Shown here: piece by piece, positions 1-64,000 of the stretch
Layout: every line of letters begins with the position of its first letter
How positions within the stretch are numbered: position 1 is the stretch's first letter
From: a virus
Taxonomy: Duplodnaviria; Caudoviricetes
DNA length: 64,000 nt
Reading direction: 5' to 3' (one strand)
IMG/VR virus record: IMGVR_UViG_3300009873_000001
Position numbers and translations under genes: made by a program
Notes under the pieces: model-generated
Told to the model about the DNA's origin: nothing
The model's database searches: none
Seen by the model: the letters and a program-made list of their open reading frames with translations, nothing else

Positions 1-173
1 TCGCAGAGGCTCTCGATCTGCAGGTCTGCGAGGCGCTGCGGAAGGAACGAAGCCAGAAGCACGGCAGGAACCCATAATGGCGGTAGAGGACTGGCTGCTC
101 GTGCTCCTGGTCAGTTTCGTGGTCGTAGGGGTTTACCGCACGCTCTTCACATGGGCCAACAGGAGGTAGCGCC

Positions 174-488
174 ATGCCAGGACCGCCCCTGAGGCCCAGC
201 GAGTACTTCGCCGACCCACGCAGGCAGGCCGCCACGCTCTACTCCATGGCGGCCGAGCTGCGTGAGGACGCCAAGCGGAAAATGTCTCTAGCCGCCAGGC
301 TCGAATCCGTGGCCAGAGTGATCGACTCCACGACTGCAGCCGAGGCCAACAAGGAAGAGTCAGGGCGCCTGCCTCGACCGTCGGTCGTGAACCCGCGGCC
401 CAAGCAGAAAAAGGAATCCACTGAACAAGGGCCGCTCCCCAAAGATCCGCTCGATCCGACTGTCGAGCCGCCAGATGCGATCGACTGA
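174..488 (+). CDS. hypothetical protein
   Basis: ATG after AGGAGG RBS; in + strand gene run. Confidence 0.6.
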   Translation: MPGPPLRPSEYFADPRRQAATLYSMAAELREDAKRKMSLAARLESVARVIDSTTAAEANKEESGRLPRPSVVNPRPKQKKESTEQGPLPKDPLDPTVEPPDAID

Positions 489-509
489 GGAACCGGTAAG
501 ATCGAGTAT

Positions 510-1400
510 GTGGCTGACGTCAGGCTTCGCGAGCTGGGTCGACGCGCTCGAGCTGGGGATCAAGAGGCCGCGCTGCGGCTGATCAATGCCTGGGTCCGCA
601 GCGGGCAGTCTGCAGCGCCCATGGCCGCCATGGCCATGCAGCTCTTCGAGCGCGCCTTCGAGGACTGGACCAACCCGAAGATCCAGCCCCAGGGGGACTG
701 GGATCAGCGCGACCACGACGAGCGGCGCCGAGATCGGCACTTTCGTTGGCGCTACTGGCGCCTGGCCATGCACCCGAATTCGATCCCGTTCGAAAACCTC
801 GGTGTCGTCTGGCCGCTCGGCACTGCCCTCACGCCGACCGCCGAACAGCCGGAGTTCCGCGGCTTCACGGAGCGCATGGAGTGCCTCCTGGTGCGGGCCT
901 GGGACTGTGAAAGCTCGAAGCAGCTCGTGGAAGCCGCGGTGTTCGAGGCGCGGCTATTCGACGTAATCAACAGCATTGACCTGCGCGCGGGGCCGTGGTC
1001 TCCAGGCTATGCCACCCCGACATTGAATCGCGGCACGTTCGGGCTTGGAAACTGGCACCACCTGGAATACCGGCTTAGGCAAGCGTTGTCCGAGCGATTT
1101 TATGAATCGCAGGGCCTCGAGCCGCTCAGCGGGTGGGCTTTCGACTCGCCGTTCGAAGTGAGTATAGAACGCGGCGAGCAGGTCGACGTGCAGCACCTGC
1201 CGACCGAACGCGAGGAGTACGGCGCGCTGGTCAGAACCGGGCAACAACAAGCCGTCACGTTCGAGGTCACGCTCAGGATCGCGCACACGCTCGGGCCGGT
1301 CGTGATTCGCACGCCGCGACCAGAGCACCGCGGGCTGGAGAAGGACATTCGCGTACCCAATCCGATCCTGGCCATGCTCGTAGAGTTGGCGGCCAGCTAG
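510..1400 (+). CDS. hypothetical protein with N-terminal module A
   Basis: Starts MADVRLRELGRRARAGDQEAALRL; 296 aa. Confidence 0.8.
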   Translation: MADVRLRELGRRARAGDQEAALRLINAWVRSGQSAAPMAAMAMQLFERAFEDWTNPKIQPQGDWDQRDHDERRRDRHFRWRYWRLAMHPNSIPFENLGVVWPLGTALTPTAEQPEFRGFTERMECLLVRAWDCESSKQLVEAAVFEARLFDVINSIDLRAGPWSPGYATPTLNRGTFGLGNWHHLEYRLRQALSERFYESQGLEPLSGWAFDSPFEVSIERGEQVDVQHLPTEREEYGALVRTGQQQAVTFEVTLRIAHTLGPVVIRTPRPEHRGLEKDIRVPNPILAMLVELAAS

Positions 1401-1546
1401 TCGATCGGATCGATCTCCTCGGCGTCGAGCGTGTCGTAACCCAGCAGGCTGAACAGGAGCTCGGTCGACGGCTCGGCGTACTTGATCCCCGCGTTACGCA
1501 GGGTCCCGAGGAGAAGCAGGATCGATTCCTGGCTATTGGGGCGCAT
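1397..1546 (-). CDS. small hypothetical protein (49 aa)
   Basis: MRPNSQESILLLLGTLRNAG...; AGGAG RBS; stop shares CTAG with the convergent 510..1400 gene. Confidence 0.45.
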   Translation of the reverse strand: MRPNSQESILLLLGTLRNAGIKYAEPSTELLFSLLGYDTLDAEEIDPID

Positions 1547-1826
1547 GCAGCGTACTCCTACCTCTGTGGTAGCCTAGAGTTAGGAACCTGCCACAAAACG
1601 CTATGCCGCTCAGAAGGCCAGCTAGACCGCCAAGACCGCAGCTCGCCGCCAGGCCTCGCCTCCGCAGCTCGACGCCGCAGCGGGCCACGGCTCCGCAGCC
1701 AGCGCCAGACGCTCTGCCGCCACCCACCGAAGGGCAAAGAGAGGCCGGGAAAGCACTGCTGGTGGTAGCAGCCGGGCTGTGGATCTGGTTCGCGCTGGGC
1801 ATGCCAGGAGCGCCCAAGCCGACAAC

Positions 1827-1854
1827 CTGACATTGCGAGTTTTTGTGGTATTCT
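1827..1854 (+). promoter_or_regulatory. sigma70-like promoter, extended -10
   Basis: CTGACA-N16-TATTCT with TG upstream of the -10 (TGGTATTCT); same -10 at 47706. Confidence 0.45.
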
Positions 1855-1874
1855 CCGCCTCGGGGGGCTGCCAG

Positions 1875-2987
1875 TTGTCCAGCAAGCGCGTTCTCGACAG
1901 GATCCTCACCCCGGACGGTTTGGCACTCCTGCCAGACCCCAGCTACGAAGCCGCTCTCCGTCAGGCCGTGCCGGTGATCGCCGACGAGGCCGCGCGCTAC
2001 TACTACGAGGAGAGCGAAGAGGAGAACTGGGATCAGGTCGAGCAGATCCGCAACGTCGCTCCGCCCTACGACCTCATGTGGATCGAGTATCGCGCGCCGA
2101 AGTTCATTCGCTCGAACGTGTATGGCGTGACGCCCTGGAATCCCAGGCAGTACGTGCAGTCCGGCACGCTGTTCACCTACTCGGAGCCTGACGCCTTTCC
2201 GCCGCAGTTCATACAAGACTTCTCCCCTGACGCGCGCTGGATCGCCCAGGCGGATATCTTTCGCGTGTATCCGCCCGGGTGCGGCCCGCTGTCCGTGTTG
2301 GGAGACCCGGGGATCGACACCGAGCTACCGATCCTGGAGTGGTCGCTGTTCTACGCAGTCGGCCAGGACGGAAAGTTACTAGAGCAGACAGGCCCGCCAG
2401 CCCCGCCGATTCCAGGCCAGCCTGAGCTGCCGCAGTTCGCCGGCAAGCAAGGCGTCTTTCGCTCCGTTCCGCCCAAGCTGATCCGCGACATGTTCGGCTT
2501 CGACAACGAGTCGCTCTGGCGTGACCAGGAGGCGCGCGACAACTTCCTCATGATGGCCGGGAATCACATACCAGACTTGAACGTAGGCCTGCTCGCGCTA
2601 TACCTCATGCACAGCCGCGGGGCTCAACTCAAGACGCAGCACGTTCCAGAAGCTGTGCGCAGGAAGCGCGAGCGGCGCGGCAAGGCCGCGGGCGTCGTCT
2701 ACAAGGTGCTCGATATCGGCCTGCCCATGAGGCAGCCCCTCAAGGAAGCCAAGCGCGAAGGGCAGGGGCTCGAGCACGCGCTGCGCACGCACCTGCGTCG
2801 CGGCAACTTCGCCGTCTACACGCCCGAGAAGCCGCACGTCAGCGGCTACGTGGGCAGCATGTGGCGTCGCCCGACGGTCGTGGGCGCCGGGCCTGGCCGC
2901 GTAGAGAAGGTCTATCGGTCCAAGACGCCAGCCGAGATCCTCGAAGAGGCCGCTAGGCGCAGGCAGGAGCGGCGGCAGCGGTCCTGA
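1875..2987 (+). CDS. phage hypothetical protein, HxRRG-motif type
   Basis: Long ORF, probable TTG start; C-terminal THLRRGNFAVY...MWRRPTVVG resembles a common phage motif. Confidence 0.75.
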   Translation: MSSKRVLDRILTPDGLALLPDPSYEAALRQAVPVIADEAARYYYEESEEENWDQVEQIRNVAPPYDLMWIEYRAPKFIRSNVYGVTPWNPRQYVQSGTLFTYSEPDAFPPQFIQDFSPDARWIAQADIFRVYPPGCGPLSVLGDPGIDTELPILEWSLFYAVGQDGKLLEQTGPPAPPIPGQPELPQFAGKQGVFRSVPPKLIRDMFGFDNESLWRDQEARDNFLMMAGNHIPDLNVGLLALYLMHSRGAQLKTQHVPEAVRRKRERRGKAAGVVYKVLDIGLPMRQPLKEAKREGQGLEHALRTHLRRGNFAVYTPEKPHVSGYVGSMWRRPTVVGAGPGRVEKVYRSKTPAEILEEAARRRQERRQRS

Positions 2988-3037
2988 TTTTTTGTCCGCT
3001 CCACCGGCTCGTTCGTCTTGGTTGGTGGAGGTGCGCT

Positions 3038-3301
3038 ATGAACTGCGCTGAGGCCGCCGCCCTGGGCGATCTGGCCATGCTCGACCACGCCAAGTCGTGC
3101 ATTGCCTGCAAAGGCGTTCTCTATCGCGCCGGCAAGTGGAAGGCCGGCTGCCAAGATCAGGCTCTTGGCCAGCGGGCGAGCCAGAGCCTCGACGAACTCG
3201 GATCACACCCGGAACTGCTAGCGCACGTCGAATCGTGCGCAGCGTGCGCTGCGGAGGTCGACGACTTCCGGGCATTCTGCAGTGATTGGCGCAGCGCGTA
3301 G
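3038..3301 (+). CDS. Cys/His-rich protein with two HxxSCxxC motifs (anti-sigma zinc-finger-like)
   Basis: HAKSCIAC and HVESCAAC; GGAGG RBS. Confidence 0.6.
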   Translation: MNCAEAAALGDLAMLDHAKSCIACKGVLYRAGKWKAGCQDQALGQRASQSLDELGSHPELLAHVESCAACAAEVDDFRAFCSDWRSA

Positions 3302-3416
3302 ATTTTGACCATATCCCCGCAAACGTCCTAGTTTTGAGCATTTGGCAACACGACAGGATTCCGCTGGACTGCGGTCGCGGTGTCCGTGTAGAACAACGCC
3401 GCGAAAGAGGACGCTC

Positions 3417-3956
3417 ATGGCCGCCAGGGACAAGACAAAAACGACCGGCTACAAAATCCAGCACGCCTTGCGCGAGCTGGCCCACCGGCGCGATATCGTC
3501 GAGAACCAGTTCCGCACCAACCTCGAAGCGTTCCCAGACGAGCAGAAGAAGAACCCGACCAACCTCGATCAGCAGCTGCTCAAGATCGAGCGGGTCACCG
3601 CCGGCCTGCAGGTCTTGCAGGCGCGCTACAACCTGGCCGTCCCCTGCAAGGTGGCTGGGTTCGAGGCGGCGCTGACGCTCCACGACTGCGTGAAGCTCGT
3701 GGGTGCGTATGGTCGCGCCGAGAAGCGCTGGCGCACCGCCGCCAAGGAGAAGGAGTCCTCCGGCTACTACGGCTCCGAGAAGACCCGCGACCGTGACGCG
3801 CTGGTCAGCTCCAGGACCGTGCCGATCGACACCGCCGTCGAGATGGCCACCACCTACGGACGCCGCGCCAACGCGCTGCGGGAAGCGATCCAGACTGGAA
3901 ACACAACGGAGCTTGAGTTCGAAGGGGTCTCCGACCTCTTCGAGTTCGTCTCCTAG
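3417..3956 (+). CDS. coiled-coil protein, DIP1984/DUF6847-like
   Basis: GAGG RBS; helical pattern ending ...LREAIQTGNTTELEF; family call by resemblance only. Confidence 0.6.
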   Translation: MAARDKTKTTGYKIQHALRELAHRRDIVENQFRTNLEAFPDEQKKNPTNLDQQLLKIERVTAGLQVLQARYNLAVPCKVAGFEAALTLHDCVKLVGAYGRAEKRWRTAAKEKESSGYYGSEKTRDRDALVSSRTVPIDTAVEMATTYGRRANALREAIQTGNTTELEFEGVSDLFEFVS

Positions 3957-4140
3957 GTGGAGAGGGCGTTCAACTTGGAGCGGTTCGCGCCGCAACTCGT
4001 ATACGCGGAACGGACGTGTCTTCGGCTGCTGCGTGACAAGCGGGGTTTTGCGACGGGTCACTCCGACGCGCTTCCGTGACTGCCTCAACCCGAGATCCAT
4101 ATCCGTTCGAGCGTCTTCCTCTGTTCTGCTCCTCTCCACC
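3956..4140 (+). ncRNA. putative structured RNA (185 nt) downstream of the coiled-coil gene
   Basis: GGTGGAGAGG (3956-3965) pairs perfectly with CCTCTCCACC (4131-4140); inner AACGGACGTG/CATATCCGTT and GTGAC/GTCAC helices. Confidence 0.5.
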
Positions 4141-4157
4141 GCCTACACTTTCCCCTG

Positions 4158-4200
4158 CCGAGGCCCGGACGCAGCAGTAGCTCCGGGCCTCGGTCTTTTT
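4158..4200 (+). terminator. Rho-independent terminator
   Basis: 12-bp stem CCGAGGCCCGGA/TCCGGGCCTCGG followed by TCTTTTT. Confidence 0.8.
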
Positions 4201-4243
4201 GGTTGAATCATGCCTGGCGCTCGCGTAGCATGGGCGGGCCTTC

Positions 4244-4684
4244 GGGGACGAATTGGTATCGACTGAAAGGAGGAAGGAGATCGGTGCGCGCCGAGGTTGA
4301 TCGGTGGGACTCGCTAAAAGCCGATCAGATTCCATCTGCCAACGTCAACAACGTCAGCACCCCCGACTGGCTGAGCGACGAGTCGCTCGCGTCCTTCATG
4401 GACGCGGTCGAGTCCGAGCAGCTGGTCGCCGCGATCTAGTAGCAGCTAGATCGGCGAGTCCTGTGGAGCCTCCCGCCTCAGAGGCAAAGCAGGGCTGGGT
4501 CAGCAAATGAGGCTGGGTCGAAAGTCAGGCGACTGGACTGAGACCGAGATCATGTGACCGCTGGAGGCCGGATCTGGCGTTGAGCCCAGGCCGGCTTCGA
4601 GAGCCGCAAGGCAGCGCTCGACTACGCGCGTAGAGCCGCTTCTGAAACCTTGACAGGACCCGGGTTCGAACCCCGGCGTCTCCA
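4244..4684 (+). ncRNA. ssrA: tmRNA
   Basis: 5' GGGGACGAATTGGTATCGAC; 3' GACCCGGGTTCGAACCCCGGCGTCTCCA; acceptor stem with G3.U wobble and A discriminator; tag frame 4338-4439 (ANVNN...QLVAAI*) with stop in a hairpin. Confidence 0.93.
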
Positions 4685-4700
4685 TTCGCCCGACCGGCAG

Positions 4701-4735
4701 GCAGCAGCGAGCTTCACGGCTCGCTGTTGTCGTTT
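4701..4735 (+). terminator. hairpin after tmRNA (terminator or processing signal)
   Basis: GCAGCAGCGAGC/GCTCGCTGTTGT stem followed by CGTTT. Confidence 0.5.
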
Positions 4736-4765
4736 GCGGCCGGCCACTGTTTGCGGCCGGCCACT
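4732..4765. repeat. 17-bp tandem duplication
   Basis: GTTTGCGGCCGGCCACT twice, exact. Confidence 0.85.
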
Positions 4766-4788
4766 GCCTGCCCTGTGATACTAGAGGC

Positions 4789-6309
4789 ATGCCTGGCCCA
4801 ATGTTTGAGTTCTTCCCGTTCTCTGGCGCGACGCCCGGTCCGACTGGCCCCACAGGCTCAGCTGGCTCTTCCGGCCCTACAGGACCAGCAGGCGGGCCGA
4901 CTGGCCCAGCAGGGCCAGCTGGACCGACCGGGCCAGCTGGCGGCCCGACCGGAGCCACCGGCGCTTCAGGAACGCCTGGACCGACAGGTCCGCCGGGCGG
5001 CCCGACAGGCCCGGCAGGCCCGACGGGACCCCCTGGAGCGGACGGCGCACAGGGGCCTGCCGGACCCGCTGGCCCTTCAGGCACAGACGGGCAGACTGGT
5101 TCAACTGGCGCCACGGGCTCTGTAGGGCCAGCTCTGGCTTCGCGCAGAACCTTCTCGCCTACACGCCTCGTGGCCGAGGGTGCCTCCATTCCAGCCACGC
5201 CTAGCTCCGTGCTCAACCTGGCCGACCTGAGCAACCGCGACCCGTGGGTCAATCTCGACGAGGTCTATTCCCTGTCGCGATTCGATCTGGTCGTAGCCAC
5301 CGAAGAAGGCTCGGTCACTCGCTATCCAGGTCTGAGCTTCGCCTCTCGAGTTGCTCTTCTGGCTTGGCTGAACGCAAACGTCCCCTCTGACGGCAGCGCC
5401 TTCCTGGCCTCGGCGACCATGACGGCCTGGGACGAAGTCGACCAGTCCATGCCGCCAGTCACCAAGGTGTGGGGCAAGAACGGCGCGCTGTCTCGCCTCA
5501 GAAAGAACGACTTCTACAAGAGCCCCAGCCGCGGTTATGTCGAGCTAAACTCCTGGCCTGATCTCGACGTCTTCCTTGCCGCGGCCTGGGAGGCGGTCTG
5601 GCCCGGCGACCCGCTGCCCTCTCCGCTCACGCCTGACGTCCGAGCTGCGTTCTGGTGGGCCAAGAACCGCCGGAACCTGTACGAGATCGAGAAGAGCTTC
5701 GGAATTCAACCGTCTTTCGGCAGAACGTCCCGCGCTGGTGCCGGCGGTCCGTTCGGACCTACCGGCACAGGTTTCAGCTGGGCCTATCAGTCGAGTGGAG
5801 ATCCGGCATACGGGATCGTCGATTCTTCCGGCGGCGGGTTTGTACAGGTTCTTCCGCTATCTCAGTTCAGGAGAGACAACCGAAAGATCTCTGACGCCGG
5901 CCGCAGCGCGGTGTTTCTGGCGCCCATTCAAGGCGGCGTGAACGAACGCGCGGTGTGGATCAAGCCGGTGGGGATCGACCAGATTTACCTCTCGTGGTTC
6001 GACCCGACGCTCTATCGAGCAGAGGCCATTGTCACGCCCAACATAGACGGCAAGCGCGAAGCGCGCGTCCTCACAGCCTCTCGTTCGCCGTCCGTGGTTC
6101 GGGACGCCTCCGGCGCCTTCACCAAGGATCAGTGGTATCGGGGCCAGCAAATTTCTGTTTCGCAGGGCGGGCACCGCCACGGGCCTGGGCGCTGCCACTT
6201 CTACCTGCGCGAGCTGGCCACGGGCAAGGTGAGCGAGCTCAGCACGGCCAGGGTCGAGTACCTCGACGACCGAACCCTGTCCGCCGGTATGGCACGCGTG
6301 GTAAGCTAA
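4789..6309 (+). CDS. collagen-like (Gly-X-Y) protein, possible fibre or surface protein
   Basis: About 100 aa of GPT/GPA repeats followed by a ~390-aa globular region. Confidence 0.85.
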
Positions 6310-6397
6310 AGAATCAGGTGGGTGACACTCCAGGACTCCACGCTCAGGTGAAGTCCATACTAGATCGCCTTTCCCCAGGCGGCGATCACTCTAGTTA

Positions 6398-6450
6398 CCC
6401 CAAAAAACGAAGAACGACGGCCGAAAGGTCGTCGTTCTTCGTTTTTGGGG
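6398..6450. terminator. bidirectional terminator between convergent gene blocks
   Basis: CCCCAAAAAACGAAGAACGACGGCC-GAAA-GGTCGTCGTTCTTCGTTTTTGGGG. Confidence 0.85.
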
Positions 6451-7128
6451 TTAACTTTCAGATGACGCCGGCCAATGCTCAGGACAGAACGTCCTCGTCA
6501 CCACGCCCGGCGCCGCTCTCGCCACAATCACGTCCCTCTCTTCAACGAACCGCCCTATCCGCGGAACTGCGTCGAGCACGCTGGGGTCGTGTCCAGCTTC
6601 GCGAATGGCGTCCGTTGCAGCAGCGCGAATCAGCGAGAAGACCTCCGGTCCAGAGTCGCGAGCCAGCTTCGGATTACGGCTCGCGAGGCAGCTCTGGCAG
6701 AGGCGGCTGTGCGGATAGCCTACCGCCATGAACCTGAGCAAGCGGACCGGCGAAGCCGGGAGCGGCGCCTCCCGGCCGCAGAGCGTGCCGAACACCGGAA
6801 TCGTCGGCGGGCTGGCGATTGGATCAGTTGCTTGAGCCACTACGCCAGCCACGAGGTGCCACGGGCCAGGCCAGGCCACCTGTAACGCCATACCCTGCTC
6901 GGGAGCCGCCTGAGCATAGCCCACGTCCTCGTCGACGCGGTCTACGAACCCGCCTAGGCAGCGCGGGCAGGCCGAGAGCTTCCACACGTCGCCGAGCATG
7001 GTGAGCCGCATGCCCGTGGCGGCCCGACGCCCGCTCGGCAGGCGCTTCTGGCAACCGCCCACGCAGCCGACCACTTGCAGCCCGGCCAATCTCGCGACGC
7101 GCCTGGCGCGCTCAAGGTCCATGTCCAT
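6451..7128 (-). CDS. Cys-rich protein with module-B-like N-terminus
   Basis: MDMDLERARRVARLAGLQVV; several CxxC motifs. Confidence 0.6.
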   Translation of the reverse strand: MDMDLERARRVARLAGLQVVGCVGGCQKRLPSGRRAATGMRLTMLGDVWKLSACPRCLGGFVDRVDEDVGYAQAAPEQGMALQVAWPGPWHLVAGVVAQATDPIASPPTIPVFGTLCGREAPLPASPVRLLRFMAVGYPHSRLCQSCLASRNPKLARDSGPEVFSLIRAAATDAIREAGHDPSVLDAVPRIGRFVEERDVIVARAAPGVVTRTFCPEHWPASSES

Positions 7129-8319
7129 GGCTAAGCCGGGCGCCCGTTCAGTTGTGCCAAGGCCGGCTTGAGTAGCGTCAGGGCCTCTTCGTAGCGACCG
7201 GACATGACCATGTCGGCCGCGGCACTGTGAACCTGCACGAGAGCGCGCAGAGCCTCGTCGCGGAGTTTGTTCTCCTGACCTGAGCACCACACGCTACCAC
7301 CGGCCTGCGTGCGGTGTCTGCGTCGCGGGTTCAGCGCGCGCCGACAACCAGGGCACTGCAGCTTCTTGAGCACCCTGAACGCCAGCCGGCTAAGATCGAG
7401 CCACTGCCGGCTCACGGAGGCGCCTGCCCCGCCTTGAGAGCCTTGGCGCAACGCGCAAAATGAGCCGACCAGGCCAAGCACAGCACGGCTAGAACCAACA
7501 ACATGAGCGAATGAGCGCTGGAGCGAATGCCGTCTGAGACAACCAAGAGACCCGACCCCAACGAAAAGGCCAATCCGGCTGTATTGAGGTGCTGCGCCCT
7601 GAAGAGCGCTCGCGCCCTAGCTGCGGGAAAAGGCACGCTCCTTGAGCTGGTGTCTGGCAACTTCAATCAGACGCTCCCTGGCTCGCCGCACGTCGAGCTC
7701 GCTCACATTGCCTTCCGCGTCCTGATAAAAACTCTCGCGCGGAACCGCCTCATGATAGCCGGCTTCTCGGACAGAAAGCCCGAGTCCAAGCCGCGGCGAC
7801 CATGTGACCTGGGCTCGCATGCCGTGGATCGTGAGCGACTGATCTTCCCAGGTAGAAGCGCTTTGCCCGCGGAGCTTCATTGCAGTGCGTCTCCAACTTC
7901 ACCATACCAGTCACTTGCAGGAGCGTCCCGAACACTCCGGGCAAGGCGGCAGTGCCTGGTCGAACGTCACGCGCCGATCGCCAGAGATAAAGCGGTTGAA
8001 CAGATCGAGCTGAACAGCCCTGCCGTGACCGAGGCAGACCGGGCACACCTCCCCGGCTCGCCGCCGCTCCGTCAGCAAGCGCTGAGGATCGCTGGCGGCG
8101 TTGCGTGCCGCGGCTCTCAGCCTCGCGTCCACTAGCGTCGCCCTGGCGGCGGCGGCGGTTCTCTGTAGCAGCTGTCGCAGCGAACCTCGCCGGGCCATGT
8201 GCCATGAGTCAGCGGGCGGAAGTTGCATCCGTTGCTCTGGCAGTGCTCGAGGCGGACCTCGATCGCCTTGAGCAAGAAGTCGAGCTTGATCTTCTTCCTG
8301 ACCGCCTCGTCGATCTCGT

Positions 8320-8574
8320 TCACTCTCCTTCGGTCCCTTCCTCGTTCTTGACCCGCTGATCGGGTGCGCAATAGACCCATTGGCCACCGTCCACCTGCGC
8401 CTCCACGTCATAGTAGAGGTGAGCTCGGACGTTGAATACGGCCTGGCAGTGGCCGCATTCGTAGTTGTCCACGGCCACGTCTATACCGCGCTCGGCCTCC
8501 TCGAATTCGAGCGACTTCTTGCAGCTCGGGCAGAGAAACTCGAGGTCCACGACGGGGCACTTGAGTCTGATCAT
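8320..8574 (-). CDS. zinc-ribbon protein
   Basis: CPSC...CGHC. Confidence 0.65.
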   Translation of the reverse strand: MIRLKCPVVDLEFLCPSCKKSLEFEEAERGIDVAVDNYECGHCQAVFNVRAHLYYDVEAQVDGGQWVYCAPDQRVKNEEGTEGE

Positions 8575-8846
8575 TTCCGACCACCTAAGAAAGGCCGCGC
8601 CGCCCAGGCGAGTCGCTCTTGTTCGTCACATGCCACACATGAGACAAAAGAACTCCTCGCCTGGACGGTGAGCGGTTCGACTTTTCGGGTGCTAGACCTT
8701 ACTTTCCGCAGCTCGTCCTAGAAACAGACGAGGACTGGCCAGTTCCAGGTCTGTTGCATCGGACGAGCCGCGGTGCCGACAAGGCAGTCGAGTCCTTCTG
8801 TGTCGACCCAGATTGCAGAACTCGACCATGAGCTTCCTCCCGCCGG

Positions 8847-10091
8847 TTACCCGACGATCGGTTGCCCCGTTAGTGGATTAGTGGCTATTGGCCCAACAAC
8901 AGGCATGTATGGCCCTGACCCAGGCCCATAGAACAGCCCGAGCGGGCTAGTCGCCGAAGACGTAGACATCAGCTTCATTTGCACGTTCCATTGCGAAGCG
9001 GTGGGCGTGGTGACGGACGTGTTGCCTAGCTCGACCCAGTCCTCCAACACGCTCTGTCCCCACGCGGCCTGCAGTTCTTGCATGCCGGCCAGCTGCGCTG
9101 GCGCGCCCGGCGTAGGCAGCGGCACGACCTTCATGCCAGTACTACTGCCAGTGGCAGGTAGCCAGAACTGCGCGGTCGTGTTGCTGGCCTGCTGTAGATA
9201 GTCGCTCACGCCCTGCAAGGACGGCTTCTTTGCGCGCTCCTTCTTTCGCTCGATCCAGCGCTTGCTCTGGTGGTGCCAGAGCCAGATCGTGGTCAGTGCG
9301 GCCAGCACGAACTCCTCGAGCTTGGCGAGCGCCTGTCTGGGCTTGCCGTCGGCGACGAAACCAGACTCCCAGTACTTCGGAATGTATTCGATCGCCAGGG
9401 CCTTGCCGCGCGACCCGGAGTGGCGCGGGTAGAGCTGCTTCTCGCGCATGTAGTCCGAGGCGCTGAGCATGAGGAGCTGCGGCGCCGGCTGCACGACCTT
9501 CGAGACCGCGCGGTGAATGCTGCCCGCAAAGCCGGTGTCGAACATGAGCGCCTTGCTCCAGTCCGGCACCGGCCAGTTCTTGACCTGGGCTGAGAGCGCC
9601 TTTTCGTTTCCAGCCACCGCGCGACTGACCACTGGATCGAAGACGGTCGTGAGCCGCCTACGCCTCGCCAGAACCTCCCACGCCCACACGTCGCGGCCTG
9701 GCAGGACGAGCATGTCGGCCTCGGCTCGCTCGGAGCGGCGCCGCAGCGATCTGAGGCTGTTCCTGACGATCGAGTGAAGAACCTCAGACCCCTTCGCGTT
9801 GTACTGCGCGCCTAACTCACGCGTCCTGTCGCCAAGGACCAGCTCGCCGTCGAGCGTCTTGCAGATCGCGAGCGCCCTTTCACGAATCGGACTCTTCTTC
9901 GAGAGCACCGACGTCAGCGTGGCGTAGATCAGCGCGGCTTCTTCGTGCTGACAGCAGCTCGCCGGTCGCGTGATTCCGTCGAACGGACGCAGGTCGCCCA
10001 CATAGACCGGGCTGTCCTTGTCCGCGGCGCGCGCCAAGGTCCGAATGCCGGGAATGCAGAAATCCCGAACGTGGCGTCGGAGCCAGCTCAC
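8847..10091 (-). CDS. putative phosphoribosyltransferase-like protein
   Basis: LPGRD...VSR...MFDTGFAGSI resembles the ARDG/SR/DxGxxGS PRTase-like signature. Confidence 0.55.
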   Translation of the reverse strand: MSWLRRHVRDFCIPGIRTLARAADKDSPVYVGDLRPFDGITRPASCCQHEEAALIYATLTSVLSKKSPIRERALAICKTLDGELVLGDRTRELGAQYNAKGSEVLHSIVRNSLRSLRRRSERAEADMLVLPGRDVWAWEVLARRRRLTTVFDPVVSRAVAGNEKALSAQVKNWPVPDWSKALMFDTGFAGSIHRAVSKVVQPAPQLLMLSASDYMREKQLYPRHSGSRGKALAIEYIPKYWESGFVADGKPRQALAKLEEFVLAALTTIWLWHHQSKRWIERKKERAKKPSLQGVSDYLQQASNTTAQFWLPATGSSTGMKVVPLPTPGAPAQLAGMQELQAAWGQSVLEDWVELGNTSVTTPTASQWNVQMKLMSTSSATSPLGLFYGPGSGPYMPVVGPIATNPLTGQPIVG

Positions 10092-10097
10092 GTATCG

Positions 10098-10793
10098 CTA
10101 CCAGGCCGTGGCGGGATCGAGTTCCTCTACGACCGTGCAGCGCTTGACTCTGAACTTGCCGCTGCTCCTGGCCGGGATCGCGACCAAGTCGGCGGAGTCG
10201 AACTCGACCGCGAACAGTCGGTAGTCGCTCTTGTGCTCGCTCTTGACCCAATCGAGCGAACCTAGGTTGATCCCCTTGCCGCAGTCGACGCCCGGGTCGG
10301 TGTTGAAGTCCGTGACCTCCATGTCCTTCCCGACCTCGTACTGGAGGCTGGGATAGTGCGGCCCCTTGCCTTCCTTGGTGGTGACCTTGTAGCCACGCAC
10401 GCGCTTGACGCTGGCGATCTTTTGCAGGTCGTCCTTCGTGCGCAGGTCGAGGTCGGCGGTCGAGGGCAGCGACGGACGCGTGATCGTGATTTCCACTTCC
10501 CCGTCGTCGCGCCTGGCGACGTAGATCTTCTTGCCGCAGCGCATGCTCTCGCCAGGCTTGTGCCGGAGTCGGTAAAGGAGCCCGGTCTTGGTGACGTCGG
10601 TGATCCGGTGGTGCCGGCGCGAGGCGCCTGCGTCTAGATCCTCGAAGGCGCGACGAGCCCTGCGCTCGATCTTCTTGCGGGTCGGATCGTCGAGCTGGAT
10701 CGTAGCGGCCATGGCTGCCCCTTTTGCTTGCCGATCGGCGTCGGTCTTCTCGTATTCGCGCTTCCAGAACTTGAATCTGTCGAACACGCTCAC
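10098..10793 (-). CDS. phage hypothetical protein
   Basis: GYKVT...QYEVG...CGKGIN...GKFRV motif common in phage proteins. Confidence 0.75.
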   Translation of the reverse strand: MSVFDRFKFWKREYEKTDADRQAKGAAMAATIQLDDPTRKKIERRARRAFEDLDAGASRRHHRITDVTKTGLLYRLRHKPGESMRCGKKIYVARRDDGEVEITITRPSLPSTADLDLRTKDDLQKIASVKRVRGYKVTTKEGKGPHYPSLQYEVGKDMEVTDFNTDPGVDCGKGINLGSLDWVKSEHKSDYRLFAVEFDSADLVAIPARSSGKFRVKRCTVVEELDPATAW

Positions 10794-10983
10794 GCGCGCG
10801 CCTCAGCAGAGCCTAGTCATACACCGCAAAAACGCGCGACGCAAGATCTCTCACCGGCAGTACAACTCGTCTAGAAATCGCAGGTGCCCGGGACTGCCAG
10901 GCCAGCCCTCAAGCGGACCGGGCGGCTCGCTCGCGCCTTCGGCCTTCTTTGGCTCGTCACTGCCTTCGGGCTCCTCCGGCTCG

Positions 10984-11463
10984 TCATTCATGCGCCCAGC
11001 ACTCCCCACTGTGCCCACGCACCTTCCAGCAGGTCGGACAGTTGCCGGCCTTGGCCCGCTCTGGCATGGGATTGTCCGGCGACGGGTCGCCGCGCTTCCA
11101 TGGATTCTTGCAGCGCACCCCGTTCGCGTCTATGTCCTTGAACATGCGCCGCCAGTCGGTCACGCCCACCGTCGGCTGTATACACGTCGGGATCCTGAAC
11201 GGCTTCCCCTTGGGTATGTTTCGCTGGTAGCGAACCCTCACCGCGCCGTTCTTCCAACGCTTGACCTCCAGCACGCGGATCACCGGATCGTAGAGGTGGT
11301 CCGTGGTCAGCACCACGCGATCCCCTGGTCGCGGATCGATTCGAGGGTCGCGCCCATGGCGAGTCGACCAGGCAACCCACTGAGCCACGACAGCAGGATC
11401 CTCGCTGTTGAGCTTCTGGGAGCCGAGATCACGGACGGCGCGTCTGAATCTGGCGTCGCTCAT
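10984..11463 (-). CDS. module-A-like leader plus RDPRxDPxPGD domain
   Basis: MSDARFRRAVRDLG...RDPRIDPRPGD; paralogue of 34248..34643. Confidence 0.7.
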   Translation of the reverse strand: MSDARFRRAVRDLGSQKLNSEDPAVVAQWVAWSTRHGRDPRIDPRPGDRVVLTTDHLYDPVIRVLEVKRWKNGAVRVRYQRNIPKGKPFRIPTCIQPTVGVTDWRRMFKDIDANGVRCKNPWKRGDPSPDNPMPERAKAGNCPTCWKVRGHSGECWAHE

Positions 11464-11828
11464 CGGGTGTCTATGTTGTGGTCCCAAGGGAGCAATGGCG
11501 GCTCCGGCGTCGGCTTGAGCACTGGCGCCGGCTTGAGCAGCCAGTCCGCCAAGGCCGCCCTAGGAGTTGCTGACAATACGTCGCCGAGTTTGCCTACGAG
11601 TTGCTCGATCCCTCCCTTACCTGCAATGCGCTTCCCGCGCCGCTTGGCTAGAGCCGCGACCTCGTCCCAGCGCAGACTGTACATGTAAATTGACCCGTCA
11701 GGGTAGTTGCCCCACAGATCCACACCAAGTGGGCAGATCTGGGCTGTTCCGAACGGCTCAGCTGACTCCTTGGGCATGTTGACCGGCTGCCGCGGGCGCC
11801 TGGAAGGGCGGTGCTTCTTTTTGCTCAC
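11460..11828 (-). CDS. hypothetical protein
   Basis: Overlapping start/stop junctions on both sides. Confidence 0.65.
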   Translation of the reverse strand: MSKKKHRPSRRPRQPVNMPKESAEPFGTAQICPLGVDLWGNYPDGSIYMYSLRWDEVAALAKRRGKRIAGKGGIEQLVGKLGDVLSATPRAALADWLLKPAPVLKPTPEPPLLPWDHNIDTR

Positions 11829-12415
11829 TGCTGGACCTTGATCACCAGCTCGTAGTCCTCGCCAGCCGTGCCTTCACGGATCTCGGTTATCGTGCCGAGC
11901 CGCTGCGCCTTGCGCTTCAAGCTCTCGGCGTAGACGCCCTGCACGATCTCGTTCAGCTCCTGCGTGCGCTCCTGGTCGGTGTTTTCGAGCTCGTCGGTGA
12001 CTTCCTTCTGGAGCTGGCTCTTGGCCCGGCGGCGCTCCTCGTCGGTGATCTTGATCTGCTCCTGCAGCTCGGACTGTGCCTTCCTGCGCAGTTCGGCCTC
12101 GTTGTTGTGGTCGCGGTCGCCGCGGACCGACTTGGTCTCGGTGCGTTCGAGCGTGTGCTCCAGCTCGATCTCGGCCTCGACGGTCATGTCTTCGAGGTTG
12201 ATCGTCTCCTTCGCGTTTCCGCGCCGCTTCCGCCAGATCTTCTTGTTCTGGTGGTCCTGCCGCCATCCCTTCTTGGTCAGCTCTCCCTCGAGCACCTCGG
12301 TCTGCTCTTCCACGGAGACGATCGGCGTGAGCACGATCTTCTTCGTGGTCTTGTCCTTGGTGCGGATCTGCTCCCTCACGGAAGCCGACACCTTGATCAC
12401 GTAGCTCTGACTCAT
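11825..12415 (-). CDS. FtsH ternary system X5-like coiled-coil protein
   Basis: MSQSYVIKV...AESLKRKAQRLGTITEI resembles the MSRAYRIRV...AEALKRKAAxLG family (from recall). Confidence 0.6.
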   Translation of the reverse strand: MSQSYVIKVSASVREQIRTKDKTTKKIVLTPIVSVEEQTEVLEGELTKKGWRQDHQNKKIWRKRRGNAKETINLEDMTVEAEIELEHTLERTETKSVRGDRDHNNEAELRRKAQSELQEQIKITDEERRRAKSQLQKEVTDELENTDQERTQELNEIVQGVYAESLKRKAQRLGTITEIREGTAGEDYELVIKVQQ

Positions 12416-12624
12416 GGCGCTGGCCTCCTGTTCGTTGTGTAGACGGTCACGTCGTAGTCTACTGCCGTGATCCAGAAGGCGGCGTCGCAGTGAACGCAGA
12501 CCTGCTCGTCTCCTGCGCTCACCGGATCGCCGGTTATGTCGTTTGTTGCCCCGCAAGTTGGGCATTCGATCTCGTAGTCAGGGCCGCTCGTCGTGCCCTG
12601 GTTTGGCTGCGGCACCCGGCTCAT
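12412..12624 (-). CDS. zinc-ribbon protein
   Basis: CPTC...CVHC. Confidence 0.65.
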   Translation of the reverse strand: MSRVPQPNQGTTSGPDYEIECPTCGATNDITGDPVSAGDEQVCVHCDAAFWITAVDYDVTVYTTNRRPAP

Positions 12625-14039
12625 GGGCGAACCGCCTCTCCAGGCCGCGTCTCACGGCACCGGTTGCAGTAGTCGTGCTCGGGTTTGCGGCAATGGTCTG
12701 GAATGACCTGGTGGCCGACGTGCTGACAGATCAGTTTGAGTAGCGGCTCGACCAACAGCGTTTCCATGCGCTCGCACTCCGCGTCGGAGGACGTCTGTTC
12801 CGACCAGTCGCCGTCCTGCAAGAACAGCTGCACCGCGGAAGCAAGCTCGTTCCGGTCAGAGATCTTGAGGGTGTCATGACGACCATCAAGCAGGGCCATG
12901 ACCTCGTCAAAGGCGTCAGCGCGGCCTTCATGCATGGCCGCCGCGTGGGCAGCTGGCGCTCTGAGCAACCAAGCCCACAGCATGGACGAGGCTACATTCG
13001 TGGCGGCATACCGCGCCGAGTCGCGCAGCCTCTCTACCACTTGCCTGAGCGGAAGAGCAGTCACGCCTGATCCTTTGCCCGATCTTCCGCCAGCATTGCT
13101 TGCGCGGCTTCGAGCGCGGCTGGGCTCGTGAGGAGGTCCATGGCCTTGCGGATCTCTTCTTTGCTGGGAGAGAACCCGGCCTCCGTCAGCTCCTGGAAGA
13201 TCTTCCTGCCCTCTTCTCCAAGGCCGAAGCAACCACCCTCCACGAGGCCTAGCTCTTTCATGCGCTCTAGGGTTCCGAGGCAGAACACGACCAGCTTGGC
13301 GAGGTGCGGGTCGTCGACGAGATTGAGCACGCTGTTAGGCATGTTCGCCCCTCTCTGACAAGCACACGGTCACGTCTTCAGCCCCTGGCACGGCGATATC
13401 GACGTGCGCGCAGATGTTCAGGCAGCCGCGCTGCGAGCGAAACTTGCCTTCGAGCAGCTTCAACCTGAGCACGGTCGCACCCTGAGCGTTGTGGATCCAG
13501 AGCGTGTGCCCGCCCTCGTCATATTCGAGCTCGGCGACCGGGATCGAAACCCTGCCCTTCATGTTGCAGCCTTCTTCCTCGCCTTGGGGCAACGCTTCTT
13601 GGAGCGCCGCCGCTCCTCGCTCTTGTGCAACAAGTCCATGAGCTGTTTCACGACCTCTACCACGCGCTCGCGGCGCTTCTTGTCCTGCACGAACACCGGC
13701 GGCCCCGTCACGGTCGCCTCGGTCAGCACGGCCTCGAGTGCGGGCAGGGAGGGCGAATTCTTCTCGCGCAGACAGCGCTCAAGCCACTCCAGCTGCGTGT
13801 CGTACGGCCTGGCTGGGGAAGTGTGTTCGTCAGGCGGTCCCTGTCGCAGCAGGGTAGCGAGCCGTTGTGCCTGATCGCCGCGCTGGATCGAGATCCCGAG
13901 TTGCACGTCACCGTCGAGCGTGTGCTCGTAGATCTTGACGTGCGTGTCGGTCCAGCGCACTTCAAGCACGGCGCCGTCGCCGTTGCTGCCCAGCGAGGTA
14001 GGCGGGATAGAGACGGAGTCGTTCATGCGGGCGCCCTGT

Positions 14040-14927
14040 TCAGCTTGGTCGATCTTCTTCATTCAGGAGCCTTCCCCAAAGAGCCCGCCATGCAACTGCA
14101 GCCACGATCGGTACGACGCCGTTGCCGACGATCCGATATCGGTGAGCCCAATCGGCCAGCCCATGAGCCACTCCATGAAGGCCGGGTTGAGCCGCTGGCC
14201 GGCGTTCTGGAAATCGATCGAGGACGGCTCGCCAGGCGTCGTCGTCGTTGCTTCTGGGCGGAAAGACGGCCTCGGGTCGCGCCACGCCCGCGCCCAGCTC
14301 CAGAGGCTTGGGGTGCCAGCGCTCGGGCGCTCGAACTCCCCGCCCTTCCCGTTGATCCCGTTCTGGCTCGAACCGTAGGCCGAGGCGCTGGGCGTGGGAT
14401 ACATGCCACGCGACCAGGAAGAACCTCTCGCGCTCGTGGTGCGCGTCAGCGACGGCGTGCGCGGAAAAACAGTCCCATTCCGCAATCCACCCGCCTTGGG
14501 CAAGGTCGTCTTTGATCTCTTCGAGCCCTTTGCTGACGATCCCCGGGACGTTTTCGAGGAACAGCCAGGCTGGCTCGCACTCGGCGAGGATTCGCCGGAC
14601 GGCTGGCCACAGCCAGCGCTCGTCACTGGCTCCGCGGCGCTTGCCGGCCACGGATACGGCTGGACAAGGAATGCCCGCCACGACTGAATCCACGCCGCCA
14701 TGCCAGGAGCGTCCGTCGAAGGTCCACAGATCCGACCAAATAGGCGCTGGATCATAGGTTCCTTCTTCCATACGCGTAGCCAGGAGCTCGGCGGCTGCCG
14801 CGTCCCCTTCCACAAGGCATACCGGGCGAGCGCCTGGATTCGCCAGTCGGAATCCGAGATCGAGACCGCCTCCACCGGTGCAGAGGGAGAGGAAGGCTCG
14901 CGGGCTTGGAAGGGGAGGTAGAGCCAC
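14040..14927 (-). CDS. C5 cytosine DNA methyltransferase, catalytic (alpha) chain
   Basis: Motif I SLCTGGGG, IV GIPC, VI ENV, VIII HERERFF, X GNGV; no motif IX. Confidence 0.88.
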   Translation of the reverse strand: MALPPLPSPRAFLSLCTGGGGLDLGFRLANPGARPVCLVEGDAAAAELLATRMEEGTYDPAPIWSDLWTFDGRSWHGGVDSVVAGIPCPAVSVAGKRRGASDERWLWPAVRRILAECEPAWLFLENVPGIVSKGLEEIKDDLAQGGWIAEWDCFSAHAVADAHHERERFFLVAWHVSHAQRLGLRFEPERDQREGRGVRAPERWHPKPLELGAGVARPEAVFPPRSNDDDAWRAVLDRFPERRPAAQPGLHGVAHGLADWAHRYRIVGNGVVPIVAAVAWRALWGRLLNEEDRPS

Positions 14928-14929
14928 AC
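14063..14929 (-). CDS. overlapping-frame methyltransferase beta chain (TRD plus motif IX)
   Basis: Same strand, alternative frame; YPTP and RLNPAFMEWLMGWPIGLTD. Confidence 0.7.
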   Translation of the reverse strand: MWLYLPFQAREPSSPSAPVEAVSISDSDWRIQALARYALWKGTRQPPSSWLRVWKKEPMIQRLFGRICGPSTDAPGMAAWIQSWRAFLVQPYPWPASAAEPVTSAGCGQPSGESSPSASQPGCSSKTSRGSSAKGSKRSKTTLPKAGGLRNGTVFPRTPSLTRTTSARGSSWSRGMYPTPSASAYGSSQNGINGKGGEFERPSAGTPSLWSWARAWRDPRPSFRPEATTTTPGEPSSIDFQNAGQRLNPAFMEWLMGWPIGLTDIGSSATASYRSWLQLHGGLFGEGS

Positions 14930-14935
14930 GCTGTT

Positions 14936-15529
14936 CTATCCTTCGCTCAACGGGGCCGGGTGCTTGCCGTCCCAAGTCTGCTTGCCGTTGGTCCACGTTC
15001 CGCCACAAGGAAGCTGGTTCCTTGTCACCAGATCCATGAGTTCAGGATCGTAGGCCGAGCGGTTGGTGGCGGACGGTACGTGCGCGCCGTCTTCTCGCGC
15101 TGTCCAATCGCAGGACTGAAGCCAGCGCCACTCAGGGCCCAGGCTGTATAGCTTCCGCGCCTTGCCCTCGGCCACGCGCGGGCCACCCTTGATCCGCTGC
15201 ATGCGCGGGTCGACGTCACTGGAGCTGCGTCCGCCGTTGACGAAATAGTGCGTGCCGTCTTCGATCCGCACGAACACCACGCAGTAGTCGATCTCGTCGG
15301 CTGTGATCCGCCGCTCACGTTCTTTCTCTGCGTCCTCGCGCTCCTGACAGGTGCTACACAAGCGAGCGCCTGCGTCCTCAGTCGGTATGTCGCTCAGCTT
15401 GATCGAGTACCCGAACCGGCCCGACTCGTCTTTGATCGGGGCAGCCTTGTCCGGCACTGTGCCGTCGACAGGGAGCGTGAGCCACATGGAGTGGACACCG
15501 CAGCGCGGACAGGTGCTTGTGGTGTTCAT
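14936..15529 (-). CDS. hypothetical protein with CxxC motifs
   Basis: Abuts both neighbours in the - strand block. Confidence 0.65.
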   Translation of the reverse strand: MNTTSTCPRCGVHSMWLTLPVDGTVPDKAAPIKDESGRFGYSIKLSDIPTEDAGARLCSTCQEREDAEKERERRITADEIDYCVVFVRIEDGTHYFVNGGRSSSDVDPRMQRIKGGPRVAEGKARKLYSLGPEWRWLQSCDWTAREDGAHVPSATNRSAYDPELMDLVTRNQLPCGGTWTNGKQTWDGKHPAPLSEG

Positions 15530-17074
15530 TCGTCAGCGCCCTTCGATTCGCCCTCGAGCTGCAGCACGTTGACCGCCACGTCTCCCTCAATCCACACGGC
15601 GTCACTTTCGCAGAGCGGCTTCTTGAAGCCTAGAGCCGGAAGCAGCACAGCCTCTACCAGCGTGTTGTTGGGCAAGGCGCCGGGCTCTCGCGGGTAGACG
15701 CTGAACGACGCGTGCCTGGCCATGCCCTTCGGCTGCTCCTCCAAGCTCAAGACGATCCTCAGACCACCGGGCAGCTCGAGCGTGTGGTTCCGGTCCTCAC
15801 CTATCGGCCCCTCTAGGCCATTCCGCATGCGCTCGAAACGCTCAGCCATGATCGGGTGACCTTCCGCGTGCCACTTGAGGCGATCGAGCGCTTCAAAGTC
15901 GAGACAGATCGCGCGCATATCAGCCACCGGTCGCCTCACTGCCTGACAGCCCGCCGGTCGCGCCCTTGGGCAAGAAGAAGCTCTTCGCGCGGCCGGGGAA
16001 CTCTGGCAGCACGTACTCGAACTCGACCAACTCGCCCTGGTCGACCATGCGCTGGAGCATTTCGAGCACAGACCGACCGTCAGAAGCGGCGTCCAGGCCG
16101 GCGTTGTGCGCTTGAACGACGACCTGCGTGACCAACTCCACGCCCTTGCAGCCTTGCTGGTGCGTCACGATCGCCGCGATCAGCTCGCGCAGCTGCCTGT
16201 CCGTCGCCTCGTTGAGCGAGCGGATCCGTTCCGGTTGCGTCATTGATCGTCACGCGTAGGCTGGACAGCTCGTTCTAGTAGCCCCGCCGCCTCGCGCAGC
16301 GCCGCGAGCGCTCGCTGGGCCACGAACATGCCCCGCTCGGCGAGACACTTGGGCGAGAGGTGCGCGGCGTTGCCGATCGCTATCAGCCAGTACGCGGTCT
16401 CGCAAGAGCGCCCGTCGAAGTAGACGTGCTCCATGGGACCGAGCTCCCACTCGCCGGTGTCGCCCTTGCGAACCTGGAAGCTGTGAACCTTGACGCCGCC
16501 CTGCATGCACCACAGCTCCATGGGTGCGTCGTCGTTGGGCCGCCTCGCAGTCATGGCGCCTCTTCCGAGCAATTCATTTCGCTGACTCCCAGGCGCCGCT
16601 GCTGGCGGATCTCCTCAGCCACGCGCAACGCCGCGCGGACGCTTCCGTAGGGCGCGTCGACTTGGAGAGCGCCGCACGCCGGAAGCCACGGGCACCAGCC
16701 ATCACACTTGGCAGCCTGCGGCTGCGGGTTCGGTATGACCTTGATCACCGGTTCCGGTGAGAAGGCTTCTCCGTCCCAGGCCCAGCCGTGCTTCTTGGCC
16801 CAGCGAATGTCGGCTTCAGTCGGTCCCTGCATAACCAGCCTCCTCTTTGTCTTTGAGTCCGATGCTGCTCAGGAAGCACTGGCGGTGAACGGCCACCCGC
16901 GAGATATCACCGGCCACACGGATCATGGTGTGCCCCACGTCGAGCGTGGTGATTTCCGCCTGGCACACATGGCACAGCTCGCCCACCGGGACCTCCACGG
17001 TGAGCATCCAGCCGAAGTCGGCCCCAAAGCCGCGGATCTCGCCGTCGCGCGGATCGTCCTCTCGGTCATGTTCG

Positions 17075-17227
17075 TCAAGCTTCATGCGCGTCGGCCTTCT
17101 TGAACGCGGGGTATTTAGCCCAAATCCGAGACCAGTTCCGCTTCTTCTTGCGTTTGTGCTTCTTCTTGAAGTGACGCCACTTGCTGGGAGGCACGCGGCG
17201 CTTGCAGCACGGGCAACGATAGATCAC
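17075..17227 (-). CDS. small basic Cys-containing peptide (50 aa)
   Basis: GTGA overlap with the upstream gene; MIYRCPCCKRR...KKKHKRKKKR. Confidence 0.5.
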   Translation of the reverse strand: MIYRCPCCKRRVPPSKWRHFKKKHKRKKKRNWSRIWAKYPAFKKADAHEA

Positions 17228-17770
17228 GGCGCGACCTTCGGTTTGGGACCCAGCACTGCTCGCAGGATCAGCGCGTAACAGCGCCGCCGCGCACAGGCCA
17301 CCGCCGCGCGCCTGGTAGCGTGCCTATGATTGCAAGAACTCAACCTGTAATCCTCGTCGTGATCCTCAGACGCGGAACGCCACACGACACGCCACTCGTA
17401 CACATGCCGGCCCAGGCGGCGGCTCAACGAGCGGTTCTTGTGCGGCTGCCTGGCAATCCGCCGGTGGCAACGCTGGATCTGCTCTGGCGTTGGTTCCACG
17501 AACCTGACATGCCGGTCGGTAACCGAGAATCCGAACTCGCCGATCCTGATCTTGTTCGGGCTCGACTTGCCCTCCTTGAACCAACGCCACCAGCGAGCCT
17601 CAAGAGACTCGCCAGGCTGCCGGTCTTTCTTGCGCGATTCTGCGTCCATGATTCAGTATGTGGAGTGTGTGGCGGCCTGGAAGGAGGCTAGGACTTCGCA
17701 GGCCAATTTAGGTACATGCCGCAGGCTCCTAGCACACCTGCGACGCGAGCCCAGAAAGGGGCTTGGTATC

Positions 17771-18238
17771 TCAGCAGTCAGACACTGGCATGACTCCCTC
17801 GCTAACCGCGCGCCCGAGCATGACCGTGGCCTCGACTAGAGCACGCTTCTTTGGGTCGGTCGGTACGGCGCTGCCCATGGCGATCACCAGCTGGTCGGCG
17901 AACACTCGGCGGCGAAGTCGGTTGACCTTTTCTAGCACGTCCTTCTGACCGTCTGTCAACTTCTCGCTGCTCGCGCAGAGGTACGTCGCGCAGACCGGCC
18001 TGTGCTCAGGCTCGAGCACGCACCCGCGCTCCTTGCTCAAGAACGGGACGCCCAGATACCCAGGCCGCGGCGGCTCAGGCAGCCCGAGCATGGCCATGCC
18101 AGCCGCTGCCACTTCGCAGTGCGCCTCGGAGCAGCAGCGCTGCGGCGCGCGCTCGTTCCCCGGGCACCGCTCGCAGATCGGCTCTGTGAGCTCGACGCAG
18201 CGGCGGAGGGCCTGCCTGGTCTTGGGGAGGATCTTCAC
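17771..18238 (-). CDS. YkgJ-like cysteine-cluster protein
   Basis: CERC...CC...C; CVL...RPVCATYLC. Confidence 0.65.
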   Translation of the reverse strand: MKILPKTRQALRRCVELTEPICERCPGNERAPQRCCSEAHCEVAAAGMAMLGLPEPPRPGYLGVPFLSKERGCVLEPEHRPVCATYLCASSEKLTDGQKDVLEKVNRLRRRVFADQLVIAMGSAVPTDPKKRALVEATVMLGRAVSEGVMPVSDC

Positions 18239-18465
18239 GACGCCCTTGCAAGACGCAGCGCGAAGATCAGGCCCTCAACAAAATTCCCAATGTCTCTCCG
18301 GCTCCCTGTCGCCAGAAACTGCGGTTGAAGTGCGCTGATCAACGCCAAGTGAGGGTCGTCGTTGCTCAACTTGCCAAGCAATGAGACCTGAAGATTGGCA
18401 GCTGGGCAAAGGCTGTTTGCTAACGCGAGCAAGTCGCTGAGCTGGCGCTCATCTGGATACACAGT

Positions 18466-18675
18466 CTACTTGCCCTTGGGCCTCGCCAGGCCCTCCACGA
18501 AGCCGCGCAGGTCGATCGGCGGGCCCTTGGCGTTCTTGCCGCGACAGACCGGGCAGCGCACCTTCTTCATTTCTACGGTCGTGCCGCGCCTGGTCGTCTT
18601 GGTCTTGCTGTTCACGACCTCGCCGCGACCGCCGCAGGTCTCACATGACTTAGGTGTCGGCTGGGGTGCGTTCAT
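18466..18675 (-). CDS. DnaJ-type zinc-finger protein
   Basis: CETCGGRG...CPVCRGK. Confidence 0.65.
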   Translation of the reverse strand: MNAPQPTPKSCETCGGRGEVVNSKTKTTRRGTTVEMKKVRCPVCRGKNAKGPPIDLRGFVEGLARPKGK

Positions 18676-18705
18676 GGACCTTCCTCCGGTGGGCTGCACG
18701 CCCGC

Positions 18706-19206
18706 CTACTTTCCGTCGTCGTAGGGATCGTCAGGGTCGTACTCGATATCGCACGACCCTTGGTGGCCCGGCTTGCGTTCGCAGTAAGTCGGAATGGACC
18801 TGCCAGGAAGCGGCTTTCGACATTGCGTCTGCGGCTCCGGGGAATGGAACGAACACCCGCCGCCACCAGCGTCACGCGGGCGCCCGATATGTCCGGCTTC
18901 CTTCTCGCAACGCGCGCGGCCCTGCACCTTTCCGCAGCGCACGCCCCACCTGAGCGGCTTCCCCACAGGCTCCCCGATCCCTATGAGCCAGTTCTCCAAG
19001 ACCCGGCACCGCTCATTGCGCTCCGCAAGCGAGGCTGGGAGAGGAACCCCGCCTCCGCGCGAGACCCGCTCGTCGGACTCCACCAGCGGGACGCTCGCCA
19101 GCTCGCGCATGGCCTCCAGGGCCCAGCGCTCTGGGCGCGGCACGAGGTCCATGCCGTAGCGCTCGCGCAGCTCGCGGAGCAGCTCTTGCACGCGCGCGTC
19201 AGCCAC
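18706..19206 (-). CDS. module B protein with Cys/His repeats
   Basis: MADARVQELLRELRERYGMDLVPRP...WLIGIG; CEKEAGHIG and CERKPGHQG. Confidence 0.75.
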   Translation of the reverse strand: MADARVQELLRELRERYGMDLVPRPERWALEAMRELASVPLVESDERVSRGGGVPLPASLAERNERCRVLENWLIGIGEPVGKPLRWGVRCGKVQGRARCEKEAGHIGRPRDAGGGGCSFHSPEPQTQCRKPLPGRSIPTYCERKPGHQGSCDIEYDPDDPYDDGK

Positions 19207-19209
19207 CTG

Positions 19210-19638
19210 CTACTCGACGCCCTTTCGCCCAGCCACGCTCTGATCGAGCGCTTTGGCCAGCAGGCGGGCCCTTTCGGCCAGCGTGTGGGCTTGCGCGAGG
19301 TCAGCGTCCTCGAGCAGGTCCCACTGTTCTTCCTTGATCCCGGCGATCTTCTCTACCTGCTTCTTGCGAGCGATCTTCCGCCGATCCTCGTCGGTAGCAG
19401 GGCGGATCGACCACCGCTCGTAGTGACCACCACCGCCGGACTCGTAGGCGTGATCTCCAGCTCGCCAGTAGAACTTCCGAAAGTAAGGGCCAGGCGTCTT
19501 CACTTCGACGTGCCCGGACTTGAGCACGCGCGTAACCTCGCCCAGGCAGTCTGACCGAGCCCAGCCGCCGCGAGAAACTAGCACGGGGTCGCCCGCTTTG
19601 AATGGACACGCGTCCATGTTCTGACCGCGGCGACCCAC
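19210..19638 (-). CDS. phage hypothetical protein
   Basis: FKAGDPVLV... SH3-like start; in gene run. Confidence 0.65.
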   Translation of the reverse strand: MGRRGQNMDACPFKAGDPVLVSRGGWARSDCLGEVTRVLKSGHVEVKTPGPYFRKFYWRAGDHAYESGGGGHYERWSIRPATDEDRRKIARKKQVEKIAGIKEEQWDLLEDADLAQAHTLAERARLLAKALDQSVAGRKGVE

Positions 19639-20027
19639 TAGCTGCTCTTCCTTTCCGCTTCTTCAAGGTCTTTGATCTTGGTCTCGGCCTGCACGATCTG
19701 GCCGCGCAGGGACCTAATCCGCTTCTGCTGTTCTTGGATCTGTCGGTGCAGCTCCGTCTTGCTGTCGAGTCTGATCAGTCCCAGCTTGCCAACGAACTCG
19801 GACAGAAGATCGCGCAGCTCCTGGGCCTGCGACCAGCTGAGATCGAGTACGGACCCCAGGTTGATTGTGGCGATCCCTCCAGCTGACTGCCGCTCCCTGA
19901 CCTCGACCGTGTAGCCGAACCTTCCGCTCCCCACCAAGTACACGCGGTGAGCCTGGACCCAGTTGCCGTCCTCGGCCGGCGCCCGCTTGACGCGCCTCTT
20001 GGCTGGCGCCTTTTTCCGCTTGGCCAT
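19638..20027 (-). CDS. hypothetical protein, first gene of the leftward block
   Basis: Basic N-terminus and C-terminal coiled coil. Confidence 0.7.
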   Translation of the reverse strand: MAKRKKAPAKRRVKRAPAEDGNWVQAHRVYLVGSGRFGYTVEVRERQSAGGIATINLGSVLDLSWSQAQELRDLLSEFVGKLGLIRLDSKTELHRQIQEQQKRIRSLRGQIVQAETKIKDLEEAERKSS

Positions 20028-20060
20028 TGCTCGCGCTGCCTTCTTGCGCTTTTCGCTCGG

Positions 20061-20123
20061 ATAGCTTATACCAACTCCACCGACGCCTCGTCCATGCCAT
20101 TCCGACAAAATGTCGGTGCCAGG
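20061..20123. promoter_or_regulatory. divergent promoter/operator region
   Basis: Minus-strand TTGGTATAAGCTA; inverted repeat CCGACA-AAA-TGTCGG at 20102-20116. Confidence 0.55.
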
Positions 20124-20145
20124 TGCTAGGCTCGAAAACGTGCAA

Positions 20146-20475
20146 ATGGCAGCGACTTGGAAATACAGCAGCTACGCAGCCTTGGAGTCTTGGCGCAAAG
20201 CGCAAAAACTCTCGCTCAAGGCCCTGGGCGAGCTATTGGGCGTTACAGACAGGACTCTGTTGCGCTGGCGTTCTGGAGAGAGCGCTCCGCGCCTGAGCGT
20301 GCAGACAGCGATCAAGCAAATGATCGCCAAGAGCACCGGCCGGGCAGACGACGGGACGTCGTCTATCGTCACGGCCTACTTGTCCACCAACAAGAAGCAG
20401 CTCACTCCCAAGCAGCTCGTCGAGCTCGTGCGCGAAGTCAGAGAAGCCCTGCAGGGCACGGCGGAGGAAGAATGA
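20146..20475 (+). CDS. XRE-type HTH transcription regulator
   Basis: LSLKALGELLGVTDRTLLRWRSG. Confidence 0.8.
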   Translation: MAATWKYSSYAALESWRKAQKLSLKALGELLGVTDRTLLRWRSGESAPRLSVQTAIKQMIAKSTGRADDGTSSIVTAYLSTNKKQLTPKQLVELVREVREALQGTAEEE

Positions 20476-20984
20476 AGATCACGCTCGAAGCCGGCACGGC
20501 GGTGCTCACGCCCACAACGCAAGAAGAGCAAACGGCCTTCGCCGCCTGGCGCGCGTTGGCACCTAGGTCTCTGTTGAAGTACGGCGGACGCGGCCCTGAC
20601 GACGGCGTTGGTTTCTGGACCGTGAAGCTCTCCGCGAACGGGGCCGACTTGGTTGTCAAGGGCGACTCCAAGGACGACAAGTACGAGGTCAACGGGCTCA
20701 GGAACGTGTGCTTCTTCGGCAAGACCGGCGGCTTGCTCTACCTGGGCTGGCGAGACGGGTCAATCGTAGTGGCCGGAGCCTTCTGCAAGTTCTGCGAAGC
20801 GCCCGTGATCGACATGGGCTCTTCCGAGTGGGCCGTGTGTCAAGCTTGCGCTGACGAGTGCGACCACCAGCTCGAGAAGGGCTTCACGCACAGCGAGCAG
20901 GTAGAACTCGACTGCAAGAAGTTCTGCGGAGTGTGTGGCAGGGCCGAGGCAGAAACGGCCACCCCGCCCAAGGCTGCTCAATGA
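20472..20984 (+). CDS. hypothetical protein with C-terminal Cys clusters
   Basis: ATGA overlap; GGAGG RBS. Confidence 0.7.
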   Translation: MKITLEAGTAVLTPTTQEEQTAFAAWRALAPRSLLKYGGRGPDDGVGFWTVKLSANGADLVVKGDSKDDKYEVNGLRNVCFFGKTGGLLYLGWRDGSIVVAGAFCKFCEAPVIDMGSSEWAVCQACADECDHQLEKGFTHSEQVELDCKKFCGVCGRAEAETATPPKAAQ

Positions 20985-22727
20985 CCTATATCGACCCGCC
21001 CTTCTCCATGACCTCCCACTTGCTGACGTCTAGTGGACAGCGCACGCTCTGTGGGCGCGACCTGAGCACACCGTATCGCCGCGCGCGACTGACGCGACTG
21101 GCCCACACGATCGAGCTGGCAGAGAAGAAGGGAATTCTCTGCAAGCGCTGCAAGAGCATCAAGCTGGCGGAGCGGGAATGAGCAACGAGGCCACATTCGA
21201 GTTCGACTTCGGAGGGTCAGAGTTGGAGCGGCTACTCCTCAAGGGGCTGACTGCCGAGGGGCGACTTCCTCAGAACGGCAACTACGACACCTGCCTGCGA
21301 TTGACGGGCCCGAACGTAGACCAGGCGCTGGTCGACAAGCTCAAAACGGTGAAGCTCGTCATGGACGTGAAGAGAAACGGGCCGGCTTGGGTATGAGGAT
21401 CACAGCCGGACCGCTGGCCAATGGCGGCATGGGCGTGGAGCTCGAAGGCGTCGGTCCCATGACGATCCAAGAGACCGAGCAGTTGATCGTCAGGCTGCGC
21501 TGGGCGCTCCTCGATATCCAGAGACGCTCGTTCCCTGGCGCTGATTGCTCCTGCAAGGAGTGGGAGTCTTCGGAGGAGCCCGGCTATCAGCGTCTCGTGC
21601 ATGGACCGACCTGCGAGCTGACCGCGATCGTGGAGGCGCCTTCAGCGCCTCGTGCATGGAGCGACCTGTACGATCGAGGTGCCCGGTGAACTGTGAATCC
21701 TGTGGAGCCGAGCTGCACGAGATCGACAATATCATTGGCCGCTGGTGCGACCCTGACTGCGCCGAGAAAGGATACGAGTGCGCGCTGTGCGGGCTAGTCC
21801 CGCATAGGTGCCAGTGCTCGCCAGAAGATCTGAAGAAGCCTTCTGAGGCGACAGCGGCTAACAACACGCACTACGTCCAGATCACGTACCTGCAGGACGA
21901 GCCGCGAGGCAAGCTGTGCTTCTTCCTGAAGGACGTCCCGAGCGGGCCAGACAAGCTCCCAGAGGTTCTACGCTCCATTGCGGACGCCGTGGAAAAGGAC
22001 CAAAGAGCGCAGGCTTCCGAAGAGGAAGACGACCGGCCCGATCCGCGTGACATGGACCCCGGCTACGGAGGCACGCTGTGAAGATCCTGTGGGACTGCCT
22101 TACCTGCAGCTGGTCCGGCTGGCGCGCTGACACCTATGCCTGGTGGCGCGTCTGCCCGCGCTGCCAGAGCGACCGCTGCGTCAAGCACCTGGAGCGTGTG
22201 AAATGAGCACTACTGACATCCCGACCGTGGAGGCCATGATCGCGGCGCTCGGACCGCTGCCGCTGAACTTCACCGAGAAGGACATTGCAGAGCGCCGGAA
22301 GGAGATCAAGCACATTGGCGAGTGTGTAGCCCGGCTCACAGCGCGGCTCAAGGCCGAGGCTGAGTACCTCTACGGGATCTGCGACCACAGGAACCAGTAC
22401 TCTTCCAACTGGTGCGGACGTGATCCGGGCGGCGGCGGGTGCAATACCTGCGGAAAGAGCTGGTAGCTCGTGGAGCCGATCAAAGGCGGCGCGCTTCAGG
22501 TCTACGAACACCTCAAGGGCAGCGCGCTGACAACCGTGGACTTCTCCACGCTCAGCACCGGTCAGATCCTGGACGTGCTCACAGTGCTCATGCATGAATC
22601 AGGGCACGACGGCCTGCACCCGCTGATCCGGCATGTACAGCGCTCGCGCGCGTACGAGGAGGCGATCCACAAAGCGCGCATAGTGTTCGCCGAAGCGGAG
22701 AGAGATTGCGGCGACGCGTGAGATCAC

Positions 22728-22799
22728 GCCCTTGTAGCTCAGCGGTAGAGCAGCGGTTTTGTAAACCGCAGGTCGCGGGCTCGAATCCCGCCAAGGGCT
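22728..22799 (+). tRNA. tRNA-Thr(UGU)
   Basis: Acceptor GCCCTTG/CAAGGGC; anticodon arm GCGGT-TTTGTAA-ACCGC; T-loop CTCGAAT. Confidence 0.93.
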
Positions 22800-22872
22800 T
22801 GCAAAGCTGATTGAGCGGCCTGATTGAGCGATTGGTTCTTTCGGGGGCAGTAACAGAGAAGGGAGCGCAAGC

Positions 22873-23547
22873 GTGGGGAAGAAGACGGGGTGGTCGCTGG
22901 TGCAGCTCGACGAGCTCAAGCAGTTCATGGAGCAAAACACCATGAACTGGAACGGGCTCGCCAAGAAGATCGGAGTGCCGAATTCGACGGCGCGGTGTTG
23001 GAACCAGGCCGGCAAGGCGCCCAGCCGGGACAGCCAGGCCAAGATCAGGGCCCTGATCGACGGCCGGAAGCGGTGGGAGAGGCGCCAGGACGCGAGCGGC
23101 CCGCCGCACAAGACGCCAGAGCAAAAGGGCGCCAAGAAGACCGCCGGCCCCGGTCTCAAAGCTACTTCACGGGCGACGTTTACAACCCCGGTCGAAATCA
23201 AGAGCAAGCGCTATGAGCGCAAGAGCGCTGAGGGCGCCTGGCAGGTGACGCGTCTCTCGCCCAAGGTCGCGGCCAAGCGTATGCAGGAGGCGCTCGCGCA
23301 AACCCAGGTGATCGTCTCGACCTGGCTCGACCTACCGCCGCAGAAGACGCCGATTCGCATGGTCGAGGACGGCAAGGTCCACCAGGCCGTGCAAATGCTC
23401 GGCGACGACGCGTTCCGCCTCGCGCGCGCGCTGGCTACGTCCTACGCCAAGGCCCACGGATCCAAGGCCGACCCCAAGGTCATGGTCTGGCTCGTCAACG
23501 AAATGCTCGCGCTGGTGTTCGGGGAACAGCCAGCCGAGGGCGCATGA
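22873..23547 (+). CDS. HTH-domain protein
   Basis: MNWNGLAKKIGVPNSTARCWNQAGKAP. Confidence 0.7.
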   Translation: MGKKTGWSLVQLDELKQFMEQNTMNWNGLAKKIGVPNSTARCWNQAGKAPSRDSQAKIRALIDGRKRWERRQDASGPPHKTPEQKGAKKTAGPGLKATSRATFTTPVEIKSKRYERKSAEGAWQVTRLSPKVAAKRMQEALAQTQVIVSTWLDLPPQKTPIRMVEDGKVHQAVQMLGDDAFRLARALATSYAKAHGSKADPKVMVWLVNEMLALVFGEQPAEGA

Positions 23548-24185
23548 GCACTGAAAGCGAGGACCATGGACGCCAGCTCGCGAGGGCTCACTCTCAGATG
23601 CAGAGCGCGAGGGACGACCTGCGCGAAGTCGAAGGCAAGTTCCTCGAGCTGAGCGGCTGGGAAGAGATCAGCGAGGTTGGTATGTGGCGGCATCCAGACT
23701 TCGCCGTCCAAGGCCAGAGCCCGCACTTCAAGCACTCAAACCCGATCTTCGCGCAAAAGGTCGCCTTGGCCGTAGCCGAGGCGTTCTACGCGGCCGGGCG
23801 AAGGCCCGCAGGCAACAAGGAAGAGGCCAAAGTGAGCCTGAGTTTGCAGGACGAAAGCCTGACCTGTTCGATATGCGGAAACAACATCCCGCCAGGCGCG
23901 GTCAAGATCGCCGTGGACGCACAAAACTTTCGTCACCCGGACGGGTCGCCTTTGTGTCGCCGGACTGCAGCGGCCAAAGAATCCGCTGAGCTAGCCGCAA
24001 CACCCGTAAGGTTCACACCGACGCCTGTGGCTATCGCCAAAGCCAAGTCGCTCTTGGCGGCAGCTCTGGACGAGGCCACGCGCATGGGCGTGGAGGTGCG
24101 CTTTTCCTTCACGACGGTCGGCGGACAGCAGGCCTGGTATCTGGTCAAGGGCGTCGAGGACTTCCACTTTGGAGAGATTCACTAA
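23544..24185 (+). CDS. hypothetical protein
   Basis: ATGA overlap; 213 aa. Confidence 0.65.
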   Translation: MSTESEDHGRQLARAHSQMQSARDDLREVEGKFLELSGWEEISEVGMWRHPDFAVQGQSPHFKHSNPIFAQKVALAVAEAFYAAGRRPAGNKEEAKVSLSLQDESLTCSICGNNIPPGAVKIAVDAQNFRHPDGSPLCRRTAAAKESAELAATPVRFTPTPVAIAKAKSLLAAALDEATRMGVEVRFSFTTVGGQQAWYLVKGVEDFHFGEIH

Positions 24186-25384
24186 GATCATGCGGCGCGA
24201 AGTCCTCAGCCGGGAGGCTTGAATGGGCAGGAAGAAGGCACCCAAACGTCAATCCAAGGCGCTTCGGCGTCTATCCAAGCGCGACCGCGCGACCAGCTTC
24301 GGAATCTTCGAACTGGCGTGCAACTCGATCGGGATCTCCATGGTCGACTGGTATCCTGACGAAGTCCGCGAGCCAGCCGTGCGCATGGCGGCCGAAATGG
24401 GCGCCCCGCTCAACCTTCCGGGCCGGTGGTCGTTTCGCCCGGTGACGGCGGCCGACGCAGCCGCGCGGGCCAAGCCCAAGCCTCAGCCCAAGAAGCGGAA
24501 GAAACGAGCAAAGGCATGAAGGAATCCGAAAAGCTAAAGAAAAAGCTCGAGCCAGCGACCCGCCTGGCGCTTGCGTCGCAGAAGGAAATCGAGGGCCTTC
24601 AGCTGCCCTGCTCGCGCCAGGACGAGCCCCGCCACCGTCGCTGCAGGCGGTGCGGCGGCGCTGGCGAGTATACGGGCGGCTACGAGAACGGTGACGTTTA
24701 CTCCTGCTCAAGAACTGAGGACTACAAGGGCCCGTGCGTGCCGGAAGCCATGGAGTCCTGGAACGTCTGCGCTCCGTGCAAGGCGCGCCACGCCGTGGCT
24801 CTCCTGCTCCACGCGCTGGAGTACATCGTCAATGAAGTAGGGGCGCGCGAGCATGAAGCCGAACTGGAAGAACAGCGCCGCCAGCAGGCGGTCGCGCAGG
24901 CCGAGGCTGAGGTCGAACGAGCTCAGTCGGCCCTAGCGAAGGCGCGAGCCAGGCACCAGGAACTGGCCGCTGACGCAGCGAAAGGAAGGCAGCCGTGAGC
25001 GGAGACGAGCTGATCGAAGCGGCAATCGTCATTGCCAACGTCGAATGCAAGGCCGACAAGAGGGGTTGCGGCGGGCCATGGTGTGAGGCCCAGCACAAGA
25101 TCCGTCAGGTTCTGTCAGGAATGGGCGTAGAGTGGCAACCGTCAAAGGACGAACCGACGAAGGCCAAGAATGCCTCTGCCTGACGACAAACCGAACTGGA
25201 AGCTAGAGAACAGCATGTTCAAGCTCGAGTCGGTCGAGGAGCAGTTACTGCGCGAGGTCACGCGACTCAAGCAGGCGCTAGCCTCGGCGCATGAAGCTCT
25301 GCTAGCTTCGGGTCCAGGGGCCAAGAAGGATCGCGCCGTTCAGGCCACGCTGCGCGTCCTCGAACAGGCCAGAAAGGCGTAACC

Positions 25385-25894
25385 ATGAGCGGCGGCGAGT
25401 ACAACTACGCCTACCGGCGCGTCGAGGAGTTCGCGAACCAGATGCTCGTGAGACACTCCGAGATCCGTCACCTGCGGATCGGATTCCACAAGCACCTCCA
25501 GCTCGTCGCGGAAGCCATGCGCGCGATCGAATGGGTGGACTCTGGCGACGGGGCAGATGAAGAGGCCGCGATTCGCGCTTGCTTGCCCAAGAATGTCCCG
25601 TTCGAAGAGGCGCTCGATCTCACCAACAAGACCTTCTACAGAATGTTCGTGGGCGAAACGCGGCTCGGCTTGCCGTCCTGCGTGGTGTGCCTAGACCGAA
25701 TCGACGAAGGCGTGGAGGCCGTGGCGGTCAAAATGGAAGGCGGGTGGGTCCGCTTCCGGCACAAGCAGCCGTGCCAGCTACGCTGCTGGGTGTGCGAGAA
25801 GGAGATCAAAGAAGGCGAGGAGTTCAAGACGATCAACCGCGAGTGGGATCAGGCCCCGCGGCATAAGGCATGCGAGCCGCCAGAGGAAGCCTAG
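25385..25894 (+). CDS. phage hypothetical protein with zinc fingers
   Basis: MSGGEYNY...IEWVDSGD; two CxxC...H-C units. Confidence 0.75.
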   Translation: MSGGEYNYAYRRVEEFANQMLVRHSEIRHLRIGFHKHLQLVAEAMRAIEWVDSGDGADEEAAIRACLPKNVPFEEALDLTNKTFYRMFVGETRLGLPSCVVCLDRIDEGVEAVAVKMEGGWVRFRHKQPCQLRCWVCEKEIKEGEEFKTINREWDQAPRHKACEPPEEA

Positions 25895-27314
25895 CCCATG
25901 ATCTCCTACACCCAGGTTATGGCCGAGTGCGAGGACAAGAAGGTACTGACAGACCTTCTGCAGAGAGCCGGGCGCGTCGGGAGACTCAGCATGCTGTACG
26001 ACATGGTCACGGTGAGGCCGATCGGCGCAGAAGGTCCGCCTGGCCTCAAACTGACCGGCAGCGTCTATGCGAAGGTAGTGGAGCTGGAGAGGATCGTGCG
26101 CTGGGTCAATGGAGGCGCCTTATGACCACCAGCGTCCGCCCCTCCGAGAACGACTACGCGCGGCAGTTCTTTGAGCTGTACTGCAAGGTCATGGGTGAGC
26201 TGGACAAGCTTGCCGAGCTGGCCAGCTACAACGAGGTCTTTCCGCACCTCGACGAGATCTATTCGCCCGACCGGCACCGCATGGAGTACTTCTTCCACGG
26301 GCTCCTCGGCCTGCTCGATCAGTCCTGGCGGGTCGAAGATCCGTCCTTCTGGCGGGACTACGAGCGGTCAAACTCGCTCATGAGCAGGCTGATCGCCTAC
26401 GGGCGCGAGTGCTTTCAGGAGCACAAGGGCCTGAGCGACGCCCGCTACACGGCTCATGACTTCGAGGTACCCAAAGAGAGCAAGGAGCAGCCATGAGCGC
26501 GTTCGAGAAGTACCTCCAGGACTGCGTTCAAGAGATTGATCCGTCCTGGGCCAAGTCGTGCGCGTTCGTCGTGGGTCGTATGCGCGCAGCGCGCGAGCTA
26601 CACAAGGAACTCTTCGGGGCGGCTGAGCTGCCGGATCCGAAGGTCGTGGTCGAGCTGTACGATCGGCTTCTCGAACGGGTCTATGCCAGCGAGGTCGAGC
26701 CGCGAATGGAAGAGTTCCACCGCTTGGCAGCTGAGCGCGACGCTCTGATGCAACAGCTCACACAGAGGGTTCAAGAGATAGAAGCGCACCTGAAGGCATT
26801 CCCTAGGCCTGCCCCTTCCGGCAAGTCCGACTACCGATGACAGATCCTGATCGCCAGGACGAGCTCGCTGAGGCGCTCACCCAGGCCAACGTGGCAGTCC
26901 TGGCGCTGCAGGCATGCGACGTGGGCTCGGCCACCGCTGCGCTCAGGAAGGCGATTCGCCTCACCACGGGGTCCGAGTTCTGCCAAGTCTGCGGCAACGA
27001 GCCGGCTCCGTTCACGGCCTGCAGCGCGTGCTTCTGGAAGTCGGTAGACGTGGTCGAGTACCTGGACTACTGCAAGAAAAACAAGGCGTGCGTCATGTTC
27101 GGACAGAACACAGTCTACGTCGCCCACCCCGCCACACCAGAGCGGCAAGGCACGACCAGTCTCCTGGCAGCCAGAGCCGGCACGCTCGGCGAAGCCGTGA
27201 ATGGAATCCAGAAGGGCATGGCCACTGTCCTGTCGGTAGAGACGATCAGACAAGTGGGGTTCCTGCACGCGCTCGAGCAAGTTCCGCCGCTGAAGCCCAA
27301 GGAGGGCGACTAGC

Positions 27315-27794
27315 GTGGACGAGGCCCTTCAGCGCGCGCTGCGCGAAGCCGAGCGTGCCGGCATTCGACTGATCGAGTATCCGCCAGAGCTGATCATTGA
27401 CATTCTTCGCCAGCGCCACTCGTCGCTGCCGTTACCACTCGGCGCTCCCAACCAATCACACCTCGACTTCATGCCAATCTTCGAGAAGCACGGTCTGGAC
27501 GGATTCCCAGCCTTGATCATGAAGGTGCGCGAGTGGCTAGTCAGCATTGGCGCGGCCCAGCCTGACAGCTGGGCCGAGGTCGACAAGACCTACGCCGCCA
27601 TGAAAGAAACATTCAATAAGTTCATGGGCCCGTACGTCGACGACGAATTCGGACGCCTGGTGCCAGACCACGAAGCAAGCTCGCCCAAGCTGACGCCAGC
27701 GCAAGCTGAACGCAGACTCAATCGCATGCAGGAAGTCTTGGTTCAGCTCATGACACTCGAAGAACTAGAAAGAAGTCGCGGTAATGGCCAATAG
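27315..27794 (+). CDS. module B protein
   Basis: MDEALQRALREAERAGIRLIEYPP...WLVSIG. Confidence 0.8.
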   Translation: MDEALQRALREAERAGIRLIEYPPELIIDILRQRHSSLPLPLGAPNQSHLDFMPIFEKHGLDGFPALIMKVREWLVSIGAAQPDSWAEVDKTYAAMKETFNKFMGPYVDDEFGRLVPDHEASSPKLTPAQAERRLNRMQEVLVQLMTLEELERSRGNGQ

Positions 27795-27979
27795 CGAAGA
27801 GTTGCTCCAGCTTCTGCGTCAAGGCGTCGAGTTCATGAACGGCTTCGCCAAAGAGGCCGGAGTAGGAAAGATCCCAGCAGCCAAGTTCTGCTACGAGGCC
27901 GGCACCTGGACAGGTCAGGCGCTCAAGGCGATCAGCGAACTTGACGCTGTGGTCAGTGCCGAGCGGTTCAGGGACTGAC

Positions 27980-28372
27980 GTGGACGAGACGCTCCAACGC
28001 GCAATTCGCGAGGCTGAGCGAGCTGGACACCGACTGGTGCCACGCCCGCCTGAGAGCGTACTCACGGCGCTGCGGATCGTAGCGCGCGCGGGCAGCGTAA
28101 TCGCGGAAGCGCTGGTCACCATTGCCATCCAGCTCAAGCGTCCAGGGCAAGACGAGCGCGAGGCGATCTGGAACGAGGCTTGGCGGGGAGGGCTTCGCAA
28201 CTGGCTGGACGCGATCGGCGCCGGATCGCCTGACTGGGACAAGGAAGTTACGTACCCCAAGTCCTCCCACTCTGTCGGGATCGACGACGCCATAGACAGT
28301 GACGAATTCGAAAGGCGCTGGGCCGCACGTCATGGCCACTACCGCGGATACCACCCAGCCCTGGAGGATTGA
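27980..28372 (+). CDS. module B protein
   Basis: GTG start; MDETLQRAIREAERAGHRLVPRPP...WLDAIG. Confidence 0.8.
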   Translation: MDETLQRAIREAERAGHRLVPRPPESVLTALRIVARAGSVIAEALVTIAIQLKRPGQDEREAIWNEAWRGGLRNWLDAIGAGSPDWDKEVTYPKSSHSVGIDDAIDSDEFERRWAARHGHYRGYHPALED

Positions 28373-29077
28373 GTGAGCGACGCCGAGGTCAAGCGCCTGT
28401 TTCGCAACTGGCTCGCCAACCAGACTCCAGAAAACGCCCAGCGCTACGTGACGGCGCTGGCTCGGGCGGGCGGCGACCTGCCCGGACCCGACACCGTCGA
28501 CTTCTTGCTGGAATCGGCGCGCGGAAGGCGCGTGCGTAAGATCGTAGCCGGAGCGCTTAGGCACTTCTTCGGCAAGACGACCAGGGAAGCGCTACGCGGA
28601 CAGCTCGAGCATCTAACCGAGGCACACTTCAACGAAGCCGGCCTTCGAGCAATCTCTAGCCTGAAAGACGTGCCGCCGTTGGGCATGGGCGACCTGCGCG
28701 AGTTTTACCGTGAGATCGGACTGCAGCTGAAGGAAGGCACGCAGCAGCAAGTCAGCGACGACTTGGCCGTCAAGCCTCGGAACGCTAGCGGTTGGAAGAC
28801 CGCGTTCTGTCAGCTCGATTGGGACTACCAGGCGCTCCGCGCCGAGATCGATCAGCTGCACGAAGAGAATCGCGTGCAAGGGCAGACGATCGTTCAGCTG
28901 CGCAATCAGCTCTCCAAAGAGGGCGGCCAAGGCGCCACGGTCGATATCCTCCGCCGCGAGAACGAGCGCTTGACCAAGATCATTCAGGGCCGCTCCTCTG
29001 GCGGCCCCTCAGCTCCAGTGCCCTCGCCATCTGCGCTTTCTCCTTGGGACCCTCTGCCAGCAGACGGCTCTCGGTGA
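28373..29077 (+). CDS. module-A-like protein with coiled coil
   Basis: MSDAEVKRLFRNW...QRYVTALARAG; GGAGG RBS. Confidence 0.75.
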   Translation: MSDAEVKRLFRNWLANQTPENAQRYVTALARAGGDLPGPDTVDFLLESARGRRVRKIVAGALRHFFGKTTREALRGQLEHLTEAHFNEAGLRAISSLKDVPPLGMGDLREFYREIGLQLKEGTQQQVSDDLAVKPRNASGWKTAFCQLDWDYQALRAEIDQLHEENRVQGQTIVQLRNQLSKEGGQGATVDILRRENERLTKIIQGRSSGGPSAPVPSPSALSPWDPLPADGSR

Positions 29078-29264
29078 ACAGGAGCGAAGACCACGACTCG
29101 ATCAGCTTGGGGATCGTCGTCCATATCGCCGACGTGGACGGCAGCCCTCTGTGTGGGTCGGATCTGGCGATTACAATCGTGCCGCCTCACCAGTTGTTCA
29201 GCGCGACGTGCCAGGATTGCCTGGACTGCTGGGACGACGTGACCAAGGAGCCGGGCGAAGAAGC

Positions 29265-29879
29265 ATGAGTCAGCACGAAGAACACCTCGCGTCCTTGACC
29301 AAGCCTGACGTGTGGCTCGCGGTCAAGTCCGGCGTGGATTCGAGCTACTACGTCAATGGCTACAAGGTGCTGAACAGCCAGGCCCCGCTCCGGCAGTGGA
29401 TTCGTTCACGGAAGCCGTCCAAGGGGTGGCTGTCGTTCAAGAACAAACCGCAGGCTGCGTTCTTGATCCCTCATACCGCAGACGCTGCCGTGCGGCTGCT
29501 CAGACACATGCACGCCGCCCTCGTGCTGCTCGATCACCAGAATCCTCACCGCTGGCCATGCCCATTCGGCGTGGTCTGGGTGCGGACCGGCGACGAGCTC
29601 TTCAACGGCAGCTACTGCAAGCAGTCGGTCGAGTTCCAGTGGGGCATGGAGATCGTCGCCGAAAGCAGCCGTCGCAAGCACGCCTTCTTCGGCTTCCTGG
29701 GAGACAACTTCTACCAGGACGGCCATAAGTTCAAACACGCCGCCGAACGCGCTGCTCAATGGACCGCTCCTGTCGTGGTGGCGGTCAAGGACGTGTGGTT
29801 GAAGGAGCTGGCGGAGCGGCTCAATGCGTTCGCGCAGTTCAAGCGCGACGAGAAGAACAAGCGAGCGAGCTATCTGTGA
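29265..29879 (+). CDS. hypothetical protein
   Basis: ATGA overlap; in gene run. Confidence 0.7.
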   Translation: MSQHEEHLASLTKPDVWLAVKSGVDSSYYVNGYKVLNSQAPLRQWIRSRKPSKGWLSFKNKPQAAFLIPHTADAAVRLLRHMHAALVLLDHQNPHRWPCPFGVVWVRTGDELFNGSYCKQSVEFQWGMEIVAESSRRKHAFFGFLGDNFYQDGHKFKHAAERAAQWTAPVVVAVKDVWLKELAERLNAFAQFKRDEKNKRASYL

Positions 29880-30278
29880 GTGACACGCTTGTCAGCAAGC
29901 TAGACAAGGCCAAGAAGAACCTCGAGCGGATCATGGCCGCCGTCAACGAGCTAGACGACTTCGTCTTTGACGCGGACATACAGGCCGGCAAGTGCGTGGA
30001 GTGCAAGAAGTACAAGGCCATGGCGGAAGACGCCGAAGAGGCGGCGCATGAGTGGGAGTTGCAGGCCAGCGGTGATCTGCGCTGGCCTTTGAAGGTCCTC
30101 GTCGAGGGAGGCTATATCTCCTACGAGCGCGGCATGGACCTCGTGACCGACTGGACGCTCGCTGGCCACGAAGCCGCTGCGAGCTCCCTGAAGGACCTGC
30201 TCTGGAAATACGGACCTTCCTTCAAGTCAGAACGAAGGAAGTCAGCGCCAGGCCAGCCGGCTACACTGAATGGGCCGC

Positions 30279-30812
30279 ATGATACCGCTGCTTTGGTGTG
30301 ACGTAGAAACCCTCGGCTTTGATCCGGCTCGCAGCGTCATGCTCGAAGCCGGGTTCACGCTCACCGACGCGGAGCTGAATGAAGTCGCCAGCCTCTGCGT
30401 GCAGCTGAGCTTGGACGGCGTCGACATGTCTTCGCCGGCTCACGACCCCAAGGCGCTGGAGTTCCACAAAACGAACGGCCTACTCGACGAGTGTGGGCGC
30501 GTGGGCATGAAGCTCGGGGACGCCAGCCACACTGTCACGGACTGGATCGAGCGCCGATCGGCCGGCGGTCTGTACATGGCCGGTTCTGGACTCGACTTCG
30601 ACCGGCACTGGTTGAAGCTGTGGCTGCCCAGCGCGGCGCAGCTGTTCCACCGCCGCAACTTCGACCTGAATACGCTCCTGGCTTGGTACGGAGTCACCGA
30701 CAAGGAAATGCTGCCAGACTACGATTACAAGCACCGGGCCATGCTCGACATTCAGCGAGACATAGCACTCACCAAGAAACTGGCCGAGTTCAGCGGCATG
30801 ATGCGCCACTAG
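30279..30812 (+). CDS. orn: oligoribonuclease-like DEDDh 3'-5' exonuclease
   Basis: LWCDVETLG, AGSGLDFDR, HRRNFD, HRAMLDI. Confidence 0.8.
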   Translation: MIPLLWCDVETLGFDPARSVMLEAGFTLTDAELNEVASLCVQLSLDGVDMSSPAHDPKALEFHKTNGLLDECGRVGMKLGDASHTVTDWIERRSAGGLYMAGSGLDFDRHWLKLWLPSAAQLFHRRNFDLNTLLAWYGVTDKEMLPDYDYKHRAMLDIQRDIALTKKLAEFSGMMRH

Positions 30813-30819
30813 GACAGCC

Positions 30820-31815
30820 ATGGACGCCAGGCTTCGAGAGCTCCACCGCGCCGCCCGGCTCGCTCGCGGCAAAGAGGCCGCCCGCCTCCGCGGCCAGCTC
30901 TGGAGCGCTTTGCTGGCCCTGGGTGTGTGGCCAGAATTCGTTCACCGCACGGCGCTGCAGACGGCCACGGAGGTGGCACAGTTCGCTTCTTGGTTGGGCG
31001 ACCTTGGCGCGCGCGAGTTCCTTCGTTCGGCAGGCGCTCAGGCCGCGTCGATCAAGGTCGGCGTCTCGCACGACTTGTTGCGCGGCGACTCCGTGCCCAC
31101 GCGCTGCAGTATCTGGTGCTGCGAACGAATGCTTCCGGTGATTGAAGAAGCAATGCCGGTAACGGCAGACCGGTCGGCCCCTGGCAGGGCGCTCGCCGAA
31201 TGCATGCAGGTCCAGCTAGCGGCGGAGGCCGAAGTCGAGCTGCGCGTGCCGTCTCGAGGGCGACCGCCGCTCTACAAGGCCGCCAGACACAACTTCGACC
31301 CGCACCTGCCCGGACTTCCTGCCACCACACTCCTCGAGCTGGGGAGCCTGCTGCAGGCAATCGGTTTCGAGGATACTGGATATCCAGGCCGCGCAGAAGA
31401 CCTAATGCACTTCGAGGTGCGGCGCGACTGGCCCAACGCGCTCCCAGGCGATCAGCAAGGCAGGGCGCGATTCACCTATGCTGCCGCCTTCGGGTTGATC
31501 GCGATCATGCGACTCTACGCCAGCGTTTTCAGGCGCAGCACGAGCGCGCCCTCGCACCAGATGGGCTACATTCGCGAATCGAGGCCGTTGCTCGAGCCAG
31601 CCAACATGTTCCTCAAGGTCGTTTTGCCTTTGTGTGAGACCGGGCTCTCTTTGACATATGCCAGCCAATCAGATAGAGCCTGGCTGTCTGCCGGGCGACA
31701 CGCCTGGGTCAGTCACGGCAGCGCAGCTGGCAAGAAACAGGCGCTCAAGGAACTCAAGGCGTTCATGCGGCAGCGATTCGTGCCGTGGGCCACTTCGGAA
31801 GTGGTGCCTGCGTGA
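30820..31815 (+). CDS. module A protein
   Basis: MDARLRELHRAARLARG; 331 aa. Confidence 0.75.
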   Translation: MDARLRELHRAARLARGKEAARLRGQLWSALLALGVWPEFVHRTALQTATEVAQFASWLGDLGAREFLRSAGAQAASIKVGVSHDLLRGDSVPTRCSIWCCERMLPVIEEAMPVTADRSAPGRALAECMQVQLAAEAEVELRVPSRGRPPLYKAARHNFDPHLPGLPATTLLELGSLLQAIGFEDTGYPGRAEDLMHFEVRRDWPNALPGDQQGRARFTYAAAFGLIAIMRLYASVFRRSTSAPSHQMGYIRESRPLLEPANMFLKVVLPLCETGLSLTYASQSDRAWLSAGRHAWVSHGSAAGKKQALKELKAFMRQRFVPWATSEVVPA

Positions 31816-32543
31816 AAGCCAACCGCAACGCTGACGTCCGCAGGCGCACCGCCGCCCGCGGCCTGACGCTCGAAACCACCGATCCGATTCTCTGGGAACG
31901 GAACGCCAGAGAAGCGCTGCGAGCTGGAGATCTGCCCAGTGCGCTCGTCAGCCTCGCCTTGACCAGGTGGTTCGCGCGCGACCTGCCGACCAACGAGATC
32001 CGTTACGGCCCGGTCAAGCACGGCGTCAGGCGCATGTACTCGGCCAGCCCTAAAGACGGCGTCGTGATCGGCCAGGACGTGTGCCTCTACACGCACCTGC
32101 CAGGGAAGGATCCGTTCGGCCTGGGCGAGAACCCACTCGCGGTGGAGCTATGGGAAGGGCGGGACGTGTACCTGCTTCATAGCCCGGCAACGCTCGTGGC
32201 GTGGGATCGCGACCGCCCAGAGGAGGCTCTTGACCAAAATGCCAACCCGCTGATCAAGCTGCTCAAGAAGAAGTGGCATGGCCGACAGCTGAAAAGCAAG
32301 TGGGTCTACTGCAAGTCTGGTGGGGTCAGCGAGATCAAGATCGTGCGCAGCAAAGACCGCATTTGGCTGGGCGGAGATTGCTCGCCTGACAAGCTCGTCA
32401 CGTATGAGGACGGCAAGCAGGAACTCGAGAATGACGAAGACGCGCTCTTGCTGTTTGAGAGCGAGTTCGCGCTCACGCTCGACCTTCACGCCCAGCTAGG
32501 CTGGCCGCTCAAGTCGTGGCGGCCAAGGCGGCGCAAGGCATGA
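31812..32543 (+). CDS. module-A-like protein
   Basis: MKANRNADVRRR...REALRAGD; GTGA overlap. Confidence 0.7.
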   Translation: MKANRNADVRRRTAARGLTLETTDPILWERNAREALRAGDLPSALVSLALTRWFARDLPTNEIRYGPVKHGVRRMYSASPKDGVVIGQDVCLYTHLPGKDPFGLGENPLAVELWEGRDVYLLHSPATLVAWDRDRPEEALDQNANPLIKLLKKKWHGRQLKSKWVYCKSGGVSEIKIVRSKDRIWLGGDCSPDKLVTYEDGKQELENDEDALLLFESEFALTLDLHAQLGWPLKSWRPRRRKA

Positions 32544-33112
32544 AGGCGCACAGGAACACCTCCGAAGACGAGCGACTCCGCCGCGCCGCACGCGAGGCCG
32601 GTCTCTCTGCGGAAAAGCTAGGCCGGCTGATCAGGGAGCTGGTCCGCGCCGGTCATGGCCCGCACCCGCTGAGCGACGAGTTGAGCCTCGATATCGAGGC
32701 GCGGGTCAGGCTCCTCAAACGGCGCGTCGAAAGAAGAGGCGAGCTCCACGACCACGAGATCACGGGCGTAGCCGACATGTTCGCTCAGTACGTCGTGCTC
32801 CTCGAGCAAGAAGACTACTGGCTCACAGGGCGACCCACTCAGCCATGGTCGCGAGTCGACTGCGTGGCGGCAGAGGAATCCGGCGCCTACGAGGACTTCT
32901 TCTGGGTCATAGGCGCCAGTGAAGGATTCGACGTCAGCAACGACGAAGACCGCGACATATGGTTCATAGATCTCTCCGAGCAGTCTGCCGACTACCAGCT
33001 CTTCCACCGTCGCCTCTACGCCACCGCGACCAAGCTCCATAGGCGCTGGCTGCGCGAGTTGGGCATAGGCCCCTTGCTGCGACCACAGCGGAGGAGGCGC
33101 CGTGCTGAGTGA
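32540..33112 (+). CDS. module A protein
   Basis: MKAHRNTSEDERLRRAAREAG...RELVRAG. Confidence 0.75.
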   Translation: MKAHRNTSEDERLRRAAREAGLSAEKLGRLIRELVRAGHGPHPLSDELSLDIEARVRLLKRRVERRGELHDHEITGVADMFAQYVVLLEQEDYWLTGRPTQPWSRVDCVAAEESGAYEDFFWVIGASEGFDVSNDEDRDIWFIDLSEQSADYQLFHRRLYATATKLHRRWLRELGIGPLLRPQRRRRRAE

Positions 33113-33758
33113 GCTGCACGAGAATCCGCCTGGCAGTGACGCCAGAATCGAGGCCCTGCGCCGTCAGGCCGAGTTGGGCGACCTGCAGGCTGCGACACAG
33201 CTCTACGTCGAACTCGCTCGGCGCGGCATGGCGCCCATTCCGATCTGGAACCGCTGCCAGGTATTCCGGGCCTATCTTGAAGAGGCGATCAGCTCGCTGC
33301 GGATGTGGAGCGGGAACTTCCAAAGAGATCCAGGCGCGATCGTCGTGGATAACCGCCGCGGCCAGTATTCGGTTCGGCACAGGGTCGACTGGCCATTCAG
33401 GCGCGCCCCAGAGACGGTCGAGCTGGCCTTCTTTCACCACAGGCCGCCAGCCGTCTTTGCTCACGACGACGGATTCTTCGCCGCCTTCCTGGAATCTCCT
33501 GTCACAACCTCCGAAGAGCGCTACGTGGCGGTGTTCTTGACCATGTACACCAACCAGCACGCCTTCCGCGACGTTGTCAGCCGCAAGAGGAACTACTACG
33601 GCAAACGCCTGAACTTCCTCTACGGCTTGAATCCAGACGCGCCCGTCCTAGAGAGCGGTAGAATCAACAGTAGCTGGCCGCGCGACGACACCGGCCGGCT
33701 CGACATGTTCAACTTGGTCTCAGACCCGACTATCCTCACTGAGTGGAGACGCCCATGA
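33102..33758 (+). CDS. module A protein
   Basis: ...SDARIEALRRQAELGDLQAATQL...RRG. Confidence 0.75.
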   Translation: MLSELHENPPGSDARIEALRRQAELGDLQAATQLYVELARRGMAPIPIWNRCQVFRAYLEEAISSLRMWSGNFQRDPGAIVVDNRRGQYSVRHRVDWPFRRAPETVELAFFHHRPPAVFAHDDGFFAAFLESPVTTSEERYVAVFLTMYTNQHAFRDVVSRKRNYYGKRLNFLYGLNPDAPVLESGRINSSWPRDDTGRLDMFNLVSDPTILTEWRRP

Positions 33759-34261
33759 AGGCTGACGTGCTCAAGCTAGCTGGCCTCGCGTTCTGCTGGG
33801 GCTACGCCAAGAGCCGCTCAGTCAACGGCGAGACCATGAAAAGCGACTGCGCCGATTCGATCTATCAGATGGCCAAGCACTCGGTCAGCCCCGGCCAGCT
33901 GATCATGAACGCCGGCCTCGGGCCACTGCAAGAGGAAATGCTGTTCCGCGCAGGGATCCAGCCCAAGATCGGCCTGGCACCCACAGCGGCCATATTCGGG
34001 GCCTTCCACATTCGTCGCATGGACGCTCAGAACGTCGCCCACGCCGCGGACGCTGGCCTGGGCGGATTGCTCTACGGCTTCGTCTACGACCACTTCGGCC
34101 TGGGCGCCTCGACCTTGGTCCACGGAGCCCACAACCTCGGCGTGGCGATCGGAACTCTGTTCTCTGCCAAGCAAGAGCTAGGGCGCCGGGTCAACGCCAA
34201 GAAGAGGGCCAATAACCTGCAGGGGCTTCCCAAGAAGCTCCGGCCGCTCAGGCGTCGCTAG
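33755..34261 (+). CDS. CPBP (CAAX/Abi/Rce1-like) intramembrane protease
   Basis: PLQEEMLFR, FGAFH, VHGAHN. Confidence 0.8.
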   Translation: MKADVLKLAGLAFCWGYAKSRSVNGETMKSDCADSIYQMAKHSVSPGQLIMNAGLGPLQEEMLFRAGIQPKIGLAPTAAIFGAFHIRRMDAQNVAHAADAGLGGLLYGFVYDHFGLGASTLVHGAHNLGVAIGTLFSAKQELGRRVNAKKRANNLQGLPKKLRPLRRR

Positions 34262-34643
34262 GCGCGTCTTCCGGCGCGCGCTCCTCGGCCATGCGCACGA
34301 CTTCTCCGTGGCGGGTCCGACGACGCCAAGTCTCAATGCTGCAGAGCGTGAAGCGCGGGTGATAGCAGAAGCCAGCGCCGTCTTCGGGTCCGTAGAGCCA
34401 AAGAACTCTGCCCCAGAGAACCTCCACGATCTCGCCTTGCTCGTTTTCAATGATCTTGCGCACAAACCGCGTGAACCGCTCGGGTCTGGCATGCGGCACG
34501 ATCTCTGTGCGCACGACGTCGCCAGGAACGGGATCTAGCCGCGGATCGCGCAGCCGGAGAAGCCCTGCACGCCAGCGACGCCGCGCTTCACGGTCGCCAG
34601 CTCTAGCACGGCGCTCGAGGTCGCGCAGACCCGCGTCGCTCAT
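34248..34643 (-). CDS. module A plus RDPRxDPxPGD domain protein
   Basis: MSDAGLRDLERRARAGDREA...RDPRLDPVPGD. Confidence 0.8.
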   Translation of the reverse strand: MSDAGLRDLERRARAGDREARRRWRAGLLRLRDPRLDPVPGDVVRTEIVPHARPERFTRFVRKIIENEQGEIVEVLWGRVLWLYGPEDGAGFCYHPRFTLCSIETWRRRTRHGEVVRMAEERAPEDAPSDA

Positions 34644-34849
34644 TCACACAGCGGCTTGTCGCGCGGCTTGCCTATGAGCGCCAGCCACCGCCTGGCCTCT
34701 TGCGCGCCTTCACGGCCCTGGGTGGTGTAGTCATGCGTGTTGTTGAGTGCGGCCCACAAGAACCGCAACGCCTCGTCGTCCGGCCTGGGCACGAGCAGTT
34801 GCCCGGCGCGCTCAGCCTCGCGCACAGCTCTCTGAACACGCTCGTCCAT
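34640..34849 (-). CDS. module B protein (alternative GTG start at 34927)
   Basis: MDERVQRAVREAERAGQLLVPRP...WLALIG. Confidence 0.7.
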   Translation of the reverse strand: MDERVQRAVREAERAGQLLVPRPDDEALRFLWAALNNTHDYTTQGREGAQEARRWLALIGKPRDKPLCE

Positions 34850-35194
34850 GTTGGCACCGATCATCCAGTTGGAAGGATTTTGCGGATCGTGATAGAAGGT
34901 CGGAATCGCTACGACGTAAAGGGTCACGACGCCGGCCTGCGCTCGTCCATGACTCCCGAGCCGCACTTCGGACAGCGCTGAGAGGCCAGCTGGAACTGCC
35001 TCCCCTTCCAGCCGCAGAACTCGCACTCCTTGCGCTGAGCCGGCCCGCGCGGCCAGGCGCTCAGGTCTTCGAGCGCTGCGCAGGTCGTGGTCTCGTGCCA
35101 GTCGCGGCAGGGCGTCGTGGGGCAGACCCAGACCTGCTTGTTCGCGGAGATCATGCAATCCGAGCAGCACATGGACGTGACCGACGAGCAGACG

Positions 35195-35788
35195 CTACAC
35201 GGGGCTGGCATGGGCAGCGACGCTCTTGTCGAGCCTGACCGTGAAGGCACGTATCGGCGGTTGCCCAGGGATCGGGTGCGGCATGGGCGGGCCGTCCTCG
35301 AACGCCTCCACAGCGTACTTGGACACGATCTTGAGCGACCCGTCTGGAGTGGGTGTGATCGTCGCCAGCAGGACCCCGTCTCGCTCCTGGACCTCGCAGA
35401 CGTCCACGTCTCGGATCTCATGCCGCCTGGCCACGAACTTCAACGGCAGGAGGACCGGAGCAGACAGCCGAAGGCCAGACGAAGCTGCACCGGTCGTGCA
35501 GGCTCCGCCGTCGTCCAGCTCCGGGTTGTTGGCCGCGCCTTGGAGGTCGGGCTTTTCGCGCGCAGTCAGCATGTCTTCGATCTGCTTCTTCGTGGCCTCC
35601 ACGTCCGGCCTGAGCGCGAGCGAGTTCATGATCGGCTTGCCGGTGGCCGGATCGTTGACCACGATCCGCGTGTAGCCGGACCCGGCCATGCCGTAGGTGT
35701 TCGGGCCGAACTGCGCTATGCACCGTTCCTGCTCGTCGCGCAGGGTGTGATAGCCCTCGCCGTCGTGACTCCACTGAAAACCGGCCAT
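35195..35788 (-). CDS. hypothetical protein
   Basis: GGAGG RBS; TAATG overlap with the methyltransferase stop. Confidence 0.7.
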   Translation of the reverse strand: MAGFQWSHDGEGYHTLRDEQERCIAQFGPNTYGMAGSGYTRIVVNDPATGKPIMNSLALRPDVEATKKQIEDMLTAREKPDLQGAANNPELDDGGACTTGAASSGLRLSAPVLLPLKFVARRHEIRDVDVCEVQERDGVLLATITPTPDGSLKIVSKYAVEAFEDGPPMPHPIPGQPPIRAFTVRLDKSVAAHASPV

Positions 35789-36726
35789 TAGGCCTCCTTC
35801 CACCGAGCGAGCGCGCGTTCGGCGCGCTTCCGGTCACGTTCCACACCGACCGCTGAGATGCCGAGCCGCTTGGCGACGACCGCGGTCTGGCCGGCGCCTA
35901 GGAAAGTATCTAGCACGACCTGTCGCTCTCCGCGCGCGGCAAGCCCGGCGCAGCCAGACACCTTCAGACAGCGCTCCACGAGTTCGGCTGGATACTCGTA
36001 GTCGTGGGCCTTCTTCTTGGTAGCGCCGGTAGTTTCATAGCCCACGACCCACACATCCCCACCGCAGCGGAGATTTCCGTTCTTCCCTCGAGTCCCTCTG
36101 GTCAGATTCGACTGATCCGCGAACGGCACGCCTACCGCCAGCCGGTCCAGCTCCGGCTCACCACCAAGAGCGGTCGGCTTGAAGGCCGTGAACAAGTGCT
36201 CCCAGGAGTAGTTGAGCAGGTTCGGGCTGTTCAGCGGCTGGCAGTGCCCACGGCAAGGTTGTCCAGGACCAGGCGAGTAACTCTTCACCCACGCGATCTG
36301 CTGGTGGGCGACCAGCGCGTCGTCCATGCCCAATGACCCGTTCAGGAAGCCGGAGAACGCCTTCCACGGGCGCAAGAAGTCTTCGCGAAGCTGGCCGAAG
36401 TTGAAGAACACCCAGGCGCCCGGCACGAGCGCGCGGTGTGCGAACTCGCCCACGGTCTGCATGAGCTCGTGATCGAACCCGTCGGCCTTCTTGTACGGCG
36501 GGCTCGTGACGAGCACGTTGGCCGCGCCGCCCTCTAACCAGCTCGAATCCCAGACCTCGCGCACGTCAGCTAGTGCGATCATGATGTTGAGATCGCCTTG
36601 CTGAGCTTCAAGGATCTCGAGCCGCGGATCACGCAGGCGAAGGAGACCTGCGCGCAAGCGCTGTTGCGCCTCGCGGTCGCCGGCTTTAGCACGGCGCTCA
36701 AGTTCTCGTAGGCTTGCGTCGCTCAA
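35788..36726 (-). CDS. beta-class N4-cytosine/N6-adenine DNA methyltransferase with N-terminal module A
   Basis: VTSPPY precedes VLDTFLGAGQT. Confidence 0.88.
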   Translation of the reverse strand: MSDASLRELERRAKAGDREAQQRLRAGLLRLRDPRLEILEAQQGDLNIMIALADVREVWDSSWLEGGAANVLVTSPPYKKADGFDHELMQTVGEFAHRALVPGAWVFFNFGQLREDFLRPWKAFSGFLNGSLGMDDALVAHQQIAWVKSYSPGPGQPCRGHCQPLNSPNLLNYSWEHLFTAFKPTALGGEPELDRLAVGVPFADQSNLTRGTRGKNGNLRCGGDVWVVGYETTGATKKKAHDYEYPAELVERCLKVSGCAGLAARGERQVVLDTFLGAGQTAVVAKRLGISAVGVERDRKRAERALARWKEA

Positions 36727-37220
36727 TCGGCGTTGTCCTGGTCGTAGGTGATCCCGTGATCTTTCGTGGTCTGACGGCGAAAGTCAGCTTGCTGTTGAGC
36801 GCGCCACTTGTTGTGGTGCTCCTCGATCTCTTGCTGCGAGATCCCGCACCCGCAGCCGATCGCGCTGCAGTGCGGCCTGTAGCGCGACTCCCAGTCGCGG
36901 TGCTTCTCGCGCATGTGGCCGTTGATACTGTGCTTGCAGGACGGGCACAACAAATCTGCGTCGCTGGTCCGAGCAGCTGAGCCAGGTGCGCCAAAATTTG
37001 GAGGGACCTTCTTGAGCCCTTCGTCGAGGGCCCTGCTGATCAGCATGCAGGACAAGGACAGCGAATGCAGGTGCTCCCACGTTCGAATCCGATCCGGCCC
37101 CGTACGCAGCTCCTCCTGAAGCACGACAGCCAAAAGCTTGTCGAATTCCTCCGGGCCGAGCGACGACAAGCCGCCGTTTAGCAGGTAGCGCACGCCGCGT
37201 CTGGCGTCTTCGTCGCTCAC
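36723..37220 (-). CDS. hypothetical protein with Cys/His cluster
   Basis: MSDEDARRGVR...; CPSCKH...H...C..C.C. Confidence 0.65.
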   Translation of the reverse strand: MSDEDARRGVRYLLNGGLSSLGPEEFDKLLAVVLQEELRTGPDRIRTWEHLHSLSLSCMLISRALDEGLKKVPPNFGAPGSAARTSDADLLCPSCKHSINGHMREKHRDWESRYRPHCSAIGCGCGISQQEIEEHHNKWRAQQQADFRRQTTKDHGITYDQDNAD

Positions 37221-37636
37221 CGCTTCGCCTTCTTTCTCTTGGCGGGCTTCTTCTTGCGCGCCTTGCGAGACAGCCCGTAGTCCAAAGCCTCGATTGCGCT
37301 CACGAACTCGTCCAGGTCGGCGTAGACGGGTGCTTCCATATCGAGCTTGTCAGGATCGAAGAGCCCGAGCCTGCCCGCCCAGCGCATCCACTGGTTGGGC
37401 GCCTGCATGCGCCAGAGCACGATCGTAGCGCCAGCGCAATGTTGCTCGTCCGCGTCGTAGGGCCGGCGCTCGACGTCCTCTGCGGCGCCGTAATCGATCG
37501 TCTTGTGGCAGGTGAAGTGCCGGTCGCCCTTGAGCGCGTCGGCGATCTCGCGCGCCCGCCCCGGGGCCAGATAGAACGGCTTGTCCGTGCGGAATGGGCA
37601 ATTGTCACACGGCTTGGTCATGTCGAACCTAGGCAT
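37217..37636 (-). CDS. Cys-rich phage protein (DUF6283-like)
   Basis: PCDNCPFR...FTCHKT...HCAGA. Confidence 0.7.
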   Translation of the reverse strand: MPRFDMTKPCDNCPFRTDKPFYLAPGRAREIADALKGDRHFTCHKTIDYGAAEDVERRPYDADEQHCAGATIVLWRMQAPNQWMRWAGRLGLFDPDKLDMEAPVYADLDEFVSAIEALDYGLSRKARKKKPAKRKKAKR

Positions 37637-38166
37637 CCGACCTCAACGTGCCGTGCAAGCTCCCCACCCTCTCCTGAGCCTCGCCCTCAGCCACAGTCTT
37701 GCGCACGCACTCCAAGCAGGTGTGACCTTTGTTCCAAACGTCGTTCACAGCCACGATCACGTCGACCGTGACCTTGCCCAGCTTGAAGATCGTCCGGTTG
37801 AAGTCTTCGGAAATCGCCGCGCCGCAGTTATCGCAGAAGAGCTTGATCATGAGAGCCGCCTCGTGCCGCACTTCCAGCAGGCGCCTTCTTCGGTACAGTT
37901 GACGTCGTCGGTGGGCACGCCGCAGCATGAGCAGGTGCCGTGGTGACTCCCGCGCGGCCTGCTCCGATCCATAACCTGTCCGTGAGGGCACGCCTGCGAC
38001 CTGGGCGGCTCCATGTCGAGCACAGGGCCGTGCGCCCGCTTCGTGGCACCGCAGTTCTTGCACGTAGGCGTCGGCAGCACGATCGAATGGAAGGTTCGCG
38101 GCACGGTGACCGGACCGCCACACAGGCCACAGGTCCCCACTACCGTTTCGTTGATCCCAACCGAGG

Positions 38167-38793
38167 TCATGCCGACTCCCTCCCCACCGGCTTCGGCAGC
38201 ACCCGCTCGAGCTCCCTCAGGAACGAGCGCTGCTTGGCCGTGTTCTCCTCCACCTCCTTCAGTCGCTCGCGTTCACGACTGATCGACCGTTCTGTTTCGC
38301 TGATACCAGTGGCGCGAATCTTCTCTGCGACCTGCCGCCGCTCTTCTCGCGTCTGGCCCAGCTCGCGGTAGCCCCACGGCTCTGGTTCGCGGCAGTCGTG
38401 CTTGATCGACTCGTCGAGCATGCGCAGCATGAGGCCCTTGAACTCCTCATGGTCCTTGGTGGGCGGTTCCCAGCTTTCGACCTGGGCACGGAAGGTCATG
38501 TAGCGCTCGCGCAGCTCACGCTGTTTCACGACGTCCTGCTCGAATTGCCGCTGCGCGCCCTCGTTGAGCAGGCGCTGCTTTTCGAGGATCTCTTCCACAC
38601 TGGCACCCTTCCACCAGCTCAGCTCTTCCATGCTCTCTTCAAGCCGCTCGCGCGGCCAGCGCAGTTGCTCTTCGTCGTCCTGCTCGCTGGGGATCTCAGC
38701 GTGGTAGAAAAGCTGAGCAGCACACCGCCAGGCGTAGCTGGCCAAACTCAGGTCGCTGCCGTCGTAGATCGCGCTCGTCAAACCGCTAGGCAT
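38167..38793 (-). CDS. phage coiled-coil protein
   Basis: MPSGLTSAIYDG...WEPPTKDH. Confidence 0.75.
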   Translation of the reverse strand: MPSGLTSAIYDGSDLSLASYAWRCAAQLFYHAEIPSEQDDEEQLRWPRERLEESMEELSWWKGASVEEILEKQRLLNEGAQRQFEQDVVKQRELRERYMTFRAQVESWEPPTKDHEEFKGLMLRMLDESIKHDCREPEPWGYRELGQTREERRQVAEKIRATGISETERSISRERERLKEVEENTAKQRSFLRELERVLPKPVGRESA

Positions 38794-39361
38794 TCTCTCC
38801 TCCTTCGATCTCCGTCAAGAATTGCACGACGTCTTCACGTATGGCGCAGCAGGCCAACCTCGCCCCGGCGGCCGAATAACAATCCGGCAGCTTGCCTTTG
38901 GGCGGCGGCGTGAACACCTCTGACGGGTAGCGCCTGGCCACGTCGTCTACGATCTCCAGCACGCGCTCGAGCGCGGCTGTCGGCCGCACGGCCTCTCCGT
39001 GTCGGCGGCCGGACAGGGCGAACTCGGCGTGCGGAATCTCGACTATCCCCGGCAGTTTCGAGAGGTCACTCAGGTCCTGTTCATAGAGCCAGGCCAAGAA
39101 GTGCGGGAACAGCGGGCAGACCCAGATCGCGTGTTTCATGAGGTCTGCCCCGGCGTGACCGCCAGGCCGGAAGATCGACCCTTCACCGGTCTCCAGGTCG
39201 AGCACCAGCAGGTGGTCAGGGCTCCAGCCGCGAACCCGCAAGAGCTGCCCGTCGACCTCGGAGCGTCGCGCCCACTCCTCTTTCGTGAAGCGCCCGAGCA
39301 TGAACTTGCCCCAGTTGCCCTTGCCGCCCGGGTGCATGGCCTCTATGAACTTCGTCTCCAC
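38786..39361 (-). CDS. phage hypothetical protein
   Basis: NWGKF...DLETGEG...WVCPLF. Confidence 0.75.
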   Translation of the reverse strand: METKFIEAMHPGGKGNWGKFMLGRFTKEEWARRSEVDGQLLRVRGWSPDHLLVLDLETGEGSIFRPGGHAGADLMKHAIWVCPLFPHFLAWLYEQDLSDLSKLPGIVEIPHAEFALSGRRHGEAVRPTAALERVLEIVDDVARRYPSEVFTPPPKGKLPDCYSAAGARLACCAIREDVVQFLTEIEGGENA

Positions 39362-39365
39362 GGAA

Positions 39366-39773
39366 CTAGCCGCCGCCGAGAACGATCAGCCCGCTGCGCG
39401 GGCCGAGCGTGACCTTCTTCTCCGCGCTCATGTCAGGAAACGCCACCTTCTCCTGCTCTTCGTCCTCGTCGCTGTGATTGAACTTGGTGGGCCTTCCGAA
39501 GCAGTACGCGGCGACCTTGCCCGCGCCGTCGCGCACATAGGCAAAGTCGGTCGTCTGCGAGTTGCTCCACGGCCATGGCCACCCGCGCTCAGGCGCCGTC
39601 CAGTCCTTGCGCTGGGCCTGCTTCTGGAGCAGTTCGGCCCACTCTTCCTTGGTCATGGCCTCCTTGAGGCCGTCGATTCCGCTGGGATACCCGTCCCAGG
39701 CGACCGACCCCAACCAAGTGGCGGTGGCCGTGTTGCCGTTCTCGCTGTCGTAAAAATCAGCTCGCGTGCCCAT
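39366..39773 (-). CDS. phage hypothetical protein
   Basis: MGTRADFY...WDGYP...GWPWPW. Confidence 0.75.
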   Translation of the reverse strand: MGTRADFYDSENGNTATATWLGSVAWDGYPSGIDGLKEAMTKEEWAELLQKQAQRKDWTAPERGWPWPWSNSQTTDFAYVRDGAGKVAAYCFGRPTKFNHSDEDEEQEKVAFPDMSAEKKVTLGPRSGLIVLGGG

Positions 39774-39784
39774 GCTTCTTTCTC

Positions 39785-40237
39785 CTACCTGCTGTCGATC
39801 GCAGCCAGCCCGAAAGCCGGATTGACTGCTACCGCGGTGTTGTATTCCTTGATCAGCTCGGCCCGACGACGCTGCAGCTCCAGGAGCGCGTGGTTCAGGC
39901 GGTCGAACTCGGCGCGGTCCTCCGAGCGCGAGATCCAGCGCCCGGCGGCCTCGGCCTGCTTACGCGCCAGCGCCTGCAGCGCAGCCTGAATCTCAATGTC
40001 GAGGGCCTTGATCTCCTCCGCGGTTCGCGCGAACCAGACCCGATCAGTCGTGACCGTCTTGCTCACGTCCTCGGAGCGCCACAGATAGTGAACCACCAGG
40101 CGCACCGTGAACGCGCACAAGAGTACGACCACGATCAGCGCCACGATCTTGAGTGCGATCCGCGAGCCGCGGACCGGATTGATCACGGCCTCTGCGTGGT
40201 CAAGCGCCTCGTTGACCCCGATCCCTTCGTCACCCAT
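39785..40237 (-). CDS. single-pass membrane coiled-coil protein
   Basis: Hydrophobic IALKIVALIVVVLLCAF followed by a coiled coil. Confidence 0.65.
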   Translation of the reverse strand: MGDEGIGVNEALDHAEAVINPVRGSRIALKIVALIVVVLLCAFTVRLVVHYLWRSEDVSKTVTTDRVWFARTAEEIKALDIEIQAALQALARKQAEAAGRWISRSEDRAEFDRLNHALLELQRRRAELIKEYNTAVAVNPAFGLAAIDSR

Positions 40238-40435
40238 TCTCGGCTTCTTTCTTGGGCATCTTTACCAGCTTGTCCGCCTCAGCCGCGCGGAAAAAGTCCT
40301 GTATGACGCGCGCGGTTTCGAGCGGGCACTGCTCTTCGCCCTTGCTCACGAAGTTGTCGTAGAGCGCGCGAGTGTGTTCGCCCATGCGGTCCGGCGTCAA
40401 CAGGGACGCCATGGCTCTGGCGTGATCGGCGTACG

Positions 40436-41143
40436 TCACGCGACCTCCACGACCTGGATCTCGTTCGTGATCGTATAAGCGTCGTTCAAGATCGCCGCGT
40501 TGACGAACTGCACGCCGCGTCCTGCGATCTTCCGCACCTCTTCGCCAGCGCCTGGGTGAATGTGGCCGAAGACGTGCAGCTTGAGCTTCTTCAAGGCCGG
40601 CAAGCGCTCGGTGAGATACTTGCACCCGACTGGCCCGCGCTCGACCTCGTCGCGGATCCCGTAGGGCGGACCGTGGGTGACGAGCACGTCGGTGTCTGCG
40701 GGGATCTTCTCCCAGCAACGCCTGGCATGAGCCCGCGCCCTGGCTGGATTCTCGACCGGCCGCGGGAAGTTGAAGGCCCACGCGAAGAACCACGGCGTCC
40801 AGGGCGAGCCGTAGAACTTGAGCCCGTCGATTTCAGCCGCTTCGTCCTGCAGCACGACCGCGTGAGTCAGGGCCTTCCGGCAGTCCGCTTCGCGCCGTTC
40901 GAAGGCGTAGTCGTGATTCCCGCCCACGACCACGACGAACTTGTATCCCACCGAGTGCTTCAGGTCGCCTAGAAACTCGTTGAACTGCGCGAGCTCGACG
41001 ACCTGGTGCTCGGCCTCCAGCTCAGGCTGAGCCGGGCCGTAGACGGACCGCAGTAGATCGCCGGCCAGCACGAGCCCGTCGGCCTTGGGGTAGTTCAAGG
41101 CGTCCCACTGCCCATGAATGTCGCTAGCCAAGGCCAGACGCAC
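40436..41143 (-). CDS. calcineurin-like metallophosphoesterase
   Basis: SDIHG, AGDL, GNHD, THGPP, GHIH. Confidence 0.92.
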   Translation of the reverse strand: MRLALASDIHGQWDALNYPKADGLVLAGDLLRSVYGPAQPELEAEHQVVELAQFNEFLGDLKHSVGYKFVVVVGGNHDYAFERREADCRKALTHAVVLQDEAAEIDGLKFYGSPWTPWFFAWAFNFPRPVENPARARAHARRCWEKIPADTDVLVTHGPPYGIRDEVERGPVGCKYLTERLPALKKLKLHVFGHIHPGAGEEVRKIAGRGVQFVNAAILNDAYTITNEIQVVEVA

Positions 41144-41423
41144 GAGCCGCCTCCTCGTTCTTCGATCTGGTGCAGTAGCCAGTCCCGGAGCAGTTGGAGC
41201 AGTGCCCGGTCTTGGAGCAGTGGGAGCAGCCCTCGATCGGATCGTTCAGCTTGCCAAGCAACCCGGCGGCTGTCTTCTCGAACGCCTCCGTCGCGATCCG
41301 CGACAGGTTCACGTCCACACCGTGCTGCTCGAGGCGCTTCATCAGTTCCAGCACATTCTTTGGGACCGTGAGGTTGAGCCTCGCGACCTTGGCGTATTTG
41401 CTCCGCCGCGGGCCGGGCCTCAC
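41124..41423 (-). CDS. ribbon-helix-helix (CcdA-like) protein with zinc finger
   Basis: RLNLTVP...VNLSRIA; CSHCSKTG and CSNCSGTG. Confidence 0.55.
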   Translation of the reverse strand: MRPGPRRSKYAKVARLNLTVPKNVLELMKRLEQHGVDVNLSRIATEAFEKTAAGLLGKLNDPIEGCSHCSKTGHCSNCSGTGYCTRSKNEEAARASGLG

Positions 41424-42387
41424 TTGGCAGCGCCCCTTCCAAACACATGCTCTATGTTCTCTACGAGCGCCTTCCAGTCGAGCTGGTGATCGTACCTCTC
41501 AGTTTGGCAGCACAGCTCCGGACGCACGTTGCCGCCTTCGTCGCGCGGACACTCTACGCAGGTTCCCCACCTGCTGCTCCTGGCGAATTGAACGAGCGCA
41601 GCGCGCAGCCCTGAAGTCATAGGAGGAGTCATGCCGGCCTCGTTGCTGCGATCCACATGAGCGCCACGCAGACCACCACCAGCAGCACAGCAGCTACGAC
41701 CAGCGCCTGTTTGACGGTACGGCGAGAGATAGGGAATCGCGAGTCGGCCATGCTAACCCATCTCCAACTTGAGGTAGGTCAAAAGAACGCCCACTTCGTG
41801 AACTTCCACAGCACGCCTACGAAGACAAGCAGCGCCACGAACGCGCAGGAGAGCGCGCATGCTCCGAACACCGTGTCTGGGTGAGGGCCCTTGCCCTTTT
41901 CGCCGGTGTCTTCCTTCTTCTGCTCCTCAGTCATCCGACCGGCTCCTTCTCGTCCTCGCCGAAGACGGTCACGAGCAGTCGCTCGGCTTCCCGCACATGA
42001 GGCGAGGCGCGGTCAGATACTACCCGGTGCAGGAACATGAAGAACTCTACTTTCCAAGGCTGCCCTTGGAAGCTGTTGCTTGGGCGCGGCAGTGGAAACT
42101 TCTCGTCAACCCACGAGAGGCAGGTAGCTACCGCGCTTGGCCCCCAGAACGAGCCGGGCACGCTGGCCTCTATGCCGCCGAACTTGACCTTCGGCCACCA
42201 GGTCCAGCCGATCTGAATGTCCGAAGAGCCACGAACAAGCACCTCCCAACCGTCCTCGCGCTTGTAGTGAGGAACAGAGTACGAGTGATTCGCCGAGGCA
42301 AACTCGTCGCAGTCGTCGTAGGGACTGCTCTTTCGCCACGTCATGACCCAGCCTGGCGGAACCGACGGCGCTTCGAACGCAGCCAAG

Positions 42388-42900
42388 CTAACCGAACTCC
42401 ACGCAGCCGTGCCTGGCGGCAGCCTTGAAGGCCGTCCTGAACTCTTCGTAGGTGGCAAGGAAGTCCCTGCCACCCCTGCCTTCGATCTTCTCACCGTATT
42501 CTTGGGCGCGGTCGCGCCACACGTCGAAGCTCTGCGCGAGCCGGTCGCACGTCTGCGGACCGATCACCCCTTCACAGTCCGAAAAGTGAATCAGGTCGTA
42601 GAACGGGCCGTCCTTGCCGGCGTCCGACTTCTCCCAGACGTCCGCGGCTGTTCCTTCGCCGATCATCTGCGCGAGCTGGTTGCGCCAGTGGTTGTAGTAG
42701 CTGTAGCTGCCTACGCGAAACGACACCGCTCCTTCAACCACATAGATTCCGTCGATTCCCTCAGCTTGCCTTGGAAAGTCGACCGGACAGAGGTGCCGCG
42801 CGTCCGGCATGTCAGCTTCGTGGCGGTCGAAGTACTCTTCGTCCTCGCGGAGTTTTCTCAGGAACTTGATGCTGGTGTAGTGGCTGACGTCGAGGCCCAC
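42388..42900 (-). CDS. phage hypothetical protein
   Basis: MGLD...GSYSYYNHWR...FSDCEG. Confidence 0.78.
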   Translation of the reverse strand: MGLDVSHYTSIKFLRKLREDEEYFDRHEADMPDARHLCPVDFPRQAEGIDGIYVVEGAVSFRVGSYSYYNHWRNQLAQMIGEGTAADVWEKSDAGKDGPFYDLIHFSDCEGVIGPQTCDRLAQSFDVWRDRAQEYGEKIEGRGGRDFLATYEEFRTAFKAAARHGCVEFG

Positions 42901-42902
42901 GC

Positions 42903-43880
42903 TTACTCCTCCTCGAAGCCCAGCGCCTCACCGAGCAGGCCGAACTTGGGTATGCCAGCCATGTCCGCCAGCGCGCAGGCCGCCACCGCTGCTCCGACCC
43001 CGGTCATGAGCTTGGCTGTCTCGACACCGTCCACGTACTTGGGCCCGAGCGGATTGTCGAACACCTGGGTGAAGCGCTCCACGCCGTGACCGCGTAAGCT
43101 CGGCAGGCACGACGAGTGGTTCCGCAGCCATGGCTCGCGGTGCTCGAGGATCAGCTTGGCGGCGAGGATCTCCTCCTCTGGCGGCACCGTCATGTCGTAG
43201 AAGTGGAGCACGGCTTCGTCCTCCACGTCGTAGCAGATCCGTCCGAACTTTTTGGCCAGCTCGCTGTGGCGGTGCGCGAGCACGTAGCGGTGCCCTGTCG
43301 CGCCGCCCTCGACCAGGATCGCGCGCCGCTCGGACCAGTCGCGGTGTTGTTGAGAAGTCAGGAACGTGAGGAGAACCTTCGTGGCTGGCTCGATCGCACC
43401 GTCGAAGCACTCAGGGCAGGACAGCGTGGGCCGCTTCACGGTCGCGGCCTTGGGCTCAGATTCCTCCGCCTTGGCTTCCATCTTCTTGTCGAACTCGGCG
43501 TCGGACAGCCGCTTCTTCTTGCCGCCCTTCGCCTCCTCTTCCGCCCGCTGCACCAGCTCCCAGGTTCCGTTGAGGTCGGCGACCTCCAGGCGCCCGTCAG
43601 CGAACTTCACGGCGGTGATCGAGCGGTCGGCTGGCATGTAGAGGTTCACGAGCTCGCGCCCCGCCGCCGACACCTCGGCCTTGAGGACGATCTCGCTGTT
43701 GGTCTCGTCGAGGCCTTCTTCGTCGGTCCAACCGCGCTCGTGCGCGATCTTGAGGAACTGAGAAAGGATCTTCTGCTCATGCGCCGTGGGCTTGACCACG
43801 GAGAGCAGGCAACCCTTCTTGCCCTTGGCCTCCAGGCGAAAGTCGCCGTTCCAACTAGGGATAAACCAAGAAAAAGCCAT
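42903..43880 (-). CDS. hypothetical protein
   Basis: MAFSWFIPSWNGD; GAGG RBS; TAATG overlap with the HNH stop. Confidence 0.78.
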   Translation of the reverse strand: MAFSWFIPSWNGDFRLEAKGKKGCLLSVVKPTAHEQKILSQFLKIAHERGWTDEEGLDETNSEIVLKAEVSAAGRELVNLYMPADRSITAVKFADGRLEVADLNGTWELVQRAEEEAKGGKKKRLSDAEFDKKMEAKAEESEPKAATVKRPTLSCPECFDGAIEPATKVLLTFLTSQQHRDWSERRAILVEGGATGHRYVLAHRHSELAKKFGRICYDVEDEAVLHFYDMTVPPEEEILAAKLILEHREPWLRNHSSCLPSLRGHGVERFTQVFDNPLGPKYVDGVETAKLMTGVGAAVAACALADMAGIPKFGLLGEALGFEEE

Positions 43881-44458
43881 TAGCCACCTCTGTGTTTTGC
43901 GACAGACATGCACCGCCGAATGAATTCTTCTGGAGACTGCGTTCCCTTCATCAGATTGCACGGCCCGCAGCACGGGGTGACGTTCGAGGCCGTATAACCG
44001 AGAGAGTTGTCTATCCGGTCGAGTCCGTTGCAAACAATCCTGTTTCCCCTCTTCGTCTTCGGCTGGCTGTACAGCACGCGGGAGGGCGGATCTCCGCAAT
44101 ATGCACAAGGAAGAAAGATTCTTGCAAGAAACTCGCCCTCTGAAAGCTTGAAGTCCACGCCCTTGTGTTTGGCCCCGGACTTGTACGACATGAAGTAAGT
44201 GTGAGCGACGCTCTCTGGACTAGAGCGGTAGCCATTGTCACGACATTCGCGGCAGCATTGCTGCGTTCCGCGCCGCACTTCGCCAGAATTCAGCTTGGCT
44301 ATATGCCCGCACTTGAGCTGGCACTCATACAGTCGCTTGCGTGGCTGCTGCTTGTCTGGCTTGCGCGTTTTCCTCTCAGGTAAAAACAGGTCACCGATCT
44401 TGACGACAAGTATGTCGCCAAACCTGTCCCCGGCCTTGATTGAAACAGGCGCAGCCAA
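43880..44458 (-). CDS. HNH endonuclease
   Basis: CAYCG...NGLDRIDNSLGY...NVTPCCGPCN. Confidence 0.85.
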   Translation of the reverse strand: MAAPVSIKAGDRFGDILVVKIGDLFLPERKTRKPDKQQPRKRLYECQLKCGHIAKLNSGEVRRGTQQCCRECRDNGYRSSPESVAHTYFMSYKSGAKHKGVDFKLSEGEFLARIFLPCAYCGDPPSRVLYSQPKTKRGNRIVCNGLDRIDNSLGYTASNVTPCCGPCNLMKGTQSPEEFIRRCMSVAKHRGG

Positions 44459-44460
44459 GA

Positions 44461-45030
44461 TCAGAGCCCCACATCCTCGCTAGAGCAGACGAACCCTACC
44501 GCAGCCAGCGGCTCAGGCTCGCACGGCAGCGCCGGCAGCTCTTCGGCGGCCGGCTGGGCGGGCGCCGCTGGCTTGTTGAGCATGCCATTGAGTTCCGCGC
44601 GCAGATCCTTGACCACGTCGTCGAGGCCGGCCTGCTTGGCGGCAGCCATGGTGTCGACCAGCTCCTTGATCTTGCGCTTCGCCATGTACTCCGGCAGCAG
44701 TGCCACCGCCTCGCGGACGACTGCGTTCCCCATGTTCTCGGCCAGGCCGCCAGGCGCAGGGTTGAAGGACGGCGTGTCTAGCCCTTCCTCGATCACTTCG
44801 CCTTCAGGCGTGCCCGTGAGCCAGCTTGGGAGCTTCTTCCGGGGCACGATCCCGTCCACGCCCGTGGCCACGCTCTGGAGCGTCTTCACAGCAGAGGCGG
44901 CGAACCTGGCGACTCGCGCCGCCTGCTGCACCGTGAGCGGCTCCTTGAGCAGCCGCTCGAACTCAAGCTTGAAAGCCGCGGCGAGCGGCGTTTCGGCGGC
45001 AGCAGCCTGAAGGATTGGCGTGTCGTTCAT
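44461..45030 (-). CDS. hypothetical protein
   Basis: MNDTPILQ...; ATGA overlap. Confidence 0.7.
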   Translation of the reverse strand: MNDTPILQAAAAETPLAAAFKLEFERLLKEPLTVQQAARVARFAASAVKTLQSVATGVDGIVPRKKLPSWLTGTPEGEVIEEGLDTPSFNPAPGGLAENMGNAVVREAVALLPEYMAKRKIKELVDTMAAAKQAGLDDVVKDLRAELNGMLNKPAAPAQPAAEELPALPCEPEPLAAVGFVCSSEDVGL

Positions 45031-45707
45031 GCAGTTCCCCTTCTCTTGTTCTTCTTCTTCCGAGCCGGCGCGTCGGTATACCCGCGTGCCCGCTTGAATG
45101 CGCGCGACTCCATGAGCTTCTCCAGCTCGCGCTGAATGTGAGCCGAACTCTCTGCCGCGACCCGCAGTAGCGCGAGCAGGTCCATGCGATTGCAGGCGAT
45201 CAGATCGCGCGTGTAGATCGTGTGGGTCTCTTCGAGCTTGGAGCCGTGCTCGATCAGGTGTGGGTCCTTGAACTCGCGCGCCGAAGAGACGCGGTCCACG
45301 AACCGCACGAACGGTCCAGCAAGGTGATTGTCGGGAGTCAGGAAGATCCCGACCGTGCGCCGCTCGTATTCCTTCCACGGTGGAGGGAATTCGCGCGCGG
45401 CCTTGCTCCGCTTCTTCATGTGGGCCCGCTCCCGCGTATCGTGACCTGCTTGGGCGCCTTCTTGCCCTCCTTGGCGCACAGAGGGCAGATTGCAGCGCCG
45501 GTTCTCAGATTCAACTTCCAGCCGCGCTTCTTGGCCTGCTTCCGGCACGAGGCGCCGGTCTCGGCCGTGAATTCACCGTGGCCAGCGCCGTAGGCGTGCT
45601 GCCCAGGCGTGCTGCCGCCGCCGTAGTTGCCGCGATTGCAATCGGGCACGTCGCAATAGAGCATCAGGTCGTAGCAGCCGGTGATCACGGGTGGCCTTCT
45701 TGTGCCT

Positions 45708-46043
45708 TCATGTCGACCGCCCGGCCGGCTTGCCGTAGACCCGAAGGTCGTCAGCGTCGACCCAGCCCTCGTTCAGCGCCGCAGCGCCGCGGTATTGGCC
45801 TTTCGTGATCTGGCCGGCGCCGTGCTCGACCTTGGCCAGCTTCGGATCGTGTGTGCCAGGCACGAAGCGCAGCCTGGCCGCGTGATCGCGGACTTCGAGC
45901 ACCTCATACGTGCCGTTCGGAATCGGCGGATCTGCGAACGTGCCGAGCAGCGGCGGCTTGGTCTGGAGATCCTCGAGCGTGTGATAGAGGAGCCAGCCGT
46001 GCAGAGCAGAGAGCTGGAAGCGGCTGCCAGCGGTTACGCGCAT
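45708..46043 (-). CDS. hypothetical protein divergent from the recombinase
   Basis: MRVTAGSRF...; plausible coding part of the 479-aa antisense ORF. Confidence 0.55.
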   Translation of the reverse strand: MRVTAGSRFQLSALHGWLLYHTLEDLQTKPPLLGTFADPPIPNGTYEVLEVRDHAARLRFVPGTHDPKLAKVEHGAGQITKGQYRGAAALNEGWVDADDLRVYGKPAGRST

Positions 46044-46148
46044 TGCTGTCGAACTCCCTGCGCATGGTACAGTCGGGGTTGAAGTTCCCAAACGCGGATT
46101 TTTAGGAACACGCCTAACTCGTTGTAACGCAATGCAGCATAAGGACTT

Positions 46149-47183
46149 ATGAAAACACCCGGAAGGCCGTCCTCCGAACACCTTTTGCCAGCCGCTCTTC
46201 CGCCGCCGCTCCCTGTCGCGAAACCTGGCGAAGATTTCGCGCGCCTCGCGCCAGAGATTCGCGAGAACACGAGCGTCTACGTGCGCTCGTCCTTGGCCGA
46301 GGGCACGCTCAAGAACTACGAGAGCGACTGGAGAACCTTCGCCGCCTGGTGCGAGCGCCAATCCGTTTCCAAGCTCCCTGCCGAAACCAAGGTGATCGCA
46401 GCGTACTTGGCCGACCGGGCCGAGTCCGGCTGCAGCGTGAGCACGATCAGAGGCGACCTGTGCGCGATCACCCACGCGCACGAGCTGGCCGGCTTCCCGC
46501 TGCCCTCGAAGGACGGCGCAATCAGAGCGGTCATGCGCGGCATTACGAGAAAGGTCGGCACGAGGCCGAAGAAGAAGGCGCCCGTCGCGGCTGGCGATCT
46601 CGCGGCAGCGATCGTCCGCAGAACCGCGACCGGCACGACGACGGCGATACGAGACCGCGCGATCTTGCTTCTGGGATTCCTGGGCGGCTTCCGACGCAGC
46701 GAGCTCGTGGCCATTCACATGGAGCACATCGTCGCGGACCCCAAGAACCGCGGATTGAAGATCCTCATTCCGCGCTCCAAGACAGACCAGGCCGGCGAAG
46801 GGCGGTGGGTCGTCGTGTTGCGCGGCAAGCGCGGGGCGCCGTGTCCTGTAGAGGCCCTTCACGCCTGGCTGACCGTCTCTGGTATCACCGAAGGGCCGGT
46901 GTTCCGCTCGATCAAGAACGGGCAGCTGGGCAAGCGCGCCCTGTGCGCCAAGTGGGTCGAGCGCATTGTGAAGGACGTGGCCCAGGAAGCCGGACTCGAC
47001 GCAAGGGCCTACGCCGCGCACTCGCTGCGCTCTGGGTTCGTGACGACCTCGAGAGCCAAGGGCCACTCGCTTGAAGCTATCGCTCGTCAGTGCGGGCACA
47101 AGGACCTCAAGACAACGCTGGGCTACGTGCAGTTCTCGGGCGACCACTTGTTCGAGGACAACGCTTCAGAAGGACTGCTCTAG
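46149..47183 (+). CDS. tyrosine recombinase/integrase (Cre-like)
   Basis: N-terminal core-binding domain; RRSEL, SKTD, HSLRSG, GH, catalytic Y (LGYV). Confidence 0.95.
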   Translation: MKTPGRPSSEHLLPAALPPPLPVAKPGEDFARLAPEIRENTSVYVRSSLAEGTLKNYESDWRTFAAWCERQSVSKLPAETKVIAAYLADRAESGCSVSTIRGDLCAITHAHELAGFPLPSKDGAIRAVMRGITRKVGTRPKKKAPVAAGDLAAAIVRRTATGTTTAIRDRAILLLGFLGGFRRSELVAIHMEHIVADPKNRGLKILIPRSKTDQAGEGRWVVVLRGKRGAPCPVEALHAWLTVSGITEGPVFRSIKNGQLGKRALCAKWVERIVKDVAQEAGLDARAYAAHSLRSGFVTTSRAKGHSLEAIARQCGHKDLKTTLGYVQFSGDHLFEDNASEGLL

Positions 47184-47432
47184 CGCAAGAACCTCGCCAG
47201 CGCCCCCTCGGCCTCTTCCACCGTGGGCCAGCCGAACAGTGGGGTCAGCCCGCGCAGCTTGGCCCAGGCCAGCGCCTCCGGCTTCTTCATTTCCAGCAGG
47301 ATGCTCATGTGGGCCTGGTTGCCAGCGAGATACTCGGCCAGCCCGCGAATGAACGCCGCCTTGCGAGTGTCCTCTTCGAGCACCGGCGCGCTCTTCTTCG
47401 TCGCCTTCTCTGCCACGCTCTTCTTCGCCACG

Positions 47433-47639
47433 TTACCCTCCGTGTTCCGCTTCTAGTCCCGTCGCAATCAGGTTCAGCGCCGCCGAGCTCCTAGTCCAGT
47501 TGCCGCCAGGCGTGGCCTTCCTCATCTTCTCCACATAGACGTCGAGCTTTTCACTTAGTCGTGGAGAAATGCGCACAGTGAGGTAGTTGCGCTTGGCTTC
47601 TGTCACCTCGGCCGGGCGTTTGACGCGCTTCTTTGCCAT
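47433..47639 (-). CDS. ribbon-helix-helix regulator
   Basis: LTVRISPRLSEKLD...TRSSAALNLI. Confidence 0.7.
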   Translation of the reverse strand: MAKKRVKRPAEVTEAKRNYLTVRISPRLSEKLDVYVEKMRKATPGGNWTRSSAALNLIATGLEAEHGG

Positions 47640-47648
47640 GGCGCCCGC

Positions 47649-47714
47649 CGGTATACCAGTTTCGAAATAGGTGCGTCAAGCCTCTTGCGTTTTGTCGGTG
47701 TCAGTTGGTATTCT
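47649..47714. promoter_or_regulatory. divergent sigma70-like promoters
   Basis: Minus strand TTGACG-N18-TATACC; plus strand TTGCGT-N18-TATTCT; both with TG extension. Confidence 0.55.
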
Positions 47715-48231
47715 CTTGCCCGCATGCGCACCTATCCAGCGAAGGGCGGCGGAACGCTCACGATCACAGGGCCGAGAGACCGTCTCAACCGCTGCCAGTT
47801 CGTTATTGAGTGGGAAGACGTGGTCCCGCATTGCGACAAGTGCGGCCTGCGGCCAGGCGAGGGCTACCCTGTGCCGTGCAGCGACGGTCCCGTCTGCGGC
47901 TCGCACAAGAGCAGGGGCGCCAGTCCGCCTGTGATCTGCGACGGCGTCTTGACCAAGAGGCGCGGACAGTACTTCTTCGCCGTGCCAGAGAACCACATGG
48001 CAGTCAGGTCAGCCAAATGAACCGCGCCGAGCAAGTCGCAGCGATCAAGAAGCGCTTGGCAGAGCGCGCTCCGGACGCCGTGGCGTGCTGTGAATCCAAA
48101 GAGGCAGACCTCGTTTACTTACACCAAGGAGCTTTCGGCTTAGACGAATCCGAACTCCTCCTGCTTGGTTCTTTTATCAAGTACGCAGGCGAATGCGGAA
48201 AGAGCGTGCAGGTACTCGTCAAGGACACCCC

Positions 48232-48804
48232 ATGACCCGCCGCATGATCTTCGACGTCGAATCCGTTGGCCTGGCTGGCGAAGGCTTCGCCGTGGGCTGG
48301 GTCGTGTTCGAAGGTGAGCAGGAAGTCAGCCAAGGACTGTTCGCCTGCGTAGCGCAGGCCGCTCACGGTAGCGACGCAGGCGCACGCTGGATCAACGAGA
48401 ACGTTCCGCGCAGGTTGCTCTACCCGGCTCCCAGCGACGAGATCTTCCGCGACACGCCGGCCGCCATGCGGACCGCATTCTGGAACGCCTGGCAGGAGGC
48501 CGGCGGGCGCGAGGTCGAGCTGTGGGCCGACTGCGGCTGGCCAGTCGAGGCCAGGTTCCTGAACCAGGCCGTGGAGGACAGCGCCAACTACCGCTCATGC
48601 CCGTCCGACGCGCTGGTCTATACGCGCGAAATGCAGGGTCCATACCCGCTCAACGAGATCAGCACGCTGTTCCGCGCCTGCAGAGCCCTGGGACACCCGG
48701 TCGCTGACGTTCCTCCCACCGAGCCGCACAACCCACTCGAGGACGCGCGCGCCAGCGCCAAGACGCTGCTGCTCTGCCTCAAGGCTCTAGGGATTGCGCC
48801 GTGA
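48232..48804 (+). CDS. DEDDh 3'-5' exoribonuclease-like protein
   Basis: IFDVES...WADCGWPVE...HNPLEDA. Confidence 0.75.
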   Translation: MTRRMIFDVESVGLAGEGFAVGWVVFEGEQEVSQGLFACVAQAAHGSDAGARWINENVPRRLLYPAPSDEIFRDTPAAMRTAFWNAWQEAGGREVELWADCGWPVEARFLNQAVEDSANYRSCPSDALVYTREMQGPYPLNEISTLFRACRALGHPVADVPPTEPHNPLEDARASAKTLLLCLKALGIAP

Positions 48805-50675
48805 AGAAGAAGTTGCAGTTCACGCTGTCGAGTTCAGATGCTGCCGGTATCGGCAAGCAGGACACGCTCTACGAGATCCTGTTCGCAGGGCTGCGCTCCC
48901 TAGGCCACATCCCGAAGGACGCGCACTGCGACGCTCTAGACATGTGGCTGGCGTTCTCCGAGGGAGGCGCTGAGGGCTGCAAACCGAGAGCGATCCTCAA
49001 TCCGGTCGTAATCGAGATCGAGATTCCGCTCAAGCCTCCCGCCCACCATGCGCCAAACGAGAAGGACTGGCCGTAGCGTGCCCCGCGCCAGCTCGTCCTG
49101 CCACTCCTGCCGTCAACGGCCCGCCAGAGAACAGCACTTCGACTACTGCTCTGAGTGCGGCAAGAGCCTCTGCCCGAAGTGCATGGCGAAAGGTTGCTGC
49201 GACTACCAGCCAGCGCTGTCTGGCTTGGAGAACAAACGGAACGAGGAGCTTTGCGAGCAGGCTGCCGAGCTGGGCGTGGACGCTCAAGAGCTGCACGACG
49301 CCACCAAGCTCGATTTCGGTGAGTGGACCTACTGCCGCGCGCACCTCGCGCCGCACCAGGGCGATTGGTGCACGGTCGACGCCAAGCGCGATAAGGTCGG
49401 CCTTGGTCCCATGAAGGACATGGACGAGGCTACCGAGAAGTGCCGGCATCTGGGGCTCCCGCTCTACGGAGACCAGCGAGTCCAGCACGACCTCGCATAT
49501 CTCACTGAGTGCGAGCTCGCCACGCTCACCCAGCTCCAAGGGCTCAAGAGCAGCTCTCGTAGCCGAGTCGCTAGGCAGGCCGGCATAGTCGAAAAGGCGG
49601 TCGCTGCCTGCAAGCGGCACAAGGTCAACAAGGGTGACGCTGAGAAGTGCCCGCGGCTGTACGGGCTGCTCTTCAAGGGCGAGGCATGAGCAATTGCAAG
49701 CGCTGCGGCTATCCACCCGCCTCCGACGACGCGGACGATCTCGACGATCCCTACGACGGTGACGAGTGCGACTGCATTCCGCCGCTACGGCTTGAAGAGT
49801 ACGACAACGCGCTCTCGCCCAAGGCTGCAGGCCGGCTCGTGCGCGAGGCGCGGCGGTTGGTTCATGAGCTGGAGATCATTCGCGCGCGCACGCACAGGCT
49901 TCAGACATCCATGCGGTCCGCCATGCTCGAAGCCGACGGCATGATCCACCCGCACGTCGTGAGCCCGTGGATCCGCGAGGTCGGGCGAATGAGGGGAGAG
50001 CCGTGAACGCAAAACCAGAGCCAGGAGAACTCATACGGGAAGGGTTTTCCATGTTGCTCAGCGCTGTCGAGGCGCGACGGGGCCAAGTAGGAAAAATTCA
50101 GCCGGACTCTCCGTTGGCTGCCTACTGGCGGGGGGTGGTTCGAGCGGAGGCAGACAGGGCGTTCTTGTTGCGGTCCATGCTGAACGAGCTGAACGGCACG
50201 CCCAATGGGTTTTTCGACAACAAGGTAGCGAGATCATGACAACCGGCATTCCGCGCGACGCGCGTGAGGTCTACTTGAACGACAAGGGCGAGCCGATCGC
50301 CTGGTGTCCGAGAGACAGCCTAGGCGCCACCGACTTCATGCGGGGAGAGTTCTACGCTGCACAGGACCGCGACCGCATGACGCAGCTCTTCAAGCGGGCC
50401 GAGCAGAAGACCGCTGAGACTAGCGAGCAGCAGTGCGTGGTCTGTATCGACGTGGACGATCCGGCCTGGACGGAACTCGTCAACAAGCTCATGCCAGGGT
50501 TCAACTGGGACGAGATCCGCGCGCGCGGCGAGAAGCCTGTCGCGCGCGGCGTCGTTCCGCTCGAGCCGATCGCTCATGTCGTCGATCAGTGCTACCCGGC
50601 GGCTGGAGAGGCTCCGCTCGACCGCGTCAACCTGTTCGTGTTCGCGGCTGGCGGCGTGTGGCGGAGGGACTACGC

Positions 50676-51143
50676 GTGAGCAAGAAACTCGCCGCCGCTC
50701 AGCGACAACTCGCCGAAGAGATCACCAAGCAGTTCCTCGGCAGCCAACTCCCTGCCGAGCATGTGATCGGCGCTCAGATCGAGATCCTGGGCAAGCTCGC
50801 CGACATGTGCCGCGATCCGAAGCGGGCCAAGATCCTCATGAACGCCTCGGCGCTCTTGGCGCGCGAGTCGGTCGCTGCAGGCGACCCGCCTGACATGGAG
50901 GCGCTCGCGGCCTGCGAGCACGAGAGCTGGAGCAAGTGGGCGAAGTATGAGCTCGACGCGATCGTCGAAGAGCAGAACCGCCGCCACGGCGTGACGTTCG
51001 AGAACCTAGACTGCGTGCAGCGCTGGCGCCGCCAGATCAACACTCGCTACGACAACCTGAGCGACTCCGAAAAGGAGAGCGACCGCAAGGTGGTCCGCGA
51101 GAAGCTGTCGCTCTACAGGCCCGCTTTCGAACCGCCTTGGTAG
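50676..51143 (+). CDS. RyR-domain-like phage protein
   Basis: LAACEHESW...YDNLSDSEKESDR. Confidence 0.6.
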   Translation: MSKKLAAAQRQLAEEITKQFLGSQLPAEHVIGAQIEILGKLADMCRDPKRAKILMNASALLARESVAAGDPPDMEALAACEHESWSKWAKYELDAIVEEQNRRHGVTFENLDCVQRWRRQINTRYDNLSDSEKESDRKVVREKLSLYRPAFEPPW

Positions 51144-51154
51144 CCGGAGCGCGC

Positions 51155-51685
51155 GTGGCCAAGAGGAAACCAATCAGGCATGTGATCATGGGCGGACCCG
51201 GCTTTCGCTGCCTCCACTGCGGCGCCGAACAGGACATAGGCATGCCCTGCCCGATCAAGGTCATGGAGGCCTGGGGCAAGAACTTCGAGAGCCTGCACAA
51301 GAGCTGCGAGCCCAGCGAGGCCGGCGCCGCGCGCTTCAAGTATTCGAACCCGAGCGAGTGGGCGCGGTCCTGGGACGTGGGGATCAGCTCGGCCACGATC
51401 TTCGCTACGTTCGCCGGGATCAGAGAAGTCGCCAACATGCCGATCCCTGGCTACCCGCTCGACGCTGACGACTTCGGGCGCTGCTACCGCCTGCTCAAGG
51501 TAGCCCCTGCGTCCTGGCGTGACGAACTCTATAAGCTCGTCAACTGGGAAAAGACAGAGAAGGAGTGGCAGGCGCTCGTCGACCACTGGAGCGAGCTGAC
51601 GAAGCTCTACGAAGAAGAACTGCCAGCCGACAAGTTCCCCAAGTTCACTGCGCGGATACGTGAGCTACTAGGAAGGTCAGTGTAA
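51155..51685 (+). CDS. phage hypothetical protein
   Basis: CLHCG; GISS...PLDADDFGRC. Confidence 0.75.
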   Translation: MAKRKPIRHVIMGGPGFRCLHCGAEQDIGMPCPIKVMEAWGKNFESLHKSCEPSEAGAARFKYSNPSEWARSWDVGISSATIFATFAGIREVANMPIPGYPLDADDFGRCYRLLKVAPASWRDELYKLVNWEKTEKEWQALVDHWSELTKLYEEELPADKFPKFTARIRELLGRSV

Positions 51686-51889
51686 TTGTGACCCAACTCC
51701 TCGAGCAGCGCGAAATCTCCGCCTTCCTCGTCGGCAAGACGATCGCCAAGGTAAAGGTGATCGGCAACGGGATCGAGGCGTGGTTTGCTGACGGCGCGCG
51801 CGCTGCTTCTTCGAGCCTGAATACCGCGGCCATGGCCTCTACGGCGTGGCGCTGCACACAGAAGAGAACACGCAAGAAGGGGGGAAGGC

Positions 51890-52153
51890 ATGATCCGCCC
51901 AGGTTCGCGCTGGCGGCACTGGAAGGGCTACCTCGTGACGGTTCTGTGCGTGGCCACGCACACAGAGTCCGCGGAGGAGCTGGTGATCTACAGGAAGGAC
52001 TCCGACCCGCCTGGCATGCCGCCGCGGGCTAGGCCGCTGGTCATGTGGCTCGACAACGAGACTACGACCGGCGAGCAGCGGTTCGTGCCGATCGGCGCTC
52101 CCGTCGACAAGCAGGAGCTCGCGCGACTGCTGAGCCAGGGCGCGGCGTTGTAA
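51890..52153 (+). CDS. DUF1653-family protein
   Basis: WRHWKG...VATHTES..LVIYR...ARP. Confidence 0.75.
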   Translation: MIRPGSRWRHWKGYLVTVLCVATHTESAEELVIYRKDSDPPGMPPRARPLVMWLDNETTTGEQRFVPIGAPVDKQELARLLSQGAAL

Positions 52154-52728
52154 TGGACGAAGAACTCCGTAAGGCCATGCGCGTGCTTGACAGAGCTGGG
52201 ATGCGATTAGCCCCAACGCCGCCTGACTATCTGGTCCGCGAGCTTTCTCTTTTTGTGAAGAAGTACACGGAGAGCGAAAGTTACCACTTCGTCAGGTCAC
52301 CCAAGAAGTTTGCCGCAGAGTTAGCGAAATGGCTGACCGAGAGCGGTATAGACTGGAGGCGCCCGCCCAAGCCCAAGCCAGCCCCGAAACCGGTTCCTCA
52401 AAGAGCCGAAGATCTCTCTCTGCGTGCTGTGCGCGCACTATGCGAAGTCGTGCATGCCGTAACTGGACGGCGCCCTTATTGGCCACCCAGGTGGTCTCCA
52501 GAAGTAGAAGCCGAGTGGTGGGCGTGGCTGTCAAGGAACGTGTCAGCTGTGAGGCTGCGCAGCTACAGAAACTGCGGCTTAGGCACCGTCGAGGAAATAC
52601 GAAGTTTCATGGCACGCCGCGGGCTGGAATTGAAAGACAGCCTCTGCCAAGACAGCGGAGAAGAGCCACCGCATAACTGTGCGTGGTGGTTTGAGGCGAC
52701 CGACATGCCCGAAGCTGAAGGCTTATAA
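52153..52728 (+). CDS. module B protein with RNA polymerase alpha-CTD-like C-terminus
   Basis: MDEELRKAMRVLDRAG; LSLRAVRAL...RNCGLGTVEEIRSFMARRGLEL. Confidence 0.7.
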   Translation: MDEELRKAMRVLDRAGMRLAPTPPDYLVRELSLFVKKYTESESYHFVRSPKKFAAELAKWLTESGIDWRRPPKPKPAPKPVPQRAEDLSLRAVRALCEVVHAVTGRRPYWPPRWSPEVEAEWWAWLSRNVSAVRLRSYRNCGLGTVEEIRSFMARRGLELKDSLCQDSGEEPPHNCAWWFEATDMPEAEGL

Positions 52729-52941
52729 TGCGAAAAAGTATCTACGCCGCCGGCAATCTCGAAGTTTTGGAAGCAGGCGCCAGCGGCGGCTTGCTGTTCA
52801 TGATTGGAGACGAGACCCAAGACCTCAGCACAGTCGGACTCGACGAGCAGTCCGTCAACGAACTGCAGATGGCATTGTGGACTTGGATAGTCAAGAAACA
52901 GCACGCAGCGCAAACCAAGGCCAAGAAGAAAGGCAAAAAGC

Positions 52942-53973
52942 ATGGGTCGTGAGATCAAGCGCGTTCCCCTGGATTTCGACTGGCCGCTCAACAAGACCTG
53001 GGGCGGGTTCCTGAATCCGCACCGCACGCGCCGGCACAAGTGCGCGACCTGCGACGGCAGCGGCCAGAACCCGGAGACCAAGCAGCTCAGCGACAGCTGG
53101 TACAGCCACAAGTGCGCGGAGAACAACGTCGAGCTCGAAGTGGATTCTGCGCTCAAGGCCAGGCTGATCGCGCGGGCCAAGCAACACTTCCTCGACCGCG
53201 GGGACGGAGAGCAACTCGCCGATCTCTACGCCCAGCTCGCCTTCGAGGGCTGGCAGCGCGAGAACGGCAAGCACTGGGATCCGCACTGCGGCTGGGGTCA
53301 CCACCTCGTGCAGAGCGAGGTCGACGCGCTTGTGCGCGAGGGCCGGCTCATGGACTTCACGCACCGGATCATTCGCAGCAAGGGCGGCTGGACGCCACGC
53401 ACCAAGCGCATGGCCAAGATCCGCCACTGGTGGAAGCTCAGGCGGAAGTATGAGCAGCTCGCTGCCCAGGCCAAGACACCGGCCAAGCGCGTGAAGCTCG
53501 CCAGGAAGGCCGCCGAGTACCGGCGCCTCGAAAAGACGGCGCCGATACCGCACATTCCAGTCGAGCTGGTCAACGAGTGGTCGAAGCGCGGCTTCGGACA
53601 CGACGCGATCAACCACATGATCTGCGTGCGGGCCCGCGCCAAGCGCCTCGGCGTCTACGGTCGCTGTGCGGAATGCGGCGGCTCTGGCGACTACTGGGAG
53701 AGCGAGGAGGCGCGGCTCGCGTACGAGGCCTGGGAAGAGACGCCACCGCCCGAGGGCGAGGGCTGGCAGGTGTGGGAGACGGTGAGCGAGGGCTCTCCGG
53801 TCACCCCGGTGTTCGCGACTCCTGAGGAGCTGATCGAGCACCTGGTCGAAGACGGAATCTCACGCAAGGCCGCAGAGAAGTTCGTGCTCGAGGCCGGGTG
53901 GGTGCCTTCGGCTATGTCGTGCGACGGGAAGGTCGTGACGGGGATCGAGGTAGCGGCGGGGTTCAAGGAGTAA
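52942..53973 (+). CDS. phage protein with split DnaJ-type zinc finger
   Basis: MGREIKRVP; CATCDGSG and CAECGGSG; GWQVWETVSEGSP. Confidence 0.8.
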   Translation: MGREIKRVPLDFDWPLNKTWGGFLNPHRTRRHKCATCDGSGQNPETKQLSDSWYSHKCAENNVELEVDSALKARLIARAKQHFLDRGDGEQLADLYAQLAFEGWQRENGKHWDPHCGWGHHLVQSEVDALVREGRLMDFTHRIIRSKGGWTPRTKRMAKIRHWWKLRRKYEQLAAQAKTPAKRVKLARKAAEYRRLEKTAPIPHIPVELVNEWSKRGFGHDAINHMICVRARAKRLGVYGRCAECGGSGDYWESEEARLAYEAWEETPPPEGEGWQVWETVSEGSPVTPVFATPEELIEHLVEDGISRKAAEKFVLEAGWVPSAMSCDGKVVTGIEVAAGFKE

Positions 53974-55029
53974 CTATGCCAGCCGCGCCCCTCTCCACTC
54001 TCGATTCCGTCCGCTCCGGCGGAATCTTCAAGTACGTGCGCCTCGGCAGCGAGTTCCGCTTCCTCGCGATCGAAGCGCTGCCCAACCACTCCGACGCCGT
54101 CGACGAGGGCGAGTTGCCTACGTCAGCGGGCACTGTTCGCGTGAACGGTCAGTTGCGCACTGTAGAAATGGCGTCCTACGGGTCCATGACCTTAGGGATC
54201 AGTTACAGCGACTCCACTGACCTGCCAGAGATCGACAAGCTGCTGTGGGGTGAGCGGCCTGACGTCGTGCATGGGTGGAACGGCAAGACAGAATCCTGGT
54301 TCTGTGGAGCTGGAGGCCGCCCGCCTACGAACACGGCTGCGTCAGTGTCCGTGGCGGGCCAGCTCCTGGGCAAGCTCGCGTTGGGTGAACGCCAGCGCTG
54401 GTGCGAACAGTGCCTGACGCTGCGCGACTACGAAATGGCAAGGGATTCGTGAAACCCTGCAAGAATCCGCGCTGTTGTGCTGGCAGTCCGCACACCTGCG
54501 TCATGCGCTCCTGTCGCCAGTGCGGCGTCTTGCACGGCTTTGGTTGCGCCTATTGCGGGACATGCGCGGCGCAGCTCAAGCGCTGTGAGCACTGCGGCGA
54601 GAAACTCAAGCAGCGGCACAAGAAGGAAGGGCAGCCGCGTGCTCAGGCCTGAGGAGATCGCACGCCTGCAGCAGATCAAGCGGCTGGTCGAAGAAATCCT
54701 CAGGGAGCCGCCAGGCGAGCTTCGGCACTCATTCGCCGAGAAGGTCTTGAGGGAACTCGACGTTCTTTGCCGAAATCACAACGTCACACTGTTCTGAAAG
54801 AAGGGTGCATGAAGGGCAAGGGCTTTGAGGTTCAGGTCAAGGACAGCAAGGGCGAGGTGGTGATCGACCGCCCGGTCAACACCCGCATGGACGGCACCGG
54901 CTGGTGCAAGAACTACGTGGAAAGCATGGGGCCCGGCCAGGAGGCCACGTTCTACGTGGACGGGAAGCCGGTCGAGACGCACTACCGCCAGCGGTAGCGG
55001 CGACAGCGCTAGCAGCTAGCAACACACCC

Positions 55030-55257
55030 GGACGGATCGTTTAACCGGCCGCAAGGCCGGAAAGGTAAGACGCGCTCGAACAATTTCTCACGGCGGACCT
55101 GGCTCTTCCCTTGGCATGTGAGGTAGAGCGTCTTGGGCGTCAGCTCCCCGAGTGACGGCAGCTAATCGAATGGATCGGCTCTTCGGAGACGACGGTCAAG
55201 CAAGCAGTAGAGCCGGGAGCTAAGGAGCGCATGCGGGTTCGACTCCCGCTCTGTCCT
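55030..55257 (+). ncRNA. tRNA-shaped RNA with large insertions
   Basis: Acceptor GGACGGA/TCTGTCC; D stem GTTT/AGAC; CGCTC/GAGCG stem; T arm GCGGG-TTCGACT-CCCGC. Confidence 0.7.
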
Positions 55258-55272
55258 CTCTCTACAGGAGTT

Positions 55273-55301
55273 TTGATTATGTCGGACATGCTTGGTATAA
55301 G
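55273..55301 (+). promoter_or_regulatory. promoter for a probably leaderless gene at 55308
   Basis: TTGATT-N17-TATAAG with TG extension; ATG 6 nt after the -10. Confidence 0.5.
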
Positions 55302-55669
55302 CTAGCCATGAAGCGCCCCGAGCAAGGACAGACCTGGCGTCCCAAGAGCCGGGCCGACGAATGGGTCGTCGCTGACACCAGGCCGGGCGTGGTCGTGCTG
55401 TCCAAGAACGACTCGACCAAGGAACTCGACGTCCATGAGTTTCTAGCCGGGTGGACCTTCGTCAGCGCCAAGAAGCGCCAGCAAAGGAAGGAATACCCGC
55501 GCTGCAAGAACTGCGGCCAGGAGACGCACTTCCGCGGCCTGTGCGCGCAGCGCCAAGCCCTGGGCTGGTGCGAAGAGTGCTACGACCAGCGCGAGCGATC
55601 TTCGCACTTGGACCACAAGGGGAATCGGATCTGGAAGGGCGACAAGAAGCCGCGTGAAGGCGGCTCGGC

Positions 55670-56455
55670 GTGAGCGCCAAAAAGAAGAATATCGTTTGGG
55701 ACACGGTCGTTCCGCTCGAGCGGCGCCCTGCCAGGACTGCGCTCGCTGAGATCCGCCGCGCGCTGAAGCCGTGGCTGGCTGAAACCTGGAAGAGACTCAA
55801 TCAGGTCTACCAGCGCGACTCGCAGTACTCGCCTTCCATGGCCAGGATCAGCACCAGCCAGGCCGGGCTCGAGTCCTACCGCGCTTGGTGCGAGGCTCGC
55901 CAGCTCGATCCGCTGAAGCCCCAGCACGCTACGGTCTACTTCGGCGTGGGCGGCGTCTGTGTCGATACCAGCGGCCCGGCACACGGCAGCCCATACCAGG
56001 CCAGGCAACTCCTGGGCTGCGACGGCTCGGCCAAGAGGAGTGAGGTGTCGCTCGGCCGCGACCACGGACTAGCGCTCGACGAGCTGAGCGAGTCGCACTT
56101 CTTCCGCGCGCGGCTTTACAGCGAAGAGCGGCGTAGCCGCTGGGAGGGGCGGCTCAAGCTCAGGTTCTGGTTGCCGACATTCGAGCTCCACCCGCCGGAG
56201 GCCGTCATCACGAAGCACAACGGCCTCGTGTGGGCTGACGCCGAAGCCGTCAGCTCCACCGAGATCAGGCTGCGCGCCAGGAACGTCTGGGTGCCACTCC
56301 GCAAGCTGATCGTGGCCGCGGTCCGCGTCTCGTCGCAAGAGCTACGCTTCGAGCGCGACCTCGATCAGAAGCTCGTGATCGAGTCCCCCTTCAAGGCGCC
56401 GCCGATCAGGAAAAGTGCGAAGAAGCGCCTGAAATGGCGGTCGCGTCGATGGTAA
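55670..56455 (+). CDS. hypothetical protein
   Basis: GTGA overlap; 261 aa. Confidence 0.7.
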   Translation: MSAKKKNIVWDTVVPLERRPARTALAEIRRALKPWLAETWKRLNQVYQRDSQYSPSMARISTSQAGLESYRAWCEARQLDPLKPQHATVYFGVGGVCVDTSGPAHGSPYQARQLLGCDGSAKRSEVSLGRDHGLALDELSESHFFRARLYSEERRSRWEGRLKLRFWLPTFELHPPEAVITKHNGLVWADAEAVSSTEIRLRARNVWVPLRKLIVAAVRVSSQELRFERDLDQKLVIESPFKAPPIRKSAKKRLKWRSRRW

Positions 56456-56460
56456 TTCAG

Positions 56461-56533
56461 GGGTCCGTAGTTCAACAGGCAGAACCTTCGGCTTTTAACC
56501 GAAACTGTGGGCGTTCGAGTCGCCTCGGACCCA
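56461..56533 (+). tRNA. tRNA-Lys(UUU)
   Basis: Acceptor GGGTCCG/CGGACCC; anticodon arm TTCGG-CTTTTAA-CCGAA; T-loop TTCGAGT. Confidence 0.92.
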
Positions 56534-57042
56534 ACTACATCCGTGCGTGCAATATGGGCAAGCTGTGAAGAAAAGGGCAGCCAAATACCCCAACGTCAAC
56601 GTCCGCTGCGCCAAGCACGGCCCACCCAAGCCTGGCTACGCCGTCTGTGTTCACGTCGCGTGCGGCGCCAAGATCGGAATCGTCATTCCGCCCACGCCCA
56701 AGGGCCTGGGGCAGATCCTCTGCAGTGACGGCGCCCACAAATCAGTCGACGACGCCAAGCTCGTGTGTGCCGGCTGCGCGCGCGACAAAGGGTGGATCGA
56801 ATGACCAACGACGAAGCCGACAAGATCGTCGAGAAGTTCGACCAGGTCTACCTGGTCACGAAGCTCTGCGCACACATGGCAATCGTCTCTGATCACTCCA
56901 GGAAGGCGCTCGGCGAGCTGGAGTGCATGGAGCAGACGCCGCTGATCGAAGCGCTGACCAAGACGCTGCGCGGGATCGTGCAAGACTCCTACCGCCTGCA
57001 CGAAGAAGCCGTGGAACTCAGCGCGTCTCTCAAGGAAGCCCT

Positions 57043-57672
57043 GTGATCTGCCTGCGCTGCATGGTCCCTGGCGCGGTGTTCCTGGGGCCACCGTGCAACT
57101 GCCGACAGCCGATGCAGCCATTCAACGCGCCTCTAGCGCCTCAGCCAGCGCAGTCAGGCTCTCCTCGCACTCTCGACGAGTCGCGCGCGAACCTCGAGCG
57201 GCACTTGGACCAGGGGATCAACTGCCCCTGCTGCGGCCAGTACGCCAAACGCTACCGAAGGAAGCTCAACAGCGGAATCGCCGTGTGGCTGATCTTGCTG
57301 GTCAGGCTGCACCGCGAGTCTTGGCACAACACGAGCCACCCCGGCTGGGTCCACGTCTCACAGATCATTCGTGCCGGTTCGCTGCTGGGCGCCTCGTCGG
57401 CCGGCGGATCCGGCCAGGCGCAGAGCCTCCTGCCGCTGTGGGGCCTAGCTGAGACCAACCCGAACCCAGGCCGCGACAAGCGGGCTTCCGGCCTGTGGCG
57501 TCCCACGCCCAACGGGATCGCGTTCGTCGAAGGGCAGATCAGCGTGCCTGAGCGGGTCGTGGTCTACAACAACACGCTCGAACGGCTCGAGGGCGACCAG
57601 CTCACGATCCGCCAAGCACTCGGCAAGAAGTTCAGTTACACCGAGCTCATGGCGATCAGGGCAGCCGTATGA
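57043..57672 (+). CDS. phage hypothetical protein (CPCC motif)
   Basis: CPCCGQYAKRYRRKLNSG...GLWRPT. Confidence 0.75.
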   Translation: MICLRCMVPGAVFLGPPCNCRQPMQPFNAPLAPQPAQSGSPRTLDESRANLERHLDQGINCPCCGQYAKRYRRKLNSGIAVWLILLVRLHRESWHNTSHPGWVHVSQIIRAGSLLGASSAGGSGQAQSLLPLWGLAETNPNPGRDKRASGLWRPTPNGIAFVEGQISVPERVVVYNNTLERLEGDQLTIRQALGKKFSYTELMAIRAAV

Positions 57673-58213
57673 CGAAGAAGCCGCTCACGATCCACCTCAC
57701 GCGAGAAGAGAACACCAGACGCGCTCCGTGCGGCGAGCTGTGCGTGGCAAGCGGATCACTGTGGCTGGTCAAGGGCAAGCGCGCCTTTCTCTACTTCGTG
57801 TGGGATGACGGAGAGGGTTCTCGGCGCACCGACCTCTCGCTGCCTGTCGACGACCTCGACAAGCTCCAAGGCGGCGGGCACCCGTTCATTGTGTGTGACG
57901 CTTGCCAAAAGGCACTGGCGTGAGTGGCGCGCTTCGAATGCCTCCACTGCGAACACGAATGGCGCGGCGATCCCGGGCCGCAGAAGAATCCTTGCCGCGC
58001 CCAGACTGGCTCATGCGCGTGGGGGCTCTGCAAGAAAGACAAGCCGCATCCGGACTGCCCCTGGGGCAACTGCCCCAAATGCGGCGGGCTCTATGCGGAC
58101 TGGCTCAACTACGACGAGCACACCTCGAAGATCTGCGACGACAGCGAAGTGCCGCCGCGCGGGTCGGCAGCCCGTAAGAAGCGCCAAGAGATCTGGAAGC
58201 AGAAGAAAGGGCC

Positions 58214-58567
58214 TTGGAGGCGGTAGTGAATCAGCCGGTCAGCACGAACGACGAGACGCTGCGCGGGCCATTCCTGTGTCAGGGCACCAGGAGGCGCCGC
58301 GAAGCCGGCCTCGATTGCCATGCGGCCTGCTTTCCGGCAGTCGGCGTGTTGTGCGAGGACTTCTCCTTCCGTCCACTCCCTCTCGGCGACGGGTGGTTCT
58401 TCGAGATCGACCGCCGCGGCGATTCGAGCTACCCGCTTCGCCCGCTCGGCTACATGGACGTGAAGATGTGGTGTCCTGAATGCGCCCCTAAAGAACTCGA
58501 GCAACGAGCGGCCGGCGGCGACTTGAAAGCACGCGCGCAGCTCAAACACCGGCAGGAAACACAGTGA
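58214..58567 (+). CDS. hypothetical protein with C-terminal module-A-like segment
   Basis: Ends KELEQRAAGGDLKARAQL; start uncertain. Confidence 0.6.
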   Translation: MEAVVNQPVSTNDETLRGPFLCQGTRRRREAGLDCHAACFPAVGVLCEDFSFRPLPLGDGWFFEIDRRGDSSYPLRPLGYMDVKMWCPECAPKELEQRAAGGDLKARAQLKHRQETQ

Positions 58568-58824
58568 GCGACGAGCGGTTGAGGCGCGCTGAGCAAGCAG
58601 CCCGCGAAGGCGGGCCAGAAGAGAGCGCGGCCTATCTGCGCGAACTCATACGAGCTGGGCGAATCGACCCAGCAGCTGTGAAGATAGCCGCATTCTGCGG
58701 TCTCACGTCGGCTTCCATGGCGATCGAATGGCAGCCAGCACACGAACCTGGGGTGTGTGCCTGCCCTTTTGCTTCCTCCCAGACGGCGGGAATTTTCGTG
58801 CTTGGCTACGCAAGAACGTCATGA
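58564..58824 (+). CDS. module A protein (nearly module only)
   Basis: MSDERLRRAEQAAREGGPEESAAYLRELIRAG...AAFCG. Confidence 0.75.
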   Translation: MSDERLRRAEQAAREGGPEESAAYLRELIRAGRIDPAAVKIAAFCGLTSASMAIEWQPAHEPGVCACPFASSQTAGIFVLGYARTS

Positions 58825-58846
58825 ACTTCGTGCTCGGAGACTACGC

Positions 58847-59236
58847 GTGGATCGCCGCCTGAGAGAACTCGAACGCCTGGCAGAGACGGGTGACGCCGCG
58901 GCGAAAGAGCGACTCAAGCTCAAGCGCGACCGCGCCGGCCGGCCGGTCTTCACGCGCGACACCATGCCCGCCGGCTTGCGTTGCAGGGTGAAAGAAAACC
59001 TCTGCGCTCCGCACGGCTATGGCGCGGGCAGCTGGCCACCGCGATTCGTTCAGGCCGGGTCGCTCGTCGCGATCATAGGTCCGCGCAACACCGAGCGGCA
59101 CGGAAAACACAAGCGCCAGCAGTGGTACGACGTGGAGGTCTTCGGCAAGGCCGGCAACGTGATCGGTCGCACGTACCTTCCCAGCAACTGGCTCGAACCG
59201 GAGATCCCGTGGACGACGAACTCCAACGCGCCTTGA
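58847..59236 (+). CDS. module A protein with SH3-like region
   Basis: GGAGA RBS; MDRRLRELERLAETGDAAAKERL. Confidence 0.75.
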   Translation: MDRRLRELERLAETGDAAAKERLKLKRDRAGRPVFTRDTMPAGLRCRVKENLCAPHGYGAGSWPPRFVQAGSLVAIIGPRNTERHGKHKRQQWYDVEVFGKAGNVIGRTYLPSNWLEPEIPWTTNSNAP

Positions 59237-59406
59237 GGGTCCTGCGGCAGGGCGGACTGAGCATGCTCGCGTCGCTCGATCTCTTGCGGCTCCAGAAAGC
59301 GAAGGTGGAAGCTGCGAGGGGATCTGAGTGGCGGCTTCGAGCCGCTCGAGGTCGCGCTGGAATACCAGGCCAGAAGACCGCCCGCACGCGTGAGCTCGCG
59401 CTATGA
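59209..59406 (+). CDS. short module B protein
   Basis: GGAG RBS; MDDELQRALRVLRQGG. Confidence 0.6.
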   Translation: MDDELQRALRVLRQGGLSMLASLDLLRLQKAKVEAARGSEWRLRAARGRAGIPGQKTARTRELAL

Positions 59407-59770
59407 ATTCGAGGCCGAAAGAGCTACAGACGTTCCGCAACGAGGCCGCGGCGGCTCTGGCTGGGCTGCAATCGTCCGACCAGCCGTCGAACACCCCAGA
59501 GGGGCATGAAACCTCCATTCAACACGACCGGTTGCTAAAGCTCGTCAAGGATCTTGAGCGCGTGCTACCGCGTCAGGATTCTCGCTACCGCTTGCGCGTC
59601 GAGTGCATGGGCTGCCCTGAGCGCTGCGAGCACTCGCGCCGAAAGGCGGTCGTCCACTGGAATCACGCCCACGGCTTGTGGCTGTGTGTGTGTTGCAACA
59701 ACAACGGCCACTGGTCTGTCGACGACTTTGACGAACAGGCTGACGTCGACCAAAAAGGAGAGCCTTCACC

Positions 59771-60307
59771 ATGGTGAATGACAATCCGACGCAGGTCCCT
59801 GAATCGCCAGCTACAGAGCACACCGACGAGCTGCTGAACGAGTACGTGCGCTGGATGACGGACCATATCGACCAGAAAGGCATGCAGCCCTTCGGTTGGT
59901 CGCGCTGCAAGAACGACAACAAACGCGAAGTGTTCTTTCTCGCCGTTGGCCCAGAAGACTCGGCCCGGCTCTTCTGGCAGACGGTCGGCATGACGCCGCC
60001 CGACAAGCAACGCCAGGAGGTGCTCTGGGGCTGGGACATGACCACACTTCCCGGCCAAGGGACTGAGTTCGCCGACGCCTACGTGTTCGTGCATTGGGCG
60101 CGGGTCTTCGGCAAGAAGCTCGCATGCCCGGAGGCCTTCAGGATCGGCGTGATCAACTACCAGCACGAGCCACGAATCGTGCGGCCGGTCGACTGGAGCA
60201 ACCAGCACTGGACGCAATGGGTGCGCGGTTTCTTGGGCCAGCACCACCCGCCGTTCCTGATGCACTTCACGGACAAGGAAGAGGCCGCAGCACGAGGGAC
60301 TGAATGA
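59771..60307 (+). CDS. phage hypothetical protein
   Basis: WGWDMTTLPGQGTEF...IGVINYQ. Confidence 0.7.
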   Translation: MVNDNPTQVPESPATEHTDELLNEYVRWMTDHIDQKGMQPFGWSRCKNDNKREVFFLAVGPEDSARLFWQTVGMTPPDKQRQEVLWGWDMTTLPGQGTEFADAYVFVHWARVFGKKLACPEAFRIGVINYQHEPRIVRPVDWSNQHWTQWVRGFLGQHHPPFLMHFTDKEEAAARGTE

Positions 60308-60710
60308 CCAAAGCCGTTTTCGAAGAACTCGTGAGCCGCTTCACGCCGTTCAAGCGCTACAAAGCCCGCACCCCTGACAGGTGCTGCTTGCTGAAATGCA
60401 CCCGCAGAATCGAGCGCGGCGACTTCGCCTTCAAGCCCACCAAGAACACGGGCGGATACACAAAAGAGGCGCGAATCTGCGACCCTTGCGGCCAGGTCCT
60501 AGCCATGGTGCAAGTATGACGCTCGAAGAGATCGAGGCCAAGGCGCGTCGCGGCGAGCCGGTCACGCCCGAAGAGGCGCTCTGGCTGATCTCCAAGCTCA
60601 AGAGCACCGAGGCCCGCGTGCAGGCCGAGGCCGAGCGAGCCGAAGAGTACCGCATGGCCGAGGTCTATAGTTTTTGCGCCGAAGCGGCGCGCAGGAAGCG
60701 AGGGAGCTGA

Positions 60711-61001
60711 ATGACAGATCACACCGTCGACCGCAAGAGGTTTCCCCACGAGCACAGCGACTGCTACGTGTCGGATCTCATGATCTGCGAGTCTGCCGCC
60801 GGCTACTACCTGGGCCGCATGTGCCAGGACAAGGAAGACGGCTTCGTGGAGCCGTACTCGCGCGAGAGCGACTACTTCGCTTCAAAGACAGAAGCGCGCG
60901 CGGCGCTGGCTGCTGGCTTCGAGGTCCGCGACTGTGTCGAAAATCAGCACGGCTATGCGACAGGCGCACTGCCCCCACCGCACCAGCCCGAGGACAACTG
61001 A
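60711..61001 (+). CDS. phage hypothetical protein
   Basis: SAAGYYLG...PYSRES.YF. Confidence 0.75.
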   Translation: MTDHTVDRKRFPHEHSDCYVSDLMICESAAGYYLGRMCQDKEDGFVEPYSRESDYFASKTEARAALAAGFEVRDCVENQHGYATGALPPPHQPEDN

Positions 61002-61002
61002 C

Positions 61003-61515
61003 GTGAAGATCGTGAGCGGCGGCCAGACCGGCGCCGACCGCGGCGCGCTAATCGCAGCCAAGCGGCTCGGCGTGTCTTACGGAGGGTGGATACCGCGCGG
61101 TCGCAGGGCCGAGGACGGGGTCATTCCGTTCGAGTTCGACCAACTTCAGGAGCACCCCAGCTCTGACTACCCGCCGCGCACCTACGCCAACGTGCGCGAC
61201 AGCGACGGCACGCTCCTGATCGCCCGACTTCCGCTTCGAGGCGGGTCTGACCTGACCCTGAGCTACGTGCGCGAACTCGACAAGCCGGTGTTCAGGCTCG
61301 ACGCCCAGACCGTCCTCGACACAGACGAGCACGCCTTTTTGGTATCGTCCCTGATCGAATGGACGACCGAGCAAGGAATCAAGACCCTGAACGTGGCCGG
61401 CTCCAGGGAGAGCAGCGTCAAGGGGCTGCAGGGCGCCGTGGCCGGCCTGATCATGAGGTTCCTGCGTGAGCGATCAGCGCCAACGCCAGCTCGAGCGCCA
61501 GGCGCGCCTCGGTGA
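61003..61515 (+). CDS. SLOG-superfamily cpYpsA ('putative molybdenum carrier') protein
   Basis: IVSGGQTGADRGAL...RTYANVRDSDGTL...LNVAGSRES. Confidence 0.88.
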   Translation: MKIVSGGQTGADRGALIAAKRLGVSYGGWIPRGRRAEDGVIPFEFDQLQEHPSSDYPPRTYANVRDSDGTLLIARLPLRGGSDLTLSYVRELDKPVFRLDAQTVLDTDEHAFLVSSLIEWTTEQGIKTLNVAGSRESSVKGLQGAVAGLIMRFLRERSAPTPARAPGAPR

Positions 61516-61867
61516 CAAGCAGGCCGCGCGGGCCGCGGAGCGCGGGCAAGAGCGCGTCAGCGGCCCTGGCGTGAAGCTCAAAGCTCTAGCTGAGCTGATC
61601 TACGCCAGCACGGGGCCGGCGGCAGGCGAAGAAACGCCTTGGGGATACCTGCAATCCGCCCACGCCAGGCTCACAGCTTGGTGCGAGGGCGGCCCGCACA
61701 AGAAGCAGCTACGCTGGGCGGCTGACGACCTCAAGAAGGCCGAGACCTCCATTTCCTACTACAGCCACGACTGGCCCTCTTCGTGGGGCGCGCACCAGCG
61801 CGCTTCGGCGGCGTTCTGGGAAGTCCTGCGCGGCTTGCAAGACATACTAGCGGAGTGCCGTACATGA
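61466..61867 (+). CDS. module A protein
   Basis: MSDQRQRQLERQARLGDKQAA. Confidence 0.75.
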   Translation: MSDQRQRQLERQARLGDKQAARAAERGQERVSGPGVKLKALAELIYASTGPAAGEETPWGYLQSAHARLTAWCEGGPHKKQLRWAADDLKKAETSISYYSHDWPSSWGAHQRASAAFWEVLRGLQDILAECRT

Positions 61868-62065
61868 GCGGCGAGCTCACGTCCGAGGCCTGTGCTGCTA
61901 GAGGTCACGATTTTGTTCGCTATTTCGACGCCAACGACGATATTGGCCTTCGTTGCGGCTGGTGCGACTTCTGGGTCAACGCTGACGAGACGGGCTTGTG
62001 GAACGAGGAGACTGGCAAGCGTCACTCGGAGTCCGAAGAAGCCGAAGTGGAGCCAGAGGCAGGCA

Positions 62066-62494
62066 ATGACCACCACCGATCTTGACAACAACCCGGAGGA
62101 GGCCGAGGGCGAGCTGGAAGAGACCGAGGAGGAGCTGCACTCCTTCAAGGCGCTCATACCGAAGCAGCTCTACCACGACATACTCGAGAACTCGGCCAAG
62201 AACGGGATCGACCACCAGGACCTCTTCGCGCACCTGATCTCGGAAGGCTGGCGCGCTCGCTGCGAAGGATTCAGCCGCCCAATCCGAAAGATCCAGCACG
62301 GCGTGAAGGTGCGCTTCGTCCTCGAGCGCCCGACCGGCACCATGTCCGACCTGGCCAGCGTGGTCATGCCCGAGGTGCCAGTGGCCGGCGAGAGCGTCTC
62401 GCTCCACGACAAGAACTACACCGTGAGCCGGCGCGCCTGGTGGTTCTCGAAAGATCTGAAGCCCGAAGCGATCGTCTGCGTAAAAGAGTACTAG
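62066..62494 (+). CDS. hypothetical protein
   Basis: MTTTDLD...; in gene run. Confidence 0.65.
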   Translation: MTTTDLDNNPEEAEGELEETEEELHSFKALIPKQLYHDILENSAKNGIDHQDLFAHLISEGWRARCEGFSRPIRKIQHGVKVRFVLERPTGTMSDLASVVMPEVPVAGESVSLHDKNYTVSRRAWWFSKDLKPEAIVCVKEY

Positions 62495-62695
62495 GCGGCC
62501 TAGTGGGCTACGACCGCAAGCGCGCCAACAAACACCGCACGAACCACAAGCGCTGCCCGGCTTGCAAGAAGCTCAGGCGCTACCGAGATCACAATTCGTG
62601 GCGATCCCGCGGCAATCCGACAGCCCTAGGGCAGTGGGCGCTGGGCCCAGACGGCCACCTGATCTGTCCGACGTGCGCACAGAAGGGAGAGGCAA

Positions 62696-63139
62696 GTGGA
62701 CGAAGTGCTGCAGCGAGCGCTGAAGGAGCTTGAGCGCTCTGGGCGCCAGGTCGTCACCAGGCCGCCGCCAGACGTGATCAAGATACTGCGCGAGGCAGCT
62801 GCTAGAGCCGTCGTTGTAAACCCGAGCCTCGCTACGAGTCTGGCTGATTGGCTCAAAGAAAATGACCTCCAGGGCACCGGGTGCGTCATCTGCGACGCTG
62901 GTCAGCCAGCTCCAATGCACGGCTGCGTGGGCTACCTTGGCCCGACAGGTTTGCAACACCTGACCGGCCACCCCGGGCCGACTGGAGTCCAAGGCATGCC
63001 GGCTCCAGTGCCCCACGTTCACCCCAGCCAGGCCTTCCCAGCCCAGCCCAAGAAAGAGTCTGTGATCCGCACCTTCGCAGACCAGCGTTACGCCAAGCCG
63101 CAACAACAGCACAAGCCGAGGCTTAGGCGACGCCCGTAA
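62696..63139 (+). CDS. module B protein with short Gly-X-Y stretch
   Basis: MDEVLQRALKELERSGRQVVTRPPP; GYLGPTGLQ..GHPGPTGVQGMP. Confidence 0.75.
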   Translation: MDEVLQRALKELERSGRQVVTRPPPDVIKILREAAARAVVVNPSLATSLADWLKENDLQGTGCVICDAGQPAPMHGCVGYLGPTGLQHLTGHPGPTGVQGMPAPVPHVHPSQAFPAQPKKESVIRTFADQRYAKPQQQHKPRLRRRP

Positions 63140-63257
63140 CTGGTTGCTTTTTGGCGCTTTCCGTCGTAGTATCGACAGTAGAGGAGCTGCCGCATGTCCT
63201 GGCACCCAATAAGTAGCCGATAGCTCAAAAACTCAGCTATCGGTCGCGGAGGTGCAA

Positions 63258-64000
63258 GTGCGACCGGACATGCGGAAGGTGCTCACCGAGCGCTCGCGCT
63301 ACGGGACTAGGGTCAAGGATCCCAAGGGATACAGGAAGCAGCTCCAGCGCGACCTCGCGGGTGCGCAGGACTTCGTCCTCGAGCACGTTGTCGACGGCGT
63401 GATCTTCGTGTACGAGCACGAAGCTGAGACCGACCCGCCGCGCTGGGAGTCCATGCGCAAGAAGTGGAAGGCGCGCTTCTGCCACAAGACGCTCAACGAC
63501 CACGCGGCGCCGCTCGGAAAGCTCCTCATCAAGAACGCCGGCAGGGCGTGGGACCAGGTCTGGAGCGAAGTCTGCGAACACGCCGACGAGCGGTCGGTCA
63601 GCGGCCACCACCTCCGCGAGCACGTTTGGCGCTACGTGGAGCACCACGCATGGAAGGAGGAGGACGGACGTGTATGCGTCCTTCGCCGGTACTCTTACTC
63701 CTTTCCCACCGAGCTCCGGCCGGGATCGTTCTACGTCTGCCCGGAGACCAGGCTCCTCAAGGTCTACAAGCCGACCGCCCCCCAGCCGCCGCTACCGTGG
63801 AAGAGGCAGCCCGAACCGCCGCAGCGCGTCCAGGCCGGCCCGCTGCGTCAGTACCAGCTCGTGAACAACTGCTGGTTCGAGCTGCACCTGGCAGAGGTCA
63901 GCACAAGCGACCTCGCAGGTCCGCGCGACGCCTTCCTGCGCAAACAGCTCGTGGTCGGCAGCGGCTACAGCCCGGACCGCTCACTCCTGATCGAGACCTA
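63258..64000 (+). CDS. hypothetical protein, runs off the window end
   Basis: GGAGG RBS; MRPDMRKVLTER...LNDHAAPL...GRAWDQVWSEVC; no stop before 64000. Confidence 0.75.
   Translation, partial: MRPDMRKVLTERSRYGTRVKDPKGYRKQLQRDLAGAQDFVLEHVVDGVIFVYEHEAETDPPRWESMRKKWKARFCHKTLNDHAAPLGKLLIKNAGRAWDQVWSEVCEHADERSVSGHHLREHVWRYVEHHAWKEEDGRVCVLRRYSYSFPTELRPGSFYVCPETRLLKVYKPTAPQPPLPWKRQPEPPQRVQAGPLRQYQLVNNCWFELHLAEVSTSDLAGPRDAFLRKQLVVGSGYSPDRSLLIET

Follow-up and report, generated by a model that had tools for sequence, protein, structure and literature searches.

A portable two-helix module at the N-termini of dissimilar proteins in a phage-like element and in Planctomycetota: a possible docking handle

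Introduction

What is to be made of a short peptide that recurs at the start of proteins which otherwise do not resemble one another? The question is raised by a window of 64,000 nucleotides (the whole stretch of DNA that was analysed) from the virus IMGVR_UViG_3300009873_000001, in which a two-helix hairpin domain of ~35 residues, here called module A, stands at the N-termini of about nine otherwise dissimilar proteins of a large phage-like element. A first-pass annotation of the same DNA had counted about 12 such proteins on both strands, and had proposed that the peptide is a reusable address tag, for instance a capsid-loading or ejection signal, a secretion signal or a docking helix for a shared partner.

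Module A in the window

The motif of the module, M-S/A or basic-N-P/S followed by D-x-R-L-R-x-L-E-R-x-A-x-x-G-D-x-x-A ... R-x-G, is present at the claimed starts. The first 55 residues of each ORF were scored with an HMM built from 186 modules that all come from outside the window, and compared with the maximum score of 300 shuffles of that ORF's own composition. Seven N-termini score 36–48 bits against shuffle maxima of at most 10.9, and are thus clearly separated from composition-shuffled sequence. On the forward strand these are an ORF of 296 residues at 510–1400 (GTG start, module at 510–632, 47.9 bits, shuffle maximum 10.9); one of 218 residues at 33102–33758, where a leader ending E-N-P-P-G-S precedes the module at 33129–33251 (42.0 and 7.8; 39.6 bits with a broader HMM); one of 86 residues at 58564–58824 (module at 58564–58686, 43.0 and 9.7); one of 129 residues at 58847–59236 (GTG start, module at 58847–58966, 45.3 and 10.5); and one of 133 residues at 61466–61867 (module at 61466–61588, 36.4 and 7.0). 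On the reverse strand they are an ORF of 131 residues at 34248–34643 (module at 34521–34643, 40.2 and 5.2) and a predicted N6/N4 DNA methyltransferase of 312 residues at 35788–36726 (module at 36604–36726, 42.2 and 6.9). When window sequences alone were used in a leave-one-out comparison, the members starting at 510, 34643, 36726 and 61466 were clearly recovered at 20–33 bits. The proteins from 33102 and 61466 are identical to database proteins P0008 and P0015, respectively, while that from 58564 carries after its module a second hairpin motif, I-A-A-F-C-G, which is typical of the bacterial family described below, and aligns with the bacterial proteins that combine the module with L-A-A-Y-L-G.

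Two further members are weaker. The forward ORF at 30820–31815 (331 residues) has a degenerate module at 30820–30936 (12.3–13.1 bits, shuffle maximum 5.8), of which the first helix alone matches and in which A-R takes the place of the G-D turn. The forward ORF at 32540–33112 (190 residues) begins with the leader MKAHRN, similar to the basic-N leaders of other members, and continues into a divergent module at 32558–32680 (12.6 bits, shuffle maximum 7.5; 25.6 bits with the broader HMM). The remaining three claimed members, all of them divergent, fare less well: that at 28373–29077 (forward, 234 residues) is marginal (10.5 bits, shuffle maximum 9.4), drops to 6.2 bits with the broader HMM and is unmatched by an HMM of the 'ERRW' variant; those at 31812–32543 (forward, 243 residues, 6.3 bits, shuffle maximum 10.8) and 10984–11463 (reverse, 159 residues, 4.4 bits, shuffle maximum 5.8) are unsupported, the former sharing with its tandem neighbours only a VKANRN-A-D leader and a '...LRAGDLP' ending. 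In other words, the original dozen reduces to seven solid and two weaker members.

No module is more than a few codons away from an in-frame stop on its upstream side or from a coupled start (such as TTGA, GTGA or tgaATG), and for this reason the window copies are taken as truly N-terminal. The window's only copy elsewhere is a half-module (E-L-E-Q-R-A-A-G-G-D ...) at 58493–58549 on the forward strand, at the C-terminus of the ORF at 58214–58567, which scores 15.5 bits (E = 7e-4 within the window). The module genes of the window sit in accessory gene blocks.

Cargo of the module

Once the module is removed, BLASTP finds no similarity among the cargo parts of the window proteins, every pair having E > 0.4. 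A wider sample comes from a profile search of 1.84 billion proteins, which gave 344 matches at E ≤ 1e-3; the 242 units taken from the best 150 of these have cargo that falls into 192 BLASTP clusters. The sole window cargo with a family match is the methylase at 35788–36726, which matches PF01555 (E = 3e-14, 54 bits against a cut-off of 26.7) and in which S75-P76-P77-Y78 is invariant in alignment with 40 homologues. All 40 of these homologues, the closest of which is 60% identical, are without the module. The gene has a TTG start coupled to the upstream stop, and in the AF2 model helices at residues 3–14 and 18–31 precede the methylase fold (mean pLDDT 92.5). Judged from its sequence, the cargo is an N6/N4 DNA methyltransferase onto which the module has apparently been grafted. 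The earlier assertion that the module is fused to unrelated proteins therefore holds among the window cargo, and relatives of a cargo that manage without it do exist.

An orthologue of the 510 cargo, P0203 (53% cargo identity), retains the module behind an MRQRRRN leader; the public gene call for the 510 ORF itself (P0201, 259 residues) starts at an internal ATG 37 codons late and misses the module. Likewise, the cargo of the reverse-strand protein starting at 34643 clusters with that of the module-bearing database proteins P0034 and P0091.

Such clusters, together with the tandem genes at 31812, 32540 and 33102, which have a leader in common and may descend from old duplications, are what an ordinary paralogue family with diverged C-terminal parts would offer in its favour. 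Against such a family stand the PF01555 cargo, with its module-free closest relatives, and the bacterial cargo, which spans unrelated Pfam folds. A DNA- or RNA-level element (a translation leader or recombination site, for example) meets a different objection: mean nucleotide identity between module-coding regions is 49%, and at positions where two modules agree in amino acid, 66% of the pairs use different, synonymous codons, which means that the repeat is conserved as protein and not as DNA. Paralogy or a nucleic acid element is hardly credible as the explanation. Module A is, rather, a portable unit common to the virus and its presumed host.

Conservation and predicted fold

Across bacteria and viruses the residues D, R, L, E, R, A, G, D, A and R of the module are each kept at more than 90%. 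AF2 models of the bacterial family give the module as a hairpin with pLDDT 95–98; module and second hairpin together form four N-terminal helices, all at pLDDT 95–98, after which comes a low-confidence linker. The sole structural neighbour of the bacterial model spans residues 67–206 only, and this, with the linker, points to an autonomous N-terminal unit in the predicted structures.

The family is uncatalogued, in that no Pfam, NCBIfam or PDB entry matches it. Neither Pfam nor NCBIfam has a match over the module in ten window proteins; a scan of 120 modules against NCBIfam at E ≤ 10 returned scattered single matches only; Pfam has nothing over residues 1–60 in full-length bacterial members; a PDB profile search reached at best E = 0.12 over 13 residues, with Sel1 proteins at E = 5.9; and Foldseek with the bacterial model found nothing at E ≤ 0.001.

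The nearly invariant residues can all be accounted for as helix caps, small core residues or possible salt bridges between the helices, and this raises the prospect that the role of the module is purely structural. Here, a very stable capped hairpin would cap the N-terminus of an α-helical (Imm5-like) family, act as its spacer or nucleate its folding, and would have been carried about by domain shuffling, with neither partner nor addressing role. The capped helices with their small hydrophobic stripe, the second hairpin directly behind the first in the confidently modelled bacterial family, the weak likeness to the 'G-D-P-E-A..L' hairpin motif of HEAT/alphaRep and Sel1 proteins, and the spacer-like position of the module between domains in multi-unit proteins are all consistent with it. 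Nonetheless, a spacer is unlikely to keep ten residues so strictly across bacteria and viruses, and would not be expected to stand before folded enzymes whose relatives do without it, nor to persist in orthologues as distant as that of the 510 protein. On balance a purely structural role is possible but unlikely.

Multi-unit relatives and the Asn-Pro junction

Among the best 150 of the 344 database matches, 94 carry one copy, at the N-terminus, and 46 carry 2–6 copies. The latter are long proteins of 2–6 module-plus-cargo units, each joined through a basic-Asn-Pro junction, with the module copies 100–300 residues apart and not in tandem. The suggestion that the module is strictly N-terminal is thus to be read unit by unit: each protein or unit starts with the module, but in these 46 matches some copies are internal.

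The same cargo families turn up both in proteins with one module and, as internal units, within multi-unit proteins, which is what would be expected if the viral multi-unit proteins were polyproteins that a protease or Asn-driven self-cleavage cuts at the basic-Asn-(Pro/Ser/Gly) junction, with the module as the processed N-terminal end. In 51 multi-module proteins an Asn lies at most six residues upstream in 121 of 133 modules; of the 67 internal copies, 41 have N at position -2 and 59 have P, G, S or A at position -1. NP dipeptides number 179 against 52 expected, about half of them at spacings of ~55–150 residues with no module behind. Released units would start with a small residue followed by Asp-Glu, as M-S-D proteins do after Met removal, and the N-terminal members indeed begin with M-S/A/T or with a short basic leader ending in N (at one locus, L002, nearly all genes begin M-R-R-Y-R-S/R-N-A-D-E). 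On the other side, M-D, a start at which Met would stay in place, is found in 15 N-terminal members; N-P-D-E and S-D-E are classic helix N-capping boxes, such that the junction may be purely structural; and the cleavage is a prediction from sequence. Processing of this kind is, in our view, improbable, although were the junctions to be processing sites these would be polyprotein-encoding bacterial viruses.

Bacterial copies and the presumed host

The first-pass annotation pointed to similar N-termini in uncultured Planctomycetota proteins, and this link proves real. Three large bacterial MAGs, two labelled Planctomycetota and one labelled uncultured bacterium, hold at least 36–44 scattered copies each, spread over many contigs with some local clustering of module genes, and 5 of the 121 sampled genomes of the phylum are module-positive. 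In the commonest bacterial arrangement the module is followed by a second hairpin (L-A-A-Y-L-G) and then by an all-helical domain of Imm5-like type; other copies head Metallophos_2 (metallophosphoesterase) or biotin/lipoyl domains or WD40-like repeats. We infer that Planctomycetota are the host of the element; the assignment is a loose one, since GC content is 64% in the window and ~75% in the module-rich MAG loci. The phage-like element is 273.6 kb in length, and its virus-like signs are limited to matches to integrase, collagen-like tail-fibre and methylase PHROGs, a tmRNA and two tRNAs.

These bacterial copies bear directly on the idea of a capsid-targeting, ejection or secretion signal that loads diverse proteins into the virion or a secretion system. 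That the module is N-terminal, portable and found on cargo of an anti-restriction type (the DNA methyltransferase) is in keeping with such a signal. The dispersal of dozens of copies over many MAG contigs, one of them (L005, the one neighbourhood examined) beside housekeeping genes for D-Ala-D-Ala ligase, GNAT, AMP-binding and pyruvyl transferase proteins, argues against a virion-specific one. Moreover, the domains behind the bacterial copies are of an ordinary cytoplasmic type, the module lacks hydrophobic or twin-arginine signal features, internal copies exist, and the window genes belong to accessory blocks. The capsid-loading proposal therefore fits poorly, and we consider a signal of this type very unlikely.

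A possible docking role

The reading which we tentatively favour, while holding it short of probable, is that module A is an autonomous hairpin serving as a common handle by which proteins dock to a factor of the host lineage. Its home would be a subset of large-genome Planctomycetota, with dozens of copies in each genome. The domain is predicted to consist of two short helices about a G-D-(P) turn, capped by S/N-P then D, by G-D-P and by a final G, with near-invariant Arg, Glu and Asp. In the phage-like element, which shares the domain, shuffling would have carried it onto many accessory proteins, among them a methyltransferase with module-free relatives; in related viral contigs module-plus-cargo units are also strung into long proteins, a basic-Asn-Pro junction opening each unit. 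The hairpin would then act as a protein–protein docking element, plugging diverse viral cargo into a host system. Counting against docking is the fact that the near-invariant residues are all structurally explicable, such that an external binding surface is not required. The cargo is mostly uncharacterised, and no shared pathway can therefore be read from it.

The docking and processing ideas may be combined. In this case a group of very large uncultured bacterial viruses would make polyproteins of dozens of unrelated cargo units, cut by Asn cleavage at the basic-Asn-Pro junctions. Each released unit would start with a capped hairpin that the viruses share with, or have copied from, a Planctomycetota-specific system, and would dock through it on one host hub. 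The full scheme is decidedly a long shot; if true, it would be a polyprotein and address-tag strategy not known in bacterial viruses.

The family is in any case large: metagenomes contain hundreds of its clusters at 50% identity, and some Planctomycetota carry dozens of copies in a single genome. If module A is a docking handle, its partner would reveal a lineage-specific cellular hub exploited by a huge phage with many effectors at once, for which the hairpin would be a ready-made bait. In practical terms, public gene calls sometimes miss the module, and a module profile would correct starts and delimit units in giant ORFs.

Comparison with known systems

A parallel in distribution is TIGR02996 (rpt_mate_G_obs), a 'repeat-companion' N-terminal domain of ~45 residues with a G-D-P turn, which occurs in Gemmata and its relatives on many different planctomycete proteins. 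Module A is likewise a short N-terminal domain with a G-D-P turn on otherwise different planctomycete proteins. Membership of TIGR02996 was rejected, as there is no profile match: none of 120 modules matches at E ≤ 10 (cut-off 29.05 bits), and there are no matches in the three module-rich MAGs and two weak, TPR-like ones in the 121 genomes of the phylum.

N-terminal capsid signals are found in T4 (the CTS of IPIII) and reportedly in P1 DarB, and resemble module A as short N-terminal elements common to otherwise unrelated phage proteins. These signals are phage-specific, and those of T4 are removed by the prohead protease, whereas module A forms a folded domain, abounds in bacterial genomes and is found at internal positions too. 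As for the junctions, asparagine peptide lyases, among them FlhB/YscU (N|PTH) and reovirus mu1 (N|P), cleave themselves at an Asn-Pro bond. The module junctions also carry a conserved Asn-Pro, but in the context basic-basic-N-P-D-E at a helix start, unlike NPTH, and no resembling fold was detected.

In terms of architecture, the module is akin to TPR, Sel1 and HEAT_PBS repeats, with two antiparallel helices of ~12–14 residues, a tight G-D-P turn and small contact residues, and the motif 'G-D-P-E-A..L' recurs in Sel1 and in the designed, HEAT-like alphaRep. It differs in standing singly at the start of a unit and not in a tandem solenoid, and in having its own invariant D, R, L-E-R, R pattern.

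Finally, bacteria most often pair the module with an all-helical C-terminal domain that gives borderline or sub-threshold matches to Imm5 and Imm5_like (PF14423, PF21805), families of putative immunity proteins from polymorphic toxin systems. The L005 protein scores 24.9 bits where the cut-off is 25, with a match that spans only residues 87–161, and 3 of 23 bacterial family members match at E of 1.4e-6 to 1.5e-5; no window protein matches, and no toxin gene lies in the L005 neighbourhood. The module itself is outside the profile, whose match starts at residue 87. In the window, moreover, the bacterial-type continuation is seen in the 58564 protein alone, and the other cargo, the methyltransferase included, is not Imm5-like. 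The likeness to immunity genes extends to the many paralogues per genome and to the occurrence of multi-domain strings. In this regard, 'polyimmunity proteins' have been described (Zhang et al. 2012, PMC3482391), and, as with these and with polyvalent proteins, relatives of the module are long proteins of many independent units.

The N-terminal module of the window proteins

Module A, the two-helix hairpin of about 35 residues that heads several proteins of the window, is a real and portable N-terminal domain at the level of the protein, and it represents an undescribed family. The first-pass annotation had placed it at about 12 gene starts, a claim which is largely correct: the motif is directly visible in the translations of all twelve. 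A profile made from eight window copies recovered the ORFs starting at 510, 34643 (-), 36726 (-) and 61466 at 20-33 bits in leave-one-out scoring, with a top score of 12.2 bits for 20 residue-shuffled versions of all ORFs, and no further strong match was found among the 1,257 six-frame ORFs scanned. Under a stricter control, in which a profile of 186 modules encoded outside the window was set against 300 own-composition shuffles of each N-terminus, seven N-termini score 36-48 bits and their shuffles no more than 10.9 bits, such that these seven are solid. Those at 30820 (13.1 bits; own-shuffle maximum 5.8) and 32540 (12.6 bits; maximum 7.5) are weak and lie above their shuffles, that at 28373 (10.5 bits; maximum 9.4) is marginal, and those at 31812 (6.3 bits; maximum 10.8) and 11463 (-) (4.4 bits; maximum 5.8) are unsupported. 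An HMM of the 'ERRW' variant of the module rescues neither 28373 nor 11463.

The supported copies either begin within a few codons of an upstream stop or have coupled starts (TTGA, GTGA, tga-ATG), and a half-module is found at the C-terminal end of the ORF at 58214-58567. Three tandem overlapping genes at 31812-33758 (+) carry similar short leaders (VKANRN, MKAHRN and ...HEN), each followed by a module or module-like N-terminus, and resemble units split from a multi-unit protein (see below).

Independence of the cargo and level of conservation

The remainder of each protein, here termed the cargo, is unrelated from one bearer to the next. With the module removed, the cargo sequences have no pairwise BLASTP similarity (E > 0.4 in all pairs), as had been proposed from inspection of the window, and the cargo of nine module proteins is without a match in PHROGs. 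Moreover, the module has been grafted on to at least one enzyme whose relatives do without it. ORF 35788-36726 encodes an N6/N4 DNA methylase (PF01555). In its AF2 model the methylase fold is predicted with confidence and is preceded by helices at residues 3-14 and 18-31; the 40 closest relatives of the protein, at most 60% identical, all begin differently and lack the hairpin. Both the unrelated cargo and these module-free homologues support the idea of a portable unit. In the protein encoded at 510, the module is a maintained part, since an orthologue with a cargo 53% identical retains it behind an MRQRRRN leader.

Where two modules have identical residues, the codons differ in 66% of the pairs, and the modules are on average 49% identical as nucleotide sequences. 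Selection therefore falls on the peptide rather than on an element of the DNA or RNA, and a DNA-level repeat was rejected on this codon evidence. Ordinary paralogy of the bearers, or a nucleic-acid element, is nearly excluded as the origin of the shared N-termini.

The public gene call of ORF 510 starts at an internal ATG, giving 259 aa vs 296 aa, and misses the module, which is as a consequence probably under-counted in protein databases. A word-index search with residues 1-42 of the 510 protein returned no match, its own record included; the public call is without the module region used as the query.

The window element

The element is treated here as a large phage-like genome. The window is gene-dense, with a GC content of 64%, and its genes are short and mostly without annotation. 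A contig of 273,580 bp carries the database copy of one window protein, and the only run matching the stretch in a search of sequencing runs was an activated sludge metagenome, with no RNA run among the matches. A DNA search of phage records gave no match to the window, and scans of IMG/VR were likewise empty, whether the query was the 510 protein, a 41-mer matched exactly or the module alignment.

Among the recognisable features are a full-length tmRNA at 4244-4687 (+) (Rfam RF00023, 96 bits; not called by ARAGORN) and, among the accessory genes, a tRNA-Thr (TGT) at 22728-22799 (+) and a tRNA-Lys (TTT) at 56461-56533 (+). A tyrosine integrase lies at 46149-47183 (+) (phrog_1, E = 3e-23), and the 479-aa ORF that overlaps it on the opposite strand (45708-47147) is probably spurious. 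The 506-aa protein encoded at 4789-6309 (+) is of the collagen-like tail-fibre type, its N-terminal ~120 residues matching PHROGs with E down to 6e-18, matches of which repeat composition may be the cause. A second DNA methyltransferase, at 14040-15008 (-) (phrog_363, E = 2.5e-46), is without module A, as is a calcineurin-like phosphoesterase at 40436-41143 (-) (PF00149, E = 2e-11); a bacterial relative within the phosphoesterase superfamily, at locus L011, does have the module. An fvmX5-domain protein ('FtsH ternary system domain X5'; PF20003, E = 3e-25) is encoded at 11825-12565 (-), adjoining the unsupported module candidate at 11463 (-).

Distribution of the family and its bacterial copies

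Searched with a profile of the module, 1.84 billion representative proteins yielded 344 matches at E <= 1e-3. Among the best 150 of these, the module is a single copy exactly at the N-terminus in 94, is present in two to six copies, 100-300 residues apart, in 46, and is a single internal copy in 10; in other words, a strictly N-terminal position holds for the 94 and not for the remainder. More than 90% of aligned copies keep D, R, L-E-R, A, G-D, A and a late R, a pattern that reads as a helix cap, a helix, a G-D-P turn, a second helix and a Gly cap, in which the charged positions could bridge the two helices. Prediction of self-association between two copies of the module gave a score of 0.01 in a single run, a result that weighs neither for nor against it.

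The module is common to the phage-like element and a subset of the Planctomycetota, as had been suggested at first pass. A pattern scan of species-representative genomes, for which alignment A2 was too diverse and the tighter alignment A3 was used, found four loci with the module, three of them in MAGs labelled Planctomycetota (GC ~75%). With even sampling of the phylum, 5/121 genomes are positive. Three module-rich genomes of 7-10 Mb, two labelled Planctomycetota and one labelled uncultured bacterium, hold at least 36-44 matches each, spread across many contigs. The bacterial copies are N-terminal and begin M-S-D. One neighbourhood was examined over 12 kb and is ordinary chromosome, with genes for a D-Ala-D-Ala ligase, a GNAT protein, an AMP-binding enzyme and a pyruvyl transferase. 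A sub-variant, in which L-E-R-R-W-R/K-E-T/S-G-S-x-x-D-E replaces L-E-R-x-A-x-x-G-D, occurs at L005:7538-8116 (-), L007:2265-2618 (+), L033, L035, L037 and L040; it is common in these bacterial MAGs and present too in multi-unit proteins of the viral contig L002.

A capsid or secretion signal, as suggested at first pass, is unlikely in view of how many copies the bacterial genome bins contain. The best reading, which we hold tentatively, is that the module would be a docking handle, common to its bearers, for a factor of the host lineage.

The commonest bacterial architecture, of ~200-250 residues, consists of the module, a second hairpin (L-A-A-Y-L-G) and an all-helical domain with borderline matches to Imm5 and Imm5_like; other bacterial cargo includes a metallophosphoesterase, a biotin/lipoyl domain and WD40-like repeats. 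The AF2 model of this family has a mean pLDDT of 86.8, with 95-98 for the module and a weak linker after residue 60. In the ESM Atlas it has a single structural neighbour, which spans residues 67-206, and Foldseek against the PDB gave nothing at E <= 0.001. Given this linker and the span of the neighbour, the N-terminal helices appear to form a separate unit. That the hairpin is purely a structural cap or spacer is less probable than the docking handle, and is the first of the alternatives to it.

Multi-unit proteins and Asn-Pro junctions

Contigs related to the element (L001, L002 and those from Hainich groundwater) carry long ORFs with repeated copies of the module, and P0001, a protein of 1,058 residues with six junctions, has them too. 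On a Logan contig from SRR6032603, a 1,058-residue gene adjoins that of P0035, a related protein recorded on a 273,580-bp contig. In L002 (1-19864), nearly all genes overlap their neighbour by 4 nt and start M-R-R-Y-R-S/R-N-A-D-E.

Internal copies almost always follow two basic residues and N, then P, S or G: N stands at -2 in 41/67 and P, G, S or A at -1 in 59/67. Across 51 multi-module proteins, Asn lies within six residues upstream of 121/133 modules, and NP dipeptides number 179 vs 52 expected, a 3.5-fold excess. About half of these dipeptides follow basic residues at ~55-150-residue spacing with no module behind them, as if punctuating domains. Splitting 150 proteins at their modules gave 242 cargo units, which BLASTP groups into 192 clusters; the same cargo families occur both stand-alone with a single module and as internal units elsewhere, from which it follows that the shuffling unit is the module together with its cargo.

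The junction could be a putative cleavage site or simply a helix N-cap (N-P-D-E). Processing of the viral strings at the junction Asn is an improbable addition, one that would overlap with the readings above. Among the loose ends of the analysis, these Asn-Pro-punctuated proteins stand out as the most unusual.

Relation to known domains

Pfam, NCBIfam and the sequences of the PDB contain no match to the module; the top PDB alignment, with a designed HEAT-like protein, covers 13 residues at E = 0.12, and Sel1 proteins appear at E = 5.9. TIGR02996, which we took to be a possible relative, was tested against the module and excluded. A lambda N-type RNA-binding peptide rich in arginine was also rejected, the module consensus being nearly charge-balanced. 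The family is absent from the curated libraries, and new to them; in kind, it is a promiscuous helical adaptor domain.

Follow-up and report, generated by a model that had tools for sequence, protein, structure and literature searches.

A multicopy, previously undescribed N-terminal module on small proteins of an uncultured large virus

Module B Genes in the Window

The window analyzed here is a 64,000-nucleotide stretch of viral DNA (Duplodnaviria; Caudoviricetes), in which several small proteins begin with a common N-terminal domain, herein referred to as module B. The reading frames concerned, together with one that proved to lie outside the family, are listed below with E values from a family hidden Markov model (HMM), and each is named in the text by the position at which the module, or its supposed likeness, starts.

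6451–7128, − strand: Cys-rich ORF, 225 aa, not a member (E 0.65 in another search; negative family HMM score)
18706–19206, − strand: clade B' protein, 166 aa; module 18955–19206 (E 2.5e-23)
27315–27794, + strand: module B protein, 159 aa; module 27315–27569 (E 1.6e-21)
27980–28372, + strand: module B protein, 130 aa; module 27980–28237 (E 7.7e-26)
34640–34927, − strand: module-only protein; module from ATG 34849 to 34652, 69 aa to the stop (E 3.5e-19)
52153–52728, + strand: module B protein, 191 aa; module 52153–52365 (E 6.7e-20)
59209–59406, + strand: degenerate or truncated copy, 65 aa (E 0.0094 over residues 1–12)
62696–63139, + strand: module B protein, 147 aa; short module 62696–62884 (E 2.5e-22)

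Both 27315(+) and 62696(+) begin with GTG, which is preceded by an AGGAGG ribosome-binding site in the former and by a GGGAGAGG site in the latter. The near-tandem paralog of 27315, 27980(+), starts with a GTG 1 nt past the stop of a 64-aa gene (27784–27978), and this start site is confirmed by an ATG at the same place in its ortholog L003. Similarly, the GTG of 19206(−) lies 3 nt past the stop of 19210–19638(−), and the ATG of 52153(+) overlaps the stop of a DUF1653 gene (51890–52153) as TAATG. The true start of 34849(−) is probably a GTG at 34927, 26 codons upstream, where a GTGA holds both this start and the stop of the gene before it; the protein would then have a 26-aa leader and 95 aa in total. 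This leader evolves as coding sequence (7 synonymous and 4 non-synonymous changes), and with the upstream start the module of 34849(−) would therefore not sit at the extreme N-terminus. A likeness between the gene-caller extensions upstream of 34849 and of its relative P0007 was found to come from a distinct zinc-ribbon gene read in a different frame. The module B genes are spread over four transcription blocks among accessory genes, away from recognizable structural genes.

Family Membership and Selection

With 59209 and 7128 left out of its training set, the family HMM was run against 1257 six-frame ORFs of the window and returned 27980, 19206, 62696, 27315, 52153, and 34849 with E values of 1e-14 to 1e-26, so that six ORFs share a significant N-terminal module (E ≤ 1e-14). 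The earlier note had made the significance of this alignment a point on which its proposal could fall, and the alignment is highly significant; a common module does stand at the front of proteins whose tails are unrelated. At the DNA level, a degenerate pattern for the module opening matched 4 of the starts, compared to 0 expected from 100 shuffles. The opening motif reported at 27315(+), 27980(+), 34849(−), 52153(+), 59209(+), and 62696(+) was recovered, as the translations start with M/V-D-E/D-x-L/V-Q/R-R/K-A-, and the downstream WL motif reported in six proteins is present in all six; its Trp is near-invariant across the wider family (31/33 sequences).

The count of about eight proteins given in the earlier note stands for the six full members, but not for 59209(+), which keeps the first 12 residues only, nor for 7128(−). 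Since the match of 59209(+) is limited to these 12 residues, with helix 1 alone recognizable and both the LVPRPP connector and the WL motif absent, it is regarded as a degenerate or truncated copy; its GC content by codon position (0.76/0.53/0.68) is ambiguous. The start of 7128(−), MDMDLERARR..., resembles module B superficially, and this supposed looser version scores negatively with the family HMM and gives only weak zinc-ribbon hints in Pfam. The other supposed looser version, 19206(−), instead belongs fully to the family, within a separate sister clade (B') of seven members, the opening of which reads MAD-x-R-V-Q-E-L-L-R-E-L-R-E-R-Y-G; in the tree it groups with P0012 with a support of 100/97.

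Conservation of the module starts at the start codon, the DNA upstream of it is unrelated between copies, and dN/dS is 0.17–0.28 in four orthologous pairs (0–0.3 in the first 35 module codons), which together indicate that the constraint acts on the protein. For instance, 27315(+) retains 84% DNA identity with its ortholog L002 at a dN/dS of 0.17, 62696(+), whose orthologs are L001/P0008 and P0010, has a dN/dS of 0.19, and 27980(+), whose orthologs are P0004 and L003, has a dN/dS of 0.28. In the first 35 module codons, 34849 and L005 differ by 11 synonymous and 0 non-synonymous changes. Module B thus constitutes a genuine protein-coding family that is multicopy, N-terminal, and under purifying selection.

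Predicted Fold and Conserved Residues

As modeled by AlphaFold2 from an alignment of 33 sequences, module B is an independently folding domain of 55–90 aa, and the monomer (pLDDT 82.3; pTM 0.53) contains helices at residues 3–14, 25–37, and 43–59 with a confidently placed connector. Its layout proceeds from an amphipathic helix 1 (M-D-E-x-L-Q-R-A-L-R-E-A-E-R-A-G) through a rigid connector (G16-x-R-L-V-P-R-P23-P) to helix 2, then through a variable insert of about 5 to 45 residues (36 residues in 27315(+)) to helix 3, which ends in W55-L-x-x-I/F-G and is followed by the tail. Across three clades that are otherwise 20–40% identical, R14, G16, and P23 are invariant, and D2, R10, and W55 nearly so. 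Drawn on a helical wheel, helix 1 places R10 and R14 on the face opposite the hydrophobic positions 5/8/9/12, an arrangement that fits a conserved interaction surface common to all paralogs. The exposure of the two arginines is read from helix geometry and not from coordinates, and intramolecular salt bridges are equally possible.

Two short-motif readings were considered and set aside: the LVPRPP segment as a ligand of SH3 or WW domains, as the model packs it with confidence and it agrees with the consensus of no ligand class, and W-L-x-x-I-G as an adenovirus-protease-like motif, which 19206 (L-I-G-I-G) alone fits.

The three-helix domain is previously undescribed and new in both sequence and fold. 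No characterized domain matched in Pfam, NCBIfam, PHROGs, PDB, or BFVD, which answers the objection foreseen in the earlier note that module B might be such a domain. Scans of Pfam, NCBIfam, and PHROGs assigned no family to any member or to ten relatives, a sequence profile search of PDB gave an irrelevant best match (E 0.51), and the ESM Atlas search gave no usable match. The fold searches remained at noise level, with a best E of 1.9 in Foldseek against PDB, a best Z of 4.1 in the wide VIA-align search, and a best E of 0.9 in BFVD. The repeat-companion domain TIGR02996 (...ADWLEExGDP...), considered as a lead, was likewise rejected, as its NCBIfam model was matched at E ≤ 10 by none of ten module A and module B proteins (module A is a further N-terminal module of the same genome, discussed below).

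Phage regulators often carry a small DNA-binding domain at the N-terminus, and the three short helices and several conserved arginines (R10, R14, R/K18, R22) would be in keeping with a helix-turn-helix-like domain and a family of small transcription regulators. It is, however, highly improbable that module B is of this type: helices 2 and 3 are separated by anything from about 5 to 45 residues, a spread that a fixed turn would not allow, no helix-turn-helix family matched in Pfam or NCBIfam, no helix-turn-helix chain stands out in the fold searches, where matches were weak throughout, and the conserved arginines on helix 1 lie among equally many conserved acidic residues. Module B could also be an oligomerization domain, homomeric or heteromeric, whose helices would pair between copies, so that mixed oligomers gather different tails. 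The many co-encoded paralogs with one conserved surface and a monomer pTM of just 0.53 speak for such pairing, as do the best, though weak, structural look-alikes of residues 22–66, which are the helical-hairpin dimerization domains of SGTA (4god; Z 3.7) and Siah-interacting protein (2a26; Z 3.5). Nevertheless, oligomerization is unlikely to be the role of the module, because these Z scores are noise level for helical proteins, helix 1 comprises just 12 residues with no heptad coiled-coil pattern, and the monomer model is compact and confident.

Copy Number, Age, and Distribution

At least nine copies of module B reside on the 273,580-bp activated-sludge contig to which the window belongs; the window holds six to seven of them, and P0009 and P0017 lie elsewhere on the same contig. 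Copies beyond the window were counted by cluster look-ups, used as a proxy for a genome-wide census. Related viruses are multicopy as well, as seen in the contig-sharing pairs P0004 and P0005, P0006 and P0013, and P0015 and P0031. Each paralog in the window has its own ortholog in other viruses, in which its own tail is kept, and the family is therefore an old and stable paralogous one rather than a product of recent shuffling. The description of the domain as "shuffled" in the earlier note is not borne out, since nothing else in the window is related to the tails and each is retained in the respective ortholog.

Among 1.84 billion representative proteins, module B found 29 matches, in nearly all of which the profile match starts at residue 1–3, and a search for homologous proteins with the family alignment returned just three proteins, all of them known beforehand. 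Pattern scans of IMG/VR for B and for B' gave 0 matches, and no module B was found in 185,579 species genomes. Twelve pattern matches in genome contigs proved to be chance out-of-frame readings of one mycobacterial gene, and a metagenome hit, L007, was likewise a chance out-of-frame reading of that gene. The family is confined to one clade of uncultured large viruses, and regardless of its function it offers a clean and rare marker for recognizing this clade in metagenomes.

Tails and the Role of the Module

What follows the module differs between proteins: zinc knuckles of the Cys/His type, tails that are basic or rich in proline, short helical segments, or no tail at all. Where present, the tails are 44–120 aa long, partly low-complexity, matched by no known domain, and unrelated to one another and to every other ORF of the window. 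For instance, the tail of 27315(+) is acidic and helical, that of 19206(−) carries Cys/His knuckles including C-x4-GH-x3-C, and in 52153(+) a PKPKPAPKP linker leads to a 110-aa tail. The alpha-CTD-like character attributed to the last of these found no backing in sequence searches (no Pfam family at E ≤ 1 and no PDB chain at E ≤ 10). The tail of 62696(+) has a knuckle of the form CxxC...HxC and ends in a basic C-terminus, and it also contains a small number of imperfect G-x-y triplets; the G-x-y stretch, previously described as collagen, is interrupted, is mostly deleted in the ortholog L001, and reaches only 13.5 bits (E 0.063) with the Pfam Collagen model PF01391 against a cut-off of 27.2.

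Tentatively, the favored reading of module B is a shared docking handle that attaches different tails to one common partner. As a possible mechanism, the module would dock these tails onto a viral assembly or replication hub, or onto a single host protein, by means of the side of helix 1 opposite the hydrophobic stripe (with the invariant Arg14 and near-invariant Arg10) together with the proline connector, and the tails would provide the individual activities. Such a handle would represent a new portable protein-protein interaction domain and would show how a very large and poorly understood bacterial virus organizes dozens of small accessory proteins; its partner, moreover, would mark a central hub of the biology of the virus. 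Against docking, the domain is far larger than known address peptides, it is followed by no conserved cleavage site or disordered linker, and its genes are scattered rather than adjacent to recognizable structural genes.

Because 34849 consists of little more than the module, and because a number of tails are short and low-complexity, the module itself may be the functional part. Multigene families of small host-interacting proteins are common in large viruses, and module B could accordingly be an effector in its own right, for instance a small domain that binds or inhibits a host protein, within an ordinary paralogous family whose tails evolve fast and are largely dispensable. The absence from 34849 of the Cys/His tail found in its relative P0007, the limited length and content of the tails, and the concentration of purifying selection on the module (between 34849 and L005, dN is 0 in the first 35 codons and dN/dS is 0.66 in the rest) all agree with an effector, which is nonetheless somewhat unlikely. 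Beyond codon 35, dN/dS is 0.14–0.42 for 27315, 62696, and 27980, so that their tails are also under purifying selection and are not junk, and in many tails there are ordered Cys/His knuckles, which different viruses have conserved.

Comparison with Known Address and Adaptor Systems

A precedent in which viral proteins that otherwise differ carry one conserved address at the N-terminus is the capsid targeting sequence (CTS) of phage T4 (PMC3012670, PMC9026906), a 10–19-residue unfolded propeptide that is carried by the internal proteins IPI-III and Alt and removed by the prohead protease gp21 (PMC9026906, PMC3012670). Like the CTS, module B is a conserved N-terminal element on several proteins of one virus, present in several copies per genome and followed by unrelated, fast-evolving remainders. 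Unlike the CTS, it is a folded three-helix domain of 55–90 residues that shows no sequence similarity to the CTS; the unrelated remainders are thus common to both, whereas the short propeptide of 10–19 aa is not.

A virion-cargo address, cut off by a maturation protease as in T4 and loading small DNA-binding or zinc-knuckle proteins, would explain the N-terminal position on diverse small proteins that are often basic or Cys/His-rich, and by sequence alone L9-R10-E11 fits the L/I-x-E form of the gp21 site (PMC9026906). This explanation is very unlikely given the folded nature and size of the module compared with a 10–19-aa propeptide (PMC9026906). Moreover, conservation runs 45 or more residues past E11, where the cut would fall, and behind the domain no cleavage motif is conserved. 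The last residue of the leader of the 34849 module is N in this virus and R or G in relatives, and the module B genes do not lie in a structural gene block.

Encapsulation peptides of bacterial microcompartments (BMCs) are single short amphipathic helices joined to their cargo by a disordered, poorly conserved linker (PMC12339742, PMC4594438). An N-terminal amphipathic helix, which in those peptides gives diverse proteins one destination, is shared with module B; however, helix 1 of module B continues into the rigid G16...P23 connector and two more conserved helices, so that the single helix with a disordered linker is not found. No shell genes were seen near the module B genes.

Multigene families with a shared N-terminal domain also occur in large DNA viruses, such as the BTB, F-box, and ankyrin adaptor families of poxviruses and giant viruses, whose adaptor folds are recognizably cellular and whose partners are known. 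Module B resembles them in its many paralogs per genome and in its conserved N-terminal domain (a protein-interaction domain in those families) ahead of variable remainders, but it differs in having no detectable relative in the domain or structure libraries searched and in belonging to a bacterial-type virus.

Relationship to Module A

Module A, which opens with M-S-D-A-x-L-R-E-L-E-R-R-A-x-A-G-D..., occurs in the same genome, also in an N-terminal position, and shares with module B an opening of the form M-[S/A]-D-x-x-hydrophobic-[R/Q]-x-x-x-R. The genes of the two modules are interleaved and sometimes translationally coupled, as where an ATGA contains both the stop of the 34849(−) gene and the ATG with which the module A gene 34643(−) starts, and similar Cys/His knuckle tails stand behind both. 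In contrast to module B, module A has neither the G-x-x-LVPRPP connector, as judged from the closest pair, nor the W-L-x-x-I-G helix. The common origin proposed in the earlier note was not demonstrated by profile-profile comparison, in which hhalign gave probabilities of 7.5% over 10 columns and 9.5% over 55 columns; the opening helices show a weak excess over composition-matched shuffles (mean 7.1 vs. 1.8 bits; best single P 0.001).

It is decidedly unlikely that folded address domains of two classes, modules A and B, operate in a giant bacterial virus that is tailless, each class sorting a set of small proteins to a different destination. In such an arrangement, the cargo would consist of zinc knuckles, basic tails, and enzymes, and the destinations would be, for example, the particle and the replication or assembly factory. 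If it did hold, the two modules would be a counterpart of the T4 capsid targeting sequence that works through domains and has two channels, and they could be reused to load foreign cargo. At the level of individual proteins, the B' protein 19206 and the module A protein 11463 both terminate in a C...GHxGxC knuckle of similar form.

Module B, a statistically solid family and its predicted fold

Module B, the N-terminal domain under study, is a genuine, statistically solid family of small domains that had not been described before and belongs to a rare viral clade. Two HMMs, one of the first 40 residues and a later one of the family (33 sequences, from which two doubtful copies were left out), were scored against all 1257 six-frame ORFs of the window, and six ORFs, named here by start and strand, matched at E 1e-14 to 1e-26 (27315+, 27980+, 34849-, 52153+, 62696+ and 19206-). 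The earlier note had listed about eight copies, and its start sites translate as it described, but 59209+ aligns with the family HMM over residues 1-12 only (E about 0.009), without either of the later motifs, while 7128- scores below zero. A degenerate DNA motif pattern matches four of the six member ORFs, with none expected from 100 shuffles. In DNA alignments, similarity between members begins exactly at the start codon, the upstream DNA is unrelated and many differences are synonymous; thus, the constraint acts on protein rather than on a regulatory sequence.

Delimited from the module-only protein 34849 and from alignments, the module is longer than the ~24 residues first noticed, and comprises the following parts:

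Module residues 3-14: helix 1
Between helices 1 and 2: connector, G16-x-[R/K]-[L/V]-[V/I]-P-x-P23-[P/S]
Module residues 25-37: helix 2
Between helices 2 and 3: insert, ~5-45 residues long
Module residues 43-59: helix 3, with W55-L-x-x-[I/F/L]-G60 at its end

The AlphaFold2 pLDDT is 66.6 with six sequences and 82.3 with the 33-sequence alignment, in which the connector is confidently placed. Three residues (R14, G16 and P23) never vary in the family, and three more (D2, R10 and W55) almost never; in helix 1, hydrophobic positions 5, 8, 9 and 12 form one stripe with R10 and R14 on the opposite side, where helix geometry suggests that both arginines are exposed. The link between helices 2 and 3 is highly variable, which makes an HTH-like DNA binder a very remote prospect. 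In 27980 this insert is a ~19-residue hydrophobic segment (…A-G-S-V-I-A-E-A-L-V-T-I-A-I-Q-L…, listed at 27941-28372 and 28020-28080) that is kept in the related database protein P0004 and in the metagenome contig L003, and that might form an additional buried helix or be membrane-active.

No characterised domain corresponding to module B was found in Pfam, NCBIfam or PHROGs, among PDB sequences, or in BFVD and the ESM Atlas, and searches of PDB folds returned no match (Foldseek reached E 1.9 at best, and VIA a Z of 4.1 with generic helical hairpins).

Relatives, copy number and age

When 1.84 billion representative proteins were searched exhaustively with the HMM, only 29 matched at E <= 1e-3; four of these are the window's own proteins, one (P0024) is a false positive matching on the WL segment, and none has a name in any source. 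Two relatives, P0009 and P0017, share with the window the 273,580-bp JGI contig to which the window's own proteins are assigned by protein cluster look-ups, so that this genome holds at least nine copies, the degenerate one included. Two members each also occur on other contigs. Neither IMG/VR nor 185,579 species-representative genomes yielded the module; in those genomes, all 12 pattern matches were out-of-frame chance hits.

A pattern scan of JGI metagenome contigs yielded six true members (one sample contributed five, a second sample the sixth), which are one-to-one syntenic orthologs of different window paralogs (dN/dS 0.17-0.28). The tree comprises three clades, namely B-proper (23 rows), a 19206-like clade (7 rows) opening with M-A-D-x-R-V-Q-E-L-L-R-E-L-R-E-R-Y-G, and an 'E-R-M-G-V-R-V-V' clade (6 rows). 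Because every paralog pairs with its own ortholog at high support and in synteny, the paralogs are older than the divergence of these viruses, each having retained its own tail, and the description of the module as 'shuffled' finds no support. Between L003:1647-2479 and window 27291-27981 the flanks of 27315 align at 70-75% and the 27315-equivalent interval has no DNA-level alignment; the paralog in the related virus of L003 is either much more diverged or replaced. On another contig, the equivalents of 27315 and 27980 (P0005 and P0004) lie side by side.

Tails and module A

The earlier note was mostly right in its overall description, but the results do not support this shuffling, two of its tail assignments or an origin shared with module A, the other N-terminal module of this genome. 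An alpha-CTD is not detectable in the tail of 52153, and the collagen stretch of 62696 is below threshold and not conserved. Nothing else in the window is related to the tails, and their only recurring element is a short C...GHxGxC knuckle:

10984-11040, - strand: C-x2-C-x4-G-H-x3-C knuckle, end of module A protein 11463(-)
18706-18790, - strand: C-x4-G-H-x3-C knuckle, end of 19206(-), of the sister clade B'

This spacing recalls CCHC zinc knuckles, but Pfam gave no zf-CCHC match. Repeated C-x4-[G/A]-H-x-G-x-H knuckles are the typical ends of the 19206-like and 'E-R-M-G-V-R-V-V' clades, with up to four repeats among B' relatives (P0026).

Homology of modules A and B was not demonstrated by profile-profile comparison (hhalign probabilities 7.5% and 9.5%). 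Against the module A HMM, real B N-termini, which are not independent sequences, average 7.1 bits versus 1.8 for composition-matched shuffles, but the best single empirical P is 0.001. The opening common to both, M-[S/A]-D-x-x-hydrophobic-[R/Q]-x-x-x-R, could stem from remote shared ancestry or from convergence on a helix N-cap.

Start and neighbours of gene 34849(-)

Gene callers differ on the start of 34849, giving 95 aa (Logan) or 176 aa (JGI). Two features precede the module:

34924-35172, - strand: zinc-ribbon ORF, 82 aa, CxxC...CPxC (weak Pfam DZR match, E 0.011)
34850-34927, - strand: 34849 leader, 26 residues, V-T-L-Y-V-V-A-I-P-...-W-M-I-G-A-N

The zinc-ribbon ORF sits, in a different frame, between gene 35195-35803(-) and 34849 and is kept in the orthologous contig L005 with mismatches on third codon positions of its own frame; gene callers extended 34849 into similarity far upstream that belongs to this separate gene. 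The 26 codons just before M-D-E evolve as coding sequence in the module frame (7 synonymous and 4 non-synonymous differences from L005) and open at a GTG overlapping the zinc-ribbon gene's TGA stop as GTGA, so 34849 probably carries a short leader starting there. L005 conserves this leader as coding sequence, and P0007 retains a recognisable version; the last residue of the leader is N here versus R or G in relatives, which lends no support to a conserved Asn cut site. Downstream, at 34640-34645 (-), the stop of 34849 and the ATG of module A gene 34643 share an ATGA, an overlap by which a B gene is translationally coupled to an A gene.

Possible function

Module B is strictly N-terminal, keeps the same invariant polar residues in old paralogs, precedes unrelated tails and occurs in several copies in each virus that carries it; both module and tails are under purifying selection. 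These features are best joined if module B serves as a handle by which all these proteins dock to the same partner, which we infer tentatively. That the module is itself the effector and the tails accessory is conceivable but doubtful, and an oligomerisation domain is unlikely. A cleaved virion-cargo address like the capsid targeting sequence of phage T4 is decidedly improbable, since that sequence is a propeptide of 10-19 residues (PMC9026906), whereas module B is a domain that folds and lacks a conserved cleavage site.

Genomic setting

The window has a G+C content of 64%, with small genes tightly packed in four alternating strand blocks, and most of its proteins lack a Pfam family; its DNA was found in a single sequencing run, an activated-sludge metagenome. 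Identifiable genes are:

35788-36726: N6/N4 DNA methylase
40436-41143: metallophosphatase
46149-47183, + strand: tyrosine recombinase/phage integrase (Pfam PF00589, E 8e-12) with a SAM-like N-domain
51890-52153, + strand: DUF1653 protein (Pfam E 4.7e-10)

The integrase lies where the coding strand switches in what is presumed to be a huge virus, and the DUF1653 gene is directly upstream of module B gene 52153, their stop and start overlapping as TAATG.

What the first reader, a model, noticed from the sequence alone, without database searches (positions are those of the whole stretch)
34248..36726. Apparent recent grafting of module A onto a DNA methyltransferase
Seen: the first 36 codons of 34643(-) and 36726(-) are highly similar (MSDAGLRDLERRARAGDREARRRWRAGLLRLRDPRL versus MSDASLRELERRAKAGDREAQQRLRAGLLRLRDPRL), with many synonymous differences, and then diverge abruptly. 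RDPR is the start of the RDPRxDPxPGD domain shared by 34643 and 11463, so the methyltransferase seems to have taken its leader from a 34643-type gene. Inference: module shuffling with selection at the peptide level. A tagged methyltransferase would fit co-injection or localisation to protect phage DNA.
Basis: partly seen in the sequence, partly recalled or inferred. Interest (0 to 1): 0.7.

Follow-up and report, generated by a model that had tools for sequence, protein, structure and literature searches.

The report
Portable N-terminal tag fused to methyltransferase
A DNA methyltransferase of a huge uncultured sludge virus has had its first few codons replaced by a 36-residue two-helix tag copied from a neighbouring small gene; a 91%-identical relative lacks the tag, and the same undescribed tag opens more than a hundred unrelated protein families, so it is probably an address or docking label, though its function is untested.

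Summary
Codons 1-36/37 of ORF 34248-34643(-) and of the methyltransferase (MTase) ORF 35788-36726(-) are a 112-nt repeat, 79% identical. It starts exactly at the two start codons and ends after RDPRL.

- **The leader is translated.** Differences fall 1/4/19 on codon positions 1/2/3, and dN/dS is about 0.1.
- **The donor was a 34643-type gene.** The leader carries the first five residues of the donor's RDPR barrel domain, and that domain exists elsewhere without the tag. The nearest known leader is the window's own.
- **No MTase homologue found has the leader.** This includes a 91%-identical orthologue that starts directly at the junction. Gain on this branch is the most parsimonious reading.
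- **"Recent" holds only on the MTase's own clock.** Synonymous sites between the two leaders are near saturation (dS about 1.0).
- **An internal Met49 start is unlikely.** It would cut a conserved N-terminal beta-hairpin.

Module A matches no catalogued family. It occurs in 139 protein clusters, nearly always at residue 1 or straight after Asn/Glu in multi-module proteins. Its function (address or docking tag, possibly virion loading) is inferred, not shown. Sibling notes of this scan on the same genome already flagged module A.

The parts
36619..36726 (-). Module-A leader of the methyltransferase: codons 1-36, TTG start overlapping the upstream stop as TTGA. Predicted as two helices (res 3-14, 18-30) ending in the RDPRL stub of the donor domain.
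35788..36618 (-). Beta-class N6/N4 DNA methyltransferase core. It has an N-terminal beta-hairpin (res 37-52), SPPY motif IV (res 75-78) and FxGxG motif I (res 275-279).
   Evidence: PF01555 E=3e-14, res 71-303; alignment A2; AF2 pLDDT 83
34536..34643 (-). Module-A leader of the 131-aa gene (probable donor type): codons 1-36, ATG start overlapping the upstream stop as ATGA.
34248..34535 (-). RDPR domain of the 131-aa protein. It is predicted as a small five-stranded beta-barrel plus a short helix, with no significant match to a solved fold.
   Evidence: alignment A9; AF2 pLDDT 84; Foldseek best E=0.05
10984..11463 (-). Paralogue of the RDPR family with a strongly diverged two-helix leader and a Cys-rich C-terminal extension.
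36723..37220 (-). Upstream gene (165 aa, weak zinc-finger-like Pfam hits). Its TGA stop overlaps the methyltransferase's TTG start.
34640..34849 (-). Small gene (69 aa from Met at 34849). Its stop overlaps the ATG of the 131-aa gene, and it carries a different shared N-terminal module.
510..1400 (+). Another module-A gene (296 aa), with the tag at residues 1-33.
   Evidence: general module-A HMM, E=4e-13
61466..61867 (+). Another module-A gene (133 aa), with the tag at residues 1-33.
   Evidence: E=6e-11
58847..59236 (+). Another module-A gene. The tag follows a GTG at 58847.
   Evidence: E=6e-9
33102..33758 (+). Module-A gene with a short pre-sequence ending in Asn-Pro-Pro-Gly before the tag.
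   Evidence: E=1e-4

Best explanation
The first 36 codons of the methyltransferase gene are a translated, selectively maintained copy of the N-terminus of an RDPR-family gene of the 34643 type.

What the copy contains: the two-helix 'module A' plus the first five residues (RDPRL) of the donor's beta-barrel domain.

What it replaced: the enzyme's own short N-terminus. The 91%-identical orthologue has only five residues before the shared EILEA. The replacement was an in-frame 5' swap. The most economical route is a deletion that fused a tagged gene lying directly upstream to the methyltransferase, which would also keep the tag's own stop-overlapping start.

When: it happened in this virus's lineage at or after its split from the leaderless orthologue. 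That is long enough ago for synonymous sites to saturate.

What module A is (inferred): a portable tag that must sit at a free N-terminus, either at residue 1 or straight after an Asn or Glu seam in multi-module proteins. It opens more than 100 otherwise unrelated, mostly uncharacterised protein families. The tag probably docks its bearer onto a common partner or destination. The methyltransferase would then go wherever the other module-A proteins go, which may be the virus particle.

Shown: the repeat, its limits, translation and purifying selection, absence from homologues, and the breadth of the tag. Inferred: direction, mechanism of the fusion, and all function.
For: - Repeat and limits.
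- Translation and selection: codon-position differences 1/4/19, dN/dS 0.105, Fisher p = 1.6e-6. TTGA/ATGA start-stop overlaps, and AGGA 9 nt before the TTG. The JGI gene call starts at the same TTG.
- Junction: the predicted strands 37-43 and 46-52 align with the N-terminal hairpin of homologues P0002, P0003, P0005, P0012 and P0017. P0189 begins MTASF and then EILEA, exactly at the junction.
- Direction: the 131-aa family keeps tag plus RDPR domain in P0050, P0051, P0057, P0058, P0060 and others. RDPR-domain proteins in L002 and L004 start at the RDPR motif with no tag. The methyltransferase leader is closest to the resident P0049 (29/36), then P0050 (26/34).
- Homologues lack the leader: 47 protein clusters and the six viral loci whose N-termini were read out of 28 found, among them the leaderless copy in a 245-kb relative that does carry module-A genes.
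- Timing: methyltransferase core vs L051 (90.6% aa) gives dS 0.77; leader pair gives dS 1.0.
- Breadth: the 40-position leader profile finds 139 of 1.84 billion representatives at E<=1e-3. 106 of 154 motif copies start within the first few residues. Internal copies are preceded by Asn 37/48 or Glu 6/48.
- 8-9 genes in this window carry the tag.
- No Pfam, PHROG, NCBIfam or PDB match for it.
Against: - The polarity (gain here versus loss there) therefore rests on parsimony with outgroups at 62% identity or less.
- L051 is cut off before the N-terminus.
- dS on 35 codons is imprecise (0.7-1.4).
- The only assemblies that cover the junction come from one activated-sludge sample that may be the source of the window. 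There is no independent confirmation of the junction and no read-level or RNA evidence.
- Nothing shows what the tag binds, whether it is cleaved, or whether any module-A protein is in particles.
- TTG is a weak start codon.
Confidence: 0.7

Rival explanations
1. The leader is ancestral to the roughly 90%-identity methyltransferase group and was lost in the P0189 lineage. The window would then show retention, not a graft on its own branch.
For: Window, P0189 and L051 form an unresolved trio at 89-91% identity. L051's N-terminus is unknown. The leader dS of 1.0 is a little above the 0.77 measured for the methyltransferase at that level of divergence.
Against: This needs two events instead of one. 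All outgroups (P0002-P0021, and the six viral loci read among L005-L032) lack the leader. A graft from an RDPR-type gene is still required earlier.
Confidence: 0.17
2. The leader came from an RDPR-family gene of another, co-infecting virus and not from the resident 34643 gene.
For: dS between the two resident copies (1.0) is as large as between the window and the relative virus L001 (1.13-1.16). RDPR-family genes with very similar leaders occur in several metagenomic lineages.
Against: The resident copy is the nearest of all known leaders: 29/36 against at most 26/34. With saturated synonymous sites the two cases cannot really be separated.
Confidence: 0.25
3. The leader is not part of the enzyme. 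Translation starts at the internal Met49 (MIALAD) and the upstream frame is untranslated.
For: TTG is a rare start. Many beta-class methyltransferases begin a few residues before the equivalent of ADVRE. An ATG is present at 36582.
Against: 19 of 24 differences lie at third codon positions and dN/dS is 0.1, also for codons 2-23 alone. There is no stop between the TTG and Met49. Met49 has no Shine-Dalgarno-like motif at normal spacing (AAGG at -17), while the TTG has AGGA at -13 and a TTGA overlap. Met49 lies inside predicted strand 46-52, which homologues conserve together with strand 37-43.
Confidence: 0.03
4. On function: module A is specifically a virion-loading signal, so the methyltransferase is packaged and co-injected to protect incoming DNA, as P1 packages its Dar proteins.
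For: The tag needs a free N-terminus and follows Asn or Glu seams in polyprotein-like chains. In L041 a module-A protein, with the tag preceded by V-Q-E, sits directly upstream of a T4-like portal gene with a 4-nt overlap. P1 Dar proteins are internal head proteins co-ejected with the DNA (PMC12810830).
Against: There is no particle proteome. In this window the module-A genes lie among small non-structural-looking genes. Only one portal adjacency was seen. No cleavage or partner was identified. A methyltransferase normally acts on replicating DNA and needs no packaging.
Confidence: 0.3
5. On function: module A is a generic single Sel1/TPR-like hairpin for dimerisation or binding to a host or viral hub, unrelated to particles.
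For: It is a two-helix hairpin. The leader profile also hits a genuine Sel1-repeat protein, P0061 (seven stretches, E=1e-8). In many bearers the hairpin continues into longer helical proteins.
Against: Pfam's Sel1 model does not match the leader. The strict placement at residue 1 or straight after Asn/Glu is not expected of an ordinary repeat.
Confidence: 0.3

Closest known systems
Beta-class N6/N4 DNA methyltransferases (Pfam PF01555; solved examples M.MboIIA 1G60 and CcrM 6PBD)
   Same: Motif IV (SPPY) near the N-terminus and motif I (FxGxG) near the C-terminus. The Pfam score of 54 bits exceeds the 26.7-bit cut-off. C-terminal stretches match 1G60 and 6PBD.
   Different: No homologue examined carries a 36-residue two-helix N-terminal extension of this kind. 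Ser in motif IV suggests N4-cytosine rather than N6-adenine specificity; this rests on my own knowledge of the motif and was not tested.
Capsid targeting sequence (CTS) of phage T4 internal proteins IPI-III and Alt (own knowledge)
   Same: A short portable N-terminal peptide shared by unrelated proteins of one virus, transferable to new cargo.
   Different: The T4 CTS is about 10 residues, lies before a Leu/Ile-x-Glu cut and is removed. Module A is about 33 residues and helical, lies after the putative cut (Asn or Glu) or at Met1, and shows no conserved cut at its own end. Packaging is not shown.
Phage P1 Dar antirestriction proteins, including the very large DarB (PMC12810830; polyvalent proteins, PMC5512222)
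   Same: A precedent for DNA-protecting proteins carried in the head and co-ejected with the DNA.
   Different: No sequence relation. Dar loading depends on DarA/Hdf, not on a shared N-terminal tag. Nothing shows that this methyltransferase is in particles.
Sel1-like repeats (Pfam PF08238)
   Same: Helix-turn-helix unit with the pattern A-x-x-G-D/N-x-x-A-Q. The leader profile hits a true Sel1 protein.
   Different: A single unit, N-terminus-anchored. It is not recognised by the Pfam model.

Membership tests
Beta-class N6/N4 DNA methyltransferase (PF01555) | Profile score above Pfam's gathering threshold | tested here: met
   54 bits against 26.7, residues 71-303
Beta-class N6/N4 DNA methyltransferase (PF01555) | Motif IV (D/N/S)PP(Y/F) before motif I FxGxG (beta order) | tested here: met
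   S75 P76 P77 Y78 and F275 G277 G279 are invariant in alignment A2
Beta-class N6/N4 DNA methyltransferase (PF01555) | Methyl transfer to DNA, and target base and site | not testable with these tools
   Needs an enzyme assay or methylome sequencing
Module A (undescribed N-terminal tag, defined here from 154 copies) | Pattern [SA]-D-x-x-[LIM]-R-x-L-E-R-x-A-x-x-G-D-x-x-A, predicted helix-turn-helix | tested here: met
   Both leaders score E about 4e-11 against an HMM built only from external copies. Helices 3-14 and 18-30/31.
Module A (undescribed N-terminal tag, defined here from 154 copies) | Sits at residue 1, or directly after Asn/Glu in longer chains | tested here: met
   Both copies start at the initiator codon. 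In the family 106 of 154 copies are N-terminal; internal copies follow Asn 37/48 or Glu 6/48.
T4-type capsid targeting sequence | N-terminal peptide shared by unrelated proteins of one virus | tested here: met
   8-9 genes in the window
T4-type capsid targeting sequence | Tag removed at a prohead-protease site (L/I-x-E) that follows it | tested here: not met
   No conserved cut motif follows the tag. The conserved Asn/Glu lies before it.
T4-type capsid targeting sequence | Tagged proteins are found inside capsids | not testable with these tools
   Needs a virion proteome. Only one adjacency to a portal gene was seen, in L041.
Sel1 repeat (PF08238) | Match to the Pfam model | tested here: not met
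   No hit for either leader at E<=5
RDPR-barrel family (undescribed; donor gene) | R-D-P-R-x-x-P-x-x-G-D followed by a small beta-barrel ending in W-R-R-W | tested here: met
   Met for ORF 34248-34643 and ORF 10984-11463 (alignment A9). The methyltransferase keeps only RDPRL.

The most novel reading that the evidence does not exclude
Module A is the address code of a large clade of uncultured, GC-rich huge viruses. In this reading any protein that presents it at a free N-terminus (Met1, or a new end made by cutting after Asn or Glu) is delivered to one destination, most likely the particle, and travels with the genome. The tagged methyltransferase and its 91%-identical untagged orthologue would then be a natural before-and-after pair, showing the code being put onto a DNA-protecting enzyme.
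Probability: 0.3. Interest if true: 0.8.

Novelty: new variant of a known kind. Interest (0 to 1): 0.6.

Why it matters
Portable N-terminal tags that send arbitrary proteins to one place are known from very few phages, chiefly the T4 capsid targeting sequence. Here a tag matching no catalogued family opens at least 139 protein clusters, almost all of unknown function. One recognisable enzyme carries it, while a near-identical relative does not. That pair gives a clean handle. The same methyltransferase with and without 36 residues can be compared for localisation, partners, particle content and protection of incoming DNA. The result would also assign a role to the many unknown proteins that share the tag. 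It also documents domain shuffling at an exact domain boundary, complete with a five-residue scar from the donor.

Tried and rejected
The contigs of P0189, P0050 and P0004 could not be fetched, and synteny around the leaderless orthologue is unknown.
- No whole genome is held for the window.
- blastn of 34000-38000 against GenBank phages found no match.
- Two genome-contig scans with module-A patterns gave 354 and 13 pattern matches, none confirmed by tblastn. This is weak evidence that the tag is rare in cellular genomes, because the confirmation step is poorly suited to a 30-residue motif.
- A viral-contig scan with alignment A6 also failed at confirmation. A direct DNA pattern worked instead, though about half of its 15 matches are chance hits in other frames.
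- The metagenome scan with P0189 returned only an N-terminally truncated 90% relative (L051) and leaderless 63% relatives.
- The look-up of sequencing runs and read laying: only one activated-sludge sample holds the region, as an identical 16.6-kb contig that may be the window's own source. No variant contig and no raw reads were found, so this gives no independent support and no expression data.
- Protein atlas search with the leader gave no usable hit.
- PDB sequence search with the leader profile gave nothing below E=0.7.
- Foldseek of the 131-aa model gave no significant hit. The best were BAH/chromo-barrel-like at E=0.05, so I do not name a fold.
- A full-text search for a leader heptapeptide returned one unrelated paper.
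- The Shine-Dalgarno survey of 56 putative starts is only mildly informative: half have a motif.
- Rejected: an RNA-level or translation-initiation element as the reason for the conservation, because synonymous positions are saturated.
- Rejected: a graft extending to the GD after the junction, because ILEAQQGD aligns with the homologues' own hairpin.
Full report
**Observation**

ORF 34248-34643(-) encodes 131 aa from an ATG. ORF 35788-36726(-) encodes 312 aa from a TTG. They share their first 36-37 codons.
- The repeat finder lists 34534-34645 / 36617-36728 as a 112-nt direct repeat at 79% identity.
- The similarity starts at the initiator codon of both genes. Each initiator overlaps the stop of the gene before it (ATGA, TTGA).
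- The similarity stops after RDPRL(D/E). The 60 nt on either side are 18/60 and 17/60 identical.

**Is the leader made?**

- The 24 nucleotide differences fall 1/4/19 on codon positions 1/2/3 (chi-square p = 9e-6).
- Nei-Gojobori gives dN 0.10 and dS 0.98, a ratio of 0.105 (Fisher p = 1.6e-6). The first 23 codons alone behave the same way.
- No stop separates the leader from the enzyme.
- The TTG has AGGA nine bases upstream. The internal ATG (Met49) has no motif at usable spacing.
- The JGI gene call on the 273-kb contig uses the same TTG (P0190).
- AlphaFold2 (pLDDT 83) predicts helices 3-14 and 18-30, then strands 37-43 and 46-52. That hairpin aligns with the native N-termini of homologues P0002, P0003, P0005, P0012 and P0017.

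A Met49 start would delete one strand and split the other. I take the 312-residue fusion protein to be the product. An additional shorter form cannot be excluded.

**What the two genes are**

The 312-aa protein is a beta-class N6/N4 DNA methyltransferase.
- PF01555 scores 54 bits against a cut-off of 26.7, over residues 71-303.
- SPPY lies at residues 75-78 and FxGxG at 275-279.
- The C-terminal part matches M.MboIIA and CcrM.

The 131-aa protein has no catalogued family.
- With its relatives it forms a family of [module A] + RDPRxxPxxGD + a small predicted beta-barrel ending in WRRW (alignment A9; model pLDDT 84).
- It has no significant structural neighbour.
- ORF 10984-11463(-) is a diverged paralogue.

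**Direction of transfer**

- In two other viral contigs the RDPR domain stands alone. Those proteins begin one to ten residues before RDPR and have no module A (L002, L004). RDPR therefore belongs to the barrel domain, not to the tag.
- The methyltransferase leader nevertheless ends in RDPRL, a five-residue scar of the donor's domain.
- From residue 37-38 onward (ILEAQQGD...) it aligns with the methyltransferase family's own hairpin.
- Among all leaders recovered, the nearest to the methyltransferase's is the window's own 131-aa gene (29/36). The orthologue in a related virus comes next (26/34).

**Who else has it?**

None of the 47 other methyltransferase clusters found carries the leader. 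None of the six viral loci whose N-termini I read, out of 28 found, carries it either. That includes the copy in a 245-kb contig that does encode module-A genes elsewhere (L005, L044).

The 90%-identity cluster of the window's enzyme holds P0189. It is 91% identical over the core, and its N-terminus is five residues (MTASF) followed directly by EILEA, exactly at the junction. With leaderless outgroups, one gain on the window's branch is the most parsimonious reading. Loss in P0189 needs two events.

**How recent?**

- The leader pair has dS about 1.0 (0.7-1.4 from binomial error on 30 synonymous sites). That equals the values between orthologous leaders of the window and virus L001 (1.13).
- The methyltransferase core against a 90.6%-identical relative (L051) has dS 0.77 and dN 0.06.

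The two figures are compatible with a graft from the resident gene at about the time of that split. The event is young on the scale of the enzyme family. It is old enough that only peptide-level selection keeps the copies alike, so 'recent' is not the right word.

**What module A is**

A 40-position profile of six leaders was searched against 1.84 billion representative proteins.
- It gave 139 hits at E<=1e-3.
- Hit lengths run from 35 to 1,149 aa.
- About 110 of the hits have the match at residues 1-3x.

Cargo is almost entirely uncatalogued: Imm5-like 2, PQQ_2 2, NUDIX 1, FGE-sulfatase 1. No other bearer is a methyltransferase.

By a simple motif count there are 154 copies.
- 106 start at Met-[Ser/Ala]-Asp.
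- 48 are internal, preceded by Asn in 37 and by Glu in 6, typically as basic-basic-Asn-Pro-Asp.

Long proteins carry up to six copies.

An HMM built only from these external copies finds 8-9 genes in the window: 513, 36723, 34640, 61469, 58850, 33135, 58567 and 30820.

No Pfam, PHROG, NCBIfam or PDB entry matches the tag. A text search found nothing. The tag resembles one Sel1-type hairpin, and a true Sel1 protein is hit, but Pfam's Sel1 model does not recognise it.

Two scans of 185,579 species genomes confirmed no copy, though the method is weak for so short a motif. The region is held by one activated-sludge sample.

**Mechanism**

Shown: a translated two-helix N-terminal extension under purifying selection. 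It is dispensable for the fold, is polymorphic between near-identical enzymes, and belongs to a large family of N-terminus-anchored tags.

Inferred: the tag docks its bearer to a shared partner or destination. The equivalence of Met1 with an Asn or Glu seam suggests that a free N-terminus is needed and that multi-module chains are cut.

One viral contig places a module-A protein, with the tag preceded by V-Q-E, directly upstream of a T4-like portal gene. This hints at head cargo, and P1's Dar proteins give a precedent for co-ejected DNA protection (PMC12810830). No particle, cut or partner has been observed. I rate virion loading and hub docking about equally.

**Relation to earlier notes of this scan**

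Sibling notes on the same genome had already named module A on four genes beside a CPBP protease (e1-5686444). They had also proposed Asn-cut polyproteins that regenerate the tag (e1-5686461). My counts on external proteins agree with the Asn/Glu placement. I did not test cleavage. Notes that the genome is a 273-kb jelly-roll-capsid virus were not tested here.

**Limits**

- There are no raw reads or RNA.
- All assemblies of the junction may stem from one sample.

Noticed in passing
window 34924-35172 (-): An 82-aa ORF starting MCCSDC, with two CxxC pairs near its C-terminus (zinc-ribbon-like) and GC3 of 0.90. It fills the gap between genes 35195-35803 and 34640-34849. The longer ORFs listed over this stretch are probably not the real genes.
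   Followed up: partly
window 27315, 27980 (+) and 34849 (-): A second shared N-terminal module (V/M-D-E-x-L/V-Q-R-A-x-R-E-A-E-R-A-G, then L-V-P-R-P in two of the three) opens three small genes. The first two copies are a 64-nt repeat at 73% identity that includes the stop of the preceding gene. The third is the gene directly upstream of the 131-aa gene.
   Followed up: partly
proteins P0052-P0188: In 48 internal copies of module A the residue five places before the Leu-Arg of the motif is Asn 37 times and Glu 6 times. In N-terminal copies it is the initiator Met. Asn is followed by Pro in 26 of 48.
   Followed up: partly
L041:2402-4246 and 4246-6054: A 615-aa ORF with a ParB C-terminal-like region (phrog_2579) and an internal module A preceded by P-V-Q-E overlaps by 4 nt the start of a T4-like portal gene (PF07230, E=5e-18). 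This relative of the tag system is therefore a tailed-phage-type contig.
   Followed up: partly
L047 (IMGVR_UViG_3300019458_000005): Four consecutive large ORFs (343-817 residues between stops) each carry module A. Three carry it deep inside the chain (two after Asn-Pro-Asp) and one near its start. One ends in DUF6884. They look like chains of tagged modules.
   Followed up: no
window 33743-34261 (+): A CPBP/Rce1-like intramembrane protease gene (PF02517, E=1.5e-9) converges on the 131-aa gene. Their 3' ends overlap by 14 nt (34248-34261).
   Followed up: no
window 36619-36726 and 34536-34643: GC3 of both leaders (0.61-0.64) is well below the 0.75-0.85 typical of genes in the window. This fits relaxed or structure-avoiding codon choice at 5' ends.
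   Followed up: no
L035:2407-2793 (IMGVR_UViG_3300009514_000378): The contig looks AT-rich, judged from its Lys/Asn/Ile-rich ORFs (GC was not computed). It encodes a 128-aa protein with a clear module A followed by a Cys/His-rich domain, so the tag may not be confined to GC-rich viruses.
   Followed up: no
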